Part shown: in pieces, positions 1 through 24,951 of the stretch
Position numbering within the stretch: the first letter of the stretch is position 1
Layout: every line of letters begins with the position of its first letter
From: a virus
Lineage: Duplodnaviria > Heunggongvirae > Uroviricota > Caudoviricetes
Direction: 5' to 3' (one strand)
DNA length: 24,951 nucleotides
Virus record (IMG/VR): IMGVR_UViG_2897333091_000001
Made by a program: the position numbers and the translations under genes
The notes under the pieces: generated by a model
The model's database searches: none
Told to the model about the DNA's origin: nothing
The model's input: the letters and a program-made list of their open reading frames with translations, nothing else

Positions 1-1254
1 ATGCTGGAACAAATGGGCATTGCCGCGAAGCAAGCCTCGTATAAATTAGCGCAACTCTCCAGCCGCGAAAAAAATCGCGTGCTGGAAAAAATCGCCGATG
101 AACTGGAAGCACAAAGCGAAATCATCCTCAACGCTAACGCCCAGGATGTTGCTGACGCGCGTGCCAATGGCCTTGGCGAAGCGATGCTTGACCGTCTGGC
201 ACTGACGCCCGCACGGCTGAAAGGCATTGCCGATGATGTGCGCCAGGTGTGTAACCTCGCCGATCCGGTGGGGCAGGTAATCGATGGCAGCGTACTGGAC
301 AGCGGCCTGCGTCTTGAGCGTCGTCGCGTACCGCTGGGGGTTATTGGCGTGATTTATGAAGCGCGCCCGAACGTGACGGTTGATGTCGCTTCGCTGTGCC
401 TGAAAACCGGTAATGCGGTGATCCTGCGCGGTGGCAAAGAAACGTGTCGCACTAACGCTGCAACGGTGGCGGTGATTCAGGACGCCCTGAAATCCTGCGG
501 CTTACCGGCGGGTGCCGTGCAGGCGATTGATAATCCTGACCGTGCGCTGGTCAGTGAAATGCTGCGTATGGATAAATACATCGACATGCTGATCCCGCGT
601 GGTGGCGCTGGTTTGCATAAACTGTGCCGTGAACAGTCGACAATCCCGGTGATCACAGGTGGTATAGGCGTATGCCATATTTACGTTGATGAAAGTGTAG
701 AGATCGCTGAAGCATTAAAAGTGATCGTCAACGCGAAAACTCAGCGTCCGAGCACATGTAATACGGTTGAAACGTTGCTGGTGAATAAAAACATCGCCGA
801 TAGCTTCCTGCCCGCATTAAGCAAACAAATGGCGGAAAGCGGCGTGACATTACACGCAGATGCAGCTGCACTGGCGCAGTTGCAGGCAGGCCCTGCGAAG
901 GTGGTTGCTGTTAAAGCCGAAGAGTATGACGATGAGTTTCTGTCATTAGATTTGAACGTCAAAATCGTCAGCGATCTTGACGATGCCATCGCCCATATTC
1001 GTGAACACGGCACACAACACTCCGATGCGATCCTGACCCGCGATATGCGCAACGCCCAGCGTTTTGTTAACGAAGTGGATTCGTCCGCTGTTTACGTTAA
1101 CGCCTCTACGCGTTTTACCGACGGCGGCCAGTTTGGTCTGGGTGCGGAAGTGGCGGTAAGCACACAAAAACTCCACGCGCGTGGCCCAATGGGGCTGGAA
1201 GCACTGACCACTTACAAGTGGATCGGCATTGGTGATTACACCATTCGTGCGTAA
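1..1254 (+). CDS. proA: gamma-glutamyl phosphate reductase (glutamate-5-semialdehyde dehydrogenase)
   Basis: 417-aa ORF filling 1..1254, recognised by eye as enterobacterial ProA (aldehyde-dehydrogenase family); GC-balanced chromosomal composition; lies immediately upstream of thrW as in E. coli. Confidence 0.95.
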
Positions 1255-1368
1255 ATAAAACCGGGTGATGCAAAAGTAGCCATTTGATTCACAAGGCCAT
1301 TGACGCATCGCCCGGTTAGTTTTAATCTTGTCCACCGTGATTCACGTTCGTGAACATGTCCTTTCAGG

Positions 1369-1444
1369 GCCGATATAGCTCAGTTGGTAGAGCAGCGCAT
1401 TCGTAATGCGAAGGTCGTAGGTTCGACTCCTATTATCGGCACCA
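1369..1444 (+). tRNA. thrW: tRNA-Thr, anticodon CGU
   Basis: 76-nt sequence GCCGATATAGCTCAGTTGGTAGAGCAGCGCATTCGTAATGCGAAGGTCGTAGGTTCGACTCCTATTATCGGCACCA with acceptor/D/anticodon/T arms, anticodon loop ..TTCGTAA.., encoded CCA end; matches recalled thrW. Confidence 0.92.
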
Positions 1445-1458
1445 TTTAAATCAATAAG

Positions 1459-2622
1459 TTACACATCATTAGTACCTTCCTTATTTCTTGACTGGGACAA
1501 ATTTGGGACCGATGGGTTCAGAATCGAGTCTATTTGCCGTGCGTGTTCGGTAAGGTGATTAGGTGCGAGGTGAGCATATCGACGAACCATTTCGATAGAC
1601 TCCCAGCCTCCCATTTCCTGTAACACTGATAACGGGACTCCGGCTTGAACCAGCCAACTTGCCCAGGTGTGTCTCAAGTCGTGAAATCTGAAATCATCAA
1701 TACCTGCTCGTCTCAGCGCCGCTTTCCAGGCTGTGTTTGCGTCATACCGCATCTTCCTGACTGTTGGCGCTTTCGTTCCGTCTGGTTTGGTACAGCTTTC
1801 CTTATACACAAATACCCAACGGTGATGATTCCCGATTTGTTTTTTCAATACGCGACATGCAGTATCATTCAGCGCAACGCCAATTGCGCGGTTTGATTTA
1901 CTCTCTTCCGGGTTTATCCATGCCACCCGGCGCTGCATGTCTATTTGTTGCCATTCAAGGTTGATGATGTTCGAGCGTCTTAAGCCTGTTGCAAGTGCAA
2001 ATTCAACAACAGACTTTAATGGCTCCGGACATTCATCAATCAGCCTTTGTGCTTCATGAGGCTCCAGCCAGCGGATCCGTTTATTCTTTGGTTGAGGCAC
2101 TTTAATAATTGGTGCCTTATCCAGCATTTTCCATTCACGCTCTGCGGCTCTTAGCAGGGCCTTTATAAATGAAAGATGCGTAGCCTTCGTTGCAACGGAC
2201 GCTGGTTTTGGCGTGTATTCTGGAACAGGTTTCCCTTTTTTTCTGCATGCTTCTGCCCTGAGTTTCCAGTTTTCCTCATGACGCCGGTTCGTCATTTTCT
2301 GCATTGCTGAATAAATTTTTGATTCAGTAATGTCTCTTAGTTGCATTCCTGCGAAATGTTGAAGCCAGAATCCGATCCGGCTTTTGTCATCGTCCAGTGA
2401 TTTTTTATGTGCTTTCTCTTCAAGCCACCTGACACACGCTTCCTCGAACGTTATATCAGGAATTTCACCAAGTTTGCTGACCCGCCATGCTTCAGCCTTT
2501 AGCTTGTCATGGAGTTCTGTCGCCTGCCTTTTGTCCTTTGTTCCAAGAGACTGTTTAAATCTTTTACCGTTCGGCAATGTGAAACTGGCGTACCATATTT
2601 CACCTCTGCGGAAGAGTGACAT
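1459..2622 (-). CDS. int: Tyrosine recombinase, phage P22-type integrase
   Basis: 387-aa ORF starting [21 protein letters not shown].. with C-terminal catalytic region ..[40 protein letters not shown] (R..H..R..Y); near-identical to recalled P22 Int; stop lies 14 bp from the tRNA 3' end. Confidence 0.92.
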
Positions 2623-2849
2623 TTTCTTTCCTCTGTTATGCCATCACCCGCGCTCACCTGGACAGTATGCAGCGGAGACTGAAGCGCCGCAATGCAGGCT
2701 TGTCGTGTTGTGAGGTAAGGAGATTTATTCTTAGTGGGATCTTTGCGTGTTGCCTGCAGACGCCCTGTGCGTATCCAGTTAATGGCAGTCGGTCTGGATA
2801 TCTTGAGAAAATGACAGGCCTCATCTAGCGTGAGGCTGTATGGCTCCAT
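2499..2849 (-). CDS. xis: Excisionase (P22 Xis-like)
   Basis: 116 aa from the internal ATG at 2849 ([37 protein letters not shown]..), preceded by GAGGTGA SD; start overlaps the stop of the upstream ORF (TAATG); 3' end overlaps int by 124 nt. The longer 144-aa reading from 2933 was rejected. Confidence 0.75.
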
Positions 2850-3154
2850 TATTTCACCTCTTGTTGTGACATTGTTGAAAAATGGATACCTGCTCGTTGC
2901 TGCCAGACGATCCAACCGAGAGTCATATCCCATGCCATGTATTCGTTATCGCCGTTTTTTGCTCTCCGACGATCTACTAAGTCACCGAAACGCTTTTCCA
3001 TGAATAATTCATAAGCTTCGCGTTCATCTGGTTCTACTTCCAGAGATAGGAGTGCGATTTCATAAGCACGGCGCTCAATATCGTCTCGCACGTCAAGGCT
3101 GCTGATACGCTCTTTAATTTCTTTAATCAGTTCTTTGTCGGTAAAAGTGGTCAT
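2849..3154 (-). CDS. Hypothetical phage protein (101 aa), translationally coupled upstream of xis
   Basis: ORF MTTFTDKELIKEIKERISSLDVRDD.. with GGAGG SD; TAATG stop/start overlaps at both ends (3154 and 2849); charged, helical-looking sequence; function not recognised. Confidence 0.5.
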   Translation of the reverse strand: MTTFTDKELIKEIKERISSLDVRDDIERRAYEIALLSLEVEPDEREAYELFMEKRFGDLVDRRRAKNGDNEYMAWDMTLGWIVWQQRAGIHFSTMSQQEVK

Positions 3155-3273
3155 TATGCTCCAGCCTCCGGTGCTTTTGGCATTACTGCCCAGTGAGTGA
3201 TATTGACGTTTTCAAGGTCCCCGACCTGAAATGTCCACTGCCATTCTCCGGTTTCTTTTTGTCCCCAGGTGTA
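3154..3273 (-). CDS. C-terminal fragment of a phage ORF whose 5' part is lost in the scaffold gap
   Basis: Open frame ..YTWGQKETGEWQWTFQVGDLENVNITHWAVMPKAPEAGA* running out of the N-run and ending with a stop that overlaps the start of the 101-aa ORF (TAATG). Confidence 0.3.
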   Translation of the reverse strand, partial: YTWGQKETGEWQWTFQVGDLENVNITHWAVMPKAPEAGA

Positions 3274-3373
3274 NNNNNNNNNNNNNNNNNNNNNNNNNNN
3301 NNNNNNNNNNNNNNNNNNNNNNNNNNNNNNNNNNNNNNNNNNNNNNNNNNNNNNNNNNNNNNNNNNNNNNNNN
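3274..3373. other. Scaffold gap (100 N), unknown true length
   Basis: Run of exactly 100 N; flanking sequences do not overlap; coding frames on both strands run into it. Confidence 0.95.
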
Positions 3374-3374
3374 C

Positions 3375-3548
3375 GAATACATAAACAGTAAGCAATGGCC
3401 TGGTAAAGCGGCGATTGGTCGCCTGAAAGGTGAGGAACTGGCGCAATATAATTTGTGGCTGGATTATCTGGACGCACTGGAACTGGTCGATACTTCCGGT
3501 ACGCCAGATATTGAATGGCCTACGCCTCCGGCAGTTCAGGCCAGATGA
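3375..3548 (+). CDS. tfa: Tail fibre assembly protein, C-terminal fragment (N-terminus in gap)
   Basis: ..NLWLDYLDALELVDTSGTPDIEWPTPPAVQAR* parallels the C-terminus of the minus-strand Tfa (..LDYIDAVTATDTSTAPDVIWPELPEA*); the two genes converge and overlap at 3520..3548, as in Pin/Gin invertible segments. Confidence 0.6.
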   Translation, partial: EYINSKQWPGKAAIGRLKGEELAQYNLWLDYLDALELVDTSGTPDIEWPTPPAVQAR

Positions 3549-4113
3549 CGTCCGGCGCTGTGCTGGTATCTGTTGCCGTCACCGCGTCAATATAATCCAG
3601 CACAGCGTTAAGTCGGGTGTTTTCTGGCTGCGTCAGCTTCCGCCCGGCCTGTAATTTCAGTTGAATCAGACTGATGGAAGCCATTGCAGCATCAATCAGC
3701 GACTGGCGCTGTGCTTCTGCAGCTTCTACTGCGACGCTATGCTGTGCCTCGGTATCCGTCACCCATTTCTCACCATCCCATTTATCGTATGGCGTTAACG
3801 GTGAAAGCGTGACATAACCGTCTTTGATGGCACCGATATAATCCACTGTAACAGCTGCGCCATTTTCAGTTGAGTAAACGGTCTCATTGCGATGGTCTTC
3901 TTCATGGCTCCATCCCTTACCCGTAAATACTGCCACTTTTCCCGGAATGTTTTCGCCCGGGTCAATACCAGTGGAACAGGCGGGCATACTTACGCCAGTA
4001 TTAATATATTCATCAGACCAGCCGGTATATTCATACGTTACTGCATTATAATAAAAACAACGCATATCGCCCGGCACTGTAGCCAGCCCATTTTCATCAA
4101 AAACAGGCTTCAT
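3520..4113 (-). CDS. tfa: Tail fibre assembly protein (TfaE-like)
   Basis: 197-aa ORF MKPVFDENGLATVPGDMRCFYYNAVTYEYTGWSDEYINTGVSMPACSTGIDPGE.., recognised as the e14/lambdoid Tfa family; start overlaps the stop of the upstream tail-fibre segment. Confidence 0.85.
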   Translation of the reverse strand: MKPVFDENGLATVPGDMRCFYYNAVTYEYTGWSDEYINTGVSMPACSTGIDPGENIPGKVAVFTGKGWSHEEDHRNETVYSTENGAAVTVDYIGAIKDGYVTLSPLTPYDKWDGEKWVTDTEAQHSVAVEAAEAQRQSLIDAAMASISLIQLKLQAGRKLTQPENTRLNAVLDYIDAVTATDTSTAPDVIWPELPEA

Positions 4114-4685
4114 TATTTAGCCCTCACCAGAAAGTTAAATGCAATATTTCGTGGACGGGTTTCTGTACCTACATTTCCACTAATTTCACCATAACGTTTA
4201 ACACTACGAGAGCTAAGAGCTCGTAGTGAGGAAGGCACCTTAAGACCGGGTTCGTCCGTTTTAACTATTCCCCCGTCACCATATGTAGCCAGTATTCCTG
4301 GGTTTACTCCTTCCCGTGCACTTCCTGCGGCAAGCCCGTCCCCCGTCCACAATTCCATATTGTGTGCATGATCCATAATTGTGTGTGATTGCCCTGAAAG
4401 TAGGGTACGTCCGACATCAATCCCGCGCCCATCATCCCAGATACGAATGAAATCACCGCGTGCGTCAGGTAATGCCAGCGCCGGAAACACTTTCGCCAGC
4501 ACAGGGTAATCAGTGGCAGAGAATTTCGCGCCGTTGAACTTCAAAAACACCATACCGGACCAGCTATCGATTACGGTATCTGGCATTGCAGCGGACGGCC
4601 AGAAGAACGGAACGCCAATAGCTGGAGCTCCTTCTCCCAAACCAACGTTTATGAAAATGCAGAAATAACGAGCAAATGGCATCAT
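4113..4685 (-). CDS. stf: Tail fibre C-terminal variable segment inside the invertible region; no independent N-terminus in this orientation
   Basis: 190-codon frame ending directly upstream of tfa; its 5' end runs through the putative crossover site, so it is probably expressed only when fused to a constant tail-fibre N-terminus after inversion; the annotated ATG at 4685 is probably not a real start. Confidence 0.65.
   Translation of the reverse strand: MMPFARYFCIFINVGLGEGAPAIGVPFFWPSAAMPDTVIDSWSGMVFLKFNGAKFSATDYPVLAKVFPALALPDARGDFIRIWDDGRGIDVGRTLLSGQSHTIMDHAHNMELWTGDGLAAGSAREGVNPGILATYGDGGIVKTDEPGLKVPSSLRALSSRSVKRYGEISGNVGTETRPRNIAFNFLVRAK
4632..4657. other. Candidate Pin/Gin-type crossover site (imperfect 26-bp dyad)
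   Basis: TTCTCCCAAACCAACGTTTATGAAAA resembles recalled gix/hix sites (TTCCTGTAAACCGAGGTTTTGGATAA / TTCTTGAAAACCAAGGTTTTTGATAA); 55 bp upstream of pin, at the 5' edge of the stf segment. Confidence 0.5.
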
Positions 4686-4711
4686 TCCTGCTTTTGTCAG
4701 GGGGATCTACC

Positions 4712-5266
4712 ATGCTTATTGGCTATGTACGCGTATCAACAAATGACCAGAACACAGATCTACAACGTAATGCGCTGAACTGTGCAGGATGCGAGCTGAT
4801 TTTTGAAGACAAGATAAGCGGTACAAAGTCCGAAAGGCCTGGACTGAAAAAACTGCTCAGGACATTATCGGCAGGTGATACGCTGGTGGTCTGGAAACTG
4901 GACCGACTGGGGCGCAGTATGCGGCATCTGGTCATTCTGGTTGAGGAGTTGCGCGAACGTGGCGTTAATTTTCGCAGCCTGACGGATGCTATTGATACCA
5001 GCACACCGATGGGGCGTTTTTTCTTTCATGTGATGGGTGCCCTGGCTGAAATGGAACGAGAACTGATTGTTGAACGAACAAAAGCTGGACTGGAAGCTGC
5101 TCGCGCACAGGGACGAATTGGTGGACGTCGTCCCAAACTTACACCAGAACAATGGGCGCAGGCCGGGCGATTAATTGCATCAGGCGTTCCTCGCCAGAAG
5201 GTGGCTATTATTTATGATGTTGGTGTGTCAACTTTGTATAAGAGGTTTCCAGCCAGGGTTATATAA
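4712..5266 (+). CDS. pin: Serine recombinase, DNA invertase Pin (Hin/Gin/Cin family)
   Basis: 184 aa from the ATG at 4712 (MLIGYVRVSTNDQNTDLQRNALN.. with catalytic Ser in YVRVS and C-terminal HTH ..GVSTLYKRFPA); AGGGGGA SD; near-identical to recalled e14 Pin. The upstream extension from 4676 was rejected. Confidence 0.93.
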   Translation: MLIGYVRVSTNDQNTDLQRNALNCAGCELIFEDKISGTKSERPGLKKLLRTLSAGDTLVVWKLDRLGRSMRHLVILVEELRERGVNFRSLTDAIDTSTPMGRFFFHVMGALAEMERELIVERTKAGLEAARAQGRIGGRRPKLTPEQWAQAGRLIASGVPRQKVAIIYDVGVSTLYKRFPARVI

Positions 5267-5390
5267 AACCGCAGACATGTCGTATGCAGGAGGTGTCGCG
5301 GTTGGCTGGTGAACTTTTGATAGTGCGAGTATTGAATGATTTCCAGCCGTTATCGATTTTACGTATTTTTTGCATGAGATGATTTGAACG
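5266..5390 (+). repeat. Direct repeat copy 1 (about 125 bp), begins at the pin stop codon
   Basis: About 90% identical to 8564..8690 by eye (AAACCGCAG..GTCGTATGCA..GGCTGGTGAACTT..GATAGTGCGAGTATTGAATGATTTCCAGCCGTTA.CGATTTTACGTATTTTTTG.ATGAGA). Confidence 0.75.
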
Positions 5391-5622
5391 CCCTAGCACC
5401 AACCGTTCATGATTGCACGCCACTGTCTCTAGAACTGCTATGTGCATGAAGCCGCTGTTCAAACTAAGAATTTATATGGCACTAACAGAAAAATGTTACA
5501 TATATGTTGAGCTTTAACGCAACATAGACATGTTCTATAGTTTGTGTCTCACCACCAGTTGAAAAAAAACGAAAATAGATTAACAATGTTCAGAAGAAAC
5601 CTTCATAATAGAAGAGGTATAA

Positions 5623-5877
5623 ATGGGTAAGATTATTCGGTGGATGCTTTTTTTTGTCGGATTATTTTCCGTTGCATATTCAATATATAAATATCAACAA
5701 TCTCCGCAGAGTTTATTTTACATAATCGGTGCTATAGGAACACTTTTATCTGCTACATGTGGTTTACTTGAGATAAAAAGCAAGAAATCGAATGGCAGTA
5801 TAACTGCTGGTGACAACTCAAATATCGTTGTCATTAATGGTTCAGAAAACACATCAAAAATAAAAAATAGAGGGTGA
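5623..5877 (+). CDS. Small membrane protein (84 aa, two predicted TM helices), function unknown
   Basis: ATG with AGAGG SD 5 nt upstream; hydrophobic stretches WMLFFVGLFSVAYSIY and LFYIIGAIGTLLSATCGLL followed by a polar Ser/Asn-rich tail; very AT-rich; stop sits 2 nt before the next gene's start. Confidence 0.55.
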   Translation: MGKIIRWMLFFVGLFSVAYSIYKYQQSPQSLFYIIGAIGTLLSATCGLLEIKSKKSNGSITAGDNSNIVVINGSENTSKIKNRG

Positions 5878-5879
5878 TT

Positions 5880-6815
5880 ATGTTTGATAAAGAGGTTAAC
5901 TTAGGAGACAACTCAAACGTAGTAAAAACAGAAGGGAATAACAACACAACAATAATAAATAATTTTGATGAGAAGTTTATAGGTCACGTTGTAAGATCCA
6001 TGCTTTATGAAAGTATGCCTTCCTTTCAAGAAGAAGCTAGAAAAAAGATAATTGCGTCAACTGATGAGTACGTTAGAGAGCTAATATCTGAGTTAGTAAT
6101 TCAAAAAACAGATGCAGATACATTAAACCAAAAACTATCAACGCCTGACGTTCAATACTCTCTTTTTGAATCAGCTAAATGTTTTGCAAAGAATCCAGAA
6201 AGAACAGAAAAATCAACTCTGTTAAATTTAGTTGTAAAAAAAATAAATGAATTGGATGGAGATCATGAAGAGCTTTCCTCTATCGATCTGGCAATAAACG
6301 TCGCTACAAAACTTAGCGTAAAGCAAATAAGGTATATAGCTTTAATACACTATATTAAAGATATTGTAAAAATATCACAAGATAGTGCCGGCGCTTATTG
6401 CATAATAGATCCTTCAAAAGATACAACAGAAGAAGTTGACGATTTCTTTTTATTCCCAAATGATATAAAAAGGAACAAACAGGATGTTTATGACCTTTAT
6501 ATCGATCTATATAACAATCAAATGGATGTTGTATTTAAAGATGAAGAGATTGGCCCAATTGATTATAGTATGCTTATAGCGTTGGGTTGTATCATTCAAC
6601 CTGCATTCCCTCAGCCAACATTTGTACAAAATGTAAAGAAAAGAACAGGATTAGATTTAAACGACAGCGAACAAAAATTAAAGCTATCGACATTCATTGA
6701 GAAAATAGAAAAAGCTATAGAGATAGATTCTGTCGATTATATAGTATTAACTACGGTTGGTAGACAAATAGCTAACGCCTATATATCAACAAGAATGAGA
6801 TTAGTTAACTTATAA
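5880..6815 (+). CDS. Hypothetical protein (311 aa from the ATG at 5880), no recognisable family
   Basis: Long ORF in strongly AT-rich DNA; AGAGGG SD 6 nt before the ATG at 5880 (the ORF track starts at GTG 5874); followed by a terminator hairpin; N-terminus shares a GDNSN(I/V)V motif with the tail of the upstream peptide. Confidence 0.65.
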   Translation: MFDKEVNLGDNSNVVKTEGNNNTTIINNFDEKFIGHVVRSMLYESMPSFQEEARKKIIASTDEYVRELISELVIQKTDADTLNQKLSTPDVQYSLFESAKCFAKNPERTEKSTLLNLVVKKINELDGDHEELSSIDLAINVATKLSVKQIRYIALIHYIKDIVKISQDSAGAYCIIDPSKDTTEEVDDFFLFPNDIKRNKQDVYDLYIDLYNNQMDVVFKDEEIGPIDYSMLIALGCIIQPAFPQPTFVQNVKKRTGLDLNDSEQKLKLSTFIEKIEKAIEIDSVDYIVLTTVGRQIANAYISTRMRLVNL

Positions 6816-6836
6816 ATATCTCATATTTCTTCATCC

Positions 6837-6871
6837 AAGGTGGTGGCTTCATCATCCACCGCCTTCTTTTC
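6837..6871 (+). terminator. Rho-independent terminator candidate after the two-gene module
   Basis: AAGGTGGTGG-cttcatcat-CCACCGCCTT stem-loop followed by a T-rich run (CTTTTCT). Confidence 0.5.
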
Positions 6872-7190
6872 TGCTCTTAAGATTAGTGAACAAACCACTC
6901 GTCAGCAAACTCCCAAGTATCTTTCAGAGTCTCCTGAACAAAAGCCTTAGCAGAATCCTTATCTGCGGTGTACGTAACAGTGATGTACGTAACAGGAAAA
7001 TCATCGCTATGGTAGCTTTGACGTTCATCCCCATACCATAAAATATCAAGAGATTACGACTCATTTCCCCATGGCTCTTCACCAACCAACAGTTCTATCA
7101 ACATAAGATGTAAACTCATAAACTAAACAAGATAAAAAAATTAACAGAATTTTGTTGATTTCATGTCTGTGGAGTGTTAACTTAAAATGA

Positions 7191-7210
7191 GACCTGAAGT
7201 ACTGAAGGTC
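7191..7210. promoter_or_regulatory. Imperfect 20-bp palindrome upstream of the XRE gene (candidate operator)
   Basis: GACCTGAAGTACTGAAGGTC (16/20 self-complementary) located 24 bp upstream of the XRE start codon. Confidence 0.4.
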
Positions 7211-7233
7211 TTTGACACACTGGAGAAGCAACT

Positions 7234-7593
7234 ATGTTAACGCCGTTTGGTAAGACAGTAAGAAAAATGCGCATAGACTTAGGGCTTACGCTTAAAAGCA
7301 TGGCTGAGGCTATGGGCATGACCTCGTCTTATCTTTCAGCGATCGAAACTGGTAAAAGGGCAGTCACTAAGCCCGTGCTTGATAGCATCATTAGCTATTT
7401 TAATGCGGATGAAAAACAAAAAGAAAAGCTTATCAGTGCAGCTCGTGACTCTCAGCAGTCAGTAGAGATCAGCTTGTCAGGTAAGAATGGCCACGCTCGT
7501 GAAGTCGCAATTGCGTTCGCTCGTAGTTTTGATGAATTAAATGAAGAAGACTTCCGTAATTTACGACAGATTTTGAATCGAAAACAGCAGTAG
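7234..7593 (+). CDS. XRE-family helix-turn-helix transcriptional regulator
   Basis: 119 aa; N-terminal HTH signature ..LGLTLKSMAEAMGMTSSYLSAIETGKRAVTKPVLDSI..; GGAGA SD; immediately followed by the metallopeptidase gene. Confidence 0.8.
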   Translation: MLTPFGKTVRKMRIDLGLTLKSMAEAMGMTSSYLSAIETGKRAVTKPVLDSIISYFNADEKQKEKLISAARDSQQSVEISLSGKNGHAREVAIAFARSFDELNEEDFRNLRQILNRKQQ

Positions 7594-7601
7594 GAGGCGG
7601 C

Positions 7602-8123
7602 TTGAGCGGACAAGATTATCGTGTACCTCCGCAGAATCGTGAATCAATACGTTCGATCGTCACATCTCTGCGGAGCGCATTTGGTATTACTGGGCTTAAA
7701 TTCCCTGTAATGGAGGTAATTGAGTTCGCATTGCCTCAGTTGATCCCGGATTTTGAGTTCCACATTGGTGGTATGAAAGAAATGGGAGAAACGCATGGTC
7801 TTACGTACCCACAGGAACATTTATTGATTCTGCGCGAAGACATTTACGAAGGCGCTTTGAATGGGGTAGGGCGAGATAGGATGACTGCCGCACATGAATT
7901 GGGTCATCTTCTTATGCACAGGAACATCGCATTTGCTCGTTCTGCCCCAGGGGTAAAAATCCGCCCTTTTGAGAGTAGTGAATGGCAAGCTAAATGTTTT
8001 AGTGGTGAGTTATTAGTGCCAGCTATGCATGCCAGTGTTTTAAAAGGTATGACGGCTGAGGATGTTGCTAAGGCATGCGGAGTTTCATTAGTGGCAGCGC
8101 GTTATCAGCTAGACAGAATGTAA
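7602..8123 (+). CDS. ImmA/IrrE-family (DUF955-like) zinc metallopeptidase domain protein
   Basis: 173 aa with HExxH motif (AAHELGHLLMH); TTG start 4 nt after an AGGAGG that overlaps the XRE stop, so the exact start is uncertain; gene pairing is typical of ImmR/ImmA or CapH/CapP regulator pairs. Confidence 0.78.
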   Translation: MSGQDYRVPPQNRESIRSIVTSLRSAFGITGLKFPVMEVIEFALPQLIPDFEFHIGGMKEMGETHGLTYPQEHLLILREDIYEGALNGVGRDRMTAAHELGHLLMHRNIAFARSAPGVKIRPFESSEWQAKCFSGELLVPAMHASVLKGMTAEDVAKACGVSLVAARYQLDRM

Positions 8124-8126
8124 AAA

Positions 8127-8162
8127 CCCCTTGCTTGGCGCCAACCAGTGCAAGGGGCTTTA
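8127..8162 (+). terminator. Hairpin terminator candidate (weak U tract)
   Basis: CCCCTTGC-15 nt-GCAAGGGG stem directly after the peptidase stop, followed by CTTTA. Confidence 0.4.
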
Positions 8163-8280
8163 GGTGATGAATCCAAGAGGCATCACCACCGTGAACAGCT
8201 TCGATAGACAGCCTGAAATTAACACCTTCAGGGAAGATGTTCAAGGGAAAAATCTCTCTTGGTAAGGAGGTGTTTTATGA

Positions 8281-8430
8281 ATGGGTTTGAAATCAATTGC
8301 TTCAAAAGCGGCGCCCAAAGGGTTCCGTTGGGTTTTCTGCCGTTACCGCAAGGTGCGTGGGAAATCAAAAAAAGTCCTTGATGCTCATGATTACGGGTAC
8401 GAGGCGTGGGCATTTTTAGTGCGCTGCTAA
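8281..8430 (+). CDS. Small basic ORF (49 aa), hypothetical
   Basis: Strong AAGGAGG SD (8264..8270); ATG at 8281 (alternative ATG at 8277 gives a 34-aa product in another frame); MGLKSIASKAAPKGFRWVFCRYRKVRGKSKK..; ends 15 bp before a strong terminator. Confidence 0.35.
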   Translation: MGLKSIASKAAPKGFRWVFCRYRKVRGKSKKVLDAHDYGYEAWAFLVRC

Positions 8431-8444
8431 GGGTTAGTATTTAA

Positions 8445-8466
8445 GGCACCTGCGGGTGCCTTTTTT
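8445..8466 (+). terminator. Rho-independent terminator
   Basis: GGCACC-tgcg-GGTGCC stem-loop followed by TTTTTT. Confidence 0.65.
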
Positions 8467-8563
8467 GTATCCTCTGACCCGATTGGTGTCTTGCTGAGCC
8501 TGATAACTACCAATTTTTGTTATTACTATTCTACTATCGCTCAATCATGATTGGCGGGAGTTG

Positions 8564-8690
8564 AAACCGCAGGCTCGTCGTATGCAAGAACGTGCTGCGG
8601 CTGGCTGGTGAACTTCCGATAGTGCGAGTATTGAATGATTTCCAGCCGTTACCGATTTTACGTATTTTTTGTATGAGAGGATTTACACCT
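8564..8690 (+). repeat. Direct repeat copy 2 (about 125 bp)
   Basis: Aligns along its length with 5266..5390, differing by scattered substitutions. Confidence 0.75.
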
Positions 8691-8930
8691 CCTCCCACCG
8701 ATCCTCCATGACTTTACGTCACTAAATTTTAACAGAGCCGGGAGCACTGCCGGAGCCTGCCTAATCATAATTCGCCCCCAAACTGGACGTACAGCGCTTT
8801 GTGTCCAGGTAGTGGGAAAATGAAGAAAGGACTGTCTGCCAGCAGTTCTGCGACCGCACCGGGCGCAGAGTATGCCAGCAGATTTCCGACTGGCCGCGCA
8901 GCTGCGATGGCACATCTGTCAGCAGGACGA

Positions 8931-9009
8931 AAAGTACTGAATGGTAGCGGCCAAACGGTGGTTTGAAAATGACCGGGCGACACGGTATTACGGGACTTTT
9001 ACAGTACTG
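8931..9009. repeat. 79-bp repeat unit A with AGTACTG terminal inverted repeats
   Basis: AAAGTACTGAATGGTAGCGGCCAAACGGT...GGCGACACGGTATTACGGGACTTTTACAGTACTG; near-identical copy at 9321..9397. Confidence 0.7.
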
Positions 9010-9320
9010 ATAATGAGGAAATGTATATGTATCAGCTTATAAAACTATATGGCGGGCAGATGGCCCCAAATCCATCCGAATACCGAATTTTGTTTCAGGG
9101 CAATTATCTCGCCGCTATATGGATTTATGCTTAGAGTAACAACCATGTAAATAATTGATAATTATAGATTGTTTAGCATGGTTCGCACTCTGAAATGCCG
9201 GGTGCGAGGTTTGGCGAAGATGGCCGATATTCGAGTGTTTTGCTCTTATATCGACGAAATAAGACAGGCGTGGCGGGATTTTTTCTGCGATTCCTGGGAA
9301 AAAAATGAATAAAAACAGTG

Positions 9321-9397
9321 AAAGTACTGAATGGTAGCGGCCAAACGGTACATAAAATGTCCGGGCGACACGGTATTACGGGACTTTTACAGTACTG
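9321..9397. repeat. 77-bp repeat unit B (copy of unit A)
   Basis: Same ends and core as 8931..9009, with a short divergent middle (GGTTTGAAAATGA vs ACATAAAATGT). Confidence 0.7.
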
Positions 9398-9733
9398 GTT
9401 ATGTGTAAAGATGCCAGCTGCGGGCCGTGTTCACCGGCGCACCGAGCGTAAAGTATGCCAGCAGATTTCAGGCTTGCCGCGCAGCTGCAGCATGCGGAAT
9501 GCCAGCACTGGACAGAATCACTGCACCGTCTATGAACTGGCGCCCCTTCATGCCCTGACCGGAGAGGCTTGGATGTACTCATGGAAGACAAAATGCCTAT
9601 TAATGAGGTAAGTATGCAAATTGAGTTAGGGCGAATGAGTGGGAAATAAAAATTACATATGTAGTGATTGCAAACCTGCTACATGAAGGTAACTGCAAAA
9701 AGCATATTACCTTCCTTGTAGCTATAGATAAGG

Positions 9734-11104
9734 TTATTTCTCTTTCTCAGGCAAAACGCGGTCTATAATTTCTTTATTAATTTTAGATGTCGTATTAATC
9801 AATTCGTTTATTTTATCAATTTCCATTTGATGTGACTTCTTGTCTATGGAGCTAAGCGGTGATCTTAATACTGATTTAAGAATGTTATCCATGAATAATG
9901 ATGATTTATCGGTATCGTTCTTATTGATTTCCTGCTTGAAAGATACAAGAGTTTCAGATAGCAATTTTTTATGTGCATAATCTTCACTGATGTTGTTTTG
10001 TTTAACATATTGTATGGCGCTAAATACAAAGAAGCCTATTAATACTGGAATCATTGAGAATCGAGCAAAGAATAATAATAATAAGTTGGGCTCTTGGCCT
10101 GTAGGAGGATAAGAACTAACTTCATTCATCTTGACAAGCATATAAACCACGAATGCTATACATACGATTGCAGCTCCTATTGATACAAAGGCCCAAAACC
10201 TTTTGTTTTTATTTGCGGTTTTGTATGCATCTCTAAAATGTCTTGATAGCCTATATGTTCCAGATAAATTCAATGCGGAATTAGCTTTAGAGTTCAATTC
10301 TTTCGCATTATTTATTTCACCAGATATAATGGTTTTTAATTCTTTAATTTCAGTTTTTTTATCAAGGAGATTTTTAATCTCACTGGCAGACTCAGCAGAT
10401 TTTTTAATGATTTCGTCTTGCATTGATTTGTTTGTATTAACGATATTGTTTAATGTTTCTTCAACAGTTCTTAGCTTTTCACTAGATGATTCTATACCAA
10501 TAAGTGCATCTCTGCTCTTTTTTAGTATGAATTCTATTTCAGAACCGGCGCTTTCAAATTTTTTCGTCTCGGCGTTCAAGTCCGTAACAAGTTTAATGAT
10601 TTTATCATGAGAGTTTGCATTTCTTACTGCTAACTCTCTGATTTGAGTTGCACTTATTTCAATTTCATTTTTCAGTTCTACCACTTTGGCTATTTCATTA
10701 GATGCTTGATTTTTGAACATAGCTAAGGTGTTAGGTTGATTATGCGTGCCTTGGATAAACTTAGATATTCTTGAATACCTAATTAAATCATCATTGATAG
10801 TGATAATGTTCCGATAAATATCATCTGAAAAAATATCAGAAATCATAGATGATATGTAGTTGTCCGTAAGTTTTAGTAGTGAAAAGATATTTTCTTTTTC
10901 TTCTTTTGTAAAGAATTCAGCATGTGCGAAAGGATGGAATTTATTGATTATGGAAATATGTTCGGACATATTTCCCAAAAGTTTGCTTCTTCTGTTGGCA
11001 ACGGTTATGTATTTAGGGTCACTTATGCTTTTTAGCATTCTTATGATTTTTTCAAAATTACCAAAAATAGATGCTGTGGTTGATGAAAATTCATTCAGAG
11101 TCAT
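9734..11104 (-). CDS. Orphan 456-aa protein: long helical/coiled-coil-like N-terminal region, two predicted TM helices, about 90-aa C-terminal tail; function unknown
   Basis: Uninterrupted ORF in very AT-rich DNA; K/E/I/N-rich N-terminal 290 aa; hydrophobic segments FWAFVSIGAAIVCIAFVVYMLV and LLLLFFARFSMIPVLIGFFVFSAIQYV; no neighbouring partner gene on the same strand. Confidence 0.7.
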   Translation of the reverse strand: MTLNEFSSTTASIFGNFEKIIRMLKSISDPKYITVANRRSKLLGNMSEHISIINKFHPFAHAEFFTKEEKENIFSLLKLTDNYISSMISDIFSDDIYRNIITINDDLIRYSRISKFIQGTHNQPNTLAMFKNQASNEIAKVVELKNEIEISATQIRELAVRNANSHDKIIKLVTDLNAETKKFESAGSEIEFILKKSRDALIGIESSSEKLRTVEETLNNIVNTNKSMQDEIIKKSAESASEIKNLLDKKTEIKELKTIISGEINNAKELNSKANSALNLSGTYRLSRHFRDAYKTANKNKRFWAFVSIGAAIVCIAFVVYMLVKMNEVSSYPPTGQEPNLLLLFFARFSMIPVLIGFFVFSAIQYVKQNNISEDYAHKKLLSETLVSFKQEINKNDTDKSSLFMDNILKSVLRSPLSSIDKKSHQMEIDKINELINTTSKINKEIIDRVLPEKEK

Positions 11105-12087
11105 ACTTTATCCATTTAGAAGTTGTGTATTGCAGTGTGTATTACAAAATGTTTGAAAGAAAAACATTTTGAGGAAAAACACTCTGATAATCAAGGAAGT
11201 ATTTTCAAGAGGTTGCATGGTGATCCATTATCCTTCTTCGCCAGCGGGGGATTAACCCCAGTCATGGCTTTCCGGTTAACCGGATATCATTGGGTTCAAT
11301 GCAGTACAAAAAATTGCCCGAAGCAACACTGAAATACCCTGTCACTCACCACACGTACCGCAGGCGACCCTGCCGGTGAGCCATTCTGATTGCGCAGTCT
11401 GTCCGGCGAGCCACTAACTCACTGGAAGAGAAAACAACATATGGCCGCGCAGCGGCGCGGGGATGCCCCTCGCAGGAAAAGTGAGTGACTACCCCGTCGA
11501 CGGCATTCAGCGCCTCACACAGCTGAAAACGGGACCGGTATACGGGCTGGCTAAAACAGGTCTGTTCATACCACGCTCCCCCCTGCCGAACGGGAACGCA
11601 CACTGTTCAACATCGCCCGTATCGATGTCATGTGTTCCGTCACGCATTCTGCCGATGCCAGCGCTGAGACTCGTCTTTCAGGAGGGGCCGCTGCAGGCCG
11701 AGATATGCGGTTGCCCGTCCCTTGCCCTTTTCAGCATTGACAACATCCAGCCTGTCGGGAGCTGCCGCATTGGGTTAGACCTGTGTAAGTCGATGCTAAC
11801 GTCTAACCATTTAACTTCCGCTTGTTGCTCATAACAGGCATTCACTTCAGTTACGGCAGAAAGGTATGCATGCTGGGTGGGGAAAGTGTGAAGGAAAAGA
11901 AGACTGCTGCGCCGTTTGTCGTCACGTTTATCTTCATTGGCTATGCAAGTCGTAATACAAGGTGGGACAAAACTGAGACACATAAGGCCTCGCAATGGCT
12001 TGCAAGGCTTTACATGTTTTGATGTGGTGGGACGTGTGAGCGCAGTGTTGATGGGGTAATGCTTTGAATTAGAAGCGGATTCTTATA

Positions 12088-12133
12088 ATTCGTAATGCGA
12101 AGGTCGTAGGTTCGACTCCTATTATCGGCACCA
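12088..12133 (+). repeat. Perfect 46-bp direct copy of the thrW 3' end (att core; right junction of element 1, left junction of element 2)
   Basis: ATTCGTAATGCGAAGGTCGTAGGTTCGACTCCTATTATCGGCACCA is identical to 1399..1444; flanks diverge immediately after one additional T. Confidence 0.9.
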
Positions 12134-12295
12134 TCTCAACTTCCCCAAACGTCCGTATTCATCCATAAGCACCCTGATTTATAACGATTTTACCGCTTTT
12201 TAGTCCGTCGTTGTCCGTGACCATCCAGTAGAATCCGATACAGAATGTGTATAGGATTGTGTATATGTTCCTGTTCGGTCTTGGAGCCTATACAC

Positions 12296-13471
12296 ATGCC
12301 TTTAAACGATATGCAGATTCGCCGCGCTAAGCCTGAAGATAAACCCTATACGCTTGGGGATGGGCAAGGCTTGTCATTGCTTATAGAACCTAATGGAAGC
12401 AAGAGCTGGCGGTTCCGCTATCGCTACGCCGGTAAACCCAAGATGATCTCGCTTGGCGTTTACCCAACGATCACCCTTGCCGATGCTCGTTCCCGTCGTG
12501 ATGAAGCTCGAAAACTTGTGGCAGAAGGAAAGAACCCTAGTGAGGTTCGAAAAGAGCAAAAGCTGGCTCTGCAAACAGAGTCAGAGAACGCCTTCGAAAA
12601 GATCGCCAGAGAGTGGCATCAACTTAAATCTGCTAAATGGTCAGCTGGATACGCATCAGACATCATGGAAGCGTTTAAGAACGACATTTTTCCTTATGTT
12701 GGAACAAGGCCTGTGGGAGAGATTAAACCGCTAGAGCTGCTGAACGTACTGCGTAAAATTGAGAAACGTGGTGCGTTGGAGAAAATGCGTAAAGTGCGGC
12801 AGCGTTGCTCCGAGGTGTTTCGCTACGCAATTGCAACAGGTAGGGCGGAGTACAATCCTGCTGCGGATCTCTCCAGCGCTCTCGAAGTGCATCAATCCAA
12901 TCATTTCCCGTTCTTAAAAGCTGATGAGATACCCGAATTTCTGCGTGCCTTAGAGAGTTACACCGGGAGTAAAATTGTCCAGATAGCAACGAAATTACTG
13001 ATGATTACGGGCGTGAGAACCATCGAATTACGCGCGGCATTATGGCAAGAATTTGATCTGGATAACGCTATTTGGGAAATTCCTGCTGAAAGGATGAAAA
13101 TGCGCAGGCCGCATCTTGTGCCATTGTCTACTCAGGCGTTAGATTTACTCAATGAACTCAAGACAATGACAGGCAACTATCGTTATGTTTTTCCTGGGCG
13201 AAATGATCCGAGTAAGCCAATGAGTGAGGCCGCTATCAATCAGCTTATAAAGCGACTTGGATACGGTGGCAGGCTTACAGGTCATGGATTTAGGCATATG
13301 ATGTCAACTATTTTACATGATGCTGGCTTTAATTCTCAATATATTGAATTACAGCTCGCTCACGTTGATAGTAATAGAATTCGCGGTACATATAATCATG
13401 CAACATTCATTGAAGAAAGAAGGAAAATGTTGAACTTTTTCTCTTCAACGTTATTTTTAAGGAAAATGTAA
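12296..13471 (+). CDS. int: Tyrosine recombinase, P4-type integrase
   Basis: 391 aa from the ATG at 12296 (MPLNDMQIRRAKPEDKPYTLGDGQGLSLLIEPNGSKSWRFRYRYAGK.. arm-binding N-terminus; C-terminal ..HGFRHMMSTILHDAGF..LAHVDSNRIRGTYNHA); sits next to the tRNA-derived att copy. Confidence 0.88.
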   Translation: MPLNDMQIRRAKPEDKPYTLGDGQGLSLLIEPNGSKSWRFRYRYAGKPKMISLGVYPTITLADARSRRDEARKLVAEGKNPSEVRKEQKLALQTESENAFEKIAREWHQLKSAKWSAGYASDIMEAFKNDIFPYVGTRPVGEIKPLELLNVLRKIEKRGALEKMRKVRQRCSEVFRYAIATGRAEYNPAADLSSALEVHQSNHFPFLKADEIPEFLRALESYTGSKIVQIATKLLMITGVRTIELRAALWQEFDLDNAIWEIPAERMKMRRPHLVPLSTQALDLLNELKTMTGNYRYVFPGRNDPSKPMSEAAINQLIKRLGYGGRLTGHGFRHMMSTILHDAGFNSQYIELQLAHVDSNRIRGTYNHATFIEERRKMLNFFSSTLFLRKM

Positions 13472-15288
13472 ATGAGAATTGAAACTGTTTATATTAAAGG
13501 ATTCAGGAATTACTGTGATGCTGTTATTAATTTTAATGAAACTAATTTGATTATAGGTGCAAATGATGTTGGAAAGACCAACCTATTATATGCCATTCGA
13601 TTATTACTTGATAAAAGTTTATCTGAATTAGATCTAGAACNNNNNNNNNNNNNNNNNNNNNNNNNNNNNNNNNNNNNNNNNNNNNNNNNNNNNNNNNNNN
13701 NNNNNNNNNNNNNNNNNNNNNNNNNNNNNNNNNNNNNNNNGAATTAGATCTAGAACCAAAAAGCAATGACTTTCATGTAAATTCGACAGGTGAACAGGTT
13801 GAAAATATAGAAATCACTATCAAGTTTACAGATGTTAGTGAAGATGCTGTAATATCTAAATTAGGAGGGTATGTTAGCGATGAAGGGGAAACATACATTA
13901 AGTATCTTGCTTCATCATTAACTATGGATTACAAGATATTACTTAGTCATGAACATAACAATTTTGATGAGGTTCCTAATAGATTTTACTTAAAGTGTTT
14001 AAGTCTAAGGTATATAAATTCGCAAAGAGATCTTGAAAAATACATTAAAATTGAAAAGAAGCATCTTTTAAGATTGGCGCAAGAAGTTCGTAGTGAAAAG
14101 GATACTGAAAATGATGGGGCGGTTTTTACTGAATTAAATAAGCTACTTACTGAAGTAAATGAAAAAGTTAAAGGAATAAGTTATGTTGCATCAGCAACAG
14201 AAGAGCTTAACGAGGAACTTAGAAAGTTATCCTATACTCATGATAGATTAACTGTTCAACTTGATACTGGTGCAATAGGGATTGACCAGTTTATAGAGAA
14301 ATTAGAATTAAGTGCGAATACAAATGGGAAGAAACTAATGCTTGGTGGCGATGGGTTTAATAACCAAATCCTTCTTGCGTTATGGAAAGCAAAAAGTGTT
14401 CGCGAGCATGATGTTGAAAGTGAAGTAGTGATCTATTGTATAGAGGAACCGGAAGCACATCTATTTCCTCACCAGCAAAGAAAATTGGCGGCCTATTTAA
14501 TCGATAAACTTCCAGGCCAAGCAATCGTTACAAGCCACTCACCCCAAATTGCAGTGAATTTTAAACCTGATTCAATCATAAAACTATACTATGATGATGG
14601 AGAGACTCTAGCCGCAAGTAATGGATGTTCTGATTGTATTAGCTCTGCATGGGATGGAATGGGCTACCGGATGAGTATTATTCCTGCTGAGGCATTTTTT
14701 GCTAACGTGGTTTTTTTGGTCGAGGGACCATCTGAGGTGATTTTTTACACTGAATTAGCAAAAGCATTAAGTATTGATCTTGATTATTATAACATCAGCA
14801 TTCTTTCTGTTGATGGTATCCAATTTGAAGTTTATAGAAAAATATTAACAGCTCTAAATATTAATTGGATCGTAAGAACAGACAATGATGCTTCAAAAGT
14901 ACCTCATAAGAATGAATGGCAATATGCTGGTGTAAATAGGGCGTTAGCACTGTGTGGAGAGAATAAAGAACCAAACTCAAGTATTCCTATAGATAGTAAA
15001 GCTTTGCATACTAAGTGGGGAACCATTTCACCAATAATAAATCCTAACGGCGTTTATATATCTTTTTTTGATCTTGAAGGAGATCTTGCTAATGACTTTT
15101 CGAAGCATGTTCTTGATTATGCAAGTAAGGATAATCTAGATGATGCCGCTGATTATTTGAGAGGAAAAAAAGCTATACGTATGCGTGAGTTAATTAAAGA
15201 GAAAAAAGCTTTTTTAACTGAACTGAAGAGCAAAGATATAGCCAGACCTCTAATACATGCACTGAAAATTGCTAGAGGTGAATTATGA
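13472..15288 (+). CDS. gajA: Gabija GajA-like OLD-family ATPase/Toprim endonuclease (interrupted by scaffold gap 13641..13740)
   Basis: N-terminus ..IKGFRNY..NLIIGANDVGKTNLLYAIRLLLDK (P-loop), later VIYCIEEPEAHLFPHQQRKL (Walker-B-like) and VVFLVEGPSEVIFY..IVRTDNDASK (Toprim), matching recalled GajA blocks; frame stays open from 13741 to 15288; starts directly after the int stop. Confidence 0.85.
13641..13740. other. Scaffold gap (100 N); flanks share a 16-bp overlap
   Basis: GAATTAGATCTAGAAC occurs at 13625..13640 and again at 13741..13756, in the gajA reading frame (ELDLE) on both sides. Confidence 0.9.
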
Positions 15289-16907
15289 AGCTAACTAAGG
15301 AACAGTTAGATGCAATTGATTACGAAGGTAATCTGGTTATAACTGCATGCCCAGGAAGTGGTAAAACAACAATACTCGTCCATAAGATTGCTGCCTGTTT
15401 ATCCCATTCCAAGGATTATCAGGGAGTTGTTGCGTTATCATATACGAATAAATCCAGCGAGGAGCTAAAAGCCAGATGTAGAAAATTGGGAGCAGAGTTA
15501 AATTCTAGCTTCTTTGGTACTATTGATAAGTTTTTCATTAACGAAATAATATTACCTTTTGTAAGGCAAGTATGGGGCAGAAACGAAAGCGCTCTCGAAG
15601 TAGTAAAGTATATAGATCTTTCTCAAGAATTAAAAGATAAGACAAATAAGTACTTTGACCGAGTGGATTTTTATTCTAATACTTCATTTGAGGGCATGGG
15701 TTCTCTGAGGGATATTTATTTAAAGGGGATGTTGATTTTAGACTTCCTTCCTCACTTGGCTTTTTATATAGTTAGAACATCATATTCTTGTCAGCGGTAT
15801 TTAATGGCAAAGTATATTGGTTTTTTTGTCGATGAGTATCAGGATACCGGTTATTTTACTCATCAGGTTTTCAAGTTCATACCAACGCTAGGGATGCCTC
15901 TTATTATCGTTGGTGATTTGGATCAATCAATTTATTTGTATTCTCACCGCAGTTCGGATTCACTAAAAGATTTCATGAATGATAGTGGTTTCTGTCATAA
16001 GGAAATTACAGTAAATCACAGATGTCACCCATCTATAGTAAATTACGCCAATAGAATTAAAGATTTTGAATGTCAACTAGCTCCGTGTGATGAGATTTTT
16101 GTTTATAGAAAATGTGTTGATGGCAATCAAATTGATATAGCTAAATGGATTGGTGAAATTCTTGATAATGTAAAAAATAAATTTTCAATATCTGATAATA
16201 AGGAGATTGCTATATTGGTAAGAAGCAATGCTTGCGCGGAGCTAGTTTCTGATAATTTAGTTGTTTCTAATAGGGCTTATTTGGATAATGATTTAACAAA
16301 GGCTGGTGGTAAGGTTTCTGGTCTTGTTAATGATTTATTATGTTACAGGTATAACTTAAATAAAACTGCTCAGTCTATTTTGGAGGGGGTTTTGGGAAGC
16401 AGTGTCAAAAGGAGCGAGGCTACTCGTATCCGTAAGGCTATTAAGCAGGTTAGAAGTGTTACAGATGCCTTTCTTATTGACGTAATAAATAAAATTGTAG
16501 TAACTCTTTTAGGGACTGAAATCGAGCAGCATCATAAGTCCGCTCTTTCAGAGATATTAGTTACTCCGAGGATGCAAAATAATTATTTGGATGTTAGAAG
16601 TGATGAAGTACAAATAATGACGTTACATAAGTCTAAAGGTCTTGAGTTTGACTTTGTTTTTCATTTGGATCTGTATGATTGGATTTTGCCTAAAAGAGTT
16701 TTCATAGAAGGAAGCTATGATGTTGTATTCGAAAATGAACAGCAATGCATAAATCTTCATTACGTAGGAATTACACGAGCAAGAAAAGGCATTATGCTAA
16801 TGCATTCTACGAAACGGTATAATGGTTCAGGTGATCTTAAGAACGGGGCTCCATCTCAATTTCTTTTGAAACCTGGGTTAGATGGCCTTTATAAAAAAAT
16901 AAATTAA
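15285..16907 (+). CDS. gajB: Gabija GajB-like UvrD/PcrA-type SF1 helicase
   Basis: 540 aa; LDAIDYEGNLVITACPGSGKTTILVHKI (motif I), FFVDEYQDTGY (motif II), LIIVGDLDQSIY, VNHRC, MTLHKSKGLEFDFVF (motif V/VI-like), matching recalled GajB blocks; 4-nt ATGA overlap with gajA. Confidence 0.88.
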   Translation: MKLTKEQLDAIDYEGNLVITACPGSGKTTILVHKIAACLSHSKDYQGVVALSYTNKSSEELKARCRKLGAELNSSFFGTIDKFFINEIILPFVRQVWGRNESALEVVKYIDLSQELKDKTNKYFDRVDFYSNTSFEGMGSLRDIYLKGMLILDFLPHLAFYIVRTSYSCQRYLMAKYIGFFVDEYQDTGYFTHQVFKFIPTLGMPLIIVGDLDQSIYLYSHRSSDSLKDFMNDSGFCHKEITVNHRCHPSIVNYANRIKDFECQLAPCDEIFVYRKCVDGNQIDIAKWIGEILDNVKNKFSISDNKEIAILVRSNACAELVSDNLVVSNRAYLDNDLTKAGGKVSGLVNDLLCYRYNLNKTAQSILEGVLGSSVKRSEATRIRKAIKQVRSVTDAFLIDVINKIVVTLLGTEIEQHHKSALSEILVTPRMQNNYLDVRSDEVQIMTLHKSKGLEFDFVFHLDLYDWILPKRVFIEGSYDVVFENEQQCINLHYVGITRARKGIMLMHSTKRYNGSGDLKNGAPSQFLLKPGLDGLYKKIN

Positions 16908-16924
16908 AAATTACTTGGCGCGCA

Positions 16925-16943
16925 ATGCTCTCCCCGCCACGCC
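16925..16943 (-). other. cos-like site resembling P2/186-family 19-nt cohesive-end sequence
   Basis: Reverse complement GGCGTGGCGGGGAGAGCAT is one mismatch from the 186-type and three from the P2/P4-type cohesive end as I recall them; lies between the cargo and psu, where P4 carries cos. Confidence 0.5.
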
Positions 16944-17044
16944 CGCCCGCTTTGTGGGGCGGTTTTAATGCAGTTGTACTGTCACGCTCAGGCTGCGCCG
17001 GGAATGGCGCGGTCTGCAGAAAATGAGGCAGGGAAACGCATGCA

Positions 17045-17077
17045 AAGCCATGCACCTTATCGATGCATGGCTTTTTT
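17045..17077 (+). terminator. Rho-independent terminator between gajB and psu
   Basis: AAGCCATGCA-ccttatcga-TGCATGGCTT stem-loop followed by TTTTTT; an A-run on the other side allows bidirectional function. Confidence 0.6.
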
Positions 17078-17107
17078 CAGTAAAAACAGGCGGATTTTCG
17101 GGGAATT

Positions 17108-17680
17108 TTACACAGACTGACGTGATGCCAGTTGCGCACTTTTACGCGAAAAAATCATGTTCTGCGCAGGGGTGAATTTTTCACGGCTGTCATCCACCGA
17201 AGCCGCGTCAGGCCTGAATCCGATGGTCGTTAAAATGTCGCTATCCTGTGCGGAATAATTAATTTTTTCCCCCTTCGCAAGCCAGGACAGAAGGGCTTCA
17301 CGCAGGGCATCTGTGGCACGCTGAATGGCACAGTTTCGGGCAATGACCGTCAGCTCACTGTAGCCCATCAGCTCCGGTGCCAGTGCCGCCGCCAGTGCTG
17401 TGCCGTGCTGCTGCATAAAATCATTCAGCCGGTCGCGGATGCTGATGTGCTGAACGGCTTCATGCGAACGAATATAACGACCGGCGGCCTGATTCACCTG
17501 CCATTTTCTGACTTCGATAATATTGCGTAATTCGTCCAGGCGACTGACGTTTCTGCCTTCTCCTGACAGAAGCCGCAGGTATTCCTGTTCGGCCGCTGCC
17601 AGCTCATTTTTGCGTTGCAGCCATGCTGCTTTGTTATTCTGACAGGTGTCAAAGGCCTGCTGTAAGGCTGTGCTTTCCAT
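17108..17680 (-). CDS. psu: P4 Psu-like polarity suppression / capsid decoration protein
   Basis: 190 aa MESTALQQAFDTCQNNKAAWLQRKNELAAAEQEYLRLL.., same length and near-identical to recalled P4 Psu; last gene of the sid-delta-psu operon. Confidence 0.88.
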   Translation of the reverse strand: MESTALQQAFDTCQNNKAAWLQRKNELAAAEQEYLRLLSGEGRNVSRLDELRNIIEVRKWQVNQAAGRYIRSHEAVQHISIRDRLNDFMQQHGTALAAALAPELMGYSELTVIARNCAIQRATDALREALLSWLAKGEKINYSAQDSDILTTIGFRPDAASVDDSREKFTPAQNMIFSRKSAQLASRQSV

Positions 17681-17753
17681 CGTTATCTCTTTCTCATCAT
17701 GCTGAAGAATAAAAATACGGTGTGCGGCGACGGCCGGTGTTAACCGACAGCCC

Positions 17754-18254
17754 TCATTCCAGACGCAGCGAATATGATTGTGTTTTTAACCGTACTGGCG
17801 GCAGTTCCTGTTTTTCATGCAGGCTTTCTGCCAGTTCGTCCGGTGTGACCGGGCGGACAATGAAACGGTTGATGGTCTGAAGCGTTTTAAACACCAGACC
17901 ACAGCCCGGATCCGTGCACACATAAAAACGCTCGGTGACTTCCTGAGACAGACGCCGCGATGTTCTTGACAGTGCAAGGCCTTTACATCTCCGACAACAA
18001 TATCCGGTAACAAGCATTCTTTTCGGGCGTTTCATACTGCCGGAGGCTGACGTCAGTGAATCGCGATATCTCTGTTTGCCTGAAATGTATTCCATTCCTG
18101 AATCTTTACAGTCAGAGAAAAAGCTTTCACTCGCTTCAAATGTCGCAGAGCAATAAATATTCCGGCACTGTGCAATCATTATCTTGGTGCCATCGTCCAT
18201 GAAATGTGCGCGACGGGTGTGAGCAACATGTCCACACGACGGGCAGTAAATCAT
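17754..18254 (-). CDS. delta: P4 Delta-like late transcription activator (two tandem Ogr-type zinc-finger units)
   Basis: 166 aa; MIYCPSCGHVAHTRRAHFMDDGTKIMIAQCRNIYCSATF.. and a second unit ..YCCRRCKGLALSRTSRRLSQEVTERFYVCTDPGCGLVF..; ATGA overlap with the sid stop. Confidence 0.88.
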   Translation of the reverse strand: MIYCPSCGHVAHTRRAHFMDDGTKIMIAQCRNIYCSATFEASESFFSDCKDSGMEYISGKQRYRDSLTSASGSMKRPKRMLVTGYCCRRCKGLALSRTSRRLSQEVTERFYVCTDPGCGLVFKTLQTINRFIVRPVTPDELAESLHEKQELPPVRLKTQSYSLRLE

Positions 18255-18985
18255 GACAGCAGTCCTCTGGCCTTAAGCTCTGCTCCCTGCTGGTCTATTT
18301 TGTCCTGCCACACCTTGCGCTGTGCCGGTGTGCCTGCCACCTCATAATCCATGTGCGGAAGTGTTGCCGCTGACAGTCCGGTCAGCCGGAGAACCGGCTC
18401 GCCGGTGAGGCTGATTTGCATCTGTTTTATTTTCTGTTCCAGCGATGATTTCACCTGCTGCATGACAGCTTTATCGGGTGCGACGTAGCCCTGATGCCCG
18501 GTGGTGTTGGCGAGCGGATTTTCCTGTACCTGGATGCTCAGATGCATTGCCCGGACAAGCGCCTCACAGGTTTCATTCAGGGCGTGTTCCAGCTCATGCT
18601 CTGCATACAGACTCAGCAGGTGATGATGTGCCTTCCGGTAGGCGGTGGCCGTGCTGTCACACGCCCCTTTCAGGCGTTCGCGTTCAAAATTCAGCACCAC
18701 GGCCAGATTGTCATATTCCTGTACCAGCTCCCGGCGTGCCACGCGCTCAATGTGGCGCTGTTTCAGCTCGTCGCTCAGGACACCACCGGCTGCACGAAAG
18801 GCCGTGCGCCAGTCGTCAGCGTCGTTTCCGTCGGCCTGCGCCAGCGCATTTTTTTCCTGCTCTGCCCGTTCAATGGCCGTAACGGTCTCATCCATCAGGC
18901 GGGCGTTCTCAAGATGGGCGGCTCTGGACTTTTCCAGTTGTGCCAGTGCGGGTTGCAGATATTCAGGGATGGTGTTGTCAGACAT
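18251..18985 (-). CDS. sid: P4 Sid-like capsid size determination protein
   Basis: 244 aa from the ATG at 18985 (MSDNTIPEYLQPALAQLEK..), matching the recalled length and N-terminus of P4 Sid; GAGGAG SD. The ORF track starts 18 nt upstream at a GTG (19003), which I consider less likely. Confidence 0.85.
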   Translation of the reverse strand: MSDNTIPEYLQPALAQLEKSRAAHLENARLMDETVTAIERAEQEKNALAQADGNDADDWRTAFRAAGGVLSDELKQRHIERVARRELVQEYDNLAVVLNFERERLKGACDSTATAYRKAHHHLLSLYAEHELEHALNETCEALVRAMHLSIQVQENPLANTTGHQGYVAPDKAVMQQVKSSLEQKIKQMQISLTGEPVLRLTGLSAATLPHMDYEVAGTPAQRKVWQDKIDQQGAELKARGLLS

Positions 18986-19057
18986 TTTCCGGCTCCTCGT
19001 CACTTCAGGTTAAGAAAATTGTGACGTACACCGGACAACAACACGACGCATTGCAGA

Positions 19058-19075
19058 TGTGCCAGCCCTGACACA
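19058..19075 (-). promoter_or_regulatory. Ogr/Delta-responsive late-promoter dyad (TGT-N12-ACA) upstream of sid
   Basis: TGTGCCAGCCCTGACACA lies about 70 bp upstream of the sid start codon, the position and pattern expected for P2/P4 late promoters such as Psid. Confidence 0.6.
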
Positions 19076-19154
19076 GGAGACTCATCCTCAGACCGGCAAG
19101 CCAGGAAAAGGTCGCAGGAAAAACCGGCTTACTGTTTGTTTTTTTATATTTTAC

Positions 19155-19258
19155 TGTTCACCTCTGTTCACCTTAATAAAAAAGATAAGTAATACAGTAA
19201 GTTAAATGGTGAACAATCGCAGTAATGACTGTTCACCGTCTGTTCACCACTGTTCACC
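19155..19258. repeat. Iteron cluster, six copies of TGTTCACC (five direct, one inverted); P4 ori-like
   Basis: TGTTCACC at 19155, 19165, 19230, 19241 and 19251, with GGTGAACA at 19208; this octamer is the alpha-protein binding iteron of P4 ori/crr as I recall. Confidence 0.6.
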
Positions 19259-19537
19259 CGCTCATGGACTTTTTGTGCTGTTTATTACTGTTTGTTTTTA
19301 TTAATTCGCCGGGAATGAATAAGAAAAAACGATTTGTATTTCACTATAAAAATTACGAATTGCTTTAAGTGGCTTTAAATGACTTTAAGTGGAGATGAAC
19401 AAAAAATACACAAGCATTGTAAGGCTGCCGGAACAAATCCCCCCTGTTGCGTCTGCTGAAAATATTCACAAAATAAAGCGCTACCCGAAGCCGGACGGAC
19501 TTATCCGGTGCTGTATGGACATTAACGAGGTAGCCCG

Positions 19538-19804
19538 ATGCAAGCTGTTTTTTCTTCCCCGTCTCCCGCCCCTGTGACGCCACTGATGCCGCTGCCGGAC
19601 ATCACACAGGAGCGTTTTTTACGTCTTCCGGAAGTGATGCACCTGTGCGGCCTGTCACGCTCGACCATCTATGAACTCATCCGTAAGGGGGAATTTCCGC
19701 CGCAGGTGAGTCTTGGCGGTAAAAATGTGGCCTGGCTGCACTCTGAAGTCACCGCATGGATGGCCGGGCGCATTGCCGGACGCAAACGGGGGTACGACGC
19801 ATGA
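19538..19804 (+). CDS. AlpA/Vis-family small DNA-binding regulator (excision/transcription control)
   Basis: 88 aa; core ..[50 protein letters not shown].. is typical of AlpA/Vis HTH proteins; GAGG SD 7 nt upstream; an alternative internal start at 19586 is possible. Confidence 0.75.
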
Positions 19805-20202
19805 TGATGCCTGTTCTGCAAAAACTTCCTTTTTCTGGCTTGCCTTTTTCCGGCATTTGCGGATATAGTTTTTCCGCTGCCGCAAAATCGGCAGCCGGGC
19901 GTGGAAACCCGAGTATGTTATCGGCGACATATGACGCGCCATGCGTCTTTTTTTGTGTCGCAATCAACGCCACAGAGCGCCAGATTATGGTGTGGTGTGT
20001 GGTCAGTCGAGCAAATGGCACTCCGTGCATTCTGCCCGCGTCCGCTCATTATACCGCAGAGTCAATGGTAGCTCAGGCGGGGCAGCCTCCGGGCTGGCCG
20101 GTTTCCGATAACGCCGGTATTTCCACCCCCGTCTGGGCTATCGCCATCGAGCGTGGAAACTCCGGCGATAGCGTCATTTACGCTGTTATCGGAGGTTGCC
20201 TT

Positions 20203-20400
20203 ATGGCTACGACCCTTACCCCCTCACACCCTGAATTTGTCTTTGTGTTTGCGGCTGTCCGTCGCACAGACCGTCATCCCCGTATCTGTATGCTTCGCAC
20301 CGTCGCCGGTGATGAACGCAGCGCCCGCCGTTCCCTTGTCCGTGACTATGTGCTCTCCCTTGCTGCCCGTCTGCCGGTGGTGGAGGTGTCCCGTGCGTAA
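20203..20400 (+). CDS. Hypothetical small protein (65 aa)
   Basis: ATG with GGAGG SD; [65 protein letters not shown]; the longer upstream extension of this frame (from 19756/19801) looks non-protein-like. Confidence 0.35.
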
Positions 20401-20680
20401 TAAAAAAGCCCCTCAGACCGTCTCAGCACGTCATGACGCCCGTGAACACCTCAGCATTGAGGCTTACCATAAGCTCAACCGCGCCAGCGCCGTATCCCAG
20501 TTTGTTGGGGGTGATTTGATTCACCGTGAACTCTCCGGCCTGCATCAGCTCTACATTCCGCATATTTTCAGCTACCTGAATGAAGATATTGATTTTGTGC
20601 TGAATGAGCTGAAAGCCAAAGGCCTGTGCCGCGATTTTCTCGCCCAGCAGAAAGACCGGGGAGACAGGACGCATGTTTGA
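20393..20680 (+). CDS. Hypothetical P4-like early-region protein (95 aa, GTG start)
   Basis: GTG preceded by GGAGGTG SD; ..[65 protein letters not shown]..; overlaps neighbouring genes by a few nt at both ends; the N-terminal extension from 20153 was rejected. Confidence 0.45.
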
Positions 20681-21128
20681 TTTTCCCCAGCCCGGTGAGA
20701 TTTACCGTTCTGCCGGTTTTCCCGATGTGGCCGTGGTCGGCATTCTGGAAGACGGTATTCCGTGGGAAATGCCGTACCGCTGCCCGGACATTGTCTGGAA
20801 CCCGTACCGCCGTAAATTCAGTATCCTTGTGCGTATCCTCGCTGACGGGCGCACCACAGACATCCCGCTGGGGCGTTTTCTGCGGGAATTTACCTGTGAC
20901 CGTCCTGACCTGTTTAAACGCAGCCCCGTAAACCGGCATGCGGTACTGAAAGAAATGGCCGGAGACCCGGAATTACAGAAATGGCGGGAGAAATATCTGG
21001 ATATTTACCCGCAGGACACTGTTCCGGTCAGCCGGGCGGCACCGGTGGCGCGGGAATGGCGGGAAATTCCCCGCACGGAGCCTGACCCGGAAATCACCCC
21101 GGATAACAGTTACCGCAATTATCTGTAA
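20673..21128 (+). CDS. Hypothetical P4-like early-region protein (151 aa)
   Basis: ATG with GGAGACAGG SD; protein-like composition; size and position match the 151-codon ORF upstream of alpha in P4 as I recall it. Confidence 0.55.
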   Translation: MFDFPQPGEIYRSAGFPDVAVVGILEDGIPWEMPYRCPDIVWNPYRRKFSILVRILADGRTTDIPLGRFLREFTCDRPDLFKRSPVNRHAVLKEMAGDPELQKWREKYLDIYPQDTVPVSRAAPVAREWREIPRTEPDPEITPDNSYRNYL

Positions 21129-21263
21129 TTAAAAAACGACACCCGAAAAATTAAATGTGCGTATTCGCGCAGGGATACGCACGTCTTCAGGAGACGCAGA
21201 TATGCCTTATCAGTTAATGCAACCGGCACGGAATGCAGTCATCTGTCACAGGGAGGAAAACAA

Positions 21264-21584
21264 ATGAAAACACCCTTACCGCCCGTCTTACGCGCTGCCC
21301 TTTACCGTCGCGCTGTCGCCTGTGCCTGGCTGACCGTGTGCGAACGTCAGCACCGCTACCCGCATCTCACCCTTGAGTCACTGGAAGCGGCCATCGCCGC
21401 TGAGCTGGAAGGCTTTTATCTGCGCCAGCACGGTGAGGAAAAAGGGCGTCAGATAGCCTGTGCCCTGCTGGAAGATTTAATGGAATCCGGCCCCCTGAAG
21501 GCCGCGCCGTCGCTGTCCTTTCTCGGGCTGGTTGTGATGGATGAACTCTGTGCCCGTCACATAAAAGCGCCGGTACTGCACTGA
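21264..21584 (+). CDS. Hypothetical P4-like early-region protein (106 aa)
   Basis: Strong GGGAGG SD 4 nt before the ATG; ends 14 bp before the primase start. Confidence 0.6.
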
Positions 21585-21598
21585 AGGAGAACAACACC

Positions 21599-23932
21599 AT
21601 GAAAATGAACGTAACCGCCACCGTCAGCCATGCGCTCGGCCACTGGCCGCGTATTCTCCCGGCGCTGGGGATTCAGGTGCTGAAAAACCGTCATCAGCCC
21701 TGTCCGGTCTGTGGCGGGAGTGACCGCTTCCGTTTTGATGACAGGGAGGGGCGCGGCACCTGGTACTGCAATCAGTGTGGTGCCGGTGACGGCCTGAAAC
21801 TGGTTGAAAAGGTGTTTGGTGTCTCCCCGTCCGACGCGGCCGCAAAGGTGGCTGCCGTGACCGGCAGCCTGCCCCCGGCTGACCCGGCAGTGACGGCTGC
21901 CGCCGGTGCTGAAACAGACGCTGCCCGGAAGAACGCCGCCGCACTGGCACAAACCCTGATGGCGAAAACCCGTCCCGGAACCGGTAACGCCTACCTGACC
22001 CGCAAGGGCTTTCCCGGCCGGGAATGCCGGATGCTGACCGGCACACACAGAGCCGGTGGCGTGAGCTGGCGTGCCGGTGACCTTGTGGTGCCACTGTATG
22101 ACGACAGCGGCGAACTGGTTAACCTTCAGTTAATCAGTGCTGACGGCCGTAAGCGCACCCTGAAAGGCGGACAGGTCAGGGGCACCTGTCACACCCTTGA
22201 AGGACAGAATCAGGCCGGAAAACGTCTGTGGATAGCGGAGGGATACGCGACCGCACTTACCGTGCATCACCTGACCGGTGAAACGGTGATGGTGGCGCTT
22301 TCTTCCGTGAACCTCCTTTCTCTGGCCAGCCTTGCCCGGCAGAAGCATCCGGCCTGTCAGATTGTCCTTGCCGCAGACCGTGACCTCAGCGGTGACGGCC
22401 AGAAAAAAGCCGCCGCAGCCGCAGATGCGTGTGAAGGTGTTGTTGCCCTGCCGCCGGTCTTCGGTGACTGGAATGATGCCTTCACGCAGTACGGCGGGGA
22501 GGCCACCCGTAAGGCCATTTACGATGCCATCCGGCCACCGGCTGAAAGCCCGTTCGACACCATGAGTGAAGCGGAGTTTTCCGCCATGAGTACCAGCGAA
22601 AAGGCCATGCGTATCTATGGGCATTACGGCGAGGCGCTCGCGGTCGATGCCAACGGCCAGCTTCTGTCCCGTTATGAAAATGGTGTCTGGAAGGTGCTGC
22701 CACCACAGGACTTTGCCCGGGATGTGGCCGGGCTGTTTCAGCGTCTGCGCGCGCCGTTCTCCTCCGGGAAGGTGGCCTCCGTGGTGGACACCCTGAAGCT
22801 GATTATTCCGCAGCAGGAAGCCCCCTCCCGCCGCCTGATTGGCTTTCGTAACGGCGTGCTCGACACGCAGAACGGCACGTTCCACCCGCACAGTCCGTCA
22901 CACTGGATGCGCACCCTGTGCGATGTGGATTTCACCCCGCCGGTGGACGGTGAAACGCTGGAGACCCACGCCCCCGCGTTCTGGTGCTGGCTTGACCGTG
23001 CCGCCGGTGGCCGTGCGGAAAAACGCGACGTGATTCTGGCCGCACTGTTTATGGTGCTGGCAAACCGCTACGACTGGCAGCTCTTTCTGGAGGTGACCGG
23101 TCCCGGCGGCAGCGGCAAAAGTATCATGGCCGAAATCGCCACCCTGCTGGCCGGGGAGGATAACGCCACGTCGGCCACCATCGAGACGCTGGAATCCCCG
23201 CGTGAACGTGCCGCGTTAACTGGCTTCTCACTGATACGCCTGCCGGACCAGGAAAAATGGAGCGGCGACGGTGCCGGACTCAAGGCCATCACCGGCGGTG
23301 ATGCGGTGTCCGTTGACCCGAAATACCGGGATGCGTACTCCACGCATATCCCGGCGGTGATTCTGGCCGTGAACAATAACCCGATGCGCTTCACCGACCG
23401 CAGCGGCGGCGTGTCACGCCGGCGGGTGATTATTCACTTCCCGGAACAGATAGCCCCGCAGGAGCGCGACCCGCAGCTTAAGGACAAAATCACCCGCGAG
23501 CTGGCGGTCATCGTGCGTCACCTGATGCAGAAATTCAGCGACCCGATGCTCGCCCGGTCACTGCTTCAGTCCCAGCAGAACTCAGACGAGGCGCTGAACA
23601 TCAAACGGGATGCCGACCCGACGTTTGATTTTATCGGCTATCTGGAAACCCTGCCGCAGACCAGCGGCATGTATATGGGGAACGCCAGTATCATCCCGCG
23701 CAATTACCGTAAATACCTCTATCACGCCTATCTGGCCTACATGGAGGCAAACGGCTACCGGAATGTACTCAGTCTGAAAATGTTCGGGCTGGGGCTGCCG
23801 GTGATGCTGAAGGAATACGGACTGAATTACGAGAAGCGCCATACCAAACAGGGGATACAGACCAACCTGACGCTGAAAGAGGAAAGCTACGGCGACTGGC
23901 TGCCAAAATGTGACGCCCCTGCAACAACCTGA
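21599..23932 (+). CDS. alpha: P4 alpha-type primase/helicase (zinc-binding primase N-terminus, Toprim, C-terminal P-loop NTPase)
   Basis: 777 aa; N-terminal ..HQPCPVCGGSDRFRFDDREGRGTWYCNQCG.. zinc motif; Walker A EVTGPGGSGKS; AAGGAG SD; same length as recalled P4 alpha. Confidence 0.9.
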   Translation: MKMNVTATVSHALGHWPRILPALGIQVLKNRHQPCPVCGGSDRFRFDDREGRGTWYCNQCGAGDGLKLVEKVFGVSPSDAAAKVAAVTGSLPPADPAVTAAAGAETDAARKNAAALAQTLMAKTRPGTGNAYLTRKGFPGRECRMLTGTHRAGGVSWRAGDLVVPLYDDSGELVNLQLISADGRKRTLKGGQVRGTCHTLEGQNQAGKRLWIAEGYATALTVHHLTGETVMVALSSVNLLSLASLARQKHPACQIVLAADRDLSGDGQKKAAAAADACEGVVALPPVFGDWNDAFTQYGGEATRKAIYDAIRPPAESPFDTMSEAEFSAMSTSEKAMRIYGHYGEALAVDANGQLLSRYENGVWKVLPPQDFARDVAGLFQRLRAPFSSGKVASVVDTLKLIIPQQEAPSRRLIGFRNGVLDTQNGTFHPHSPSHWMRTLCDVDFTPPVDGETLETHAPAFWCWLDRAAGGRAEKRDVILAALFMVLANRYDWQLFLEVTGPGGSGKSIMAEIATLLAGEDNATSATIETLESPRERAALTGFSLIRLPDQEKWSGDGAGLKAITGGDAVSVDPKYRDAYSTHIPAVILAVNNNPMRFTDRSGGVSRRRVIIHFPEQIAPQERDPQLKDKITRELAVIVRHLMQKFSDPMLARSLLQSQQNSDEALNIKRDADPTFDFIGYLETLPQTSGMYMGNASIIPRNYRKYLYHAYLAYMEANGYRNVLSLKMFGLGLPVMLKEYGLNYEKRHTKQGIQTNLTLKEESYGDWLPKCDAPATT

Positions 23933-23939
23933 CCCACCT

Positions 23940-23966
23940 GACCGGCATCTGCCGGTCTTTTTTTTA
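23940..23966 (+). terminator. Rho-independent terminator after alpha
   Basis: GACCGGC-atct-GCCGGTC stem-loop followed by a run of nine T. Confidence 0.7.
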
Positions 23967-23992
23967 TCCCGACATCCCCCGAAGGTAAACAA

Positions 23993-24290
23993 TCCAGTGT
24001 TCACCCTTTACCGTATATTCACCCGTTATCATACTGAAATTAAAAGAGAAAAACGAAAGGTGAACAGTGTGAACAATCAAATCAAAAAAAACTTTTTTCT
24101 TCCTGAGTGATTTCAGTACGGGGGATTAATCACCGGTATGAGTCACACCGGCAGAATGCCGGAGGTGAAGAATCGAATGTTCACCCTTCACCCATTATTC
24201 ACCACCTATCATGCTGAAATAAAAGGAGAAAACAGAAAGGTGAACAGTGTGAACAGTTCTTTCGAAAAAAAACTTTTTTCTTATTTTTAA
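23993..24290. repeat. crr-like region: two direct repeats of about 120 bp, each with TGTTCACC-type iterons
   Basis: 23993..24110 and 24171..24290 align along their length (..GTGTTCACCCTT..ATTCACC..ATCATACTGAAAT.AAAAG.GAAAA.CGAAAGGTGAACAGTGTGAACA..AAAAAAACTTTTTTCTT); matches the recalled architecture of the P4 cis replication region. Confidence 0.65.
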
Positions 24291-24392
24291 TTGTGCGAAA
24301 AACAAGCGACGCACGCAGTGTGTATAGATATGTGTATAGTTATATTTTTTGAATATTATAATCTATTATAAATCAATGTGTTAACTTGTAAT

Positions 24393-24430
24393 GTTCATTC
24401 CTATTATCGCACCATTAAAATCAAAGAGTT
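24393..24430 (+). repeat. Degenerate third copy of the thrW 3' end plus flank (probable right att junction of element 2)
   Basis: GTTCATTCCTATTATCGCACCATTAAAATCAAAGAGTT aligns with the tRNA 3' end and its downstream flank at 1421..1460 (GTTCGACTCCTATTATCGGCACCATTTAAATCAATAAGTT) with two small indels and a few substitutions. Confidence 0.55.
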
Positions 24431-24540
24431 ACCCCATATTTAAATACACCACGTTTCCTCCTGTGCCGCATTTGTGCCATTGTAACCTTGGCAATTCATC
24501 AAAATACTGTTCTGACATCAGGCAGTGCAGGTGCAGCTAT

Positions 24541-24951
24541 TTAAACCAATTGCTGCCGCCATTCTTTGACGTAGTCAATCAGGGCGCGGAGCTTTGGTGC
24601 AATATTGCGACGCTGTGGGAAATACAGATAGAAGCCCGGAAATTGTGGAAGAAAGTCATCAAGCAGCGATACAAGCTTACCGCTTTCAATATATGGCCTG
24701 AAAGTTTCCTGAGTGGCAATTGTTATTCCTCCGCCGGCAAGAGCCAGCCTCAACATCAGACGCAGATCATTAGTCGTAATCTGCGGTTCAATCGCAAGGT
24801 CGAAAGTTCTCCCGTTTTCTTCAAATGGCCAGCGATAAGGCGCAACCTCCGGGGACTGACGCCAGCCGATACACTTATGGGTATTTCCCCCGGAGGCGAG
24901 AAAGCGCTCTCCACGCCCGGCCGCAAGGATCAGGACGACGGGGGCAGGCAT
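24541..24951 (-). CDS. LysR-family transcriptional regulator, C-terminal substrate-binding-domain fragment (likely truncated gene)
   Basis: 136-aa ORF; ..DLRLMLRLALAGGGITIATQETFRPYIESGKLVSLLDDFLPQFPGFYLYFPQRRNIAPKLRALIDYV.. is typical of the C-terminal half of LysR-type regulators; no HTH N-terminal domain; the ATG coincides with the window edge. Confidence 0.55.
   Translation of the reverse strand: MPAPVVLILAAGRGERFLASGGNTHKCIGWRQSPEVAPYRWPFEENGRTFDLAIEPQITTNDLRLMLRLALAGGGITIATQETFRPYIESGKLVSLLDDFLPQFPGFYLYFPQRRNIAPKLRALIDYVKEWRQQLV

What the first reader, a model, noticed from the sequence alone, without database searches (positions are those of the whole stretch)
1369..24430. Tandem accretion of two integrative elements at thrW, marked by three att copies of differing integrity
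An intact tRNA at 1369..1444, a perfect 46-bp copy of its 3' end at 12088..12133 and a degenerate copy with similar downstream flank at 24393..24430 partition the window into a P22-type-integrase element and a P4-like satellite. Each integrase lies next to an att copy. The perfect repeat suggests the P22-type element inserted more recently into a site already occupied by the satellite, whose own right junction has decayed.
Basis: partly seen in the sequence, partly recalled or inferred. Interest (0 to 1): 0.6.

Follow-up and report, generated by a model that had tools for sequence, protein, structure and literature searches.

The report
Prophage remnant plus P4 satellite at thrW
Two unrelated mobile elements, a decayed Shigella-SfIV/P22-type prophage and a phage-P4 satellite carrying a Gabija defence system, sit one behind the other in the E. 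coli threonine tRNA gene thrW; this layout is real but ordinary and was already described in E. coli O157:H7.

Summary
thrW is intact at 1369-1444. Its last 46 nt (47 with the next T) recur perfectly at 12088-12134. A short third copy lies at 24398-24415 and is followed by the native thrW downstream flank. In 948 of 5426 complete E. coli genomes that flank follows thrW directly, so about 23 kb is inserted DNA.

- **Element 1 (1445-12087):** a deletion remnant of an SfIV/SfII-like prophage. Its Int is 99.7% identical to SfIV Int and about 90% to P22-like Int. It also has Xis, an invertible tail-fibre segment, a Pin invertase and cargo of unknown function.
- **Element 2 (12135-24397):** phage P4 itself at 97.8% DNA identity from cos to crr, but with a different, thrW-specific integrase (38% identical to P4 Int) and Gabija in the psu-int hotspot.

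Each element occurs alone at thrW in other strains. The same junction occurs in 325 genomes, including O157:H7 (Sp1-Sp2), and the reverse order occurs in 10.

The third copy is not decayed: its 1-nt gap is the normal right junction of this satellite family in many genera. Repeat perfection does not date insertion, and the order remains unresolved. The window also contains two 100-N runs.

The arrangement is already known, so interest is low.

The parts
1..1254 (+). proA, the left chromosomal flank
   Evidence: Pfam Aldedh. 99.4-99.9% identical to annotated E. coli proA.
1369..1444 (+). thrW, an intact tRNA-Thr(CGU). Its 3' 46 nt plus the next T (1399-1445) form att copy 1, the attL of the SfIV/P22-type element.
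1459..2622 (-). Tyrosine integrase of the SfIV/SfII/SfV/P22 family, 387 aa and full length
   Evidence: 99.7% identical to SfIV Int, 99.2% to SfII, 98.2% to SfV and 89.9% to ST64T and other P22-like phages. Pfam Phage_integrase.
2499..2933 (-). Excisionase. The ORF as listed is 144 aa; the family match covers residues 29-144.
   Evidence: PHROG 2907 excisionase, E 1e-50. HTH_17.
2849..3273 (-). Early-left genes, yfdT-like and the start of yfdS-like, cut off by the N run
   Evidence: 98.8% identical to the int-xis-yfdT-yfdS stretch of strains 3359 and GF66.2.
3274..3373 (.). Run of 100 N, either a gap or a mask. It hides the deletion junction of the prophage remnant, so the true size of element 1 is unknown.
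3374..4685 (-). Invertible tail-fibre segment: a tfa' fragment on the plus strand (3374-3548), tail-fibre assembly gene 3520-4113 and tail-fibre C-terminal exon 4113-4685 on the minus strand
   Evidence: Pfam Caudo_TAP and Collar. Same layout in annotated relatives.
4676..5266 (+). Pin/Hin-type serine DNA invertase (pinE-like)
   Evidence: Pfam Resolvase plus HTH_7. Annotated as pinE in relatives.
5623..11104 (.). Phage cargo of unknown function: an 84-aa membrane peptide, a 313-aa LPO_1073/Vpar_1526 family protein, a CapH/CapP-like HTH plus M78 peptidase pair (7234-8123), and a 456-aa coiled-coil membrane protein (9734-11104, minus strand)
   Evidence: The block is 99.8% identical in full-length thrW prophages.
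11827..12087 (+). Right (P) arm of the SfIV/P22-type element
   Evidence: 95.8-99.97% identical to the sequence left of attR in phage-only or remnant-only strains.
12088..12134 (+). att copy 2: attR of the phage remnant and at the same time attL of the satellite. It is a perfect 47-nt copy of the thrW 3' end.
   Evidence: From 12088 onward the sequence is 100% identical to thrW plus satellite in the satellite-only strain HUM3355.
12245..13471 (+). P4-type tyrosine integrase with an arm-binding domain, specific for thrW. The arm-type repeats TGTGTATA(G/T)(G/A) lie at 12246-12296.
   Evidence: Pfam Arm-DNA-bind_3, Phage_int_M and Phage_integrase. 38% identical to P4 Int. Repeat motif found 4 times where 0.19 is expected, only in the two satellite arms.
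13472..16907 (+). Gabija defence system in the P4 psu-int hotspot: gajA 13472-15288, interrupted only by the N run 13641-13740, and gajB 15285-16907
   Evidence: PADLOC GajA E 1.7e-234 and GajB E 3.7e-224. Pfam AAA_15, OLD-like TOPRIM and UvrD. The N run is flanked by the same 16 nt and relatives read straight through.
16944..24278 (.). P4 backbone from cos to crr: psu 17108-17680(-), delta 17754-18254(-), sid 18251-19003(-), ori iterons about 19155-19251, vis/alpA 19538-19804(+), CI/C4 immunity RNA region 19863-20148(+), epsilon, orf151, orf106, alpha primase-helicase 21599-23932(+), and crr (2 x 120 nt) 23979-24278
   Evidence: 97.8% DNA identity to P4 NC_001609 over 7337 nt, with proteins 92.6-100% identical. 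Pfam, Rfam C4, isrK and c4-a1b1, repeat D2.
24279..24397 (+). Left (P) arm of the satellite attachment site, with arm-type repeats at 24319-24340
   Evidence: Not homologous to P4 beyond crr.
24398..24415 (+). att copy 3, the attR of the satellite: TTCCTATTATCG-CACCAT
   Evidence: Matches to other genomes break exactly at 24415-24416. The same form is conserved in other genera.
24416..24951 (.). Native chromosomal flank of thrW, with the truncated LysR-type gene yagP (24541-24951, minus strand)
   Evidence: Follows thrW directly in 948 genomes. Same sequence to the right of CP4-6 in K-12. Pfam LysR_substrate.

Best explanation
This is a tandem array of two independent site-specific integrative elements in the E. 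coli tRNA gene thrW.

Element 1 (1445-12087) is a deletion remnant of an SfIV/SfII/SfV-like temperate phage. Its P22-family integrase recombines a 46-nt attP core with the 3' end of thrW. That rebuilds the tRNA at the left junction (copy 1) and leaves a full 46-47-nt duplicate at the right junction (copy 2).

Element 2 (12135-24397) is phage satellite P4 with two modules exchanged. It has a thrW-specific P4-type integrase and attachment site in place of the leuX-specific one, and Gabija in place of gop-beta-cII in the psu-int hotspot.

The satellite's attachment site shares only TCCTATTATCG and, after a built-in 1-nt gap, GCACCAT with thrW. The left junction carries the tRNA-type bases on the 5' side of that gap and the right junction carries the satellite-type bases. 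Strand exchange must therefore lie within the last 7 nt, GCACCAT. The right junction (copy 3) is thus 'born' looking degenerate.

Copy 2 serves as the right end of the phage remnant and the left end of the satellite, so each element could in principle excise on its own with its own Int (plus Xis or Vis).

Shown here: the anatomy, the junction sequences, the empty site and the single-occupancy states. Inferred: the position of strand exchange, present-day excision competence and the order of arrival. I regard the order as unresolved, with a modest lean to 'satellite first, phage second at the intact tRNA'.
For: - **att copies and chance:**
- **Empty site:** 948 of 5426 genomes, which fixes the outer boundaries at 1445 and 24415.
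- **Satellite alone at thrW:** 120 genomes, with sequence identical from 12088 onward.
- **Phage or remnant alone:** same P arm, 46-nt copy and native flank.
- **Same phage-arm to satellite-int junction:** 325 genomes, including O157:H7 and strain a7, which has a full-length phage.
- **Integrase and att of element 1:** Int 99.7% identical to SfIV Int; a 46-bp attP is reported for SfIV, SfI and SfV (PMC3851460).
- **Identity of element 2:** P4 at 97.8% DNA identity, Int only 38% identical; C4/CI RNA, crr and iterons; Gabija; psu-int hotspot (PMC9122126).
- **Satellite arm repeats:** found only in the two satellite arms.
- **Gap form of copy 3:** conserved across genera and at satellite-satellite junctions.
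Against: - Nothing contradicts the tandem-array reading.
- The window contains two 100-N runs. The true size of element 1 and the integrity of gajA are therefore unknown, and the link between 1-3273 and 3374 onward rests on the deposited assembly (CP028307.1).
- Two satellite right junctions carry GG instead of the gap form (SC467, L082), so the attachment site is polymorphic or the exchange model is incomplete.
- One Buttiauxella MAG has the gap form inside the tRNA itself (L020).
- In O157 Sakai neither Sp1 nor Sp2 was seen to circularise (PMC2669165), so excision competence cannot be assumed.
Confidence: 0.9

Rival explanations
1. One reading: the satellite occupied thrW first. The SfIV/P22-type phage then integrated into the rebuilt, intact thrW on its left and afterwards lost most of its genome by deletion.
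For: - SfI integrated at the attL (intact thrW) of resident SfX, upstream of it, in the converted lysogen and in 24 serotype X isolates (PMC3306764).
- The same Gabija-P4 is found alone at thrW in many strains, 100% identical from 12088 to 13640.
- The remnant's right 7.5 kb is 99.84% identical to full-length phages now circulating in other strains.
- In GF66.2 an intact P22-like phage lies on the tRNA side of an older remnant.
Against: - The final structure is identical under the opposite order.
- Repeat perfection carries no dating signal.
- The phage is the more decayed of the two elements.
Confidence: 0.5
2. Reverse order: the phage was resident first. The P4 satellite later used the phage's attR (copy 2, which contains the complete satellite target) as its attB.
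For: - Use of a resident prophage's attR as attB is documented (Sp10 next to Rac, PMC2669165).
- Copy 2 contains the whole CTCCTATTATCGGCACCAT target.
- Phage-only strains with the same right arm and native flank exist, up to 99.97% identical (L135; strain 3359).
- The phage-to-satellite junction is common and occurs with different satellites (325 genomes; L140).
Against: - Where the order was followed experimentally at thrW, newcomers went to the tRNA side.
- Ten genomes with the satellite on the tRNA side of a P22-type int relic show that the satellite can take the intact tRNA even when a phage relic is present.
Confidence: 0.35
3. The array was assembled or transferred by homologous recombination between strains (import of a whole thrW region), not by two integration events in this lineage.
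For: The tandem junction is widespread (325 genomes), and the flanking proA and yagP-pao genes provide long homology. The remnant is a mosaic whose parts occur in other prophages.
Against: There is no direct evidence. It only moves the two integration events into another lineage.
Confidence: 0.1
4. The third copy is a chance similarity, or the arrangement is an assembly artefact.
For: The third copy is short and has a gap, and the record has N runs.
Against: - The 11-mer is expected 0.01 times and is found 3 times, all in the same orientation.
- The native flank begins exactly after it.
- Homology to other genomes breaks exactly there.
- The same junction occurs in complete genomes.
- Both internal junctions lie inside uninterrupted sequence.
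Confidence: 0.02

Closest known systems
Sp1-Sp2 of E. coli O157:H7 Sakai (CP-933H / CP-933I of EDL933; that correspondence is from memory)
   Same: Same site and same architecture: thrW, then a severely degraded prophage with a P22-type int, tail-fibre/tfa/pinE segment and cargo, then a perfect 46-nt att copy, then a P4-like satellite with defence cargo between int and psu, then the gap-form att copy, then the native flank (on an O157:H7 genome; att sequences). Sp1 is listed as degraded and Sp2 as P4-like in PMC2669165.
   Different: Different cargo in both elements: GIY-YIG and AraC in Sp1, and an ABC-three-component-type system in Sp2 instead of Gabija. The junction is only 92.6% identical. 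The O157 int is truncated in the strain inspected. Sp1 and Sp2 did not circularise in Sakai.
Tandem SfI-SfX lysogens of Shigella flexneri (PMC3306764)
   Same: Two thrW-integrating elements stacked between proA and the right flank, with att copies at each junction. The integrase family is the same as element 1 (SfI Int 99.0% identical).
   Different: There both elements are full phages, and the order of arrival was observed directly. Here one partner is a satellite with an unrelated integrase and a much shorter core.
Phage satellite P4 (NC_001609)
   Same: 97.8% DNA identity from cos through psu, delta, sid, the immunity region, epsilon and alpha to crr. The gene order is the same and alpha is 777 aa.
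   Different: Int is only 38% identical, the attachment site targets thrW rather than leuX, and Gabija replaces gop-beta-cII.
CP4-6 cryptic prophage of E. coli K-12
   Same: It occupies the same thrW site and is bounded by thrW and a perfect copy of its 3' end, followed by the same native flank and yagP.
   Different: It is an unrelated 34-kb element with a different integrase (intF at the far end) and a longer identity block of about 60 nt.

Membership tests
att-bounded integrative elements in tandem at a tRNA gene | Intact tRNA at one end and direct repeats of its 3' end at every junction, all in one orientation | tested here: met
att-bounded integrative elements in tandem at a tRNA gene | An unoccupied allele exists in which the tRNA is followed directly by the sequence found after the last repeat | tested here: met
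   948 of 5426 genomes, up to 99.8% identity to the composite query.
att-bounded integrative elements in tandem at a tRNA gene | Each element is found alone at the site with the same junctions | tested here: met
   Satellite alone in 120 genomes. Phage or remnant alone in strain 3359 and L135.
att-bounded integrative elements in tandem at a tRNA gene | Each element excises separately as a circle | not testable with these tools
   Needs junction PCR. Sp1 and Sp2 were negative in O157 Sakai (PMC2669165).
SfV/SfIV/P22-type thrW-integrating temperate phage | Integrase of that family, with xis beside it and its 3' end next to attL | tested here: met
   99.7% identical to SfIV Int and 89.9% to P22-like Int. 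Excisionase PHROG. The int stop codon begins 15 nt after thrW.
SfV/SfIV/P22-type thrW-integrating temperate phage | 46-bp core identical to the thrW 3' end at both prophage ends | tested here: met
   47 of 47 nt. A 46-bp attP is reported in PMC3851460.
SfV/SfIV/P22-type thrW-integrating temperate phage | Complete phage genome with replication, lysis, head and tail modules | tested here: not met
   Only int, xis, two early genes, the tail-fibre tip, pin and cargo are present. Full-length relatives are shown. The element is a remnant, with the deletion junction hidden in the N run.
P4-like phage satellite | Core genes psu, delta, sid, epsilon, alpha and a P4-type integrase, in P4 order | tested here: met
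   Proteins other than Int are 92.6-100% identical to P4.
P4-like phage satellite | cis elements: cos, ori iterons, crr (2 x 120 bp) and the CI/C4 immunity RNA | tested here: met
   Homology to P4 starts at its right cos end. crr is repeat D2. TGTTCACC iterons. Rfam C4, isrK and c4-a1b1.
P4-like phage satellite | Variable defence cargo between psu/cos and int | tested here: met
   Gabija at 13472-16907. Hotspot described in PMC9122126.
P4-like phage satellite | Mobilisation by a P2-like helper | not testable with these tools
   The window holds no P2-like genes, and the rest of the genome was not examined.
Gabija defence system | Adjacent gajA (ATPase plus OLD-type TOPRIM) and gajB (UvrD-like helicase) | tested here: met
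   PADLOC E 1.7e-234 and 3.7e-224. Pfam.
Gabija defence system | Uninterrupted gajA reading frame | tested here: inconclusive
   A 100-N run at 13641-13740 is flanked by a 16-nt duplication, while relatives are continuous.

The most novel reading that the evidence does not exclude
The thrW-specific P4-type integrase family uses an attachment site that differs from the tRNA by a built-in 1-nt deletion just 5' of a 7-nt exchange region (GCACCAT) at the very end of the gene. Integration then always restores thrW but leaves a right junction that can no longer be used by 46-nt-core (P22/SfV-type) integrases. That asymmetry would force later arrivals to stack on the tRNA side and so impose an ordering rule on thrW arrays. 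Separately, the pin-to-attR cargo (LPO_1073-family protein, a CapH/CapP-like pair and a 456-aa membrane coiled-coil protein) could be undescribed anti-phage genes.
Probability: 0.25. Interest if true: 0.35.

Novelty: already known. Interest (0 to 1): 0.15.

Why it matters
This is mainly a correct annotation. It shows that 23 kb between proA/thrW and yagP is two stacked mobile elements rather than one island, and it assigns each att copy to its element. It also places a Gabija system on a near-identical copy of P4.

The useful corrections are general ones. A short, gapped att copy next to a tRNA-targeting satellite need not be decay, and att-repeat perfection is not a clock for insertion order. 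Nothing here changes current understanding: thrW is a known integration hotspot, tandem thrW lysogens have been made in the laboratory, and the same remnant-plus-P4-like array has been described in O157:H7.

Tried and rejected
1. I looked for the whole window in 5426 complete RefSeq E. coli genomes. None covers 80% or more. The exact source turned up only through an exact-protein look-up (GenBank CP028307.1) and is not in the annotated collection.
2. I first read the split gajA as a pseudogene. I rejected that because the split coincides with a 100-N run flanked by a 16-nt duplication.
3. I first read the ORF at 24541-24951 as paoC, from a hit table. It is the truncated LysR gene yagP.
4. I tried to infer insertion order from junction sequences. 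Both orders predict identical junctions, so no signal is available.
5. I tried to use the G/GG state of copy 3 as a shared-descent marker. I dropped this when the gap form proved to be the family norm across genera.
6. I tried to recognise satellites in other genera by P4 iterons. Only the Escherichia locus has them, so I used alpha-primase tblastn instead. Most 8-kb loci were too short to include alpha.
7. A literature search for LPO_1073 found nothing.
8. One paper reading failed on a term that was too short and was repeated.
Full report
**1. The observation**

ARAGORN finds a single tRNA, Thr(CGT), at 1369-1444. It lies just after proA (Pfam Aldedh), as thrW does in K-12.

The last 46 nt of the gene plus the following T (1399-1445) recur without a mismatch at 12088-12134.

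A third, shorter copy lies at 24398-24415. It reads TTCCTATTATCG-CACCAT against CTCCTATTATCGGCACCAT in thrW. The 11-mer TCCTATTATCG occurs three times in the window, all on the + strand, where 0.01 is expected.

The window is 100% identical, N runs included, to GenBank CP028307.1.

**2. The outer boundaries**

I joined window 1195-1444 to 24415-24664 and searched with the composite. It matches end to end in 948 of 5426 complete E. coli genomes, at up to 99.8% identity. The sequence after the third copy is therefore the native thrW downstream flank, and everything from 1445 to 24414 is inserted DNA.

The same flank follows the right-hand att copy of CP4-6 in K-12.

The first 20 nt or so of the phage arm next to thrW (TTTAAATCAATAAGTTAC) resemble the native trailer (TTAAAATCAAAGAGTTAC). 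The CP4-6 arm resembles it too, but the satellite arm (TCTCAACTTCCCC) does not.

**3. Element 1 (1445-12087)**

- The 387-aa integrase is 99.7% identical to Shigella phage SfIV Int, 99.2% to SfII, 99.0% to SfI, 98.2% to SfV, and 89.9% to P22-like Salmonella phages.
- These phages integrate in thrW through a 46-bp attP (PMC3851460; PMC3306764).
- An excisionase and two early genes follow.
- After the first N run the sequence resumes in an invertible tail-fibre segment, with a Pin invertase and about 6.5 kb of cargo.
- Replication, lysis, head and tail genes are absent, so this is a deletion remnant. Its deletion junction is hidden in the N run.
- Its right 7.5 kb is 99.84% identical to the corresponding end of full-length Mu-tail-type prophages in other strains. 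The same kind of phage sits full-length in front of the same satellite in strain a7.

**4. Element 2 (12135-24397)**

- From 16944 to 24278 it is 97.8% identical at the DNA level to phage P4, from cos to crr. Psu, Delta, Sid, Vis, Epsilon, orf151, orf106 and Alpha are 92.6-100% identical.
- Rfam finds the C4/CI immunity RNA and its targets. The two 120-nt crr repeats and the TGTTCACC iterons are present.
- Two modules differ from P4. The integrase is only 38% identical to P4 Int. The psu-int hotspot (PMC9122126) carries gajA-gajB (PADLOC E 1.7e-234 and 3.7e-224).
- gajA looks split only because of the second N run, which is flanked by the same 16 nt on both sides. Relatives read straight through.
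- The motif TGTGTATA(G/T)(G/A) occurs four times where 0.19 is expected, only just inside copy 2 and just before copy 3, with a fifth near-match beside the last. This is what arm-type integrase sites of a single attachment site would look like.

**5. Population states**

| State at thrW | Genomes or examples |
|---|---|
| Empty site | 948 genomes |
| thrW followed directly by this satellite arm and int | 120 genomes; 100% identical over window 12088-13640 in HUM3355 |
| Phage or remnant alone, same right arm, 46-nt copy and native flank | strain 3359, L135 |
| Phage arm, 46-nt copy, P4-type int (the window's junction) | 325 genomes, including O157:H7 |
| Reverse order: satellite, att, relic of the P22-type int | 10 genomes |
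| Intact P22-like phage in front of a remnant | GF66.2 |

In O157:H7 the layout corresponds to the degraded Sp1 and the P4-like Sp2 of the Sakai strain (PMC2669165). thrW is one of the most used tDNA integration sites in E. coli (PMC7545054).

**6. The third copy is not decayed**

- The same gap form, TTCCTATTATCG-CACCA, ends the unrelated Sp2-type satellite in O157 on a different flank allele.
- A scan of one genome per species shows the gap form at about 28 att-like sites in Enterobacterales, against about 5 sites with GG. The genera include Citrobacter, Enterobacter, Kosakonia, Leclercia, Cedecea, Kluyvera, Atlantibacter, Pectobacterium and Brenneria, and the flanks are unrelated.
- Seven of these sites have an alpha primase gene directly upstream within the stretch fetched.
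- In four viral contigs the junction between a satellite and a following satellite arm is the gap form in 4 of 4 cases.

In every E. coli case the tRNA-side junction has the tRNA-type bases (C...GG) and the far junction has the satellite-type bases (T...G). Both share GCACCAT before diverging. Strand exchange must therefore lie within those 7 nt. This is an inference from the junction sequences.

Exceptions exist. Two junctions have GG (SC467; L082). One Buttiauxella MAG has the gap form inside the tRNA (L020).

**7. Order of arrival**

"Satellite first, phage into the intact tRNA" and "phage first, satellite into the phage's attR" both give exactly the observed junctions.

Repeat perfection is uninformative. 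The decayed O157 remnant has a perfect copy 2, while strain a7, with a full-length phage, has a 1-nt deletion in it.

Experimental precedent exists for both routes. SfI integrated at the attL of resident SfX, in the converted lysogen and in 24 serotype X isolates. Sp10 used the attR of Rac.

**8. Verdict**

The "decayed junction" and "perfect repeat means recent" inferences are not supported.

The arrangement is a further instance of a described one: Sp1-Sp2 in O157, tandem Sf lysogens, and P4-like satellites with defence hotspots at tRNA genes. Interest is low.

Excision of either element was not testable here. Sp1 and Sp2 did not circularise in Sakai.

Noticed in passing
window 3274-3373 and 13641-13740: There are two runs of exactly 100 N, also present in the source record CP028307.1. 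The second is flanked on both sides by GAATTAGATCTAGAAC and makes gajA look split. The first hides the junction between the early genes and the tail-fibre segment of the prophage remnant.
   Followed up: partly
window 5623-8123: Cargo directly after the Pin invertase: an 84-aa membrane peptide, a 313-aa LPO_1073/Vpar_1526 family protein of unknown function, then a CapH/CapP-like HTH plus M78-peptidase regulator pair. It is a possible undescribed defence or moron cassette. No literature was found on LPO_1073.
   Followed up: partly
window 9734-11104 (minus strand): An AT-rich gene for a 456-aa protein with long coiled coils and C-terminal membrane segments. It has only weak similarity to DruC/ZorA models and no family assignment. 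The identical protein is indexed in 119 blocks of the assembly collection; in most of the eight places inspected it lies at the right end of a thrW-type prophage or remnant.
   Followed up: partly
region between pinE and attR in related loci L004, L006, L007 and hits H31, H33: The stretch between pin and the right att site differs from strain to strain: OLD-type nuclease, LEM-3-like GIY-YIG, DUF262, DGQHR/HNH/FRG, AraC. It behaves like a variable cargo or defence hotspot of thrW prophages.
   Followed up: no
window 5266-5424 vs 8564-8723, and 8855-9021 vs 9321-9488: Imperfect direct repeats (82-100% identity) bracket blocks of the cargo. The sequence right after pinE in strain 3359 resembles both copies to a similar degree (about 94-95%). 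This suggests cassette insertion or duplication by recombination.
   Followed up: no
window 12245-13471 and 24279-24415 vs P4: The satellite is P4 at about 98% identity except for the int plus attachment-site module (Int 38% identical) and the hotspot cargo. The Vis excision factor is still P4's (98.9% identical), so it is unclear whether it matches the swapped att and int.
   Followed up: partly
locus L020 (Buttiauxella MAG), L001 14778-14796 (SC467), L082: These are exceptions to the att pattern. One tRNA-Thr-like gene carries the satellite-type gapped 3' end, and two satellite right junctions have GG instead of the gap. Both GG junctions are followed by another element.
   Followed up: no
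locus L006 16272-16289 (strain a7): The middle att copy between a full-length phage and the same Gabija-P4 has a 1-nt deletion (ACTC-TATTATCGG), whereas decayed remnants keep perfect copies.
   Followed up: yes
loci L134, L136, L139, L141 (about 12384-12400 in the reverse-complement orientation used; 9427-9443 in L139, 7466-7482 in L141): In strains lacking the pao operon, the phage attR copy has two substitutions (GGTCGGAGG, TCCTCTTATC) and a different flank leading to yagU. This is a truly diverged att copy at this site.
   Followed up: no
window 24541-24951 (minus strand): yagP is only a C-terminal LysR substrate-binding fragment, as in K-12 and most relatives. It is a long-standing pseudogene at the right border of the thrW hotspot.
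   Followed up: no

Follow-up and report, generated by a model that had tools for sequence, protein, structure and literature searches.

An e14-type invertible tail-fibre switch, probably cut by a scaffolding placeholder, in an SfV-like prophage at thrW

In this work we have analysed a stretch of 24,951 nucleotides from record CP028307.1 (the window, meaning this whole stretch), the tail-fibre region of which was described in an initial annotation as half of a Pin-type invertible segment. It is very probable that an invertible tail-fibre switch of e14 type (a 'P segment'), carried by an SfV/e14-like thrW prophage, is represented here by its pin-proximal two-thirds, and that it was cut by a placeholder in the scaffold and not by biology. 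Gene content, the crossover site, an intact Pin, an in-frame fusion on in-silico inversion and the agreement of relatives all support the e14/Mu G-segment layout proposed in the initial annotation. The switch itself is already known: as a well-known Pin/e14-type switch cut only by a draft-scaffold placeholder, it is ordinary and not new, and matches to the region are present in 4,676 of 5,426 complete E. coli genomes.

Components of the switch in the window

The visible part of the switch and its borders comprise the following features.

3274-3373: scaffolding placeholder of exactly 100 N, size undefined
3375-3548, plus strand: C-terminal 57 codons of the tail-fibre assembly gene (tfa) of the predicted expressed orientation (Caudo_TAP, E 1e-12)
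3520-4113, minus strand: complete tfa of the predicted silent orientation, 197 aa (Caudo_TAP, E 7e-27)
4113-4685, minus strand: alternative tail-fibre tip (Sv', stfE-like), 43% identical to K-12 StfE, with a weak Collar match
4632-4657, plus strand: pin-proximal 26-bp crossover site, TTCTCCCAAACCAACGTTTATGAAAA, present once in the window
4712-5266, plus strand: pin, serine DNA invertase of 184 aa, ORF intact (Resolvase and HTH_7)
4734-4796: candidate Fis-bound recombinational enhancer within the 5' part of pin

In the crossover site, TTCTCCCAAACC-AA-CGTTTATGAAAA, the central dinucleotide AA occupies positions 4644-4645. The site is unique in the window when up to three mismatches are allowed and was matched in none of 100 shuffles. 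Over the 19-21 bases compared, which take in its inner half and core, it is identical to the pin-proximal site of K-12 e14, in agreement with the earlier description of a hix/gix-like 26-bp site next to pin, and homology with relatives breaks at 4630, 4631 or 4647, that is, at the site itself. No second crossover site (scan with up to three mismatches) and no constant fibre region were found in the 24,951 nucleotides, as had been noted before. As both lie outside the window, the switch is not demonstrably complete for the studied strain.

Pin is a typical member of the Din family in its size and domains, with 184 aa, a resolvase domain (PF00239, E 8.5e-52) and a C-terminal HTH (PF02796, E 1.5e-13). 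It is identical to K-12 PinE at 175 of 184 residues (95%), fully so over residues 1-74, and matches the Mu Gin structure 3uj3 over its full length (E 6e-94). The catalytic serine of the Din family lies near residue 9-10 in a conserved Y-x-R-V-S-T motif, and the translated N-terminus of Pin, MLIGYVRVSTNDQ, places the predicted catalytic Ser10 within YVRVST. The best match for Pin in the phage database, ON470584.1, was rejected as a model, being a partial 'phage' record that includes the host genes icd, mnmA and hflD; no invertible segment is annotated in it from pin to the gene named 'side tail fiber'. From the Hin and Gin systems an enhancer is expected in the 5' part of the invertase gene, and two loose Fis-like 15-mers, 48 bp apart and about 97 bp from the crossover core, are found there, although the motif matches many positions and does not discriminate. 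By analogy with these systems we infer that the Pin switch depends on Fis and an enhancer. In the stretch that separates the crossover site from pin, a simple scan detected no sigma-70-like promoter.

The two tfa genes are convergent and overlapping, just as was reported initially; the overlap is 29 nt (3375-3548 on the plus strand, 3520-4113 on the minus strand), and both genes have Caudo_TAP matches. The plus-strand gene is indeed truncated by the N-run, on its 5' side: its last 57 aa remain, covering profile positions 84-130 of 131, and the full-length gene is present in the relatives L009 (146 aa) and L029. The 197-aa protein is, from its sequence, the predicted chaperone for the alternative fibre tip. 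The part of this tip within the switch extends from 4113 to about 4644, and the codons at 4645-4685 are outside it. The variable fibre segment had been called start-less; the segment is present, but it is not strictly without a start, since two potential in-frame ATG starts, at 4685 and 4682, lie outside the invertible DNA at 37-40 nt from the crossover core, an arrangement shared with the annotated stfE of K-12. The same module of tfa, tip and pin stands behind a different tail in strain O55:H7 DEC5B (L002), in which the repeat finder detected no partner crossover site.

The missing third in related genomes

The part of the switch that the window lacks could be recovered from relatives. The contig L009 is 99.96% identical to window positions 3374-13640 (10,267 nt). 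Upstream of these it continues through tfa and a gp53-like tip to the left crossover site and the constant fibre region, and further into a Mu-like baseplate. The partner site and the constant region, which had been supposed to lie in or beyond the N-run, are thus both found directly upstream in L009. The partner site, CTCGAAAACC-TT-GGTTTAGGAGAA, is the inverted-orientation counterpart of the pin-proximal site at a distance of 1,897 bp in L009, and a partner is found 1.8-1.9 kb off in K-12, L001, L003, L008 and L009. The sibling assembly CP028306.1 is 100% identical to the window across about 12.5 kb of shared sequence. It places the piece holding the missing part elsewhere, and the last 41 nt of this piece match window 3374-3414 exactly; the sibling contig L027, which overlaps the window over these positions, also carries the partner site. 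The second 26-bp site, which was still to be located, is therefore known from L009 and from L027 and is not in the window. With the core-to-core length taken from L009, 1,270 of 1,897 bp are visible, two-thirds of the segment and not only the pin-proximal half that had been claimed; the hidden invertible DNA would amount to about 627 bp and not to at least 1.5 kb, with a constant region of about 290 bp hidden in addition.

When the segment of L009 is inverted in silico, an in-frame fibre of 273 aa results, directly followed by the 197-aa tfa. The two states of L009 are thus fibres of 215 aa and 273 aa that have residues 1 to about 100 in common, each with its own tfa after it. The orientation captured in the window is predicted to express the gp53-like tip together with the 146-aa tfa and to leave silent the 197-aa tfa (3520-4113) and the tip of Collar type (4113-4644). 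Among the relatives encoding an identical Pin protein, to which the comparison of orientations was limited, L009 and L014 have the segment as in the window, and in L007, L008, L010 and L012 it is reversed relative to pin. We infer that switching actually takes place in the studied strain. According to the proposed mechanism, Pin would bind the two inverted 26-bp sites, one at 4632-4657 near pin and the other about 1.9 kb upstream within the tail-fibre gene, presumably assisted by host Fis bound to an enhancer early in the pin gene. It would then cut both sites at the central AA/TT dinucleotide, after which the half-sites would rotate by 180 degrees and be religated, as described for inversion in the Hin/Gin family (PMC3798978). 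The inversion would exchange the receptor-binding tip fused in frame to the constant fibre part of about 100 codons, and each tip would travel with its own downstream tfa chaperone.

The closest known system is e14 of K-12, in which the same gene order is found: the constant fibre part is followed by a tip with its tfa, then by the convergent tfa and the alternative tip, and finally by the crossover site and pin. The junction of the two tfa genes is 89% identical to the window, and the minus-strand ORF of the window shares with K-12 stfE its opening MPFA.YF.IFINVGLGE codons, which lie outside the switch. In K-12, too, pin is followed by a slot for variable cargo, which contains mcrA; the cargo in the window differs. 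The core-to-core length is 1,827 bp in K-12 e14 compared with 1,897 bp in L009, the fibre tips are other alleles than those of K-12 (the stfE-like tip at 43% identity, the gp53-like tip only weakly similar), and the left third of the switch, present in K-12, is outside the window. The Hin/Gin/Cin family likewise consists of small serine recombinases with a C-terminal HTH acting at 26-bp inverted sites with a 2-bp core. The Mu switch and the P1 switch, its C segment, exchange tail-fibre tips along with their chaperones, the G segment of Mu being about 3 kb long with different fibre genes, whereas the Hin switch (the H segment of Salmonella) flips a promoter and not fibre exons. The P segment of e14 is inverted by PinE, and both of its states occur in K-12 cultures (PMC4272514, PMC12529663).

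Could the host keep this switch for its own protection? In K-12 the inversion of the e14 P segment yields StfE2, which blocks the adsorption of T2 (PMC12529663), and the segment of the recombinase-activated PinQ/StfE2 phage inhibition system (Kirigo et al. 2025, PMC12529663) is of the same kind as the one studied here. By analogy, a domesticated anti-phage switch, retained by the host regardless of the state of the prophage, would give, in the inverted state, an StfE2-like adsorption blocker against other phages, predicted as a chimeric ORF of 132 aa made of 18 pin-proximal codons and the hidden gp53-like tip. The K-12 precedent is joined by the in-silico inverted L009, which gives a 132-aa ORF starting at the same MMPF... 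codons, by a 129-aa gene of this kind called in L008, where the segment is inverted, and by the variable cargo/defence slot that pin adjoins. However, the tip allele differs from that of the PinQ/StfE2 system, and in its variable part the 132-aa product resembles K-12 StfE2 only weakly. Moreover, L009 and L027 have an intact tail module, and ordinary host-range switching is therefore enough to explain the locus in full. We consider the anti-phage role unlikely; it is nevertheless compatible with a host-range switch as the main explanation.

The thrW prophage and the gap in CP028307.1

The surroundings of the host-range switch are those of a prophage integrated at thrW, with the following features.

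1369-1445, plus strand: tRNA-Thr gene thrW (ARAGORN), the 3' 47 nt of which (1399-1445) form the attL core
1459-2622, minus strand: prophage tyrosine integrase of SfV/SfII/SfIV type, 387 aa (ORF, Phage_integrase)
2499-2933, minus strand: excisionase-like HTH gene, ORF of 144 aa (HTH_17; xis annotated in SfV/SfII)
2849-3154, minus strand: YfdT-like early gene, 101 aa (yfdT annotated in relatives)
3154-3273, minus strand: YfdS-like phage gene, last 39 codons of 120 aa, cut by the gap at the left contig end
12088-12134, plus strand: attR, 47-nt copy of the thrW 3' end, an exact repeat of 1399-1445

The 47-nt repeats bracket both contigs, which makes both part of one thrW-integrated prophage. The left arm of the window is 98.5-98.9% identical to the int-xis-orf28-orf29 arm of SfV, SfII and SfIV (for the excisionase-like gene relatives annotate a 116-aa form), and these three phages integrate at thrW adjoining proA. 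K-12 e14, by contrast, is integrated at icd. The att repeats of the thrW 3' end and the SfV/SfII/SfIV-type integrase arm mark the element as an e14-like module on an SfV-like prophage and not as e14; judged from its sequence, it appears to be an SfV/e14-like prophage with a Mu-like tail at thrW, a tail module seen in relatives, as in SfV-type phages. No match to SfV, SfII or SfIV was seen for the region from tfa to pin. Between the tail fibre and attR these phages carry O-antigen gtr genes, in contrast to pin and the defence-like cargo of the window.

How much is hidden in the gap? The 100 N themselves, a placeholder, carry no size: the other 100-N run in the window separates contigs that overlap by 16 nt, and nothing is hidden there. 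The N-run at 3274-3373 would replace the hidden invertible DNA (about 627 bp), the left crossover site and the constant fibre region (about 290 bp), and it probably covers a prophage body of about 30 kb as well. That the whole body might lie in the gap was also suggested initially, and this is plausible. The equivalent of the gap is 30,946 bp in E. coli CX21, and in none of the 5,426 complete E. coli genomes are the gap edges separated by less than 700 bp. The left contig ends at the same base (3273) in the sibling assemblies CP028306.1 and CP028309.1, and a break shared by three assemblies resembles an assembly break and not a deletion junction. Mixed orientations of the segment were rejected as a cause of the break, which at 3374 falls inside the segment and not at the crossover site.

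The scaffold order across the submission series is unreliable. The left contig end has a Gabija/P4-like contig joined to it in CP028306.1; in CP028309.1 its neighbour is a contig that terminates in the start of a def-like gene. The tail contig of CP028306.1 adjoins umuDC at 1.23 Mb. As the siblings join this contig end to unrelated contigs, the gap itself supports no argument. Protein look-ups for P0001-P0003, the tail-fibre proteins from L009 and from the sibling, did not lead to CP028307.1, and the contig with the prophage body may have been dropped from its scaffold or may be truly absent.

The last possibility leads to a dead remnant, in which a deletion would have removed the prophage body together with the left site and the constant fibre region, and pin would be left with an orphan site and a frozen half-segment. 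Besides the tail-fibre proteins lacking from the record, L007 speaks for it: in this natural relative, which has an identical Pin and the same right-hand cargo, the prophage body is largely gone between the yfdS-like and the baseplate genes. On account of L007, an intact prophage in the studied strain is likely and not proven. Nevertheless, L007 itself retains both crossover sites and the constant fibre region. Together with the lack of any complete genome in which the gap edges are adjacent, the contig end common to three sibling assemblies and the sibling contig that spans the tail genes and the left site before ending within the window, this makes a remnant quite unlikely. It appears, rather, that the genome of the studied strain still holds the hidden part of the switch and the prophage body. 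The differing joins in the siblings and the position of the tail contig beside umuDC could also mean that the two contigs are not neighbours and that the one with tfa and pin comes from another prophage, for example at the e14/icd locus, but this is highly improbable given the thrW copy on each contig, the far end of the window, which matches the LysR-fragment/paoD flank following the thrW island in L001, L007 and L013, and the uninterrupted sequences of CX21 and L007, in which the order proA-thrW-int ... tail fibre-pin is as in the window.

Meaning of the locus

CP028307.1 probably lacks or misplaces about 31 kb of prophage that includes part of the switch, and prophage counts, tail-fibre typing and defence-island calls made from this record would consequently be wrong. 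The practical value of our analysis is thus a caution about the record. Its biological weight is small, since Pin/e14-type fibre switches are textbook knowledge and common to most E. coli genomes. If the anti-phage role were true, the Pin switch would be a phase-variable defence element beside a slot for defence genes and a Gabija-carrying P4-like satellite.

Elements of the switch visible in the window

Every element listed in the initial annotation (the pair of tail-fibre assembly genes, tfa, the fibre tip, the 26-bp site, the invertase gene pin and the N-run) was found in the window, and the 26-bp site occurs there only once even when three mismatches are allowed, with a match in 0 of 100 shuffles, so that the listed elements are all real.

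Features of the window (coordinates, strand where noted, description)
Window start: proA, neighbour of thrW
About 1369-1445: thrW
1459-2622, minus: integrase
Between the integrase and yfdT-like genes, minus: excisionase-like gene
Between the excisionase-like and yfdS-like genes, minus: yfdT-like gene
Broken off at base 3273, minus: last 39 codons of a yfdS-like gene
3274-3373: N-run 1, exactly 100 N
3375-3548, plus: last 57 codons of a tfa (Caudo_TAP profile positions 84-130 of 131)
3520-4113, minus: complete convergent tfa, 197 aa, overlapping the plus-strand tfa by 29 nt
4113-4685, minus: tail-fibre tip
4632-4657: 26-bp crossover site, TTCTCCCAAACCAACGTTTATGAAAA
4712-5266: pin
12245-13471: satellite integrase
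13472-16907: satellite Gabija genes GajA/GajB
13641-13740: N-run 2, 100 N
21599-23932: satellite alpha primase

The 184-aa Pin has Resolvase and HTH_7 domains, with Ser10 within YVRVST; it is identical to K-12 PinE at 175 of 184 residues and matches the Mu Gin structure 3uj3 over its full length (E 6e-94). The window site equals the pin-proximal repeat of the invertible e14 P segment of K-12 (CCTTCTCCCAAACCAACGTTT), whose partner repeat (AAACCTTGGTTTGGGAGAAGG) sits inside the fibre gene with 1,797 nt between the arms, in agreement with the published figure (PMC12529663). L001, L007, L008, the contig SHHC01000011.1 (L009) and E. coli CX21 (L003) all have this pair of sites, at a spacing of 1.85-1.9 kb. 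The window's fibre tip shows 43% identity to K-12 StfE; K-12 has different tip alleles, as is usual in such mosaics. The fibre segment had been described as start-less, but the open reading frame has two in-frame ATGs (4685 and 4682), both outside the invertible DNA, as are those of the annotated K-12 stfE. A Pin 98.9% identical to that of the window also begins ON470584.1 ('Escherichia phage vB_EcoM-689R6'). This record includes the host genes icd, mnmA and hflD, and tfa and alternative-tip genes are not annotated between its pin/mcrA and 'side tail fiber' gene; the record seems to be a prophage prediction with wrongly set boundaries.

The N-runs and the missing part of the switch

The window is part of CP028307.1 (GCA_003028755.1), a 4.71-Mb 'chromosome' with N-runs. 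SHHC01000011.1 aligns to window 3374-13640 with 4 mismatches over 10,267 nt (99.96%) and is 100% identical to 13741-15382. Because these two matches overlap by 16 nt in that contig, which reads straight through, and the 16-nt GAATTAGATCTAGAAC flanks N-run 2 on both sides, N-run 2 conceals no sequence; it artificially cuts the 566-aa GajA gene into 56-aa and 515-aa pieces. Two sibling assemblies, CP028306.1 and CP028309.1, agree with window 1-3273 at every position (100%). Both break at exactly the same base, where (at 9150-9350 of L019 and L018) they are joined across 100 N to unrelated contigs. One sibling joins the Gabija/P4-like contig which follows N-run 2 in the window, the other a contig ending in the start of a def-like gene. 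The join at 3273/3374 is therefore the scaffolder's decision and not a measurement, and the 100 N says nothing about the size of the gap. Scaffold order in this submission series should not be trusted.

The second crossover site and the constant fibre region had been expected in or beyond the N-run, and both were located in SHHC01000011.1 directly upstream of the equivalent of window 3374. This DNA holds codons 1-89 of the 146-aa tfa together with a gp53-like tip of the fibre; it also includes the left crossover site (CTCGAAAACC-TT-GGTTTAGGAGAA) and a constant region of ~100 codons inside a 215-aa fibre gene, with the Mu-like baseplate genes Gp48, Baseplate_J, GP46, Gp45 and GpP upstream. From core to core the invertible segment there measures 1,897 bp, so the window shows not half of it but 1,270 bp (67%), and what is hidden is 627 bp (33%), plus about 290 bp of constant region beyond, rather than at least about 1.5 kb of segment.

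A homologue search with this fibre protein led to P0002, which differs from it by one residue and has CP028306.1 as its only contig. Here the tail module, fibre gene and first 102 tfa codons lie at 1.22-1.23 Mb, adjoining umuDC and dsbB, which looks like a reference-guided placement at the K-12 e14 position. This tail contig is 99.989% identical to SHHC01000011.1, and its last 41 nt, which lie just ahead of a 100-N run, are the same as window 3374-3414; the missing third of the switch is therefore present in this lineage and adjoins the visible part. Look-ups of the tail-fibre proteins did not find the fibre gene on CP028307.1; its contig may have been dropped from that scaffold.

Inversion and the two orientations

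When SHHC01000011.1 was inverted in silico between the cores, the constant part joined in frame to the window's Collar-type tip, giving a 273-aa fibre which shares residues 1 to about 100 with the 215-aa fibre and whose stop overlaps the start of the 197-aa tfa. Both orientations exist among relatives with exactly the same Pin: one in L009, L014 and the window, the other in L007, L008, L010 and L012, where the homologous DNA is reversed relative to pin. Homology to relatives breaks at 4630/4631. The contig DADPHA010000023.1 (L013), from another strain with an identical Pin, ends (its position 1) at the equivalent of window 4647, 2 nt past the core, as would be expected of an assembler confused by reads of both orientations. 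In K-12 the P segment is inverted by PinE, and cultures are known to contain it in both states (PMC4272514, PMC12529663). The strand-exchange chemistry and the Fis-bound enhancer are known from the Hin/Gin literature (PMC3798978), and Pin would use both in the same way; a scan that was not discriminating gave two loosely Fis-like motifs at 4734-4796, spaced by 48 bp. It is possible, though unlikely, that the module also has a host-domesticated, StfE2-like anti-phage role, which would be compatible with a Pin switch: a 132-aa chimeric reading frame is predicted after inversion, and a 129-aa counterpart is called in L008.

The thrW prophage and its cargo

An exact second copy of the last 47 nt of thrW (1399-1445) lies at 12088-12134, so that attL and attR of a single element enclose both the integrase arm and the pin arm. 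Shigella phages SfIV, SfII and SfV share 98.5-98.9% identity with the left arm. E. coli CX21 carries the same prophage without interruption, from proA, thrW and int to fibre, tfa, tfa, tip and pin, and there 30,946 bp separate the equivalents of window 3273 and 3374; the intervening DNA comprises a lambdoid early region, an HK97-type head and a Mu-type tail.

Could the window instead be a dead remnant? In the relative L007 (JAINSR010000015.1), which shares the cargo and whose Pin is identical, most of the prophage body is gone on uninterrupted sequence: at 2860-4700, head and tail gene fragments and baseplate genes come within about 1.3 kb after a complete yfdS-like gene. L007 retains pin and both crossover sites and is a naturally deleted form of the same thrW prophage. 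For the window, however, a remnant is unlikely, given the sibling contig's overlap with 3374-3414, the recurrence of the assembly break at one base and the absence of such a junction from complete genomes (in 0 of 5,426 did the halves of a 400-nt query, built from the two gap edges, match within 700 bp of each other). The att repeats, and the gene order shared with CX21 and L007, likewise make a false adjacency of two contigs unlikely.

Just after pin, a 3.2-kb low-GC cassette is flanked by imperfect direct repeats of ~120-160 bp (5266-5385 and 8564-8684; 88% identical) and encodes an 84-aa membrane protein, a 313-aa Vpar_1526-family protein and a pair of CapH-like HTH and CapP/ImmA-like M78 peptidase proteins. 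Relatives carry in this slot Avs2 (L001), a GIY-YIG protein (CX21), McrA (K-12) or a 917-aa AAA_15 ATPase (L008, L010, L014 and L016), and this variety suggests that the pin-attR interval is a defence-gene hotspot. A 456-aa low-GC reading frame (9734-11104, minus) is coiled-coil-like towards its N terminus and has hydrophobic stretches towards its C terminus. No Pfam family is recorded for it, and its one match, to DruC, is weak (E 7e-5); it is kept beside the cassette in L007, L009, L013 and L015. A P4-like satellite (12135-24416), which also carries Psu, Ogr/Delta and a Sid-like gene, is integrated in tandem in the thrW copy that forms attR of the prophage; at about 24400-24416 a third, degenerate att sequence (cctattatcg-caccat) precedes a LysR fragment and the paoD flank.

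The initial interpretation is supported, with three corrections, which concern how much of the segment is visible, how large the hidden part is and what the N-run means. The window shows those features of the Din family that can be tested in it, and the second site is seen through near-identical relatives only. Since its integration site and integrase differ from those of e14, the element is not e14 itself; the region is a Pin switch module of the e14 type, carried by an SfV-like prophage at thrW, and the locus conforms throughout to a system that is already known.

Follow-up and report, generated by a model that had tools for sequence, protein, structure and literature searches.

The repeat pair and its surroundings

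What does a pair of direct repeats around AT-rich genes next to a DNA invertase gene represent, and how did it arise? This question is raised by a locus in the window, the whole stretch of 24,951 nucleotides that was analysed (IMG/VR record IMGVR_UViG_2897333091_000001, Caudoviricetes). The original prediction was of two repeats about 90% identical, which enclose a single four-gene module. The repeat pair is real, as both MAFFT and a repeat search recover copies R1 (5266-5390) and R2 (8564-8690), with a slightly lower identity of 85.8% (109/127). The copies lie in direct orientation, 3.3 kb apart. Identity is 87.8% in the universal core (5266-5362 versus 8564-8661) and 82.5%, with one 1-nt indel, over the total detectable homology (5266-5424 versus 8564-8723). 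The longest exact match, GATAGTGCGAGTATTGAATGATTTCCAGCCGTTA, has 34 bp and is well above chance in a 25-kb window. Homology starts at the final base of the TAA stop codon (5264-5266) of pin, and the flanks share no similarity, since 60 nt on each side reach only 44-51% in a forced global alignment.

The single enclosed module did not hold up: the interval consists of two unrelated blocks with a 99-bp 3' fragment of dinI (6882-6980) between them. The order is pin-R1, a small ORF with an LPO_1073 gene, the dinI fragment, an HTH gene with ImmA, R2, and block C. The serine DNA invertase gene pin (4676..5266, plus strand) has Pfam Resolvase and HTH_7 domains and is annotated as pinE in related genomes; its stop codon adjoins the A-run of R1. 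Block A cargo (5623..6815, plus strand) is AT-rich, with a GC content of 30-34%, and follows a promoter-like site at 5580-5609. It comprises an 84-aa ORF (5623-5877) and a 313-aa protein of the LPO_1073/Vpar_1526 family (5874-6815; NCBIfam NF045477, 5.5e-24). The dinI-like fragment (6883..6980, minus strand), recognized by its translation, forms the junction to block B, and the same fragment is annotated by PGAP as a DinI-like pseudogene in prophage L004. Block B cargo (7234..8467, plus strand), assigned with Pfam, PADLOC, and a terminator scan, contains an XRE-type HTH protein (7234-7593, plus strand) and an ImmA/IrrE M78 peptidase (7602-8123, plus strand), which are a CapH/CapP-like regulator pair. 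Its spacer holds a 61-aa minus-strand ORF (8228-8413) and a plus-strand terminator-like hairpin (8443-8467) found in the terminator scan. Block C (8724..12011, minus strand), with transcription directed at R2, includes a 456-aa AT-rich minus-strand ORF (9734-11104) and short scrambled repeats (8855-9488). Repeat searches also identified a right-hand anchor (11813-12087) and attR (12088-12139), a 3' fragment of an identified tRNA-Thr; attL lies at 1399-1450.

Structure and transcription of the element

A universal core of about 100 nt characterizes the repeated element, R; it consists of an A-run, hairpin 1, hairpin 2 with a conserved loop, and then GATTTTAC. Limits of the core are sharp on both sides, and at least eight different right-hand continuations were found. 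R1 (5266..5447, minus strand) was delimited by alignments, folding, and a covariance-model match of 112 bits. Its core spans 5266-5362; it has a U-run, read on the minus strand, at 5259-5266, the terminator hairpin 1 at 5267-5303, hairpin 2 at 5304-5348, and a "class B" extension (5363-5447) common to lambda and about 22 other copies. R2 (8564..8723, minus strand; alignment and a covariance-model match of 131 bits) has its core at 8564-8661. Hairpins 1 and 2 of R2 occupy 8565-8602 and 8603-8647, the U-run at 8557-8564 is weak (UUUCAACU), and the class B extension reaches as far as about 8712-8723. The model detects copies of R at 85-137 bits. Rfam 15 gave no match at the gathering threshold in the window, and a search of 5150-5550 at E<=10 returned a chance snoRNA match only.

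The structure is supported by covariation. In the test, 12 of 17 pairs were changed on both sides, and paired cells amounted to 92% versus 26-41% when partners were slid by 1-3 columns; the observed values were reached in none of 500 shuffles. For helix 2, 9 of the 11 pairs have both-side changes, with 91% of cells paired. Hairpin 1 exists in many compensatory variants, and nearly all of 64 fold on their own (mean -14.7 kcal/mol). On the minus strand, R has a stable G+C-rich hairpin kept by selection. Nucleotide diversity (pi) in the hairpin-2 region is 0.057, compared to 0.116 at fourfold-degenerate sites of the adjacent dinI. Since this excess of conservation is only about two-fold, selection on the region is modest, and a plain terminator role leaves the conservation of this part unexplained.

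A small minus-strand protein of 38-67 aa is a scarcely credible alternative product of R. ORFs are present at 5259-5462(-) and 8534-8698(-), a 63-aa hypothetical protein is annotated in some lambda records, and a CDS with an annotated RBS is given for lambda imm21. However, the 1-nt indel between R1 and R2 falls inside the ORF, ATG is replaced by ATA in R2 and in L002, and ORF length and end depend on the left flank. Moreover, variants of hairpin 1 change length and sequence yet keep base pairing.

The minus strand of R reads as a 3' UTR with an intrinsic (Rho-independent) terminator. A U-run follows the hairpin on this strand only, and the plus strand carries no U-tract. At least five U residues occur in the next 8 nt in 29 of 64 hairpin variants; R1 has UUUUAUAU and R2 only UUUCAACU, and a simple terminator scan called neither copy. 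In vivo 3' ends at the U-tract were found for one copy, that of the K-12 Qin prophage. Published Term-seq data place orphan 3' ends right behind the hairpin, within GUCUGCGGUUUUUCAAC, at positions 1632571(+) and 1632574(+). They appear three times in a file with three growth-condition sheets, one entry being on the LB OD 0.4 sheet, and none are given on the opposite strand (PMC7815308, Supplementary file 1). This transcript evidence comes from a single diverged copy with modest read counts. In the window, R1 and R2 have short U-runs and no intact leftward gene directly upstream, and both may still act as terminators. For R2, the gene served could be the leftward 456-aa gene of block C, in contrast to R1, which has no intact leftward gene upstream.

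Distribution and genomic context

R is common: of 5,426 complete E. coli genomes, 3,042 (56%) contain it, at 4,891 places in total and with up to seven copies per genome. It also occurs in 196 phage records, including lambda (24162-24334) and Stx phages. Among GTDB species representatives, exact matches to a 27-nt core stretch were restricted to Escherichia and Shigella. Of 120 viral-contig copies, 20 have pin on their left and 23 have tfa, and the rest have another gene there, its stop codon adjoining the A-run; to the right, minus-strand dinI was found in 60 of 120, and 65 of 138 copies adjoin a dinI stop codon. The promoter of the prophage dinI-like gene carries a LexA box, and homology among dinI-bearing loci stops at the U-run. 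In lambda, R lies downstream of ea59-ea31, and a second copy of the terminator hairpin is located between tfa and ea47. A common genome-wide element unrelated to this locus had been named as what would refute the original reading. R is indeed common, but it is tied to loci of this kind, where the tail genes of a prophage border on its accessory region. It appears to be without annotation so far, and neither Rfam nor a text search for its sequence in the literature covered gave it a name.

These data bear on the suggestion that R is a plus-strand 3' UTR or regulatory element of pin, duplicated with part of the pin locus. R1 does start at the pin stop codon, one sixth of the sampled copies follow pin, and two hairpins can form on the plus strand as well (-37.5 kcal/mol, z -2.7). 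However, no pin sequence precedes R2, R is missing after pinE in the e14 prophage of K-12, and most copies follow other genes, with tail-fibre assembly and other genes as frequent as pin. There is no plus-strand U-run after either hairpin, and the polarity of the terminator, like the 3' ends in the Term-seq file cited above, is opposite to pin. A pin-specific role is thus very unlikely.

Mosaic joins and the cargo slot

We consider R to be, with good probability, a conserved prophage terminator and boundary element, and R1 and R2 to be the scars of cargo-block joins by recombination within it. The blocks of the window are 97-98% identical, each to a different prophage. Identity is 97.2% to L001 at 4632-6980, 99.5% to L027 at 4631-6815, 98.4% to L004 at 6883-8663 (98.8% at 8500-8663), and 98.1% to L128 at 8595-12011, where these genomes are the nearest available relatives and not the true parents. 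L128 is a lambdoid prophage at ssrA, in which block C follows tail fibre genes and a single R. Homology to L001 stops at 6980 and homology to L004 starts at 6882-6883, which places one breakpoint in the dinI fragment; the others lie just past hairpin 2 in R1 and R2. R1 is identical to L002 at 84/84 positions through 5349, as it is to L027, and from 5350 it matches L001 at 97/98. R2 matches L004 at 87/88 positions through 8651 and is L128-like from about 8677, with 8652-8676 a perfect match to neither. Left context, hairpin-1 type, and right continuation of R assort freely.

The original proposal of a recombination hotspot, at which cassettes are exchanged or accrete in tandem, is supported: the nearest relatives differ across each R and switch inside it. 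Breakpoints at the edges of any conserved segment with unrelated flanks are to be expected; they identify R as a junction but do not prove that recombination starts there more often than elsewhere. A local tandem duplication within the strain would account for direct copies 3.3 kb apart. The sequence data argue strongly against it, and it would seem exceedingly improbable: R1 and R2 are only 86% identical with unrelated flanks, and each has a closer counterpart elsewhere, R1 in L027 and L002 (100%) and R2 in L004.

According to the proposed mechanism, lambdoid and e14-like prophages of Escherichia would carry R as a portable boundary element of some 100 nt, placed where the rightward tail operon, ending in tfa or pin, meets the leftward accessory "b region", and most often joined to a dinI-like gene that has a LexA box. 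Since R is often the sole sequence common to prophages with unrelated cargo, crossovers by homologous recombination, via host RecA or phage recombinases, would fall in R, and cargo blocks would be swapped or stacked. The window is probably the product of at least two joins. The first, within the 3' end of dinI, would have linked an L001-like end (pin-R-small ORF-LPO_1073-dinI) and an L004-like block (dinI'-HTH-ImmA-R), and a later one would have linked the L004-like block to an L128-like block (R-block C) within R, leaving two direct copies as scars. Recombination in R probably made this particular arrangement, and we infer the order of the joins.

Related prophages carry alternative cargo at this position. 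The same thrW remnant in other strains is followed, after pin-R, by a TrlF ATPase, an ATP-dependent nuclease, or Avs2, and in ACN002, 3359, B2C, and the window, pin-R and an anchor at 11813-12134 enclose cargo that differs. With the same flanks and different cargo, this is a prophage cargo hotspot with conserved anchors. The anchor at 11813-12087 is 93-97% identical in prophages with other cargo (L002, L142, L054, L055, and others) and 84% identical to lambda 27317-27464. Cargo between two direct copies of R was observed at other loci too (L073/L198, L044, L055), and the single-copy arrangements that had been sought exist in L128, L002, and L142. The results support cargo accretion and exchange by homologous recombination at a common boundary element. 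The repeat pair is explained without a new mobile-cassette mechanism, a fairly ordinary result that gives a nucleotide-level view of how cargo blocks become stacked when they come from prophages with different attachment sites (thrW, prfC, ssrA). The identical 34-bp stretch could also allow re-deletion of the 3.3-kb interval.

Relation to known recombination systems

Boundary or "linker" sequences, moron slots, and the modular or mosaic theory of lambdoid phages were reportedly treated by Susskind & Botstein, by Juhala et al. in 2000, and by Clark et al. in 2001. Like R, lambdoid linkers are short conserved non-coding segments at module boundaries with unrelated genes on either side; mosaic breakpoints fall at the segment, and accessory genes gather near the tail genes and the att site. 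Unlike them, R has a two-hairpin structure supported by covariation and a defined polarity. Defence-system hotspots of P2 and P4, said to have been described by Rousset et al. in 2022, also hold interchangeable anti-phage cargo at a fixed prophage position, and relatives of the window carry Avs2, an ATP-dependent nuclease, a TrlF ATPase, and McrA in the slot. The R slot is anchored not by core phage genes but by short segments of non-coding DNA, R at its left end and 11813-12087 at its right. R is a concrete, searchable landmark for the left edge of an accessory and defence slot in lambdoid and e14-like E. coli prophages.

Integron attC sites resemble R in that consecutive cassettes, all in one orientation, are set apart by structured repeats. 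As a structured repeat around cargo beside a recombinase gene, R could be a site-specific recombination site (attC-like, or a target of Pin or an integrase) that defines mobile cassettes, and TTATATAAAACC, across the pin stop codon, may resemble a gix/hix half-site. This reading is extremely improbable. The match is a half-site only and lies in the variable left flank, most copies of R are not near pin, and the flanks vary independently on both sides. One junction of the same locus lies in the dinI fragment and not in R, the cargo blocks carry no recombinase, and a repeat search of the window found no terminal inverted repeats. Unlike attC, R has no dedicated integrase, and its junctions are neither confined to it nor placed at a fixed nucleotide. 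Copies of R share sequence identity of 80-100% and not structure alone, which fits homologous rather than site-specific recombination. Compared with attC, pix/gix sites, and MITEs as classes, R lacked the fixed crossover, the recombinase, and the inverted repeats that characterize them.

Possible regulatory RNA function

A further possibility, which we regard as unlikely, is that the minus strand of R is primarily a trans-acting sRNA derived from the 3' UTR of SOS-induced prophage dinI-like mRNAs, with the hairpin-2 loop as seed. The documented precedent is Klebsiella DinR, an Hfq-dependent sRNA processed from the dinI 3' end (PMC10907235). Both DinR and R lie immediately downstream of a LexA-controlled dinI and include a Rho-independent terminator. 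R follows the dinI stop directly and ends in a terminator hairpin with a U-tail, the orphan transcript 3' end listed for the K-12 copy is compatible with an RNA product, and the 60 nt that precede the terminator show higher conservation than the fourfold sites of dinI and persist without dinI. Location at the 3' end of a dinI mRNA holds for the R family; R1 and R2 are without an intact dinI, an upstream gene, or an evident promoter. Further points against this reading are the lack of an Rfam family match, the only two-fold conservation excess, and the fact that the region was not found in the Hfq CLASH and EHEC Hfq-CRAC supplements searched. For a dinI-type copy, pairing with the ftsZ translation start ranked 34 of 44, which is not supportive. 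DinR derives from the chromosomal dinI and its pairing stretch is Klebsiella-specific, whereas R belongs to prophage dinI-like genes of Escherichia, is often without dinI, and, judged by its sequence, seems to have no convincing complementarity to ftsZ.

Convergent sRNA genes, those of AgvB and AsxR, occupy the PR' moron site in lambdoid prophages of EHEC (Tree et al. 2014, PMC4104026). Like R, they are related short transcribed elements with conserved 3' terminator parts, present in many prophages and at a cargo slot (e.g. for stx). Their slot is downstream of Q/PR' and not at the tail end, their sequences differ from R, and they have mapped promoters and demonstrated Hfq binding.

An sRNA function does not conflict with R as a terminator and junction, and R could have it in addition. 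Because R is widespread, structured, transcribed, and apparently unannotated, and is present in lambda itself, a directed experiment on its RNA would be cheap. It is doubtful that R represents a prophage regulatory RNA family, present in more than half of E. coli genomes, whose hairpin-2 loop AAAUCAUUCAAUACUCGCACUAUCG acts on host or phage targets. Such an RNA would be made together with SOS-induced dinI-like mRNAs, or from a promoter of its own where orphaned as in K-12 Qin, and would end at hairpin 1; by its conservation, R would then double as the recombination anchor of the cargo slot.

Structure of the Prophage Remnant

The window opens with proA (1-1254), which, like its neighbours, shows 98–99% identity to Escherichia coli, and the thrW locus next to it carries a prophage remnant. 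The 3′ end of the tRNA-Thr gene thrW (1369-1444) is duplicated over 52 nt (1399-1450 and 12088-12139, from a repeat search), and this duplicate bounds a remnant of 10.7 kb. The remnant contains an integrase gene (1459-2622, minus strand) alongside an excisionase-like gene, an invertible tail-fibre segment, pin (4676-5266; Resolvase and HTH_7 domains), and a series of accessory genes. The tail-fibre/tfa segment beside pin (3374-4650) is reversed in L001, a prfC-integrated prophage, and keeps its orientation in a second related locus, L002. Positions 3374-3801 align to L001 4765-4338, reversed; the difference in orientation is consistent with Pin-mediated inversion.

The original prediction described direct repeats of about 125 bp (5266-5390 and 8564-8690) that bracket an AT-rich module. 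Alignment recovers both copies, which form the top family in the repeat search, and opens at the final base of pin's stop codon, where copy 1 had been placed. The repeat itself is therefore real, while its identity, put at about 90%, was measured at 85.8% over these coordinates. The copies, here R1 (5266-5447) and R2 (8564-8723), belong to a prophage element, R, and both have minus-strand polarity. Their universal core (5266-5362 and 8564-8661) is 87.8% identical, and the whole detectable homology (5266-5424 and 8564-8723) is 82.5% identical with one 1-nt indel. The longest exact common stretch is 34 bp, and the 60-nt flanks on either side show no similarity.

Anatomy and Distribution of R

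The anatomy of R was determined from 120 viral-contig copies, together with the E. coli loci. Conservation is limited to approximately 100 nt (5266-5362) with sharp edges. On the plus strand, from left to right, R consists of an A-rich run adjoining the preceding gene's stop codon, hairpin 1 (CCGCAG-CACGT ... ACGTG-CTGCGG), hairpin 2 (GGCTGG ... CCAGCC, with a conserved loop of 33 nt), and GTTAYCGATTTTAC. To the right of GTTAYCGATTTTAC, at least eight distinct continuations were found; in the most frequent (65 of 138 copies), a dinI-like gene on the minus strand adjoins with its stop codon. A “class B” extension of 85 nt follows 22 of the 138, including R1, R2, and the lambda copy. On its left, R borders the final tail-operon gene, which among the 120 viral-contig copies is tfa in 23 cases, pin in 20, and various others in the remainder. 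Among 93 distinct copies, almost every combination of left context, hairpin-1 type, and right continuation occurs.

Megablast with R1 against 5,426 complete E. coli genomes located 4,891 places, spread over 3,042 of them (median 1 copy per genome, maximum 7), almost all of them chromosomal, and none of these places carries an annotation of R. Matches were also obtained in 196 phage records, including lambda (NC_001416), lambda relatives, and Stx phages; the lambda copy (24162-24334, 82.7% identity) lies between ea47 and ea31. Among GTDB species representatives, a 27-nt core stretch is matched exactly only in Escherichia and Shigella. In K-12, Qin carries a near-complete R at its left end and Rac a partial one; in e14, mcrA comes directly after pinE and no R was found there. 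No family matching R was retrieved from Rfam at gathering or permissive thresholds, and a literature search with the sequence string gave no match. R is a common and seemingly unannotated prophage element, probably a boundary and terminator sequence.

R as a Probable Terminator and 3′ UTR

Read on the minus strand, R presents a stop codon, 60 conserved nt, a hairpin, and a U-run, which is the layout of a 3′ UTR closed by an intrinsic terminator. Its upstream dinI-like gene carries the LexA box TACTGTATACAAACACAGTA, and in loci selected for dinI, homology stops at the U-run. Realignment of 106 copies to a covariance model, which is fitted to the model and hence biased towards structure, showed variation on both sides in 12 of 17 base pairs and 92% of pairing cells paired, versus 26–41% when the partners were slid by 1–3 columns; none of 500 shuffles equalled the observed values. 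Apart from this model-fitted alignment, nearly all of 64 hairpin-1 variants fold on their own. A U-run follows hairpin 1 on the minus strand only, with roughly half of the variants having a strong run and R2 a weak one. A bidirectional terminator was ruled out, as the plus strand lacks a U-run.

Term-seq data lend independent experimental support at one copy. Supplementary file 1 of Adams et al. 2021 (PMC7815308) lists two K-12 “orphan” 3′ ends, 1632571(+) and 1632574(+), which fall in ...GTGTGTCTGCGGTTTTTCAAC. Read in R's minus orientation, this sequence is the Qin copy's U-run, and no 3′ end is catalogued on the opposite strand of that copy. Because the terminator polarity and these listed ends both point to the minus orientation, R is not the pin 3′ UTR that had been proposed as one possibility. 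The Qin copy (L131, the K-12 Qin locus, 2467-2579; K-12 1632466-1632578) is an orphan R, without an annotated gene or sRNA, and a promoter-like TTGCAT-N17-TAAGTT was seen by eye approximately 190 nt upstream.

Two coding interpretations were rejected. A small protein on the minus strand is countered by a frame-breaking 1-nt indel between R1 and R2, an ATG to ATA change in R2, and hairpin variants of unequal length. A dinI gene fragment had been suggested by a PGAP pseudogene label in the related locus L004; however, this label belongs to a separate fragment (6882-6980), and R is positioned after the dinI stop codon, outside the gene.

An sRNA function was also considered. In Klebsiella, the 3′ end of dinI works as an Hfq-dependent sRNA, DinR (PMC10907235). 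The conserved 60-nt leader of R is more than a terminator requires: in dinI-selected loci, π in the hairpin-2 region (0.057) lies below that of dinI fourfold-degenerate sites (0.116) and of the terminator hairpin (0.243), a modest excess of conservation over the fourfold sites. Yet DinR-like pairing with ftsZ is unsupported, as the duplex energies carried no information and ftsZ was not among the high-ranking candidates, and neither an EHEC sRNA (EcOnc) nor a Hfq-CLASH record was found at R in the Hfq data searched. Owing to the leader conservation and the DinR precedent, set against the negative ftsZ, Rfam, and Hfq searches, an sRNA is retained as an unlikely reading.

Mosaic Blocks and Probable Cargo Exchange

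The region between the copies had been described as a four-gene module; BLAST of the window against four annotated relatives showed that it is not one module, as its blocks match different relatives. Positions 4632-6980 are 97.2% identical to L001 (order pin-R-small ORF-LPO_1073-dinI-attR), and 4631-6815 are 99.5% identical to a metagenomic contig, L027. Positions 6883-8663 are 98.4% identical to L004 (dinI fragment-HTH-ImmA-R-dinI-attR). For 8595-12011 the match is L128 (98.1% identity; tail fibre-R-block C), an ssrA-integrated lambdoid prophage; block C is the cargo right of R2 (8724-12011). The first and second blocks join at a 99-bp dinI 3′ fragment (6882-6980, translated), the second and third inside R2. 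Position by position, agreement of the R2 region with L004 up to 8651 is 264/264, 38/39, and 49/49, and with L128 from 8677 it is 45/47 and 174/177; the R1 region agrees with L002 up to 5349 at 38/38 and 46/46 positions and with L001 from 5350 at 97/98 and 153/153. In both copies, the closest relative therefore changes where hairpin 2 ends on its right. The whole 4600-9700 arrangement occurs in no complete E. coli genome.

Related prophages vary in the same slot, whose conserved right anchor lies at 11813-12134. Between pin-R and this anchor, other thrW remnants carry a TrlF-family ATPase (ACN002), an ATP-dependent nuclease (strain 3359), or Avs2 (B2C). Alternative cargo and single-copy arrangements, both sought in relatives, were found, the latter in L128, L002, and L142. 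Lambda 27317-27464, which lies immediately left of attP, is 84% similar to the anchor, so R and the anchor bracket ea31-ea59 in lambda. Lambda has a second, hairpin-1-only copy (22560-22666) between tfa and ea47; together with the full R, direct hairpin copies therefore bracket ea47. Cargo between two direct R copies also occurs in the loci L073/L198, L044, and L055.

R is best read as a terminator and 3′ UTR module that closes leftward accessory units where these meet the tail operon's end. Since R is common to prophages that otherwise differ, crossovers would take place within it, and serial exchanges would stack cargo and leave direct repeats behind. The proposed tandem accretion at a recombination hotspot fits, as the blocks have different closest relatives and R2 is itself a junction; the original prediction thus holds in its observation and in this part of its interpretation, its pin 3′ UTR alternative being the part that fell. 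Judged from these alignments, the R1/R2 duplication would be a recombination scar. The exchange mechanism is homologous and not site-specific, because one junction lies in dinI, the cargo has no recombinase, and no inverted repeats or target duplications were seen at the window locus. R2 is so positioned that it could terminate transcription of block C's leftward 456-aa gene, a predicted role, and R1, which has no intact leftward gene, is probably a relic.

The 456-aa AT-rich ORF (9734-11104, minus strand) has weak coiled-coil-like matches to SMC, DruC, and ZorA (E 1e-3 to 1e-5) with no family assignment. Among complete E. coli genomes just two contain it, and it may be an accessory or defence gene that is still uncharacterised. 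Between R2 and this gene (8855-9488), short direct repeats in swapped order (8855-8905/9438-9488, 88% identity; 8966-9021/9354-9409, 91%) are shared with L128. The HTH and M78 peptidase pair (7234-8123) matches PADLOC CapH/CapP regulator models (E 4e-10 and 6e-11), and in L004 it adjoins a reverse transcriptase/SLATT locus broken by IS1.

A Second Element beyond attR

After attR, a second mobile element (12245-20148) sits in tandem with the first, inserted at the duplicated thrW end. It encodes an integrase (12245-13471), GajA (13924-15288; PADLOC E 1e-234), and GajB (15285-16907; E 1e-224), the latter two forming a complete Gabija system, and carries P4-type isrK/C4 antisense RNAs (19863-20148). 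From this gene content, it looks like a P4-like satellite with a defence system. The satellite region also contains a 120-nt direct repeat (23979-24278; 180-nt spacing, 79% identity).

Follow-up and report, generated by a model that had tools for sequence, protein, structure and literature searches.

A PD-T2-1 anti-phage gene pair beside an XRE/ImmA cassette at a mosaic prophage end

In a stretch of virus DNA of 24,951 nucleotides (IMG/VR record IMGVR_UViG_2897333091_000001; the whole stretch analysed here is called the window), a tightly spaced gene pair is followed on the same strand by genes for an XRE-type regulator and an ImmA-type peptidase. An earlier note, made from the letters of this DNA, had proposed a candidate uncharacterised defence or toxin system whose pair of toxic genes is gated by the two regulators. 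The locus raises two questions, namely what the gene pair is and whether its neighbours have anything to do with it.

The gene pair and its published counterpart

The features on which the analysis draws are the following:

5263..5445, no strand: repeat R copy 1, left border of the PD-T2-1 cassette (direct repeat, blastn)
5514..5609, plus strand: promoter-like region of the PD-T2-1 operon (sigma-70-like hexamer pairs)
5623..5877, plus strand: PD-T2-1A, membrane peptide of 84 aa, two hydrophobic helices (identity to WP_075861856.1, hydropathy)
5880..6815, plus strand: PD-T2-1B, 311 aa, LPO_1073/Vpar_1526 family, cytoplasmic (identity to WP_087894771.1, NF045477)
6837..6874, plus strand: terminator-like hairpin, a 10-bp G+C-rich stem followed by UUCUUUUCU (RNA fold)
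6886..6984, minus strand: 3'-terminal remnant comprising the last 33 codons of a dinI-like gene (tblastn, DinI-like proteins)
7234..7593, plus strand: XRE-family HTH protein of 119 aa, opening a separate cassette (HTH_31, HTH_3)
7602..8123, plus strand: ImmA/IrrE-type M78 metallopeptidase, 173 aa, HELGH motif (Peptidase_M78)
8281..8430, plus strand: orf49, a basic 49-aa ORF of unknown function (conserved beside XRE/ImmA)
8443..8472, plus strand: intrinsic-terminator-like site closing the XRE-ImmA-orf49 unit (8-bp stem with 5 G-C pairs, then a T run)
8562..8723, no strand: repeat R copy 2, right border of the XRE/ImmA cassette, where the next cargo cassette begins (direct repeat)

Gene A (ORF 5623-5877) encodes the 84-aa peptide, with hydrophobic segments at approximately residues 3-22 and 30-49 according to Kyte-Doolittle hydropathy and a cytoplasmic, Asn/Gly-rich tail (ITAGDNSNIVVINGSENTSKI), and gene B (ORF 5880-6815) the 311-aa protein. 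Both genes and their spacing are as originally described: only 2 nt separate the A stop from the B ATG at 5880, which is preceded by GAGG 7-10 nt upstream. As the B frame is closed by a TAG at 5868-5870, an A-B frameshift fusion would require a shift inside the last 7 nt of A. Upstream of A, sigma-70-like hexamer pairs are found at 5514-5541, 5559-5587 and 5580-5609 (the last a 10/12 match), all of them consensus matches only and in a number not above that in shuffled sequence.

Judged by sequence identity, the pair is the anti-phage system PD-T2-1, published in July 2025 (Nagy, Gersabeck, Conte & Whiteley, bioRxiv 2025, 10.1101/2025.07.02.662641). The window's peptide is identical at 84/84 residues (100%) to the gene annotated WP_075861856.1 in locus L001, and its 311-aa protein at 305/311 residues (98.1%, 6 substitutions) to the L001 gene annotated WP_087894771.1; these are the accessions of PD-T2-1A and PD-T2-1B from ECOR03, the latter being printed one digit short in the paper as WP_08789477.1 (10.1101/2025.07.02.662641). 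The window is one more occurrence of PD-T2-1 and not a discovery.

The E. coli ECOR03 operon, consisting of the two genes alone with their native promoter, defends MG1655, with protection exceeding 100-fold against T2 and T6 and reaching approximately 10-fold against T4 and T5 (10.1101/2025.07.02.662641). Its triggers are tail-fibre proteins: expression of T7 gp17 or of T2 gp37, gp34 or gp12 leads to growth arrest, and these triggers are effective when expressed from a plasmid inside the cell (10.1101/2025.07.02.662641). The preprint predicts a single TM in A, gives no informative homology, and reports AlphaFold interactions between A and B and with triggers that were not confident (ipTM <=0.5; 10.1101/2025.07.02.662641). 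The suspicion of a defence function was thus well founded, having been shown by experiment for an identical A and a 98%-identical B, whereas the pair can no longer be called uncharacterised or unlike any named system: a defence system was correctly picked from raw sequence, yet one that had already been published in 2025. In PADLOC-DB v2.0.0, a database older than PD-T2-1, no family matched A or B at E<=1.

Two cassettes probably joined in a dinI-like gene

The pair is cargo of a prophage region, as had been recognized before: a Pin-type recombinase gene (4676-5266) and tail-fibre assembly genes (3520-4685) lie to its left, and all of these, together with PD-T2-1 and the XRE/ImmA genes, lie within an island of 10.7 kb that has a direct repeat of the thrW 3' end on either side (1399-1450 and 12088-12139). 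The AT-richness is likewise borne out: the GC content is 0.316-0.354 over 5501-7000, compared with 0.47-0.52 in the flank that holds pin and the tail-fibre genes and an intermediate 0.41-0.45 in the XRE/ImmA part. The region is framed by repeat R (5288-5424 and 8587-8723, 82% identity), a conserved non-coding segment of lambdoid prophage ends found beside dinI-like genes; its first copy matches the R segments of loci L001, L002, L004 and L006 in blastn. Sequence matching 8596-11955, from the second copy onward, is found in two other E. coli genomes at a different prophage end. Rfam yielded no known RNA in 5263-8723.

Between B and the XRE gene lie a hairpin and a gene remnant. The hairpin, 22 nt past the B stop, has a folding energy of -15.6 kcal/mol (z = -3.6), and none of 200 shuffles folded as well. 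The remnant is 82-85% identical to DinI-like proteins (tblastn, E ~1e-15), and the match to the PD-T2-1-bearing L001 stops at 6980, that to the XRE-bearing L002 and L004 starts at 6882, both breakpoints falling inside the remnant. On this pattern of matches, the dinI remnant is the recombination junction of the PD-T2-1 cassette (5446-6875) and the XRE/ImmA cassette.

The second cassette (6985-8472) is a self-contained unit of XRE repressor, ImmA-type protease and orf49 that has a promoter region and a terminator-like site to itself. As the earlier note had stated, the first two gene products are an XRE HTH protein (Pfam HTH_31 9.1e-11, HTH_3 1.9e-10; 100% identical in L002, L004 and L006) and an HExxH peptidase on the same strand (Peptidase_M78 2.4e-9; HELGH), the latter with homologues encoded by temperate Escherichia, Ralstonia and Burkholderia phages. 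The orf49 accompanies them in 5/5 other loci checked and differs from its ~90%-identical variant in L023 by 16 nt but only 2 amino acids; no match to it was found in Pfam or the PDB.

The composition of this cassette is that of the XRE plus M78 HExxH pairs of CapH/CapP or ImmR/ImmA type, and one could envisage all four genes forming a single system, in which repressor and protease gate expression of a toxic A/B pair upon DNA damage or infection. Such gating would accord with the PADLOC capH and capP matches of the two proteins (3.6e-10 and 5.8e-11), with their position 420 nt beyond B on the plus strand and with a 19-nt, 79% inverted match (5514-5532/7162-7180), the only element common to the A and XRE promoter regions. 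As a candidate shared operator this match is indistinguishable from chance, being no better than dozens of chance pairs in 3.1 kb, and the PD-T2-1 promoter region is ~97-99% identical in genomes devoid of the XRE gene. Furthermore, the regulators are positioned downstream, past the hairpin and the junction-marking remnant, and PD-T2-1 works without them (10.1101/2025.07.02.662641).

The distribution of the cassettes speaks against gating as well. Among 5426 complete E. coli genomes, PD-T2-1 occurs in 4 and XRE/ImmA in 13, the two never together, and in tblastn over all fetched loci A+B never shared a locus with XRE+ImmA+orf49. In A+B loci of other taxa, neither an M78 peptidase nor a homologue of the window's XRE/ImmA was detected within ~5-6 kb, so that conserved linkage was absent from all 4 E. 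coli PD-T2-1 loci, all 13 XRE/ImmA loci and these other-taxa loci. The neighbourhood comparison proposed in the earlier note thereby told against the regulatory link that it had drawn, and we consider gating of PD-T2-1 by these regulators very improbable. Local co-option of XRE/ImmA in this single genome may have taken place, which is compatible with the comparative data. Adjacency in a mosaic prophage end is no evidence of regulation.

The lack of co-occurrence, the breakpoints in the dinI remnant, the terminator-like structures after B and after orf49 and the differing GC contents all indicate independence. Most probably, then, two independent prophage cargo cassettes came to lie side by side via recombination in a dinI-like gene, one being PD-T2-1, with B as the putative sensor and A as the putative effector, the other XRE/ImmA/orf49. 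The second would most likely act like ImmR/ImmA or CapH/CapP, with a stress-activated protease cleaving the repressor, and it would be directed at its own operon or at a target elsewhere rather than at PD-T2-1. Xre-COG2856 pairs are also predicted toxin-antitoxin systems, and a toxin-antitoxin-like addiction module in place of a stress-responsive switch would fit both the weak matches of the XRE protein to antitoxin HTH models and the occurrence of the cassette elsewhere, always as a compact, self-contained unit of the pair and the 49-aa ORF at prophage ends without an adjacent effector operon. To our knowledge, however, ImmA-type peptidases of known function cleave a partner repressor (ImmR/ImmA, CapH/CapP, IrrE/DdrO), and the conservation of orf49 points to a cargo gene under regulation, which renders an addiction module unlikely.

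The Vpar_1526 family and the coupling of A and B

Protein B had been described as having no recognizable family. Scoring 85.2 bits with NCBIfam NF045477, for which the cut-off is 45, it belongs to that family, and its close homologues all carry the precomputed Pfam annotation PF28206 (Vpar_1526). Among the other profile searches, the Pfam copy searched, which was without PF28206, gave no match to A or B at E<=1, as was the case for PADLOC, and a PHROGs scan of both returned solely phrog_19542 (function unknown, 3e-7). In B, a disordered N-terminal motif (1-27) is followed by a helical domain that is conserved (~31-161) and an alpha/beta C-terminal domain that is variable (~164-306); no solved structural relative of its predicted fold (AF2 model, pLDDT 81.6) was found. 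At E<=1e-3, B matches 656 cluster representatives, the majority of them aligned only over positions ~1-165; the family includes 656 or more clusters at 50% identity. No match to B was obtained among 50,697 phage genome records, and a scan of genome contigs for further loci found two. Literature searches returned no papers for 'LPO_1073' and, for 'Vpar_1526', only a locus tag in one Veillonella proteome paper.

The association with a small membrane partner extends far beyond E. coli. Apart from the arrangement of the window and L001, all other neighbourhoods examined have a small TM ORF directly 5' of B; these were of six kinds (L007-L012/L024, L013/L014, L016, L018, L019-L021 and L025), with flanking genes in common between L013/L014 and L019-L021. 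Even B homologues of only ~20% identity, including one from a Firmicute, have such an ORF immediately upstream. An Asn/Gly-rich motif is common to the A tail and the B N-terminus, and its lineage-specific types change in step between the two, the type in L016/L018 being S.A.QAGRDI: in 5/5 pairs, cognate alignments scored 50-65 against shuffle means of 18-27, and 0/1000 shuffles reached the observed value. We also compared both motifs with 25 T7 proteins by local alignment, where gp17 showed no excess over shuffles (z ~0.1); simple sequence mimicry of gp17 is accordingly unsupported by this comparison, which covered T7 proteins.

Natural fusions of a TM segment to B were found in the homologues P0011, P0022, P0070 and P0135, and the TM helix KEW[VIL]FSG[IL]G[VI] of the latter three matches the separate A of Metabacillus. 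The P0011 fusion, which stems from one contig of 1.6 kb, might reflect a sequencing frameshift. An AF2 model of a fusion homologue depicts the A-equivalent segments as two helices and the motif region as disordered (pLDDT <50). Since the Asn/Gly-rich motif occurs in the A tail as well as at the B N-terminus, we infer that A+B is a split version of single-chain TM-linker-Vpar_1526 proteins. Some family members have a different N-terminal module where A would be, namely a Cap5-like HNH nuclease at the N-terminus of P0132 (PDB 9om4 9e-9; 7rwm 2.9e-5), DUF4062 in P0140 (35 bits, cut-off 24.7) and, as a weak match, Mrr_cat in P0106.

From this architecture, we infer B to be the sensor and A the membrane effector. 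B would act in the cytoplasm; through its conserved helical domain it would couple to the killing module, and the C-terminal domain, which is variable, may set specificity. A would form a two-helix membrane hairpin, held to B via the Asn/Gly-rich motif, and would bring about abortive infection by perturbing the inner membrane so that the cell dies or stops growing. Reversed roles, with A as a membrane anchor or envelope-facing sensor and B as a toxic effector of unrecognized activity, might be considered in view of near-invariant polar positions in B (e.g., K85, P89-D90, Q92, K100, D136), which together with a fold lacking known relatives would permit an enzyme, and in view of tail fibres acting at the envelope. 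Against this, the Vpar_1526 domain stays constant and the partner slot holds interchangeable toxic modules (HNH, DUF4062, TM helices), the usual pattern of a sensor or regulator domain, and the triggers work from within the cell (10.1101/2025.07.02.662641), so that we regard the reversal as distinctly unlikely.

With B as sensor and A as effector, PD-T2-1 could be the split membrane-effector form of a broad, hitherto unrecognized, effector-swapping immune-sensor family (Vpar_1526/PF28206), in which the helical core would both couple and sense, the N-terminal killing module would be interchangeable (TM, Cap5-like HNH, DUF4062, possibly restriction-endonuclease-like) and the co-varying motif would serve as a zipper bringing the two halves back together, maybe also as the site of the tail-fibre signal; we advance this generalization tentatively, giving it somewhat less than an even chance. 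The comparative results, that is, the family assignment, partner conservation across phyla, fusions, replacement by nuclease or DUF4062 and the swappable motif, could help in working out the PD-T2-1 mechanism.

Comparison with known systems

Lambda RexA/RexB is a prophage two-gene abortive infection system in which a cytoplasmic sensor acts with a small membrane protein that collapses the membrane potential. PD-T2-1 would resemble it in this general layout, but the two systems show no detected similarity in sequence or fold, RexB contains four TM segments, and membrane action of PD-T2-1A is as yet putative. The second cassette shares with ImmR/ImmA (ICEBs1) and CapH/CapP (CBASS) an XRE HTH gene followed by an M78 HExxH peptidase gene, with capH/capP matches at ~1e-10; it differs in being without conserved linkage to any defence operon, and repressor cleavage is putative here. 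Some Vpar_1526 members resemble Cap5 (HNH-SAVED) in carrying an N-terminal HNH effector (7rwm 2.9e-5) ahead of a C-terminal sensor, yet the sensor is Vpar_1526 instead of SAVED, there is no sign of nucleotide signalling, and in the window the effector position is occupied by a separate membrane peptide.

The closest counterpart is PD-T2-1 of ECOR03, with the same two-gene operon, gene order and spacing (A 100%, B 98.1% identical) and a corresponding position as prophage or satellite cargo in Enterobacteriaceae. The window's copy differs in lying in a thrW island with an adjoining XRE/ImmA cassette, an arrangement present in 0/5426 complete E. coli genomes. Compared with the preprint, we assign two hydrophobic helices to A in place of one TM and, where no informative homology had been given, add the family PF28206/NF045477, the motif shared by the A tail and the B N-terminus, and fusions to other effectors.

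The island and the identity of the two-gene pair

The window represents an E. coli-type proA-thrW region, in which the 3' end of thrW occurs twice in the same orientation (1399-1450 and 12088-12139), enclosing a 10.7-kb island that holds tail-fibre and tail-fibre-assembly genes and a series of cargo cassettes in addition to the features listed here.

Features of the island (R, repeat found near dinI-like genes at lambdoid prophage ends)
1459-2622, minus strand: integrase
4676-5266: Pin-type recombinase
5263-5445: first copy of R
5623-5877: PD-T2-1A (A), 84-aa ORF
5880-6815: PD-T2-1B (B), 311-aa ORF, ATG at 5880 preceded by GAGG, starting 2 nt past the A stop
6886-6984, minus strand: dinI 3' remnant, 33 codons
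7234-7593: XRE HTH protein
7602-8123: M78/ImmA-type peptidase, HELGH
8281-8430, plus strand: orf49, 49-aa basic ORF (MGLKSIASKAAPKGFRWVFCRYRKVRGKSKKVLDAHDYGYEAWAFLVRC), after XRE/ImmA
8443-8462: canonical terminator, after orf49
8562-8723: second copy of R
9734-11104, minus strand: 456-aa ORF, AT-rich; a long stretch is coiled-coil, and hydrophobic segments lie near the C-terminus

The layout of four genes (84-aa, 311-aa, XRE, M78/ImmA) described in the earlier note was confirmed, all ORFs being found at the coordinates claimed, as were the AT-richness (GC 0.32–0.35 over 5501-7000 versus 0.47–0.52 in the flank) and the two predicted TM helices of A, seen as two hydrophobic stretches. The XRE/ImmA part is intermediate in GC (0.41–0.45).

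The same pair is present in RefSeq in E. coli E600003, as WP_075861856.1 (hypothetical protein) and WP_087894771.1 ('LPO_1073/Vpar_1526 family protein'), between pinE and a dinI-like gene adjoining prfC. A full-text literature search for accession WP_075861856.1 found one paper, in which this protein is ECOR03 PD-T2-1A and the product of the neighbouring gene PD-T2-1B (Nagy, Gersabeck, Conte and Whiteley, bioRxiv 10.1101/2025.07.02.662641). Its authors report that growth inhibition of ECOR03 by T7 gp17 is relieved by transposon insertions in the PD-T2-1 operon, that the operon under its native promoter protects MG1655 from T2/T6 (>100x) and T4/T5 (~10x), that co-expressed T7 gp17, or T2 gp37, gp34 or gp12, leads to a growth stop, and that they found no informative homology (bioRxiv 10.1101/2025.07.02.662641). 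A of the window is identical to ECOR03 PD-T2-1A, and B has 6 differences from PD-T2-1B over its 311 residues; what the earlier note picked out is therefore, at its core, a defence system already described and validated experimentally. The pair is the known system PD-T2-1 and is not new; the earlier note was thus right in proposing a defence system and wrong in calling it uncharacterised.

The immediate neighbour of PD-T2-1 (5623-6815) is the invertible tail-fibre/Pin segment of the prophage itself (3520-5266), as is also the case in E600003; tail-fibre proteins are triggers of PD-T2-1, yet the resident tail-fibre genes adjoin it.

The XRE/ImmA segment as a separate cassette

The earlier note had further implied that the XRE/ImmA pair may gate A and B. 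Among 5426 complete E. coli genomes, the PD-T2-1 operon was found in four (99.2% identity), the XRE/ImmA segment in 13 and the two together in none. The former genomes have the order pin - R - A - B - dinI - prfC. The XRE/ImmA segment occurs either in the order tail-fibre genes - R - dinI remnant - XRE - ImmA - orf49 - R - dinI - prfC, or as a copy of ~90% identity flanked by yejO on one side and a prophage integrase on the other. In blastn comparisons, the PD-T2-1-type match stops at window position 6980 and the XRE/ImmA-type match begins at 6882; since both breakpoints fall inside the dinI remnant, the order in the window is what would arise if two prophage ends recombined within dinI. B is followed by a hairpin with a 10-bp G+C-rich stem and a U-rich tail (z = -3.6). 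Neither an M78 peptidase nor a homologue of the XRE/ImmA pair was found near the other A+B loci examined, namely an Atlantibacter/Kluyvera P4-like satellite, a plasmid fragment, further assemblies (two loci adjoining hemS/ABC-transporter genes, one adjoining hipBA) and a Metabacillus phage-like contig. Non-co-occurrence, the breakpoints in dinI, the hairpin after B, the terminator after orf49 and these other loci leave the gating reading unsupported. A recent, local co-option of XRE/ImmA to gate A and B in this particular genome is formally conceivable. Temperate phages carry homologues of ImmA.

orf49 accompanies XRE/ImmA in all five other loci fetched. Relative to the ~90%-identical diverged copy it shows 16 nt differences and just 2 amino acid changes, which marks it as a real gene under purifying selection. 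It had no match in Pfam or PDB, and may be cargo controlled by XRE/ImmA.

Repeat R and stacked defence cargo

The two copies of R (~160 nt, 82–87% identical to each other) belong to a repeat without an Rfam family match. At the ends of many lambdoid prophages it adjoins dinI-like genes, and it brackets the cargo cassettes; of 3136 E. coli records with a match, most match solely in R or dinI. R would seem to be a hotspot where cassettes are exchanged by recombination.

Window 8596-11955 forms a third cargo block, which two E. coli genomes carry at the end of an ssrA-side prophage. Its 456-aa ORF, annotated as hypothetical in both, gave weak coiled-coil-type matches alone (PADLOC DruC, 7e-5; ZorA, 2e-3) and may encode another defence protein or a membrane protein. 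An apparently non-coding stretch (8855-9488) that separates this ORF from the XRE/ImmA cassette contains several short direct repeats (29–56 nt, 88–100% identical, 388–583 nt apart). In E. coli 510016 (comparison locus L002, 5102-7778), the XRE/ImmA cassette adjoins a reverse-transcriptase and SLATT-domain operon broken by IS1, another case of defence cargo stacking at the same prophage end.

Beyond the island, a P4-like satellite at the second thrW repeat (12245-16907) carries Gabija, with GajA (OLD-type ATPase/TOPRIM) and GajB (UvrD-like) between integrase and psu, a known P4 defence hotspot. Masked sequence of exactly 100 N occurs twice in the window: at 3274-3373, where it breaks ORFs to the left of the tail-fibre genes, and at 13641-13740, inside the 5' part of the GajA-like gene or immediately ahead of it. 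A C4 antisense RNA and isrK are located at 19863-20148.

The B family and a proposed mechanism

A and B matched no known defence models, no entry in the Pfam copy searched and no PDB sequences; no Rfam family matched in 5263-8723, and B was not found among 50,697 phage records. B passes NCBIfam NF045477 (85.2 bits, cut-off 45), and its homologues carry Pfam PF28206. An exhaustive profile search (E<=1e-3) yielded 656 cluster representatives, the majority of which align solely to B positions ~1-165, so that conservation centres on the helical N-domain as the core, with a variable alpha/beta domain at the C-terminus. AF2 gives a confident model of B (pLDDT 81.6, pTM 0.77), which has no relative among solved structures.

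In all readable neighbourhoods a small membrane ORF (61–85 aa) directly precedes B, down to ~20% B identity and also in a Firmicute. One relative (P0011) is a single-chain A-B fusion, and three others (P0022, P0070, P0135) bear an N-terminal TM helix, KEW[VIL]FSG[IL]G[VI], matching the separate A of Metabacillus. In further relatives the membrane part is replaced by an HNH nuclease (Cap5 HNH match; PDB 9om4, 9e-9; 7rwm, 2.9e-5), by DUF4062 or by a domain with a weak Mrr-like match. Such a pattern, in which one domain stays constant and the toxic partners at its N-terminus are exchanged, usually marks a sensor coupled to an effector.

The tail of A and the N-terminus of B share a motif whose type tracks lineage: AGDNSNIVVINGS and LGDNSNVVKTEGN in E. 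coli, S.ANQAGRDI in both proteins of another clade, and VGNNSTGIQVGRD and VGDNSNSLQVGGD in Metabacillus. Cognate alignments score 50–65 against shuffle means of 18–27, and in each of five pairs none of 1000 shuffles reached the observed score. In the model of the natural fusion, the two A helices pair up as a hairpin, and the region of the motif shows disorder. Resemblance of the motif to T7 gp17, considered as possible mimicry, was no better than chance.

We read A and B as a putative split TM-linker-sensor protein. B would be tethered by the motif to A, at the cytoplasmic tail of the latter; the production of tail fibres would be sensed, directly or via a host intermediate, and sensing would then let A disturb the membrane. 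The abortive-infection logic of the scheme inferred here would be akin to that of Rex. Studies of how PD-T2-1 works could take these observations across the family as a guide.

What the first reader, a model, noticed from the sequence alone, without database searches (positions are those of the whole stretch)
13472..16907. Gabija (gajA/gajB) carried as cargo in the int-cos hotspot of a P4-like satellite
Both genes show the hallmark motifs of the OLD-type ATPase/Toprim nuclease and the UvrD-type helicase, overlap by 4 nt, and are markedly more AT-rich than the P4 backbone. gajA begins directly after the integrase stop, and the pair occupies the position where P4 itself carries gop/beta/cII, a location known to exchange anti-phage cargo in P4-like satellites.
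Basis: partly seen in the sequence, partly recalled or inferred. Interest (0 to 1): 0.65.

Follow-up and report, generated by a model that had tools for sequence, protein, structure and literature searches.

The report
Gabija defence operon in P4-like satellite
This is an intact two-gene Gabija anti-phage system sitting in the known variable cargo slot of a P4-like phage satellite in E. coli, and this exact gene pair at this exact position was already catalogued in 2022, so it is real but ordinary.

Summary
The observation and the interpretation both hold, but the feature is already known. The reading frame at 13472..15288 is split only by a 100-N scaffold gap (13641..13740). That gap is flanked by a 16-nt duplicated overlap. 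Collapsing it gives a 1701-nt gajA (566 aa) identical at every base to a complete E. coli genome. gajB (15285..16907, 540 aa) overlaps gajA by ATGA. PADLOC assigns both proteins full-length to GajA (3.9e-261) and GajB (3.7e-224). The best non-Gabija models score far lower (AriA 4.4e-31, RTasHel 7.9e-38). Key catalytic residues are conserved: K35, E379 and D432/D434 in GajA, and GSGKTT and DEYQD in GajB. The pair fills the interval between the integrase stop (13471) and a P4 cos site (16925..16943). The element is otherwise 97.8% identical to P4 from cos to crr and is integrated at tRNA-Thr. P4 itself carries gop/beta/cII in this slot. Sister satellites with the same type of integrase carry DRT3 or SIR2+HerA there. 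Rousset et al. 2022 (Table S1B, system #6, 153 occurrences) list these same two proteins in the P4 hotspot as "Gabija". Anti-phage activity of this subtype was not tested here, and I found no published test.

The parts
12088..12133 (+). attL of the P4-like satellite: a 46-nt copy of the 3' end of tRNA-Thr(CGT). It also serves as attR of the upstream prophage.
   Evidence: Exact 46-nt repeat of 1399..1444. In E. coli E1 the same int follows the intact tRNA-Thr directly.
12245..13471 (+). Tyrosine integrase of the thrW-targeting type, not P4's leuX-type int. RefSeq starts it at 12296.
   Evidence: Pfam Arm-DNA-bind_3, Phage_int_M and Phage_integrase. About 90% aa identity to the ints of sister satellites, diverging after the catalytic YNHA motif.
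13472..15288 (+). gajA, an OLD-family ABC ATPase + Toprim nuclease. It is 566 aa once the 100-N gap (13641..13740) and the duplicated 16 nt (13741..13756) are collapsed.
   Evidence: PADLOC GajA PDLC00066 3.9e-261, residues 1-564 on profile 1-565/567. Pfam AAA_15 + OLD-like_TOPRIM. 100% nt identity to WP_001356949 in a complete genome. PDB GajA 1.1e-35 with K35, E379 and D432/D434 aligned.
13641..13740 (.). Scaffold gap of 100 N inside gajA; an assembly artefact, not a disruption.
   Evidence: 16-nt identical flanks. The collapsed sequence equals the complete-genome sequence with 0/1701 mismatches.
15285..16907 (+). gajB, a UvrD-like SF1 helicase/NTPase of 540 aa. Its start overlaps the gajA stop (ATGA).
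   Evidence: PADLOC GajB PDLC00123 3.7e-224, full length. [quoted passage not shown] PDB GajB 3.4e-33 with GSGKTT and DEYQD aligned.
16925..16943 (-). P4/P2-type cos cohesive-end sequence (GGCGTGGCGGGGAGAGCAT); the right boundary of the cargo slot.
   Evidence: 16/19 match to GGCGAGGCGGGGAAAGCAC, 0 expected by chance. The alignment to the circularised P4 cos junction continues through it and breaks about 10 nt from the gajB stop.
17108..17680 (-). psu (polarity suppression / capsid decoration protein).
   Evidence: Pfam Psu 3.4e-88. 97.8% nt identity to P4.
17754..18254 (-). delta (Ogr/Delta late-gene activator).
   Evidence: Pfam Ogr_Delta 6.7e-22. P4 homology.
18251..19003 (-). sid (capsid size determination).
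   Evidence: Lies within the 97.8% P4-identical block, corresponding to P4 sid 9583..10317.
19863..20148 (+). P4 immunity region: c4-a1b1 targets, isrK and the C4 antisense (CI) RNA.
   Evidence: Rfam RF03163 51.5 bits, RF01394 74.7 bits, RF01695 77.9 bits, all above gathering score.
21599..23932 (+). alpha primase-helicase (777 aa).
   Evidence: Pfam Zn_Ribbon_Prim, Toprim_3, D5_N, Pox_D5. P4 alpha homology.
23979..24278 (+). crr: two 120-nt direct repeats required in cis for replication.
   Evidence: Direct repeat D2, 120 nt with 180-nt spacing. Corresponds to P4 crr 4291..4590.
24393..24415 (+). Degenerate attR (GTTCATTCCTATTATCGCACCAT), a partial copy of the tRNA-Thr 3' end.
   Evidence: Local alignment to the att sequence, 23/25 positions with two 1-nt gaps. 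This is weaker evidence than for attL.

Best explanation
Window 13472..16907 is an intact type Gabija operon (gajA-gajB). It is carried as accessory cargo in the int-cos variable slot of a 12.3-kb P4-like phage satellite (12088..24415) integrated at tRNA-Thr (thrW) of E. coli.

Shown here:
- Both proteins are full-length members of the PADLOC GajA and GajB families and retain the key catalytic residues.
- The genes are translationally close-packed, with TAAATG after int and an ATGA overlap between them.
- They are AT-rich foreign DNA on a backbone that is otherwise P4.
- The same slot holds other defence systems in sister satellites.

Inferred from published work on B. cereus and other Gabija systems, not tested here:
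- GajA tetramers and GajB assemble into a 4:4 complex.
- GajA Toprim nicks or cleaves DNA and is held in check by cellular NTP levels.
- GajB senses the resulting DNA ends and hydrolyses (d)ATP/(d)GTP, so phage replication is blocked. A 2025 preprint proposes that the preferred targets are linear DNA ends not protected by RecBCD.

Inferred role: in the lysogen the satellite expresses Gabija against competing phages, which protects both host and satellite. Expression would come either by read-through from int or from a promoter in the AT-rich 3' end of int; this is inferred and weakly supported.
For: - Family assignment: PADLOC GajA 3.9e-261 and GajB 3.7e-224, full length. The best non-Gabija models are AriA 4.4e-31 and RTasHel 7.9e-38.
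- Domains: Pfam AAA_15 + OLD-like_TOPRIM, and UvrD-helicase + UvrD_C.
- Solved structures: B. cereus GajA 1.1e-35 and GajB 3.4e-33. K35, E379 and D432/D434 align, as do GSGKTT and DEYQD. Residue roles are taken from PMC10781630.
- Intactness: the collapsed gajA is identical to complete-genome sequence, 0/1701 mismatches. 18 of 5426 complete E. coli genomes carry the pair at >=99.8% identity. All three examined have it in the same int-gajAB-psu arrangement at thrW.
- Satellite backbone: 97.8% identical to P4 4291..11624, a cos site, and the C4 and isrK RNAs.
- Slot variability: DRT3 or SIR2+HerA occupy the slot in sister elements.
- Prior publication: Rousset et al. 2022 Table S1A/S1B list WP_001356949 + WP_001356948 as system #6, 153 occurrences, noted 'Gabija'.
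Against: - No experimental test of this particular Gabija subtype was found. It has only distant sequence similarity to the B. cereus system, and it is below 60% identity to anything on an E. coli plasmid.
- At B. cereus GajA G409, described as an invariant glycine, the HMMER alignment places an Asp, with Gly at the adjacent position 410. This is probably a one-column alignment shift but was not resolved.
- No convincing sigma-70 promoter was found upstream of gajA. The count of promoter-like hits in the region is no higher than in shuffled sequence.
- An insertion hidden in the 100-N gap cannot be strictly excluded for this strain.
Confidence: 0.93

Rival explanations
1. The pair belongs to a different OLD-ATPase-based defence system (PARIS AriA/AriB, Septu, a retron-associated OLD nuclease, or a DRT-associated helicase) and not to Gabija.
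For: GajA also hits the AriA model (4.4e-31) and GajB hits RTasHel (7.9e-38) in PADLOC. A retron Eco8 OLD nuclease appears weakly in the PDB search (4.8e-4).
Against: The Gabija models score more than 200 orders of magnitude better and cover both proteins end to end. The partner is a UvrD-type helicase, not a DUF4435/AriB protein, and there is no RT or retron ncRNA in the slot. OLD class 2 plus an adjacent UvrD-like helicase is the definition of Gabija (PMC10781630).
Confidence: 0.02
2. gajA is genuinely disrupted in this strain, for example by an IS element or other insertion hidden in the 100-N gap. The operon would then be a pseudogene remnant.
For: A contig break falls inside the gene. A direct duplication flanking a gap could in principle be a target-site duplication.
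Against: Both contig ends consist only of gajA sequence, with no foreign bases. The 16-nt overlap joins them in frame into a sequence identical to 18 complete genomes. The break lies in the most AT-rich stretch of the window (23.8% GC in 13501..14000), where short-read coverage drop-outs are common. A 16-nt target-site duplication would be unusual for E. coli IS elements (my own knowledge).
Confidence: 0.04
3. The AT-rich pair is a housekeeping or repair-type OLD/UvrD module, or a selfish addiction module of the satellite, with no anti-phage role.
For: This subtype has not been tested experimentally as far as I could find. P4's own cargo, gop/beta, behaves like a toxin-antitoxin pair.
Against: Gabija systems from Bacillus, E. 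coli (ECOR49) and Pseudomonas all protect against phages. The slot is occupied by validated defence systems in sister satellites.
Confidence: 0.03

Closest known systems
P4-hotspot system #6 'Gabija' of Rousset et al. 2022 (Cell Host Microbe; PMC9122126, Table S1A/S1B): WP_001356949 + WP_001356948
   Same: The protein sequences match as far as printed in the table, and the nucleotide sequence is identical to a genome annotated with those accessions. The position is the same, between psu/cos and int of E. coli P4-like satellites. The paper counts 153 occurrences.
   Different: Nothing in the gene pair itself. In this window the satellite lies in tandem behind another thrW-integrated prophage, instead of directly next to the tRNA as in the three complete genomes examined.
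Bacillus cereus VD045 Gabija (GajA/GajB; PDB 8SM3, 8J4T, 8U7I, 8JQ9 and others)
   Same: Same two-gene architecture, domain order and similar lengths (566 vs 578 aa; 540 vs ~494 aa). Conserved residues are GajA Walker A K35 and Toprim E379 and D432/D434, and GajB GSGKTT and DEYQD.
   Different: Only distant sequence similarity (phmmer E about 1e-35 and 1e-33). The two fall in different PADLOC subfamilies. GajB here is about 45 aa longer. Position 409 is Asp-Gly here where B. cereus has Gly-Gly. The genomic carrier here is a phage satellite; the carrier of the B. cereus system was not examined here.
Satellite phage P4 (NC_001609) with gop/beta/cII cargo
   Same: 97.8% nt identity from cos through psu, delta, sid, the immunity region and alpha to crr. 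The cargo is in the same slot, adjacent to cos.
   Different: The segment from the cos-left end through the cargo, int and attP is replaced. Gabija stands in place of gop/beta/cII, and a thrW-type integrase and att stand in place of the leuX-type ones.
Plasmid-borne E. coli Gabija (tmn-linked; ECOR49 system tested by Wu et al., bioRxiv 10.1101/2022.08.21.504612)
   Same: Same system type in the same species. That system is experimentally active, with about 10^5-fold protection against lambda.
   Different: A different subtype and carrier. tblastn of this GajA against 72,556 plasmids finds nothing above 60% identity in E. coli; the best hit is an Erwinia plasmid at 72%.

Membership tests
Gabija (GajA/GajB) | GajA is a class 2 OLD-family protein with an N-terminal ABC-type ATPase and a C-terminal Toprim nuclease domain | tested here: met
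   Pfam AAA_15 (1-322) + OLD-like_TOPRIM (370-434). PADLOC GajA PDLC00066 3.9e-261 over the full length.
Gabija (GajA/GajB) | GajB is a UvrD/PcrA/Rep-like SF1A helicase encoded immediately downstream in the same operon | tested here: met
   Pfam UvrD-helicase, AAA_19 and UvrD_C. PADLOC GajB PDLC00123 3.7e-224. Same strand, with a 4-nt ATGA overlap with gajA.
Gabija (GajA/GajB) | GajA catalytic residues: Walker A lysine (K35), Toprim glutamate (E379), DxD (D432/D434) and an invariant glycine (G409) | tested here: inconclusive
   K35, E379, D432 and D434 align exactly with the B. cereus residues. At 409 the alignment gives Asp, with Gly at 410, a possible one-column shift (residue list from PMC10781630).
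Gabija (GajA/GajB) | GajB Walker A (GxxxxGKTT) and DEXQD-box Walker B | tested here: met
   ACPGSGKTT at residues 21-29 and VDEYQDT aligned to B. cereus IDEYQDS (motif definition). The first Gly of the extended P-loop is Cys/Ala here, but the GSGKTT core is intact.
Gabija (GajA/GajB) | Assembly into a 4:4 GajA-GajB complex | not tested
   Would need co-purification or complex structure prediction. No multimer prediction was run.
Gabija (GajA/GajB) | Confers resistance to phage infection | not testable with these tools
   Needs plaque assays. No published test of this subtype was found.
P4-like phage satellite | Core gene set int, psu, delta, sid, alpA/orf88, epsilon and alpha (SatelliteFinder-style definition, cited in PMC10121019) | tested here: met
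   int, psu, delta and alpha are found by Pfam. sid, orf88, epsilon, orf151 and orf106 lie within the 97.8% P4-identical block and match the ORF layout of P4. The RefSeq annotation of the identical element agrees.
P4-like phage satellite | P2/P4-type cos site adjacent to the cargo slot, and the CI (C4) immunity RNA | tested here: met
   cos matches 16/19 and the flanks are conserved with P4. Rfam C4 77.9 bits, isrK 74.7 bits, c4-a1b1 51.5 bits.
P4-like phage satellite | Integrated at a tRNA gene, with att repeats at both ends | tested here: met
   attL is a 46-nt exact copy of the tRNA-Thr 3' end. attR is a degenerate 23-nt copy at 24393..24415. The same element sits at thrW in three complete genomes.
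PARIS (AriA/AriB) | AAA_15/21 ATPase paired with a DUF4435 Toprim protein (AriB) | tested here: not met
   AriA scores only 4.4e-31 against 3.9e-261 for GajA. The partner is a UvrD helicase, not a DUF4435 protein.

The most novel reading that the evidence does not exclude
The unit that is exchanged between satellites may be a cassette that includes the last ~20 codons of int, not just the genes between int and cos. The evidence is that nucleotide homology breaks at 13401..13432, that the int tail after the catalytic YNHA differs between the Gabija, DRT3 and SIR2-HerA carriers, and that GC content drops inside int. Because gajA starts on the base after the int stop with no detectable promoter of its own, Gabija expression would be coupled to integrase transcription. 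Defence level would then be tied to the satellite's lysogeny and excision state. A further open point concerns the proposal that Gabija attacks linear DNA ends not protected by RecBCD. If that holds for this subtype, it is unexplained how a cos-ended satellite avoids its own Gabija on entering an already-protected cell.
Probability: 0.2. Interest if true: 0.3.

Novelty: already known. Interest (0 to 1): 0.1.

Why it matters
The finding adds nothing new to the biology of defence systems. Gabija in the P4 psu-int hotspot is in the published catalogue with these same protein accessions. Its practical value is for annotation. It shows that the apparent break in gajA is an assembly artefact, so the strain should be scored as Gabija-positive. 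It also shows that the thrW locus of this strain holds two mobile elements in tandem, each with its own cargo region. This subtype, which is distant from the B. cereus model system and from plasmid-borne E. coli Gabija, appears to be experimentally untested. It is common in the published catalogue (153 P4 loci among 20,125 E. coli genomes in 2022), which makes it a reasonable but unsurprising candidate for a routine phage-challenge test.

Tried and rejected
- My first reconstruction of gajA used gap coordinates that were off by one, read from the sequence ruler. It produced a frameshifted product. I corrected this with a regex-located N run.
- I searched the 'phages' collection for the gajAB DNA and found no match. 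The INPHARED set does not hold this satellite variant, only P4 itself.
- I looked for a sigma-70 promoter for gajAB. The 14 promoter-like hits in 12000..17800 are no more than shuffled sequence gives (mean 16). The only upstream + strand candidate (13274..13302, 9/12) is weak, so no promoter claim is made.
- I searched for the protein accessions in paper full text and found 0 papers. They occur only in the supplementary tables of Rousset et al..
- I considered whether the pair could be PARIS, Septu, retron-OLD or a DRT helicase, and rejected this on PADLOC score and partner-gene identity.
- I considered an IS insertion in the gap, and judged it unlikely because the contig ends carry no foreign bases.
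- I tested whether the whole upstream island (3374..12087) exists in any complete E. coli genome. No place covers 80% or more of it, so it is a mosaic.
- I did not run the capped large protein-database searches, structure prediction or fold search, because the identification was already unambiguous.
Full report
**Observation**

The ORF list for the region shows these frames on the + strand:
- an integrase-sized ORF at 12245..13471;
- a 91-aa ORF at 13472..13747;
- a 454-aa ORF at 13924..15288;
- a 540-aa ORF at 15285..16907.

Reading the sequence shows why gajA appears split. A run of 100 N lies at 13641..13740 (exact coordinates). The 16 nt before the run (GAATTAGATCTAGAAC) are repeated immediately after it. 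If the two contig ends are treated as overlapping, the result is a single in-frame ORF of 1701 nt, or 566 aa.

This reconstructed sequence has 0 mismatches over 1701 nt to the annotated "ATP-dependent nuclease" WP_001356949 of the complete genome of E. coli E1. gajB has 0 mismatches over 1623 nt to WP_001356948. The gap is therefore an assembly artefact in the most AT-rich stretch of the window (23.8% GC in 13501..14000).

- The gajA ATG follows the int TAA directly, giving TAAATG.
- gajA and gajB overlap by ATGA.
- gajA is 33.9% GC and gajB 34.6%, against 55.2% for the P4 backbone.

**Identity of the two genes**

Against PADLOC-DB, the reconstructed GajA matches model GajA PDLC00066 end to end (residues 1-564 on profile 1-565/567, E = 3.9e-261). 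GajB matches GajB PDLC00123 end to end (E = 3.7e-224). The best non-Gabija models are AriA (4.4e-31) and RTasHel (7.9e-38).

Pfam gives AAA_15 plus OLD-like_TOPRIM for GajA, and UvrD-helicase, AAA_19 and UvrD_C for GajB.

Against PDB sequences, the top hits are the B. cereus VD045 GajA and GajB chains (1.1e-35 and 3.4e-33). In those alignments the following residues are conserved:
- the GajA Walker A lysine (K35);
- the Toprim glutamate (E379);
- the DxD motif (D432/D434);
- the GajB GSGKTT P-loop;
- the GajB DEYQD box.

The functional roles of these residues are taken from Antine et al. (PMC10781630). One unresolved detail remains. The glycine that paper calls invariant (G409) aligns with Asp here, with Gly at position 410. 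This is probably a one-column shift.

**Context**

The pair sits in a complete P4-like satellite. From 16944 to 24279 the window is 97.8% identical to P4 NC_001609 coordinates 4291..11624, which run from crr through alpha, orf106, orf151, epsilon, cI, orf88, sid, delta and psu to the right cohesive end. Other supporting results:
- Pfam confirms Psu, Ogr_Delta and the alpha primase domains.
- Rfam finds the C4 immunity RNA, isrK and the a1/b1 targets.
- The two 120-nt crr repeats are present.
- A cos cohesive-end sequence lies at 16925..16943. It matches 16/19, with none expected by chance.
- Alignment to the circularised P4 cos junction continues through cos and breaks about 10 nt from the gajB stop.

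On the left, the integrase is not P4's. It is preceded at 12088..12133 by an exact 46-nt copy of the 3' end of tRNA-Thr(CGT). A degenerate copy lies at 24393..24415.

Relative to P4, then, the block from the cos-left end through the cargo, int and attP has been replaced. Gabija stands where P4 has gop/beta/cII, next to a thrW-specific integrase.

In three complete genomes examined (E1, S14, LSN03-016011/A) the same int-gajA-gajB-psu element sits directly at thrW. Overall, 18 of 5426 complete E. coli genomes carry the pair at 99.8% identity or more.

**The slot is variable**

Other E. coli satellites whose integrase is about 90% identical carry different cargo between int and the delta/psu genes. 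One carries Drt3a/Drt3b (strain TCM_B_2). Another carries SIR2 plus an ATP-binding HerA-like protein (strain 65COLEC, at thrW).

Nucleotide homology between these integrases and the window stops at 13401..13432, which is 40-70 nt before the int stop. At protein level the sequences diverge mainly after the catalytic RGTYNHA motif. The last 250 nt of int are already 36% GC.

**Comparison with the literature**

Rousset et al. 2022 (PMC9122126) described the psu-int interval of P4-like satellites, adjacent to cos, as a hotspot of anti-phage systems. They found 5,251 such loci in 20,125 E. coli genomes, with more than 300 gene arrangements.

Their Table S1A lists "AAA_15/... + UvrD-helicase/... WP_001356949 + WP_001356948" repeatedly. 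Table S1B lists it as system #6 with 153 occurrences. The representative sequences there begin MKLTKEQLDAIDYEGNLVITACPG... and MRIETVYIKGFRNYCDAVINFNETNLIIG..., the same as the window's proteins. The accompanying note reads "Gabija (Doron et al., 2018)". The finding is therefore already known at the level of the exact protein pair and position.

In the held text of that paper's supplements, "Gabija" occurs only in Table S1 and in the main-text copy. This suggests it was not among the 18 systems they tested.

A different, plasmid-borne E. coli Gabija (ECOR49) has been shown to be active. The window's GajA is below 60% identical to anything on E. coli plasmids; the best plasmid hit is Erwinia at 72%. 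I found no direct experimental test of this subtype.

**Mechanism**

What is shown here is sequence-level membership in Gabija and intact key catalytic motifs. How it works is inferred from published Gabija studies:
- GajA is a nucleotide-sensing DNA nicking endonuclease (PMC8136825 abstract).
- GajA and GajB form a 4:4 complex of about 500 kDa that is required for defence and degrades phage DNA (PMC10781630).
- GajB senses DNA termini made by GajA and hydrolyses (d)A/(d)GTP (bioRxiv 10.1101/2023.05.02.539174 abstract).
- A 2025 preprint proposes that Gabija targets linear DNA ends not protected by RecBCD (PMC12407980).

Expression is unresolved. No promoter signal above background was found. 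The TAAATG junction is compatible with read-through from int.

**Surroundings (outside the finding)**

The region 1445..12087 holds the two ends of another thrW-integrated element, in tandem with the satellite:
- a second integrase and an excisionase-like HTH next to the intact tRNA-Thr;
- a second 100-N gap (3274..3373) whose flanks do not overlap;
- an invertible tail-fibre segment with a PinE-type invertase;
- low-GC cargo genes, then the 46-nt att copy.

In E. coli CX21 the same integrase end and pinE end are about 31 kb apart, in a full e14-like prophage at thrW. The first gap therefore probably hides about 31 kb of prophage. This prophage is not P2-like, so it is not an obvious helper for the satellite.

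**Verdict**

Interest is low.

Noticed in passing
window 1369..12133: A second mobile element lies in tandem at thrW, upstream of the satellite. It runs from the intact tRNA-Thr (1369..1444) through a tyrosine integrase (1459..2622, -), an HTH_17 excisionase-like ORF (2499..2933, -), tail-fibre assembly and tail-fibre fragments (3520..4685, -) and a PinE-type invertase (4676..5266, +). It ends at an exact 46-nt copy of the tRNA 3' end (12088..12133). No complete E. coli genome holds 3374..12087 as one piece.
   Followed up: partly
window 3274..3373: A second 100-N scaffold gap. Unlike the gajA gap, its flanks do not overlap. In E. coli CX21 the sequences either side of it are about 31 kb apart, within a full e14-like prophage at thrW. 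This gap therefore probably hides most of a prophage, and the window under-represents the locus.
   Followed up: partly
window 5623..8123: A low-GC (32-35%) cargo block lies after the invertase. It holds an 84-aa ORF and a 313-aa ORF with no Pfam or PADLOC hit (RefSeq calls the homologue of the larger one 'LPO_1073/Vpar_1526 family'). These are followed by an XRE-type HTH (7234..7593) and an ImmA/IrrE M78 peptidase (7602..8123). The last two resemble the CapH/CapP regulator pair of defence systems (PADLOC 3.6e-10 and 5.8e-11). This could be an uncharacterised prophage-end defence cassette.
   Followed up: partly
window 9734..11104 (-): A 456-aa orphan ORF in a 32% GC stretch. It has no Pfam family and only weak PADLOC similarity (DruC 6.8e-05, ZorA 1.7e-03, possibly due to coiled-coil composition). 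A 98.7% identical copy sits at the end of a prophage next to ssrA in other E. coli strains.
   Followed up: partly
window 5288..5424, 8587..8723, 8855..9021, 9321..9488: A 137-nt direct repeat (82% identity) brackets the low-GC cargo, and a shuffled set of 29-56-nt repeats lies just downstream. RefSeq annotates the homologous spots as fragments of a 'capsid protein' pseudogene next to different cargo genes in different strains. They may be the recombination anchors for cargo exchange at this prophage end.
   Followed up: no
window 13221..13471; L002 and L003 integrase 3' ends: The C-terminal tail of the thrW-type integrase (about 22 aa after the catalytic RGTYNHA) and its nucleotide composition change with the cargo carried (Gabija, DRT3, SIR2+HerA). 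This suggests that cargo exchange recombines inside int, not in an intergenic spacer.
   Followed up: partly
L002 and L003 vs window 16944..24279: Integrases about 90% identical sit on P4-like backbones that are only about 67-70% identical to this one and have the delta/psu order reversed. The integrase/att module and the replication/late-gene module of P4-like satellites therefore reassort independently.
   Followed up: no

Follow-up and report, generated by a model that had tools for sequence, protein, structure and literature searches.

Late promoter and replication origin of satellite phage P4 predicted in a near-identical P4-type prophage of the Escherichia coli chromosome

Judging from the sequence, positions 19004-19258 of the window (the whole stretch of 24,951 nucleotides analysed here) are the late promoter Psid and the replication origin (ori) of satellite phage P4, carried in a near-identical P4-type prophage of the Escherichia coli chromosome. 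It is close to certain that the feature is part of the control region that extends from 18986 to 19537, between sid and orf88, in a satellite prophage of the P4 type that has integrated at thrW, and that this region matches P4 almost base for base. The feature is already known: the late promoter and the origin of P4 were characterised in the 1980s-90s and are annotated in GenBank. The discovery value of this re-identification of known P4 features is accordingly small, and its practical use lies in the annotation of P4-like prophages. PGAP leaves the sid-orf88 region blank, so that the coordinates of ori, crr (the cis replication region), Psid and the second late promoter, PLL, can be transferred to such prophages; the sid-orf88 intergenic region occurs, without annotation, in 1005 of the 5426 complete E. 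coli genomes (about a fifth). The analysis covers identity to the annotated features of P4, the integrity of the genes and the family-wide conservation of the features.

Identity of the control region with phage P4

In a megablast search, positions 16944-24279 of the window match positions 4291-11624 of phage P4 (X51522/NC_001609) with 97.8% identity, in one unbroken match of 7.3 kb. Pairwise alignment of the control region gives a still closer correspondence: over 18980-19206 the identity to P4 is 100%, and the 255 bp of 19004-19258 depart from P4 at a single position, 19207, which adjoins an iteron but lies outside it. The collinear DNA extends from cos through psu-delta-sid-ori-orf88-cI-epsilon-orf151-cnr-alpha to crr, and the six iterons of ori, both dyads of Psid and the type 2 repeats are the same as in P4 in sequence and in position.

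The element also differs from P4 in several respects. Between its integrase and P4 Int the identity falls to 38%, and the element occupies thrW, whereas P4 has its own attP core; the Gabija genes gajA and gajB stand in place of gop, beta and cII of P4; and there are three substitutions in the 19-nt cos end, three in the spacer of the PLL dyad and one in an octamer of crr.

The late promoter Psid

The earlier note on this DNA had pointed to a TGT-N12-ACA dyad at 19058-19075, and this dyad (TGTGCCAGCCCTGACACA, minus strand) is indeed present and is the same as the one upstream of sid in P4; it is the predicted activator (Delta/Ogr) site I of Psid. Site II, a second TGT-N12-ACA dyad that is likewise predicted, lies on the minus strand at 19020-19037, overlaps the -10/-35 spacer and is also identical to P4. 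Both exact dyads precede the sid start codon on the minus strand. The left boundary of the control region had been drawn from a sid GTG codon at 19003, but sid starts at the ATG at 18985, preceded by the Shine-Dalgarno sequence GAGGAG, and encodes 244 amino acids as in P4.

The consensus of the P2 late promoters is TGT-N12-ACA (PMC3931495). In the P2 record, the activator sites of pO, pP, pV and pF have their centres at -55 to -58 relative to the start sites given there. When site I is placed at -55.5 by this P2 geometry, the predicted Psid start would lie close to 19011, with the hexamer CACAAT 7 nt before it and the sid ATG 26 nt after it. CACAAT itself (19018-19023, minus strand) is a putative -10-like hexamer, picked out by reading the sequence, and has no -35 consensus. 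The start positions given here for Psid and PLL thus come from the geometry of the annotated P2 sites and not from any record. An older guess at the -10 element differs, the 1984 record X02534 having marked what corresponds to 19067-19073 of the window.

A scan of 18900-19700 with the sigma-70 consensus yielded no promoter match, as expected of activator-dependent promoters. Under the same start-site geometry, site II would be centred at about -17.5, in agreement with the Delta sites that reportedly lie near -55 and -18 at Psid, and site II probably modulates the activation of this promoter. Occurrence statistics carry no weight here: the window shows no enrichment of TGT-N12-ACA (9 occurrences compared with 5.75 expected, and 12 of 100 shuffles reach 9), so that the significance of site I derives from its position and its identity to P4, not from the frequency of the motif.

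Compared with the P2 late promoters (pP, pO, pV and pF), Psid has in common the TGT...(A/C)CA dyad and, presumably, the activator centre that P2 has at -55 to -58, and TGTGTCAG is common to site I and pO (TGTGTCAGTGATAAGCCA). The P2 promoters, however, are each one base off the strict TGT-N12-ACA (pV by spacing), whereas Psid and PLL of this element are exact, and Psid differs further in its additional promoter-proximal dyad.

The Cox boxes and the divergent promoter PLL

On the other side of the origin, three tandem 10-bp repeats occupy 19363-19392 on the minus strand, upstream of PLL; these are annotated in P4 as 'ori type 2 repeats' and are the Cox boxes of P2. On the minus strand they read TTAAAGCCA and TTAAAGTCA, together with one copy that has a single mismatch. 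The Cox-box consensus is TTAAA(G/C)NC(A/C), and P2 Cox binds upstream of P4 PLL and activates it (PMC3936717); the consensus pattern is matched at 19370-19378 and 19380-19388.

The predicted TGT-N12-ACA dyad of PLL is located at 19418-19435 on the plus strand, divergent from Psid. With this dyad placed at -55.5, PLL would start at about 19482, ahead of orf88/vis at 19538, the first ORF downstream of the promoter. The three substitutions that separate the dyad from its P4 counterpart all fall in the N12 spacer, leaving TGT and ACA intact. Near -18 of PLL, a second exact TGT-N12-ACA was looked for and is absent. The earlier reading of this region had recovered the main features, but three others were absent from it: the Cox boxes, the dyad of PLL and site II of Psid.

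The origin, alpha and crr

Six exact copies of the octamer TGTTCACC start at 19155, 19165, 19208 (minus strand), 19230, 19241 and 19251, the last of them ending at 19258. They lie 80-183 bp beyond the site I dyad, where the earlier note had placed six octamers at 80 to 180 bp. The whole window contains 12 exact copies compared with 0.66 expected, a number that none of 100 shuffles reaches. The annotation of P4 includes rep_origin, 'ori type 1 repeats' in six copies and 'ori type 2 repeats' in three, as well as crr and the 120-bp repeats within it, and when a constant offset of 16943 is added to the type 1 repeats, each of them hits one octamer, with the orientation +,+,-,+,+,+ kept. That every type 1 repeat of P4 coincides with an octamer indicates that the cluster is the P4 origin and not just 'ori-like', as it had been called. 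The comparison of the octamers with the P4 iterons had been set beforehand as a refuting test; in the alignment, the octamers and the annotated ori type 1 and crr repeats correspond base for base.

Iterons 1 and 2 (19155-19162 and 19165-19172, plus strand) correspond to the P4 'ori type 1 repeats' 2212-2219 and 2222-2229. Iteron 3 (19208-19215, minus strand) is inverted and makes up an 8-bp inverted repeat with iteron 4, and iterons 4-6 (19230-19258, plus strand), arranged as TGTTCACC-N3-TGTTCACC-N2-TGTTCACC, form the conserved core of the origin together with iteron 3. Within each group (19155 and 19165; 19230, 19241 and 19251), the plus-strand iterons are spaced about one helical turn apart. 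The iterons are embedded in an AT-rich block (19129-19340; 67.5% A+T compared with 45% for the element), the presumed unwinding region, and are flanked by direct repeats of TTACTGTTTGTTTTT at 19129-19150 and 19285-19306.

The octamer recurs next to alpha, as had been noted previously, in crr, which directly follows the alpha ORF; the distance to the ori cluster is 4.7-4.8 kb. The crr consists of two 120-bp direct repeats (23979-24098 and 24159-24278, plus strand) with a spacing of 180 bp and 60 bp between them. Each repeat contains five type-I-like octamers, two exact and three with one mismatch; the exact ones start at 23998, 24059 (minus strand), 24178 and 24239 (minus strand), and there are six copies with one mismatch. 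This region is collinear with P4 crr and has single substitutions only. The first octamer of repeat 1 (23984-23991) reads TGTTTACC here compared with TGTTCACC in P4, and this is the only difference from P4 at the level of iterons across ori and crr.

The gene for alpha, which combines primase, SF3 helicase and origin-binding protein, occupies 21599-23932 on the plus strand and encodes 777 amino acids. An inactivating lesion in alpha was sought and none was found: the ORF is uninterrupted, and its product aligns with P4 alpha without gaps at 768 identical residues out of 776. None of the substitutions affects the zinc ribbon, the Toprim motif, the Walker A box or residues 464-772, a stretch that takes in the origin-binding domain. 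Pfam searches detect Zn_Ribbon_Prim, Toprim_3, D5_N, DUF5906 and Pox_D5, and residues 671-770 match PDB 1KA8, the winged-helix origin-binding domain of P4 (E=1e-63). This organisation into primase, SF3 helicase and winged-helix domains has been described (PMC2777425). Upstream of alpha, orf106 (cnr, the copy-number regulator; 21264-21584, plus strand) encodes a protein identical to P4 ORF106 in all 106 residues.

Genes, ends and genomic setting of the prophage

The core set of P4-like satellites comprises int, psu, delta, sid, alpA, epsilon and alpha (de Sousa & Rocha 2022, PMC8628076). All seven components are present in the element in the conserved order, and Psu, Delta, Sid, ORF88, epsilon, ORF151, Cnr and alpha are full length and 97.6-100% identical to P4. 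The first gene of the Psid operon is sid (capsid size determination; 18251-18985, minus strand), the product of which is 98.4% identical to P4 Sid. It is followed by delta (17754-18254, minus strand; 166 aa, 97.6% identical to P4 Delta), so that the element itself encodes a Cys4 zinc-finger activator for late promoters, of the Ogr/Delta type; the Pfam domain Ogr_Delta is found in Delta in two stretches, corresponding to two fingers. Farther along the same strand lies psu (17108-17680; 190 aa, 98.9% identical to P4 Psu, Pfam Psu). In the opposite direction, orf88 (19538-19804, plus strand) encodes an excisionase-regulator of the vis/alpA type that is 98.9% identical to P4 ORF88 and contains Pfam Phage_AlpA. 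Of the remaining core components, int is located at 12245-13471 and epsilon at 20393-20680.

Rfam models detect the C4/CI immunity RNA at 20061-20148 (77.9 bits), its c4-a1b1 targets at 19863-19915 and isrK at 19876-19953. Within the block homologous to P4, divergence is greatest in the immunity region (19863-20148 and 19984-20397): the frame of the old 'cI ORF' is 88% identical to P4, compared with 98-100% elsewhere. This divergence may reflect a different immunity specificity.

The element of about 12.3 kb is bounded by att repeats derived from thrW and contains a cos site of the P2 family; it is apparently a complete P4-type prophage. On the left, attL (12088-12133, plus strand) repeats the 3' end of the tRNA-Thr gene thrW perfectly over 46 bp; on the right, attR (24399-24416, plus strand), which reads TCCTATTATCG-CACCAT, is a short copy of the same 3' end with a 1-nt deletion. 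The 19-nt cohesive end of cos (16925-16943, minus strand) reads GGCGTGGCGGGGAGAGCAT compared with GGCGAGGCGGGGAAAGCAC in P4/P2. The surrounding cos region (16916-16976) is 95% identical to P2-family phages, such as vB_EcoM-613R3 and the '186'-named phages of Yersinia, and this identity across the junction to sequenced phages indicates that the cos end is a natural variant rather than a product of decay. The element combines Cox boxes of the P4/P2 type at PLL with a cos end closest to those of other P2-family phages.

The cargo hotspot between int and cos (13472-16907) encodes the Gabija proteins GajA (an OLD-type ATPase-nuclease) and GajB (a UvrD-type helicase). The window is a scaffolded draft with two runs of 100 N, at 3274-3373 and, within the element, at 13641-13740. 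A 16-bp overlap, GAATTAGATCTAGAAC, is duplicated on either side of the latter gap, and the apparent disruption of gajA into ORFs of 91 and 454 aa was rejected as an artefact of this gap, the gene being a single intact one of 566 aa in E. coli HUM3355.

Homology with P4 ends at 24279. A truncation of the element after crr was considered and rejected: in P4 itself attP is located about 200 bp from crr, and attR here is 120 bp from it. Beyond attR lies the chromosomal lysR-pseudogene/paoD flank, as in HUM3355. The flank at 24393-24951 also matches the last 560 bp of OP434518 (phi458), annotated there as 'tail assembly protein'; the end of OP434518 is probably host DNA or mis-annotated.

At thrW there is a tandem array (1369-12133 and on), in which the P4-type element is second, behind an unrelated prophage remnant of about 10.6 kb that lies between tRNA-Thr and the 46-bp copy serving as attL. 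The genes of the remnant encode a 387-aa integrase, an HTH excisionase-like ORF, a tail-fibre assembly protein, a Pin-type invertase and an HTH/M78 peptidase pair. The thrW element of HUM3355 is collinear with the one described here, about 99% identical to it and has the same right end, but is alone at thrW rather than second in an array.

Proposed mode of action and alternative explanations

Binding, start sites and the activity of this element are carried over from the biology of P4, and the near-identity to P4 appears to make such a transfer of function very safe. On this basis, Psid would be read leftward as an activator-dependent promoter that has no -35 element. The element's own Delta, or the Ogr/B protein of a P2-family helper, would bind the dyad near -55 (19058-19075) and recruit RNA polymerase, and the resulting transcription of sid-delta-psu would supply Sid, Delta and Psu. 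In replication, the C-terminal winged-helix domain of alpha would bind the six iterons of ori and the ten iteron-like sites of crr, its SF3 helicase would open the AT-rich DNA, and its N-terminal DnaG-type primase would then prime synthesis, with Cnr (orf106) expected to restrain replication and limit the copy number. Binding of the iterons by alpha has reportedly been established for P4, and this is taken here alongside the GenBank annotations. Derepression of the prophage would be brought about by the Cox and Ogr proteins of a helper, acting through the three Cox boxes and the PLL dyad.

A mainly regulatory role of the octamers, as an operator array for the divergent promoters Psid and PLL and not as a replication origin, is suggested by their location between the two promoters and by the autoregulation that is frequent among iteron-binding initiators. 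Such a role is nevertheless highly improbable, given that the same octamers recur in crr, 3' of alpha and distant from any promoter, that the P4 record annotates them as the origin and the cis-required replication region, that their AT-rich setting is typical of an unwinding element, and that alpha carries the solved origin-binding domain of P4. For the dyad taken by itself, the excess of TGT-N12-ACA over expectation is so slight that one could think of chance occurrences devoid of function; extended to the motifs as a whole, this explanation has a practically negligible probability, considering the failure of all shuffles to produce 12 octamers, the coincidence of the positions with annotated P4 features and the conservation of these features across 24 species.

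A different question is whether the prophage still works. The earlier note argued for a functional satellite and against a decayed island; the full-length core genes, cos, the att sites and the immunity RNA bear this out as far as the integrity of the element is concerned, and that it is functional is something we infer. It is unlikely, but less so than the alternatives above, that the sites and genes are genuine and the element is nonetheless a stranded prophage, no longer a working satellite because cos is mismatched to the available helpers, attR is defective or no helper is present. The differences at three of the 19 cohesive-end positions from P4/P2 would fit this possibility but for the evidence that this cos is a natural variant, and the 1-nt deletion in the attR core relative to attL has to be set against HUM3355, where this element, unchanged at its right end, occurs alone at thrW. 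One crr octamer is weakened, and no P2-type helper genes are found within the window, where the neighbouring island is only a prophage remnant; yet every core ORF is full length and 97.6-100% identical to P4, which would be unlikely under relaxed selection. Taken as a P4-type prophage with its apparatus in place, the element is a good candidate for an active, Gabija-carrying satellite.

Conservation across P4-like elements

The P4-like satellites of Enterobacterales (PMC8628076) have the core gene set and its order in common with this element and differ from it in their Cox-box cassettes and cargo. In an alignment of nine E. coli/P4 versions of the control region, one of them GF3-3, for which a BLAST match of 160 bp shows only 82% identity, the iterons keep their spacing and all but one of the six are exact; the TGT and ACA of site I survive, while the spacer and the flanks change. 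As an exact motif, site II is found, among the loci scanned, solely in P4 and the window, and in the divergent GF3-3 element TCT replaces its TGT.

The Cox-box cassette of about 30 bp (alignment columns ~365-425) is swapped wholesale in other P4-like elements of E. coli, with at least three unrelated versions, one of which consists of a different 10-bp tandem repeat (CCTTCAGAAC / CCTTTGAGAC / CCTTCCAGTC). The iterons and the PLL core beside the swapped cassette remain conserved, and so does the Psid dyad. The Cox-box cassette may be a determinant of helper specificity. A broader proposition, that the signals by which P4-like satellites sense and use their helpers are modular and independently swappable, is put forward tentatively and strikes us as rather doubtful; if it were true, the choice of helper able to wake a given satellite would be set by the Cox-box cassette rather than by the late promoters.

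A scan of one genome per species found the exact iteron triple at 32 loci. In 24 of these, the locus is a P4-like element of Enterobacterales in which the triple is located between sid and orf88/alpA and alpha is 55-85% identical. An exact TGT-N12-ACA, variable in its N12, lies 167-172 bp from the triple, as in the element described here, at 15 of the 24 P4-like loci; the Erwinia/Pantoea members of this group have no exact TGT-N12-ACA.

Arrays of TGTTCACC were also encountered in Haemophilus parainfluenzae and its relatives, as 5-7 repeats of TTGTTCACC in the same orientation, with a spacing of about 10 bp, in AT-rich DNA (L019, 3145-3251; L025, 4639-4733; and L022, L029, L035, L039, L043 and L044). 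These were rejected as P4-like elements, there being no homologue of a P4 protein within about 4 kb. Some of the Haemophilus arrays end an HK97-type head-gene module (HNH, connector, portal, protease and capsid), and others adjoin an ORF for a ParB-N-like protein of 456 aa together with a Dam methylase, or a TonB receptor gene of the host.
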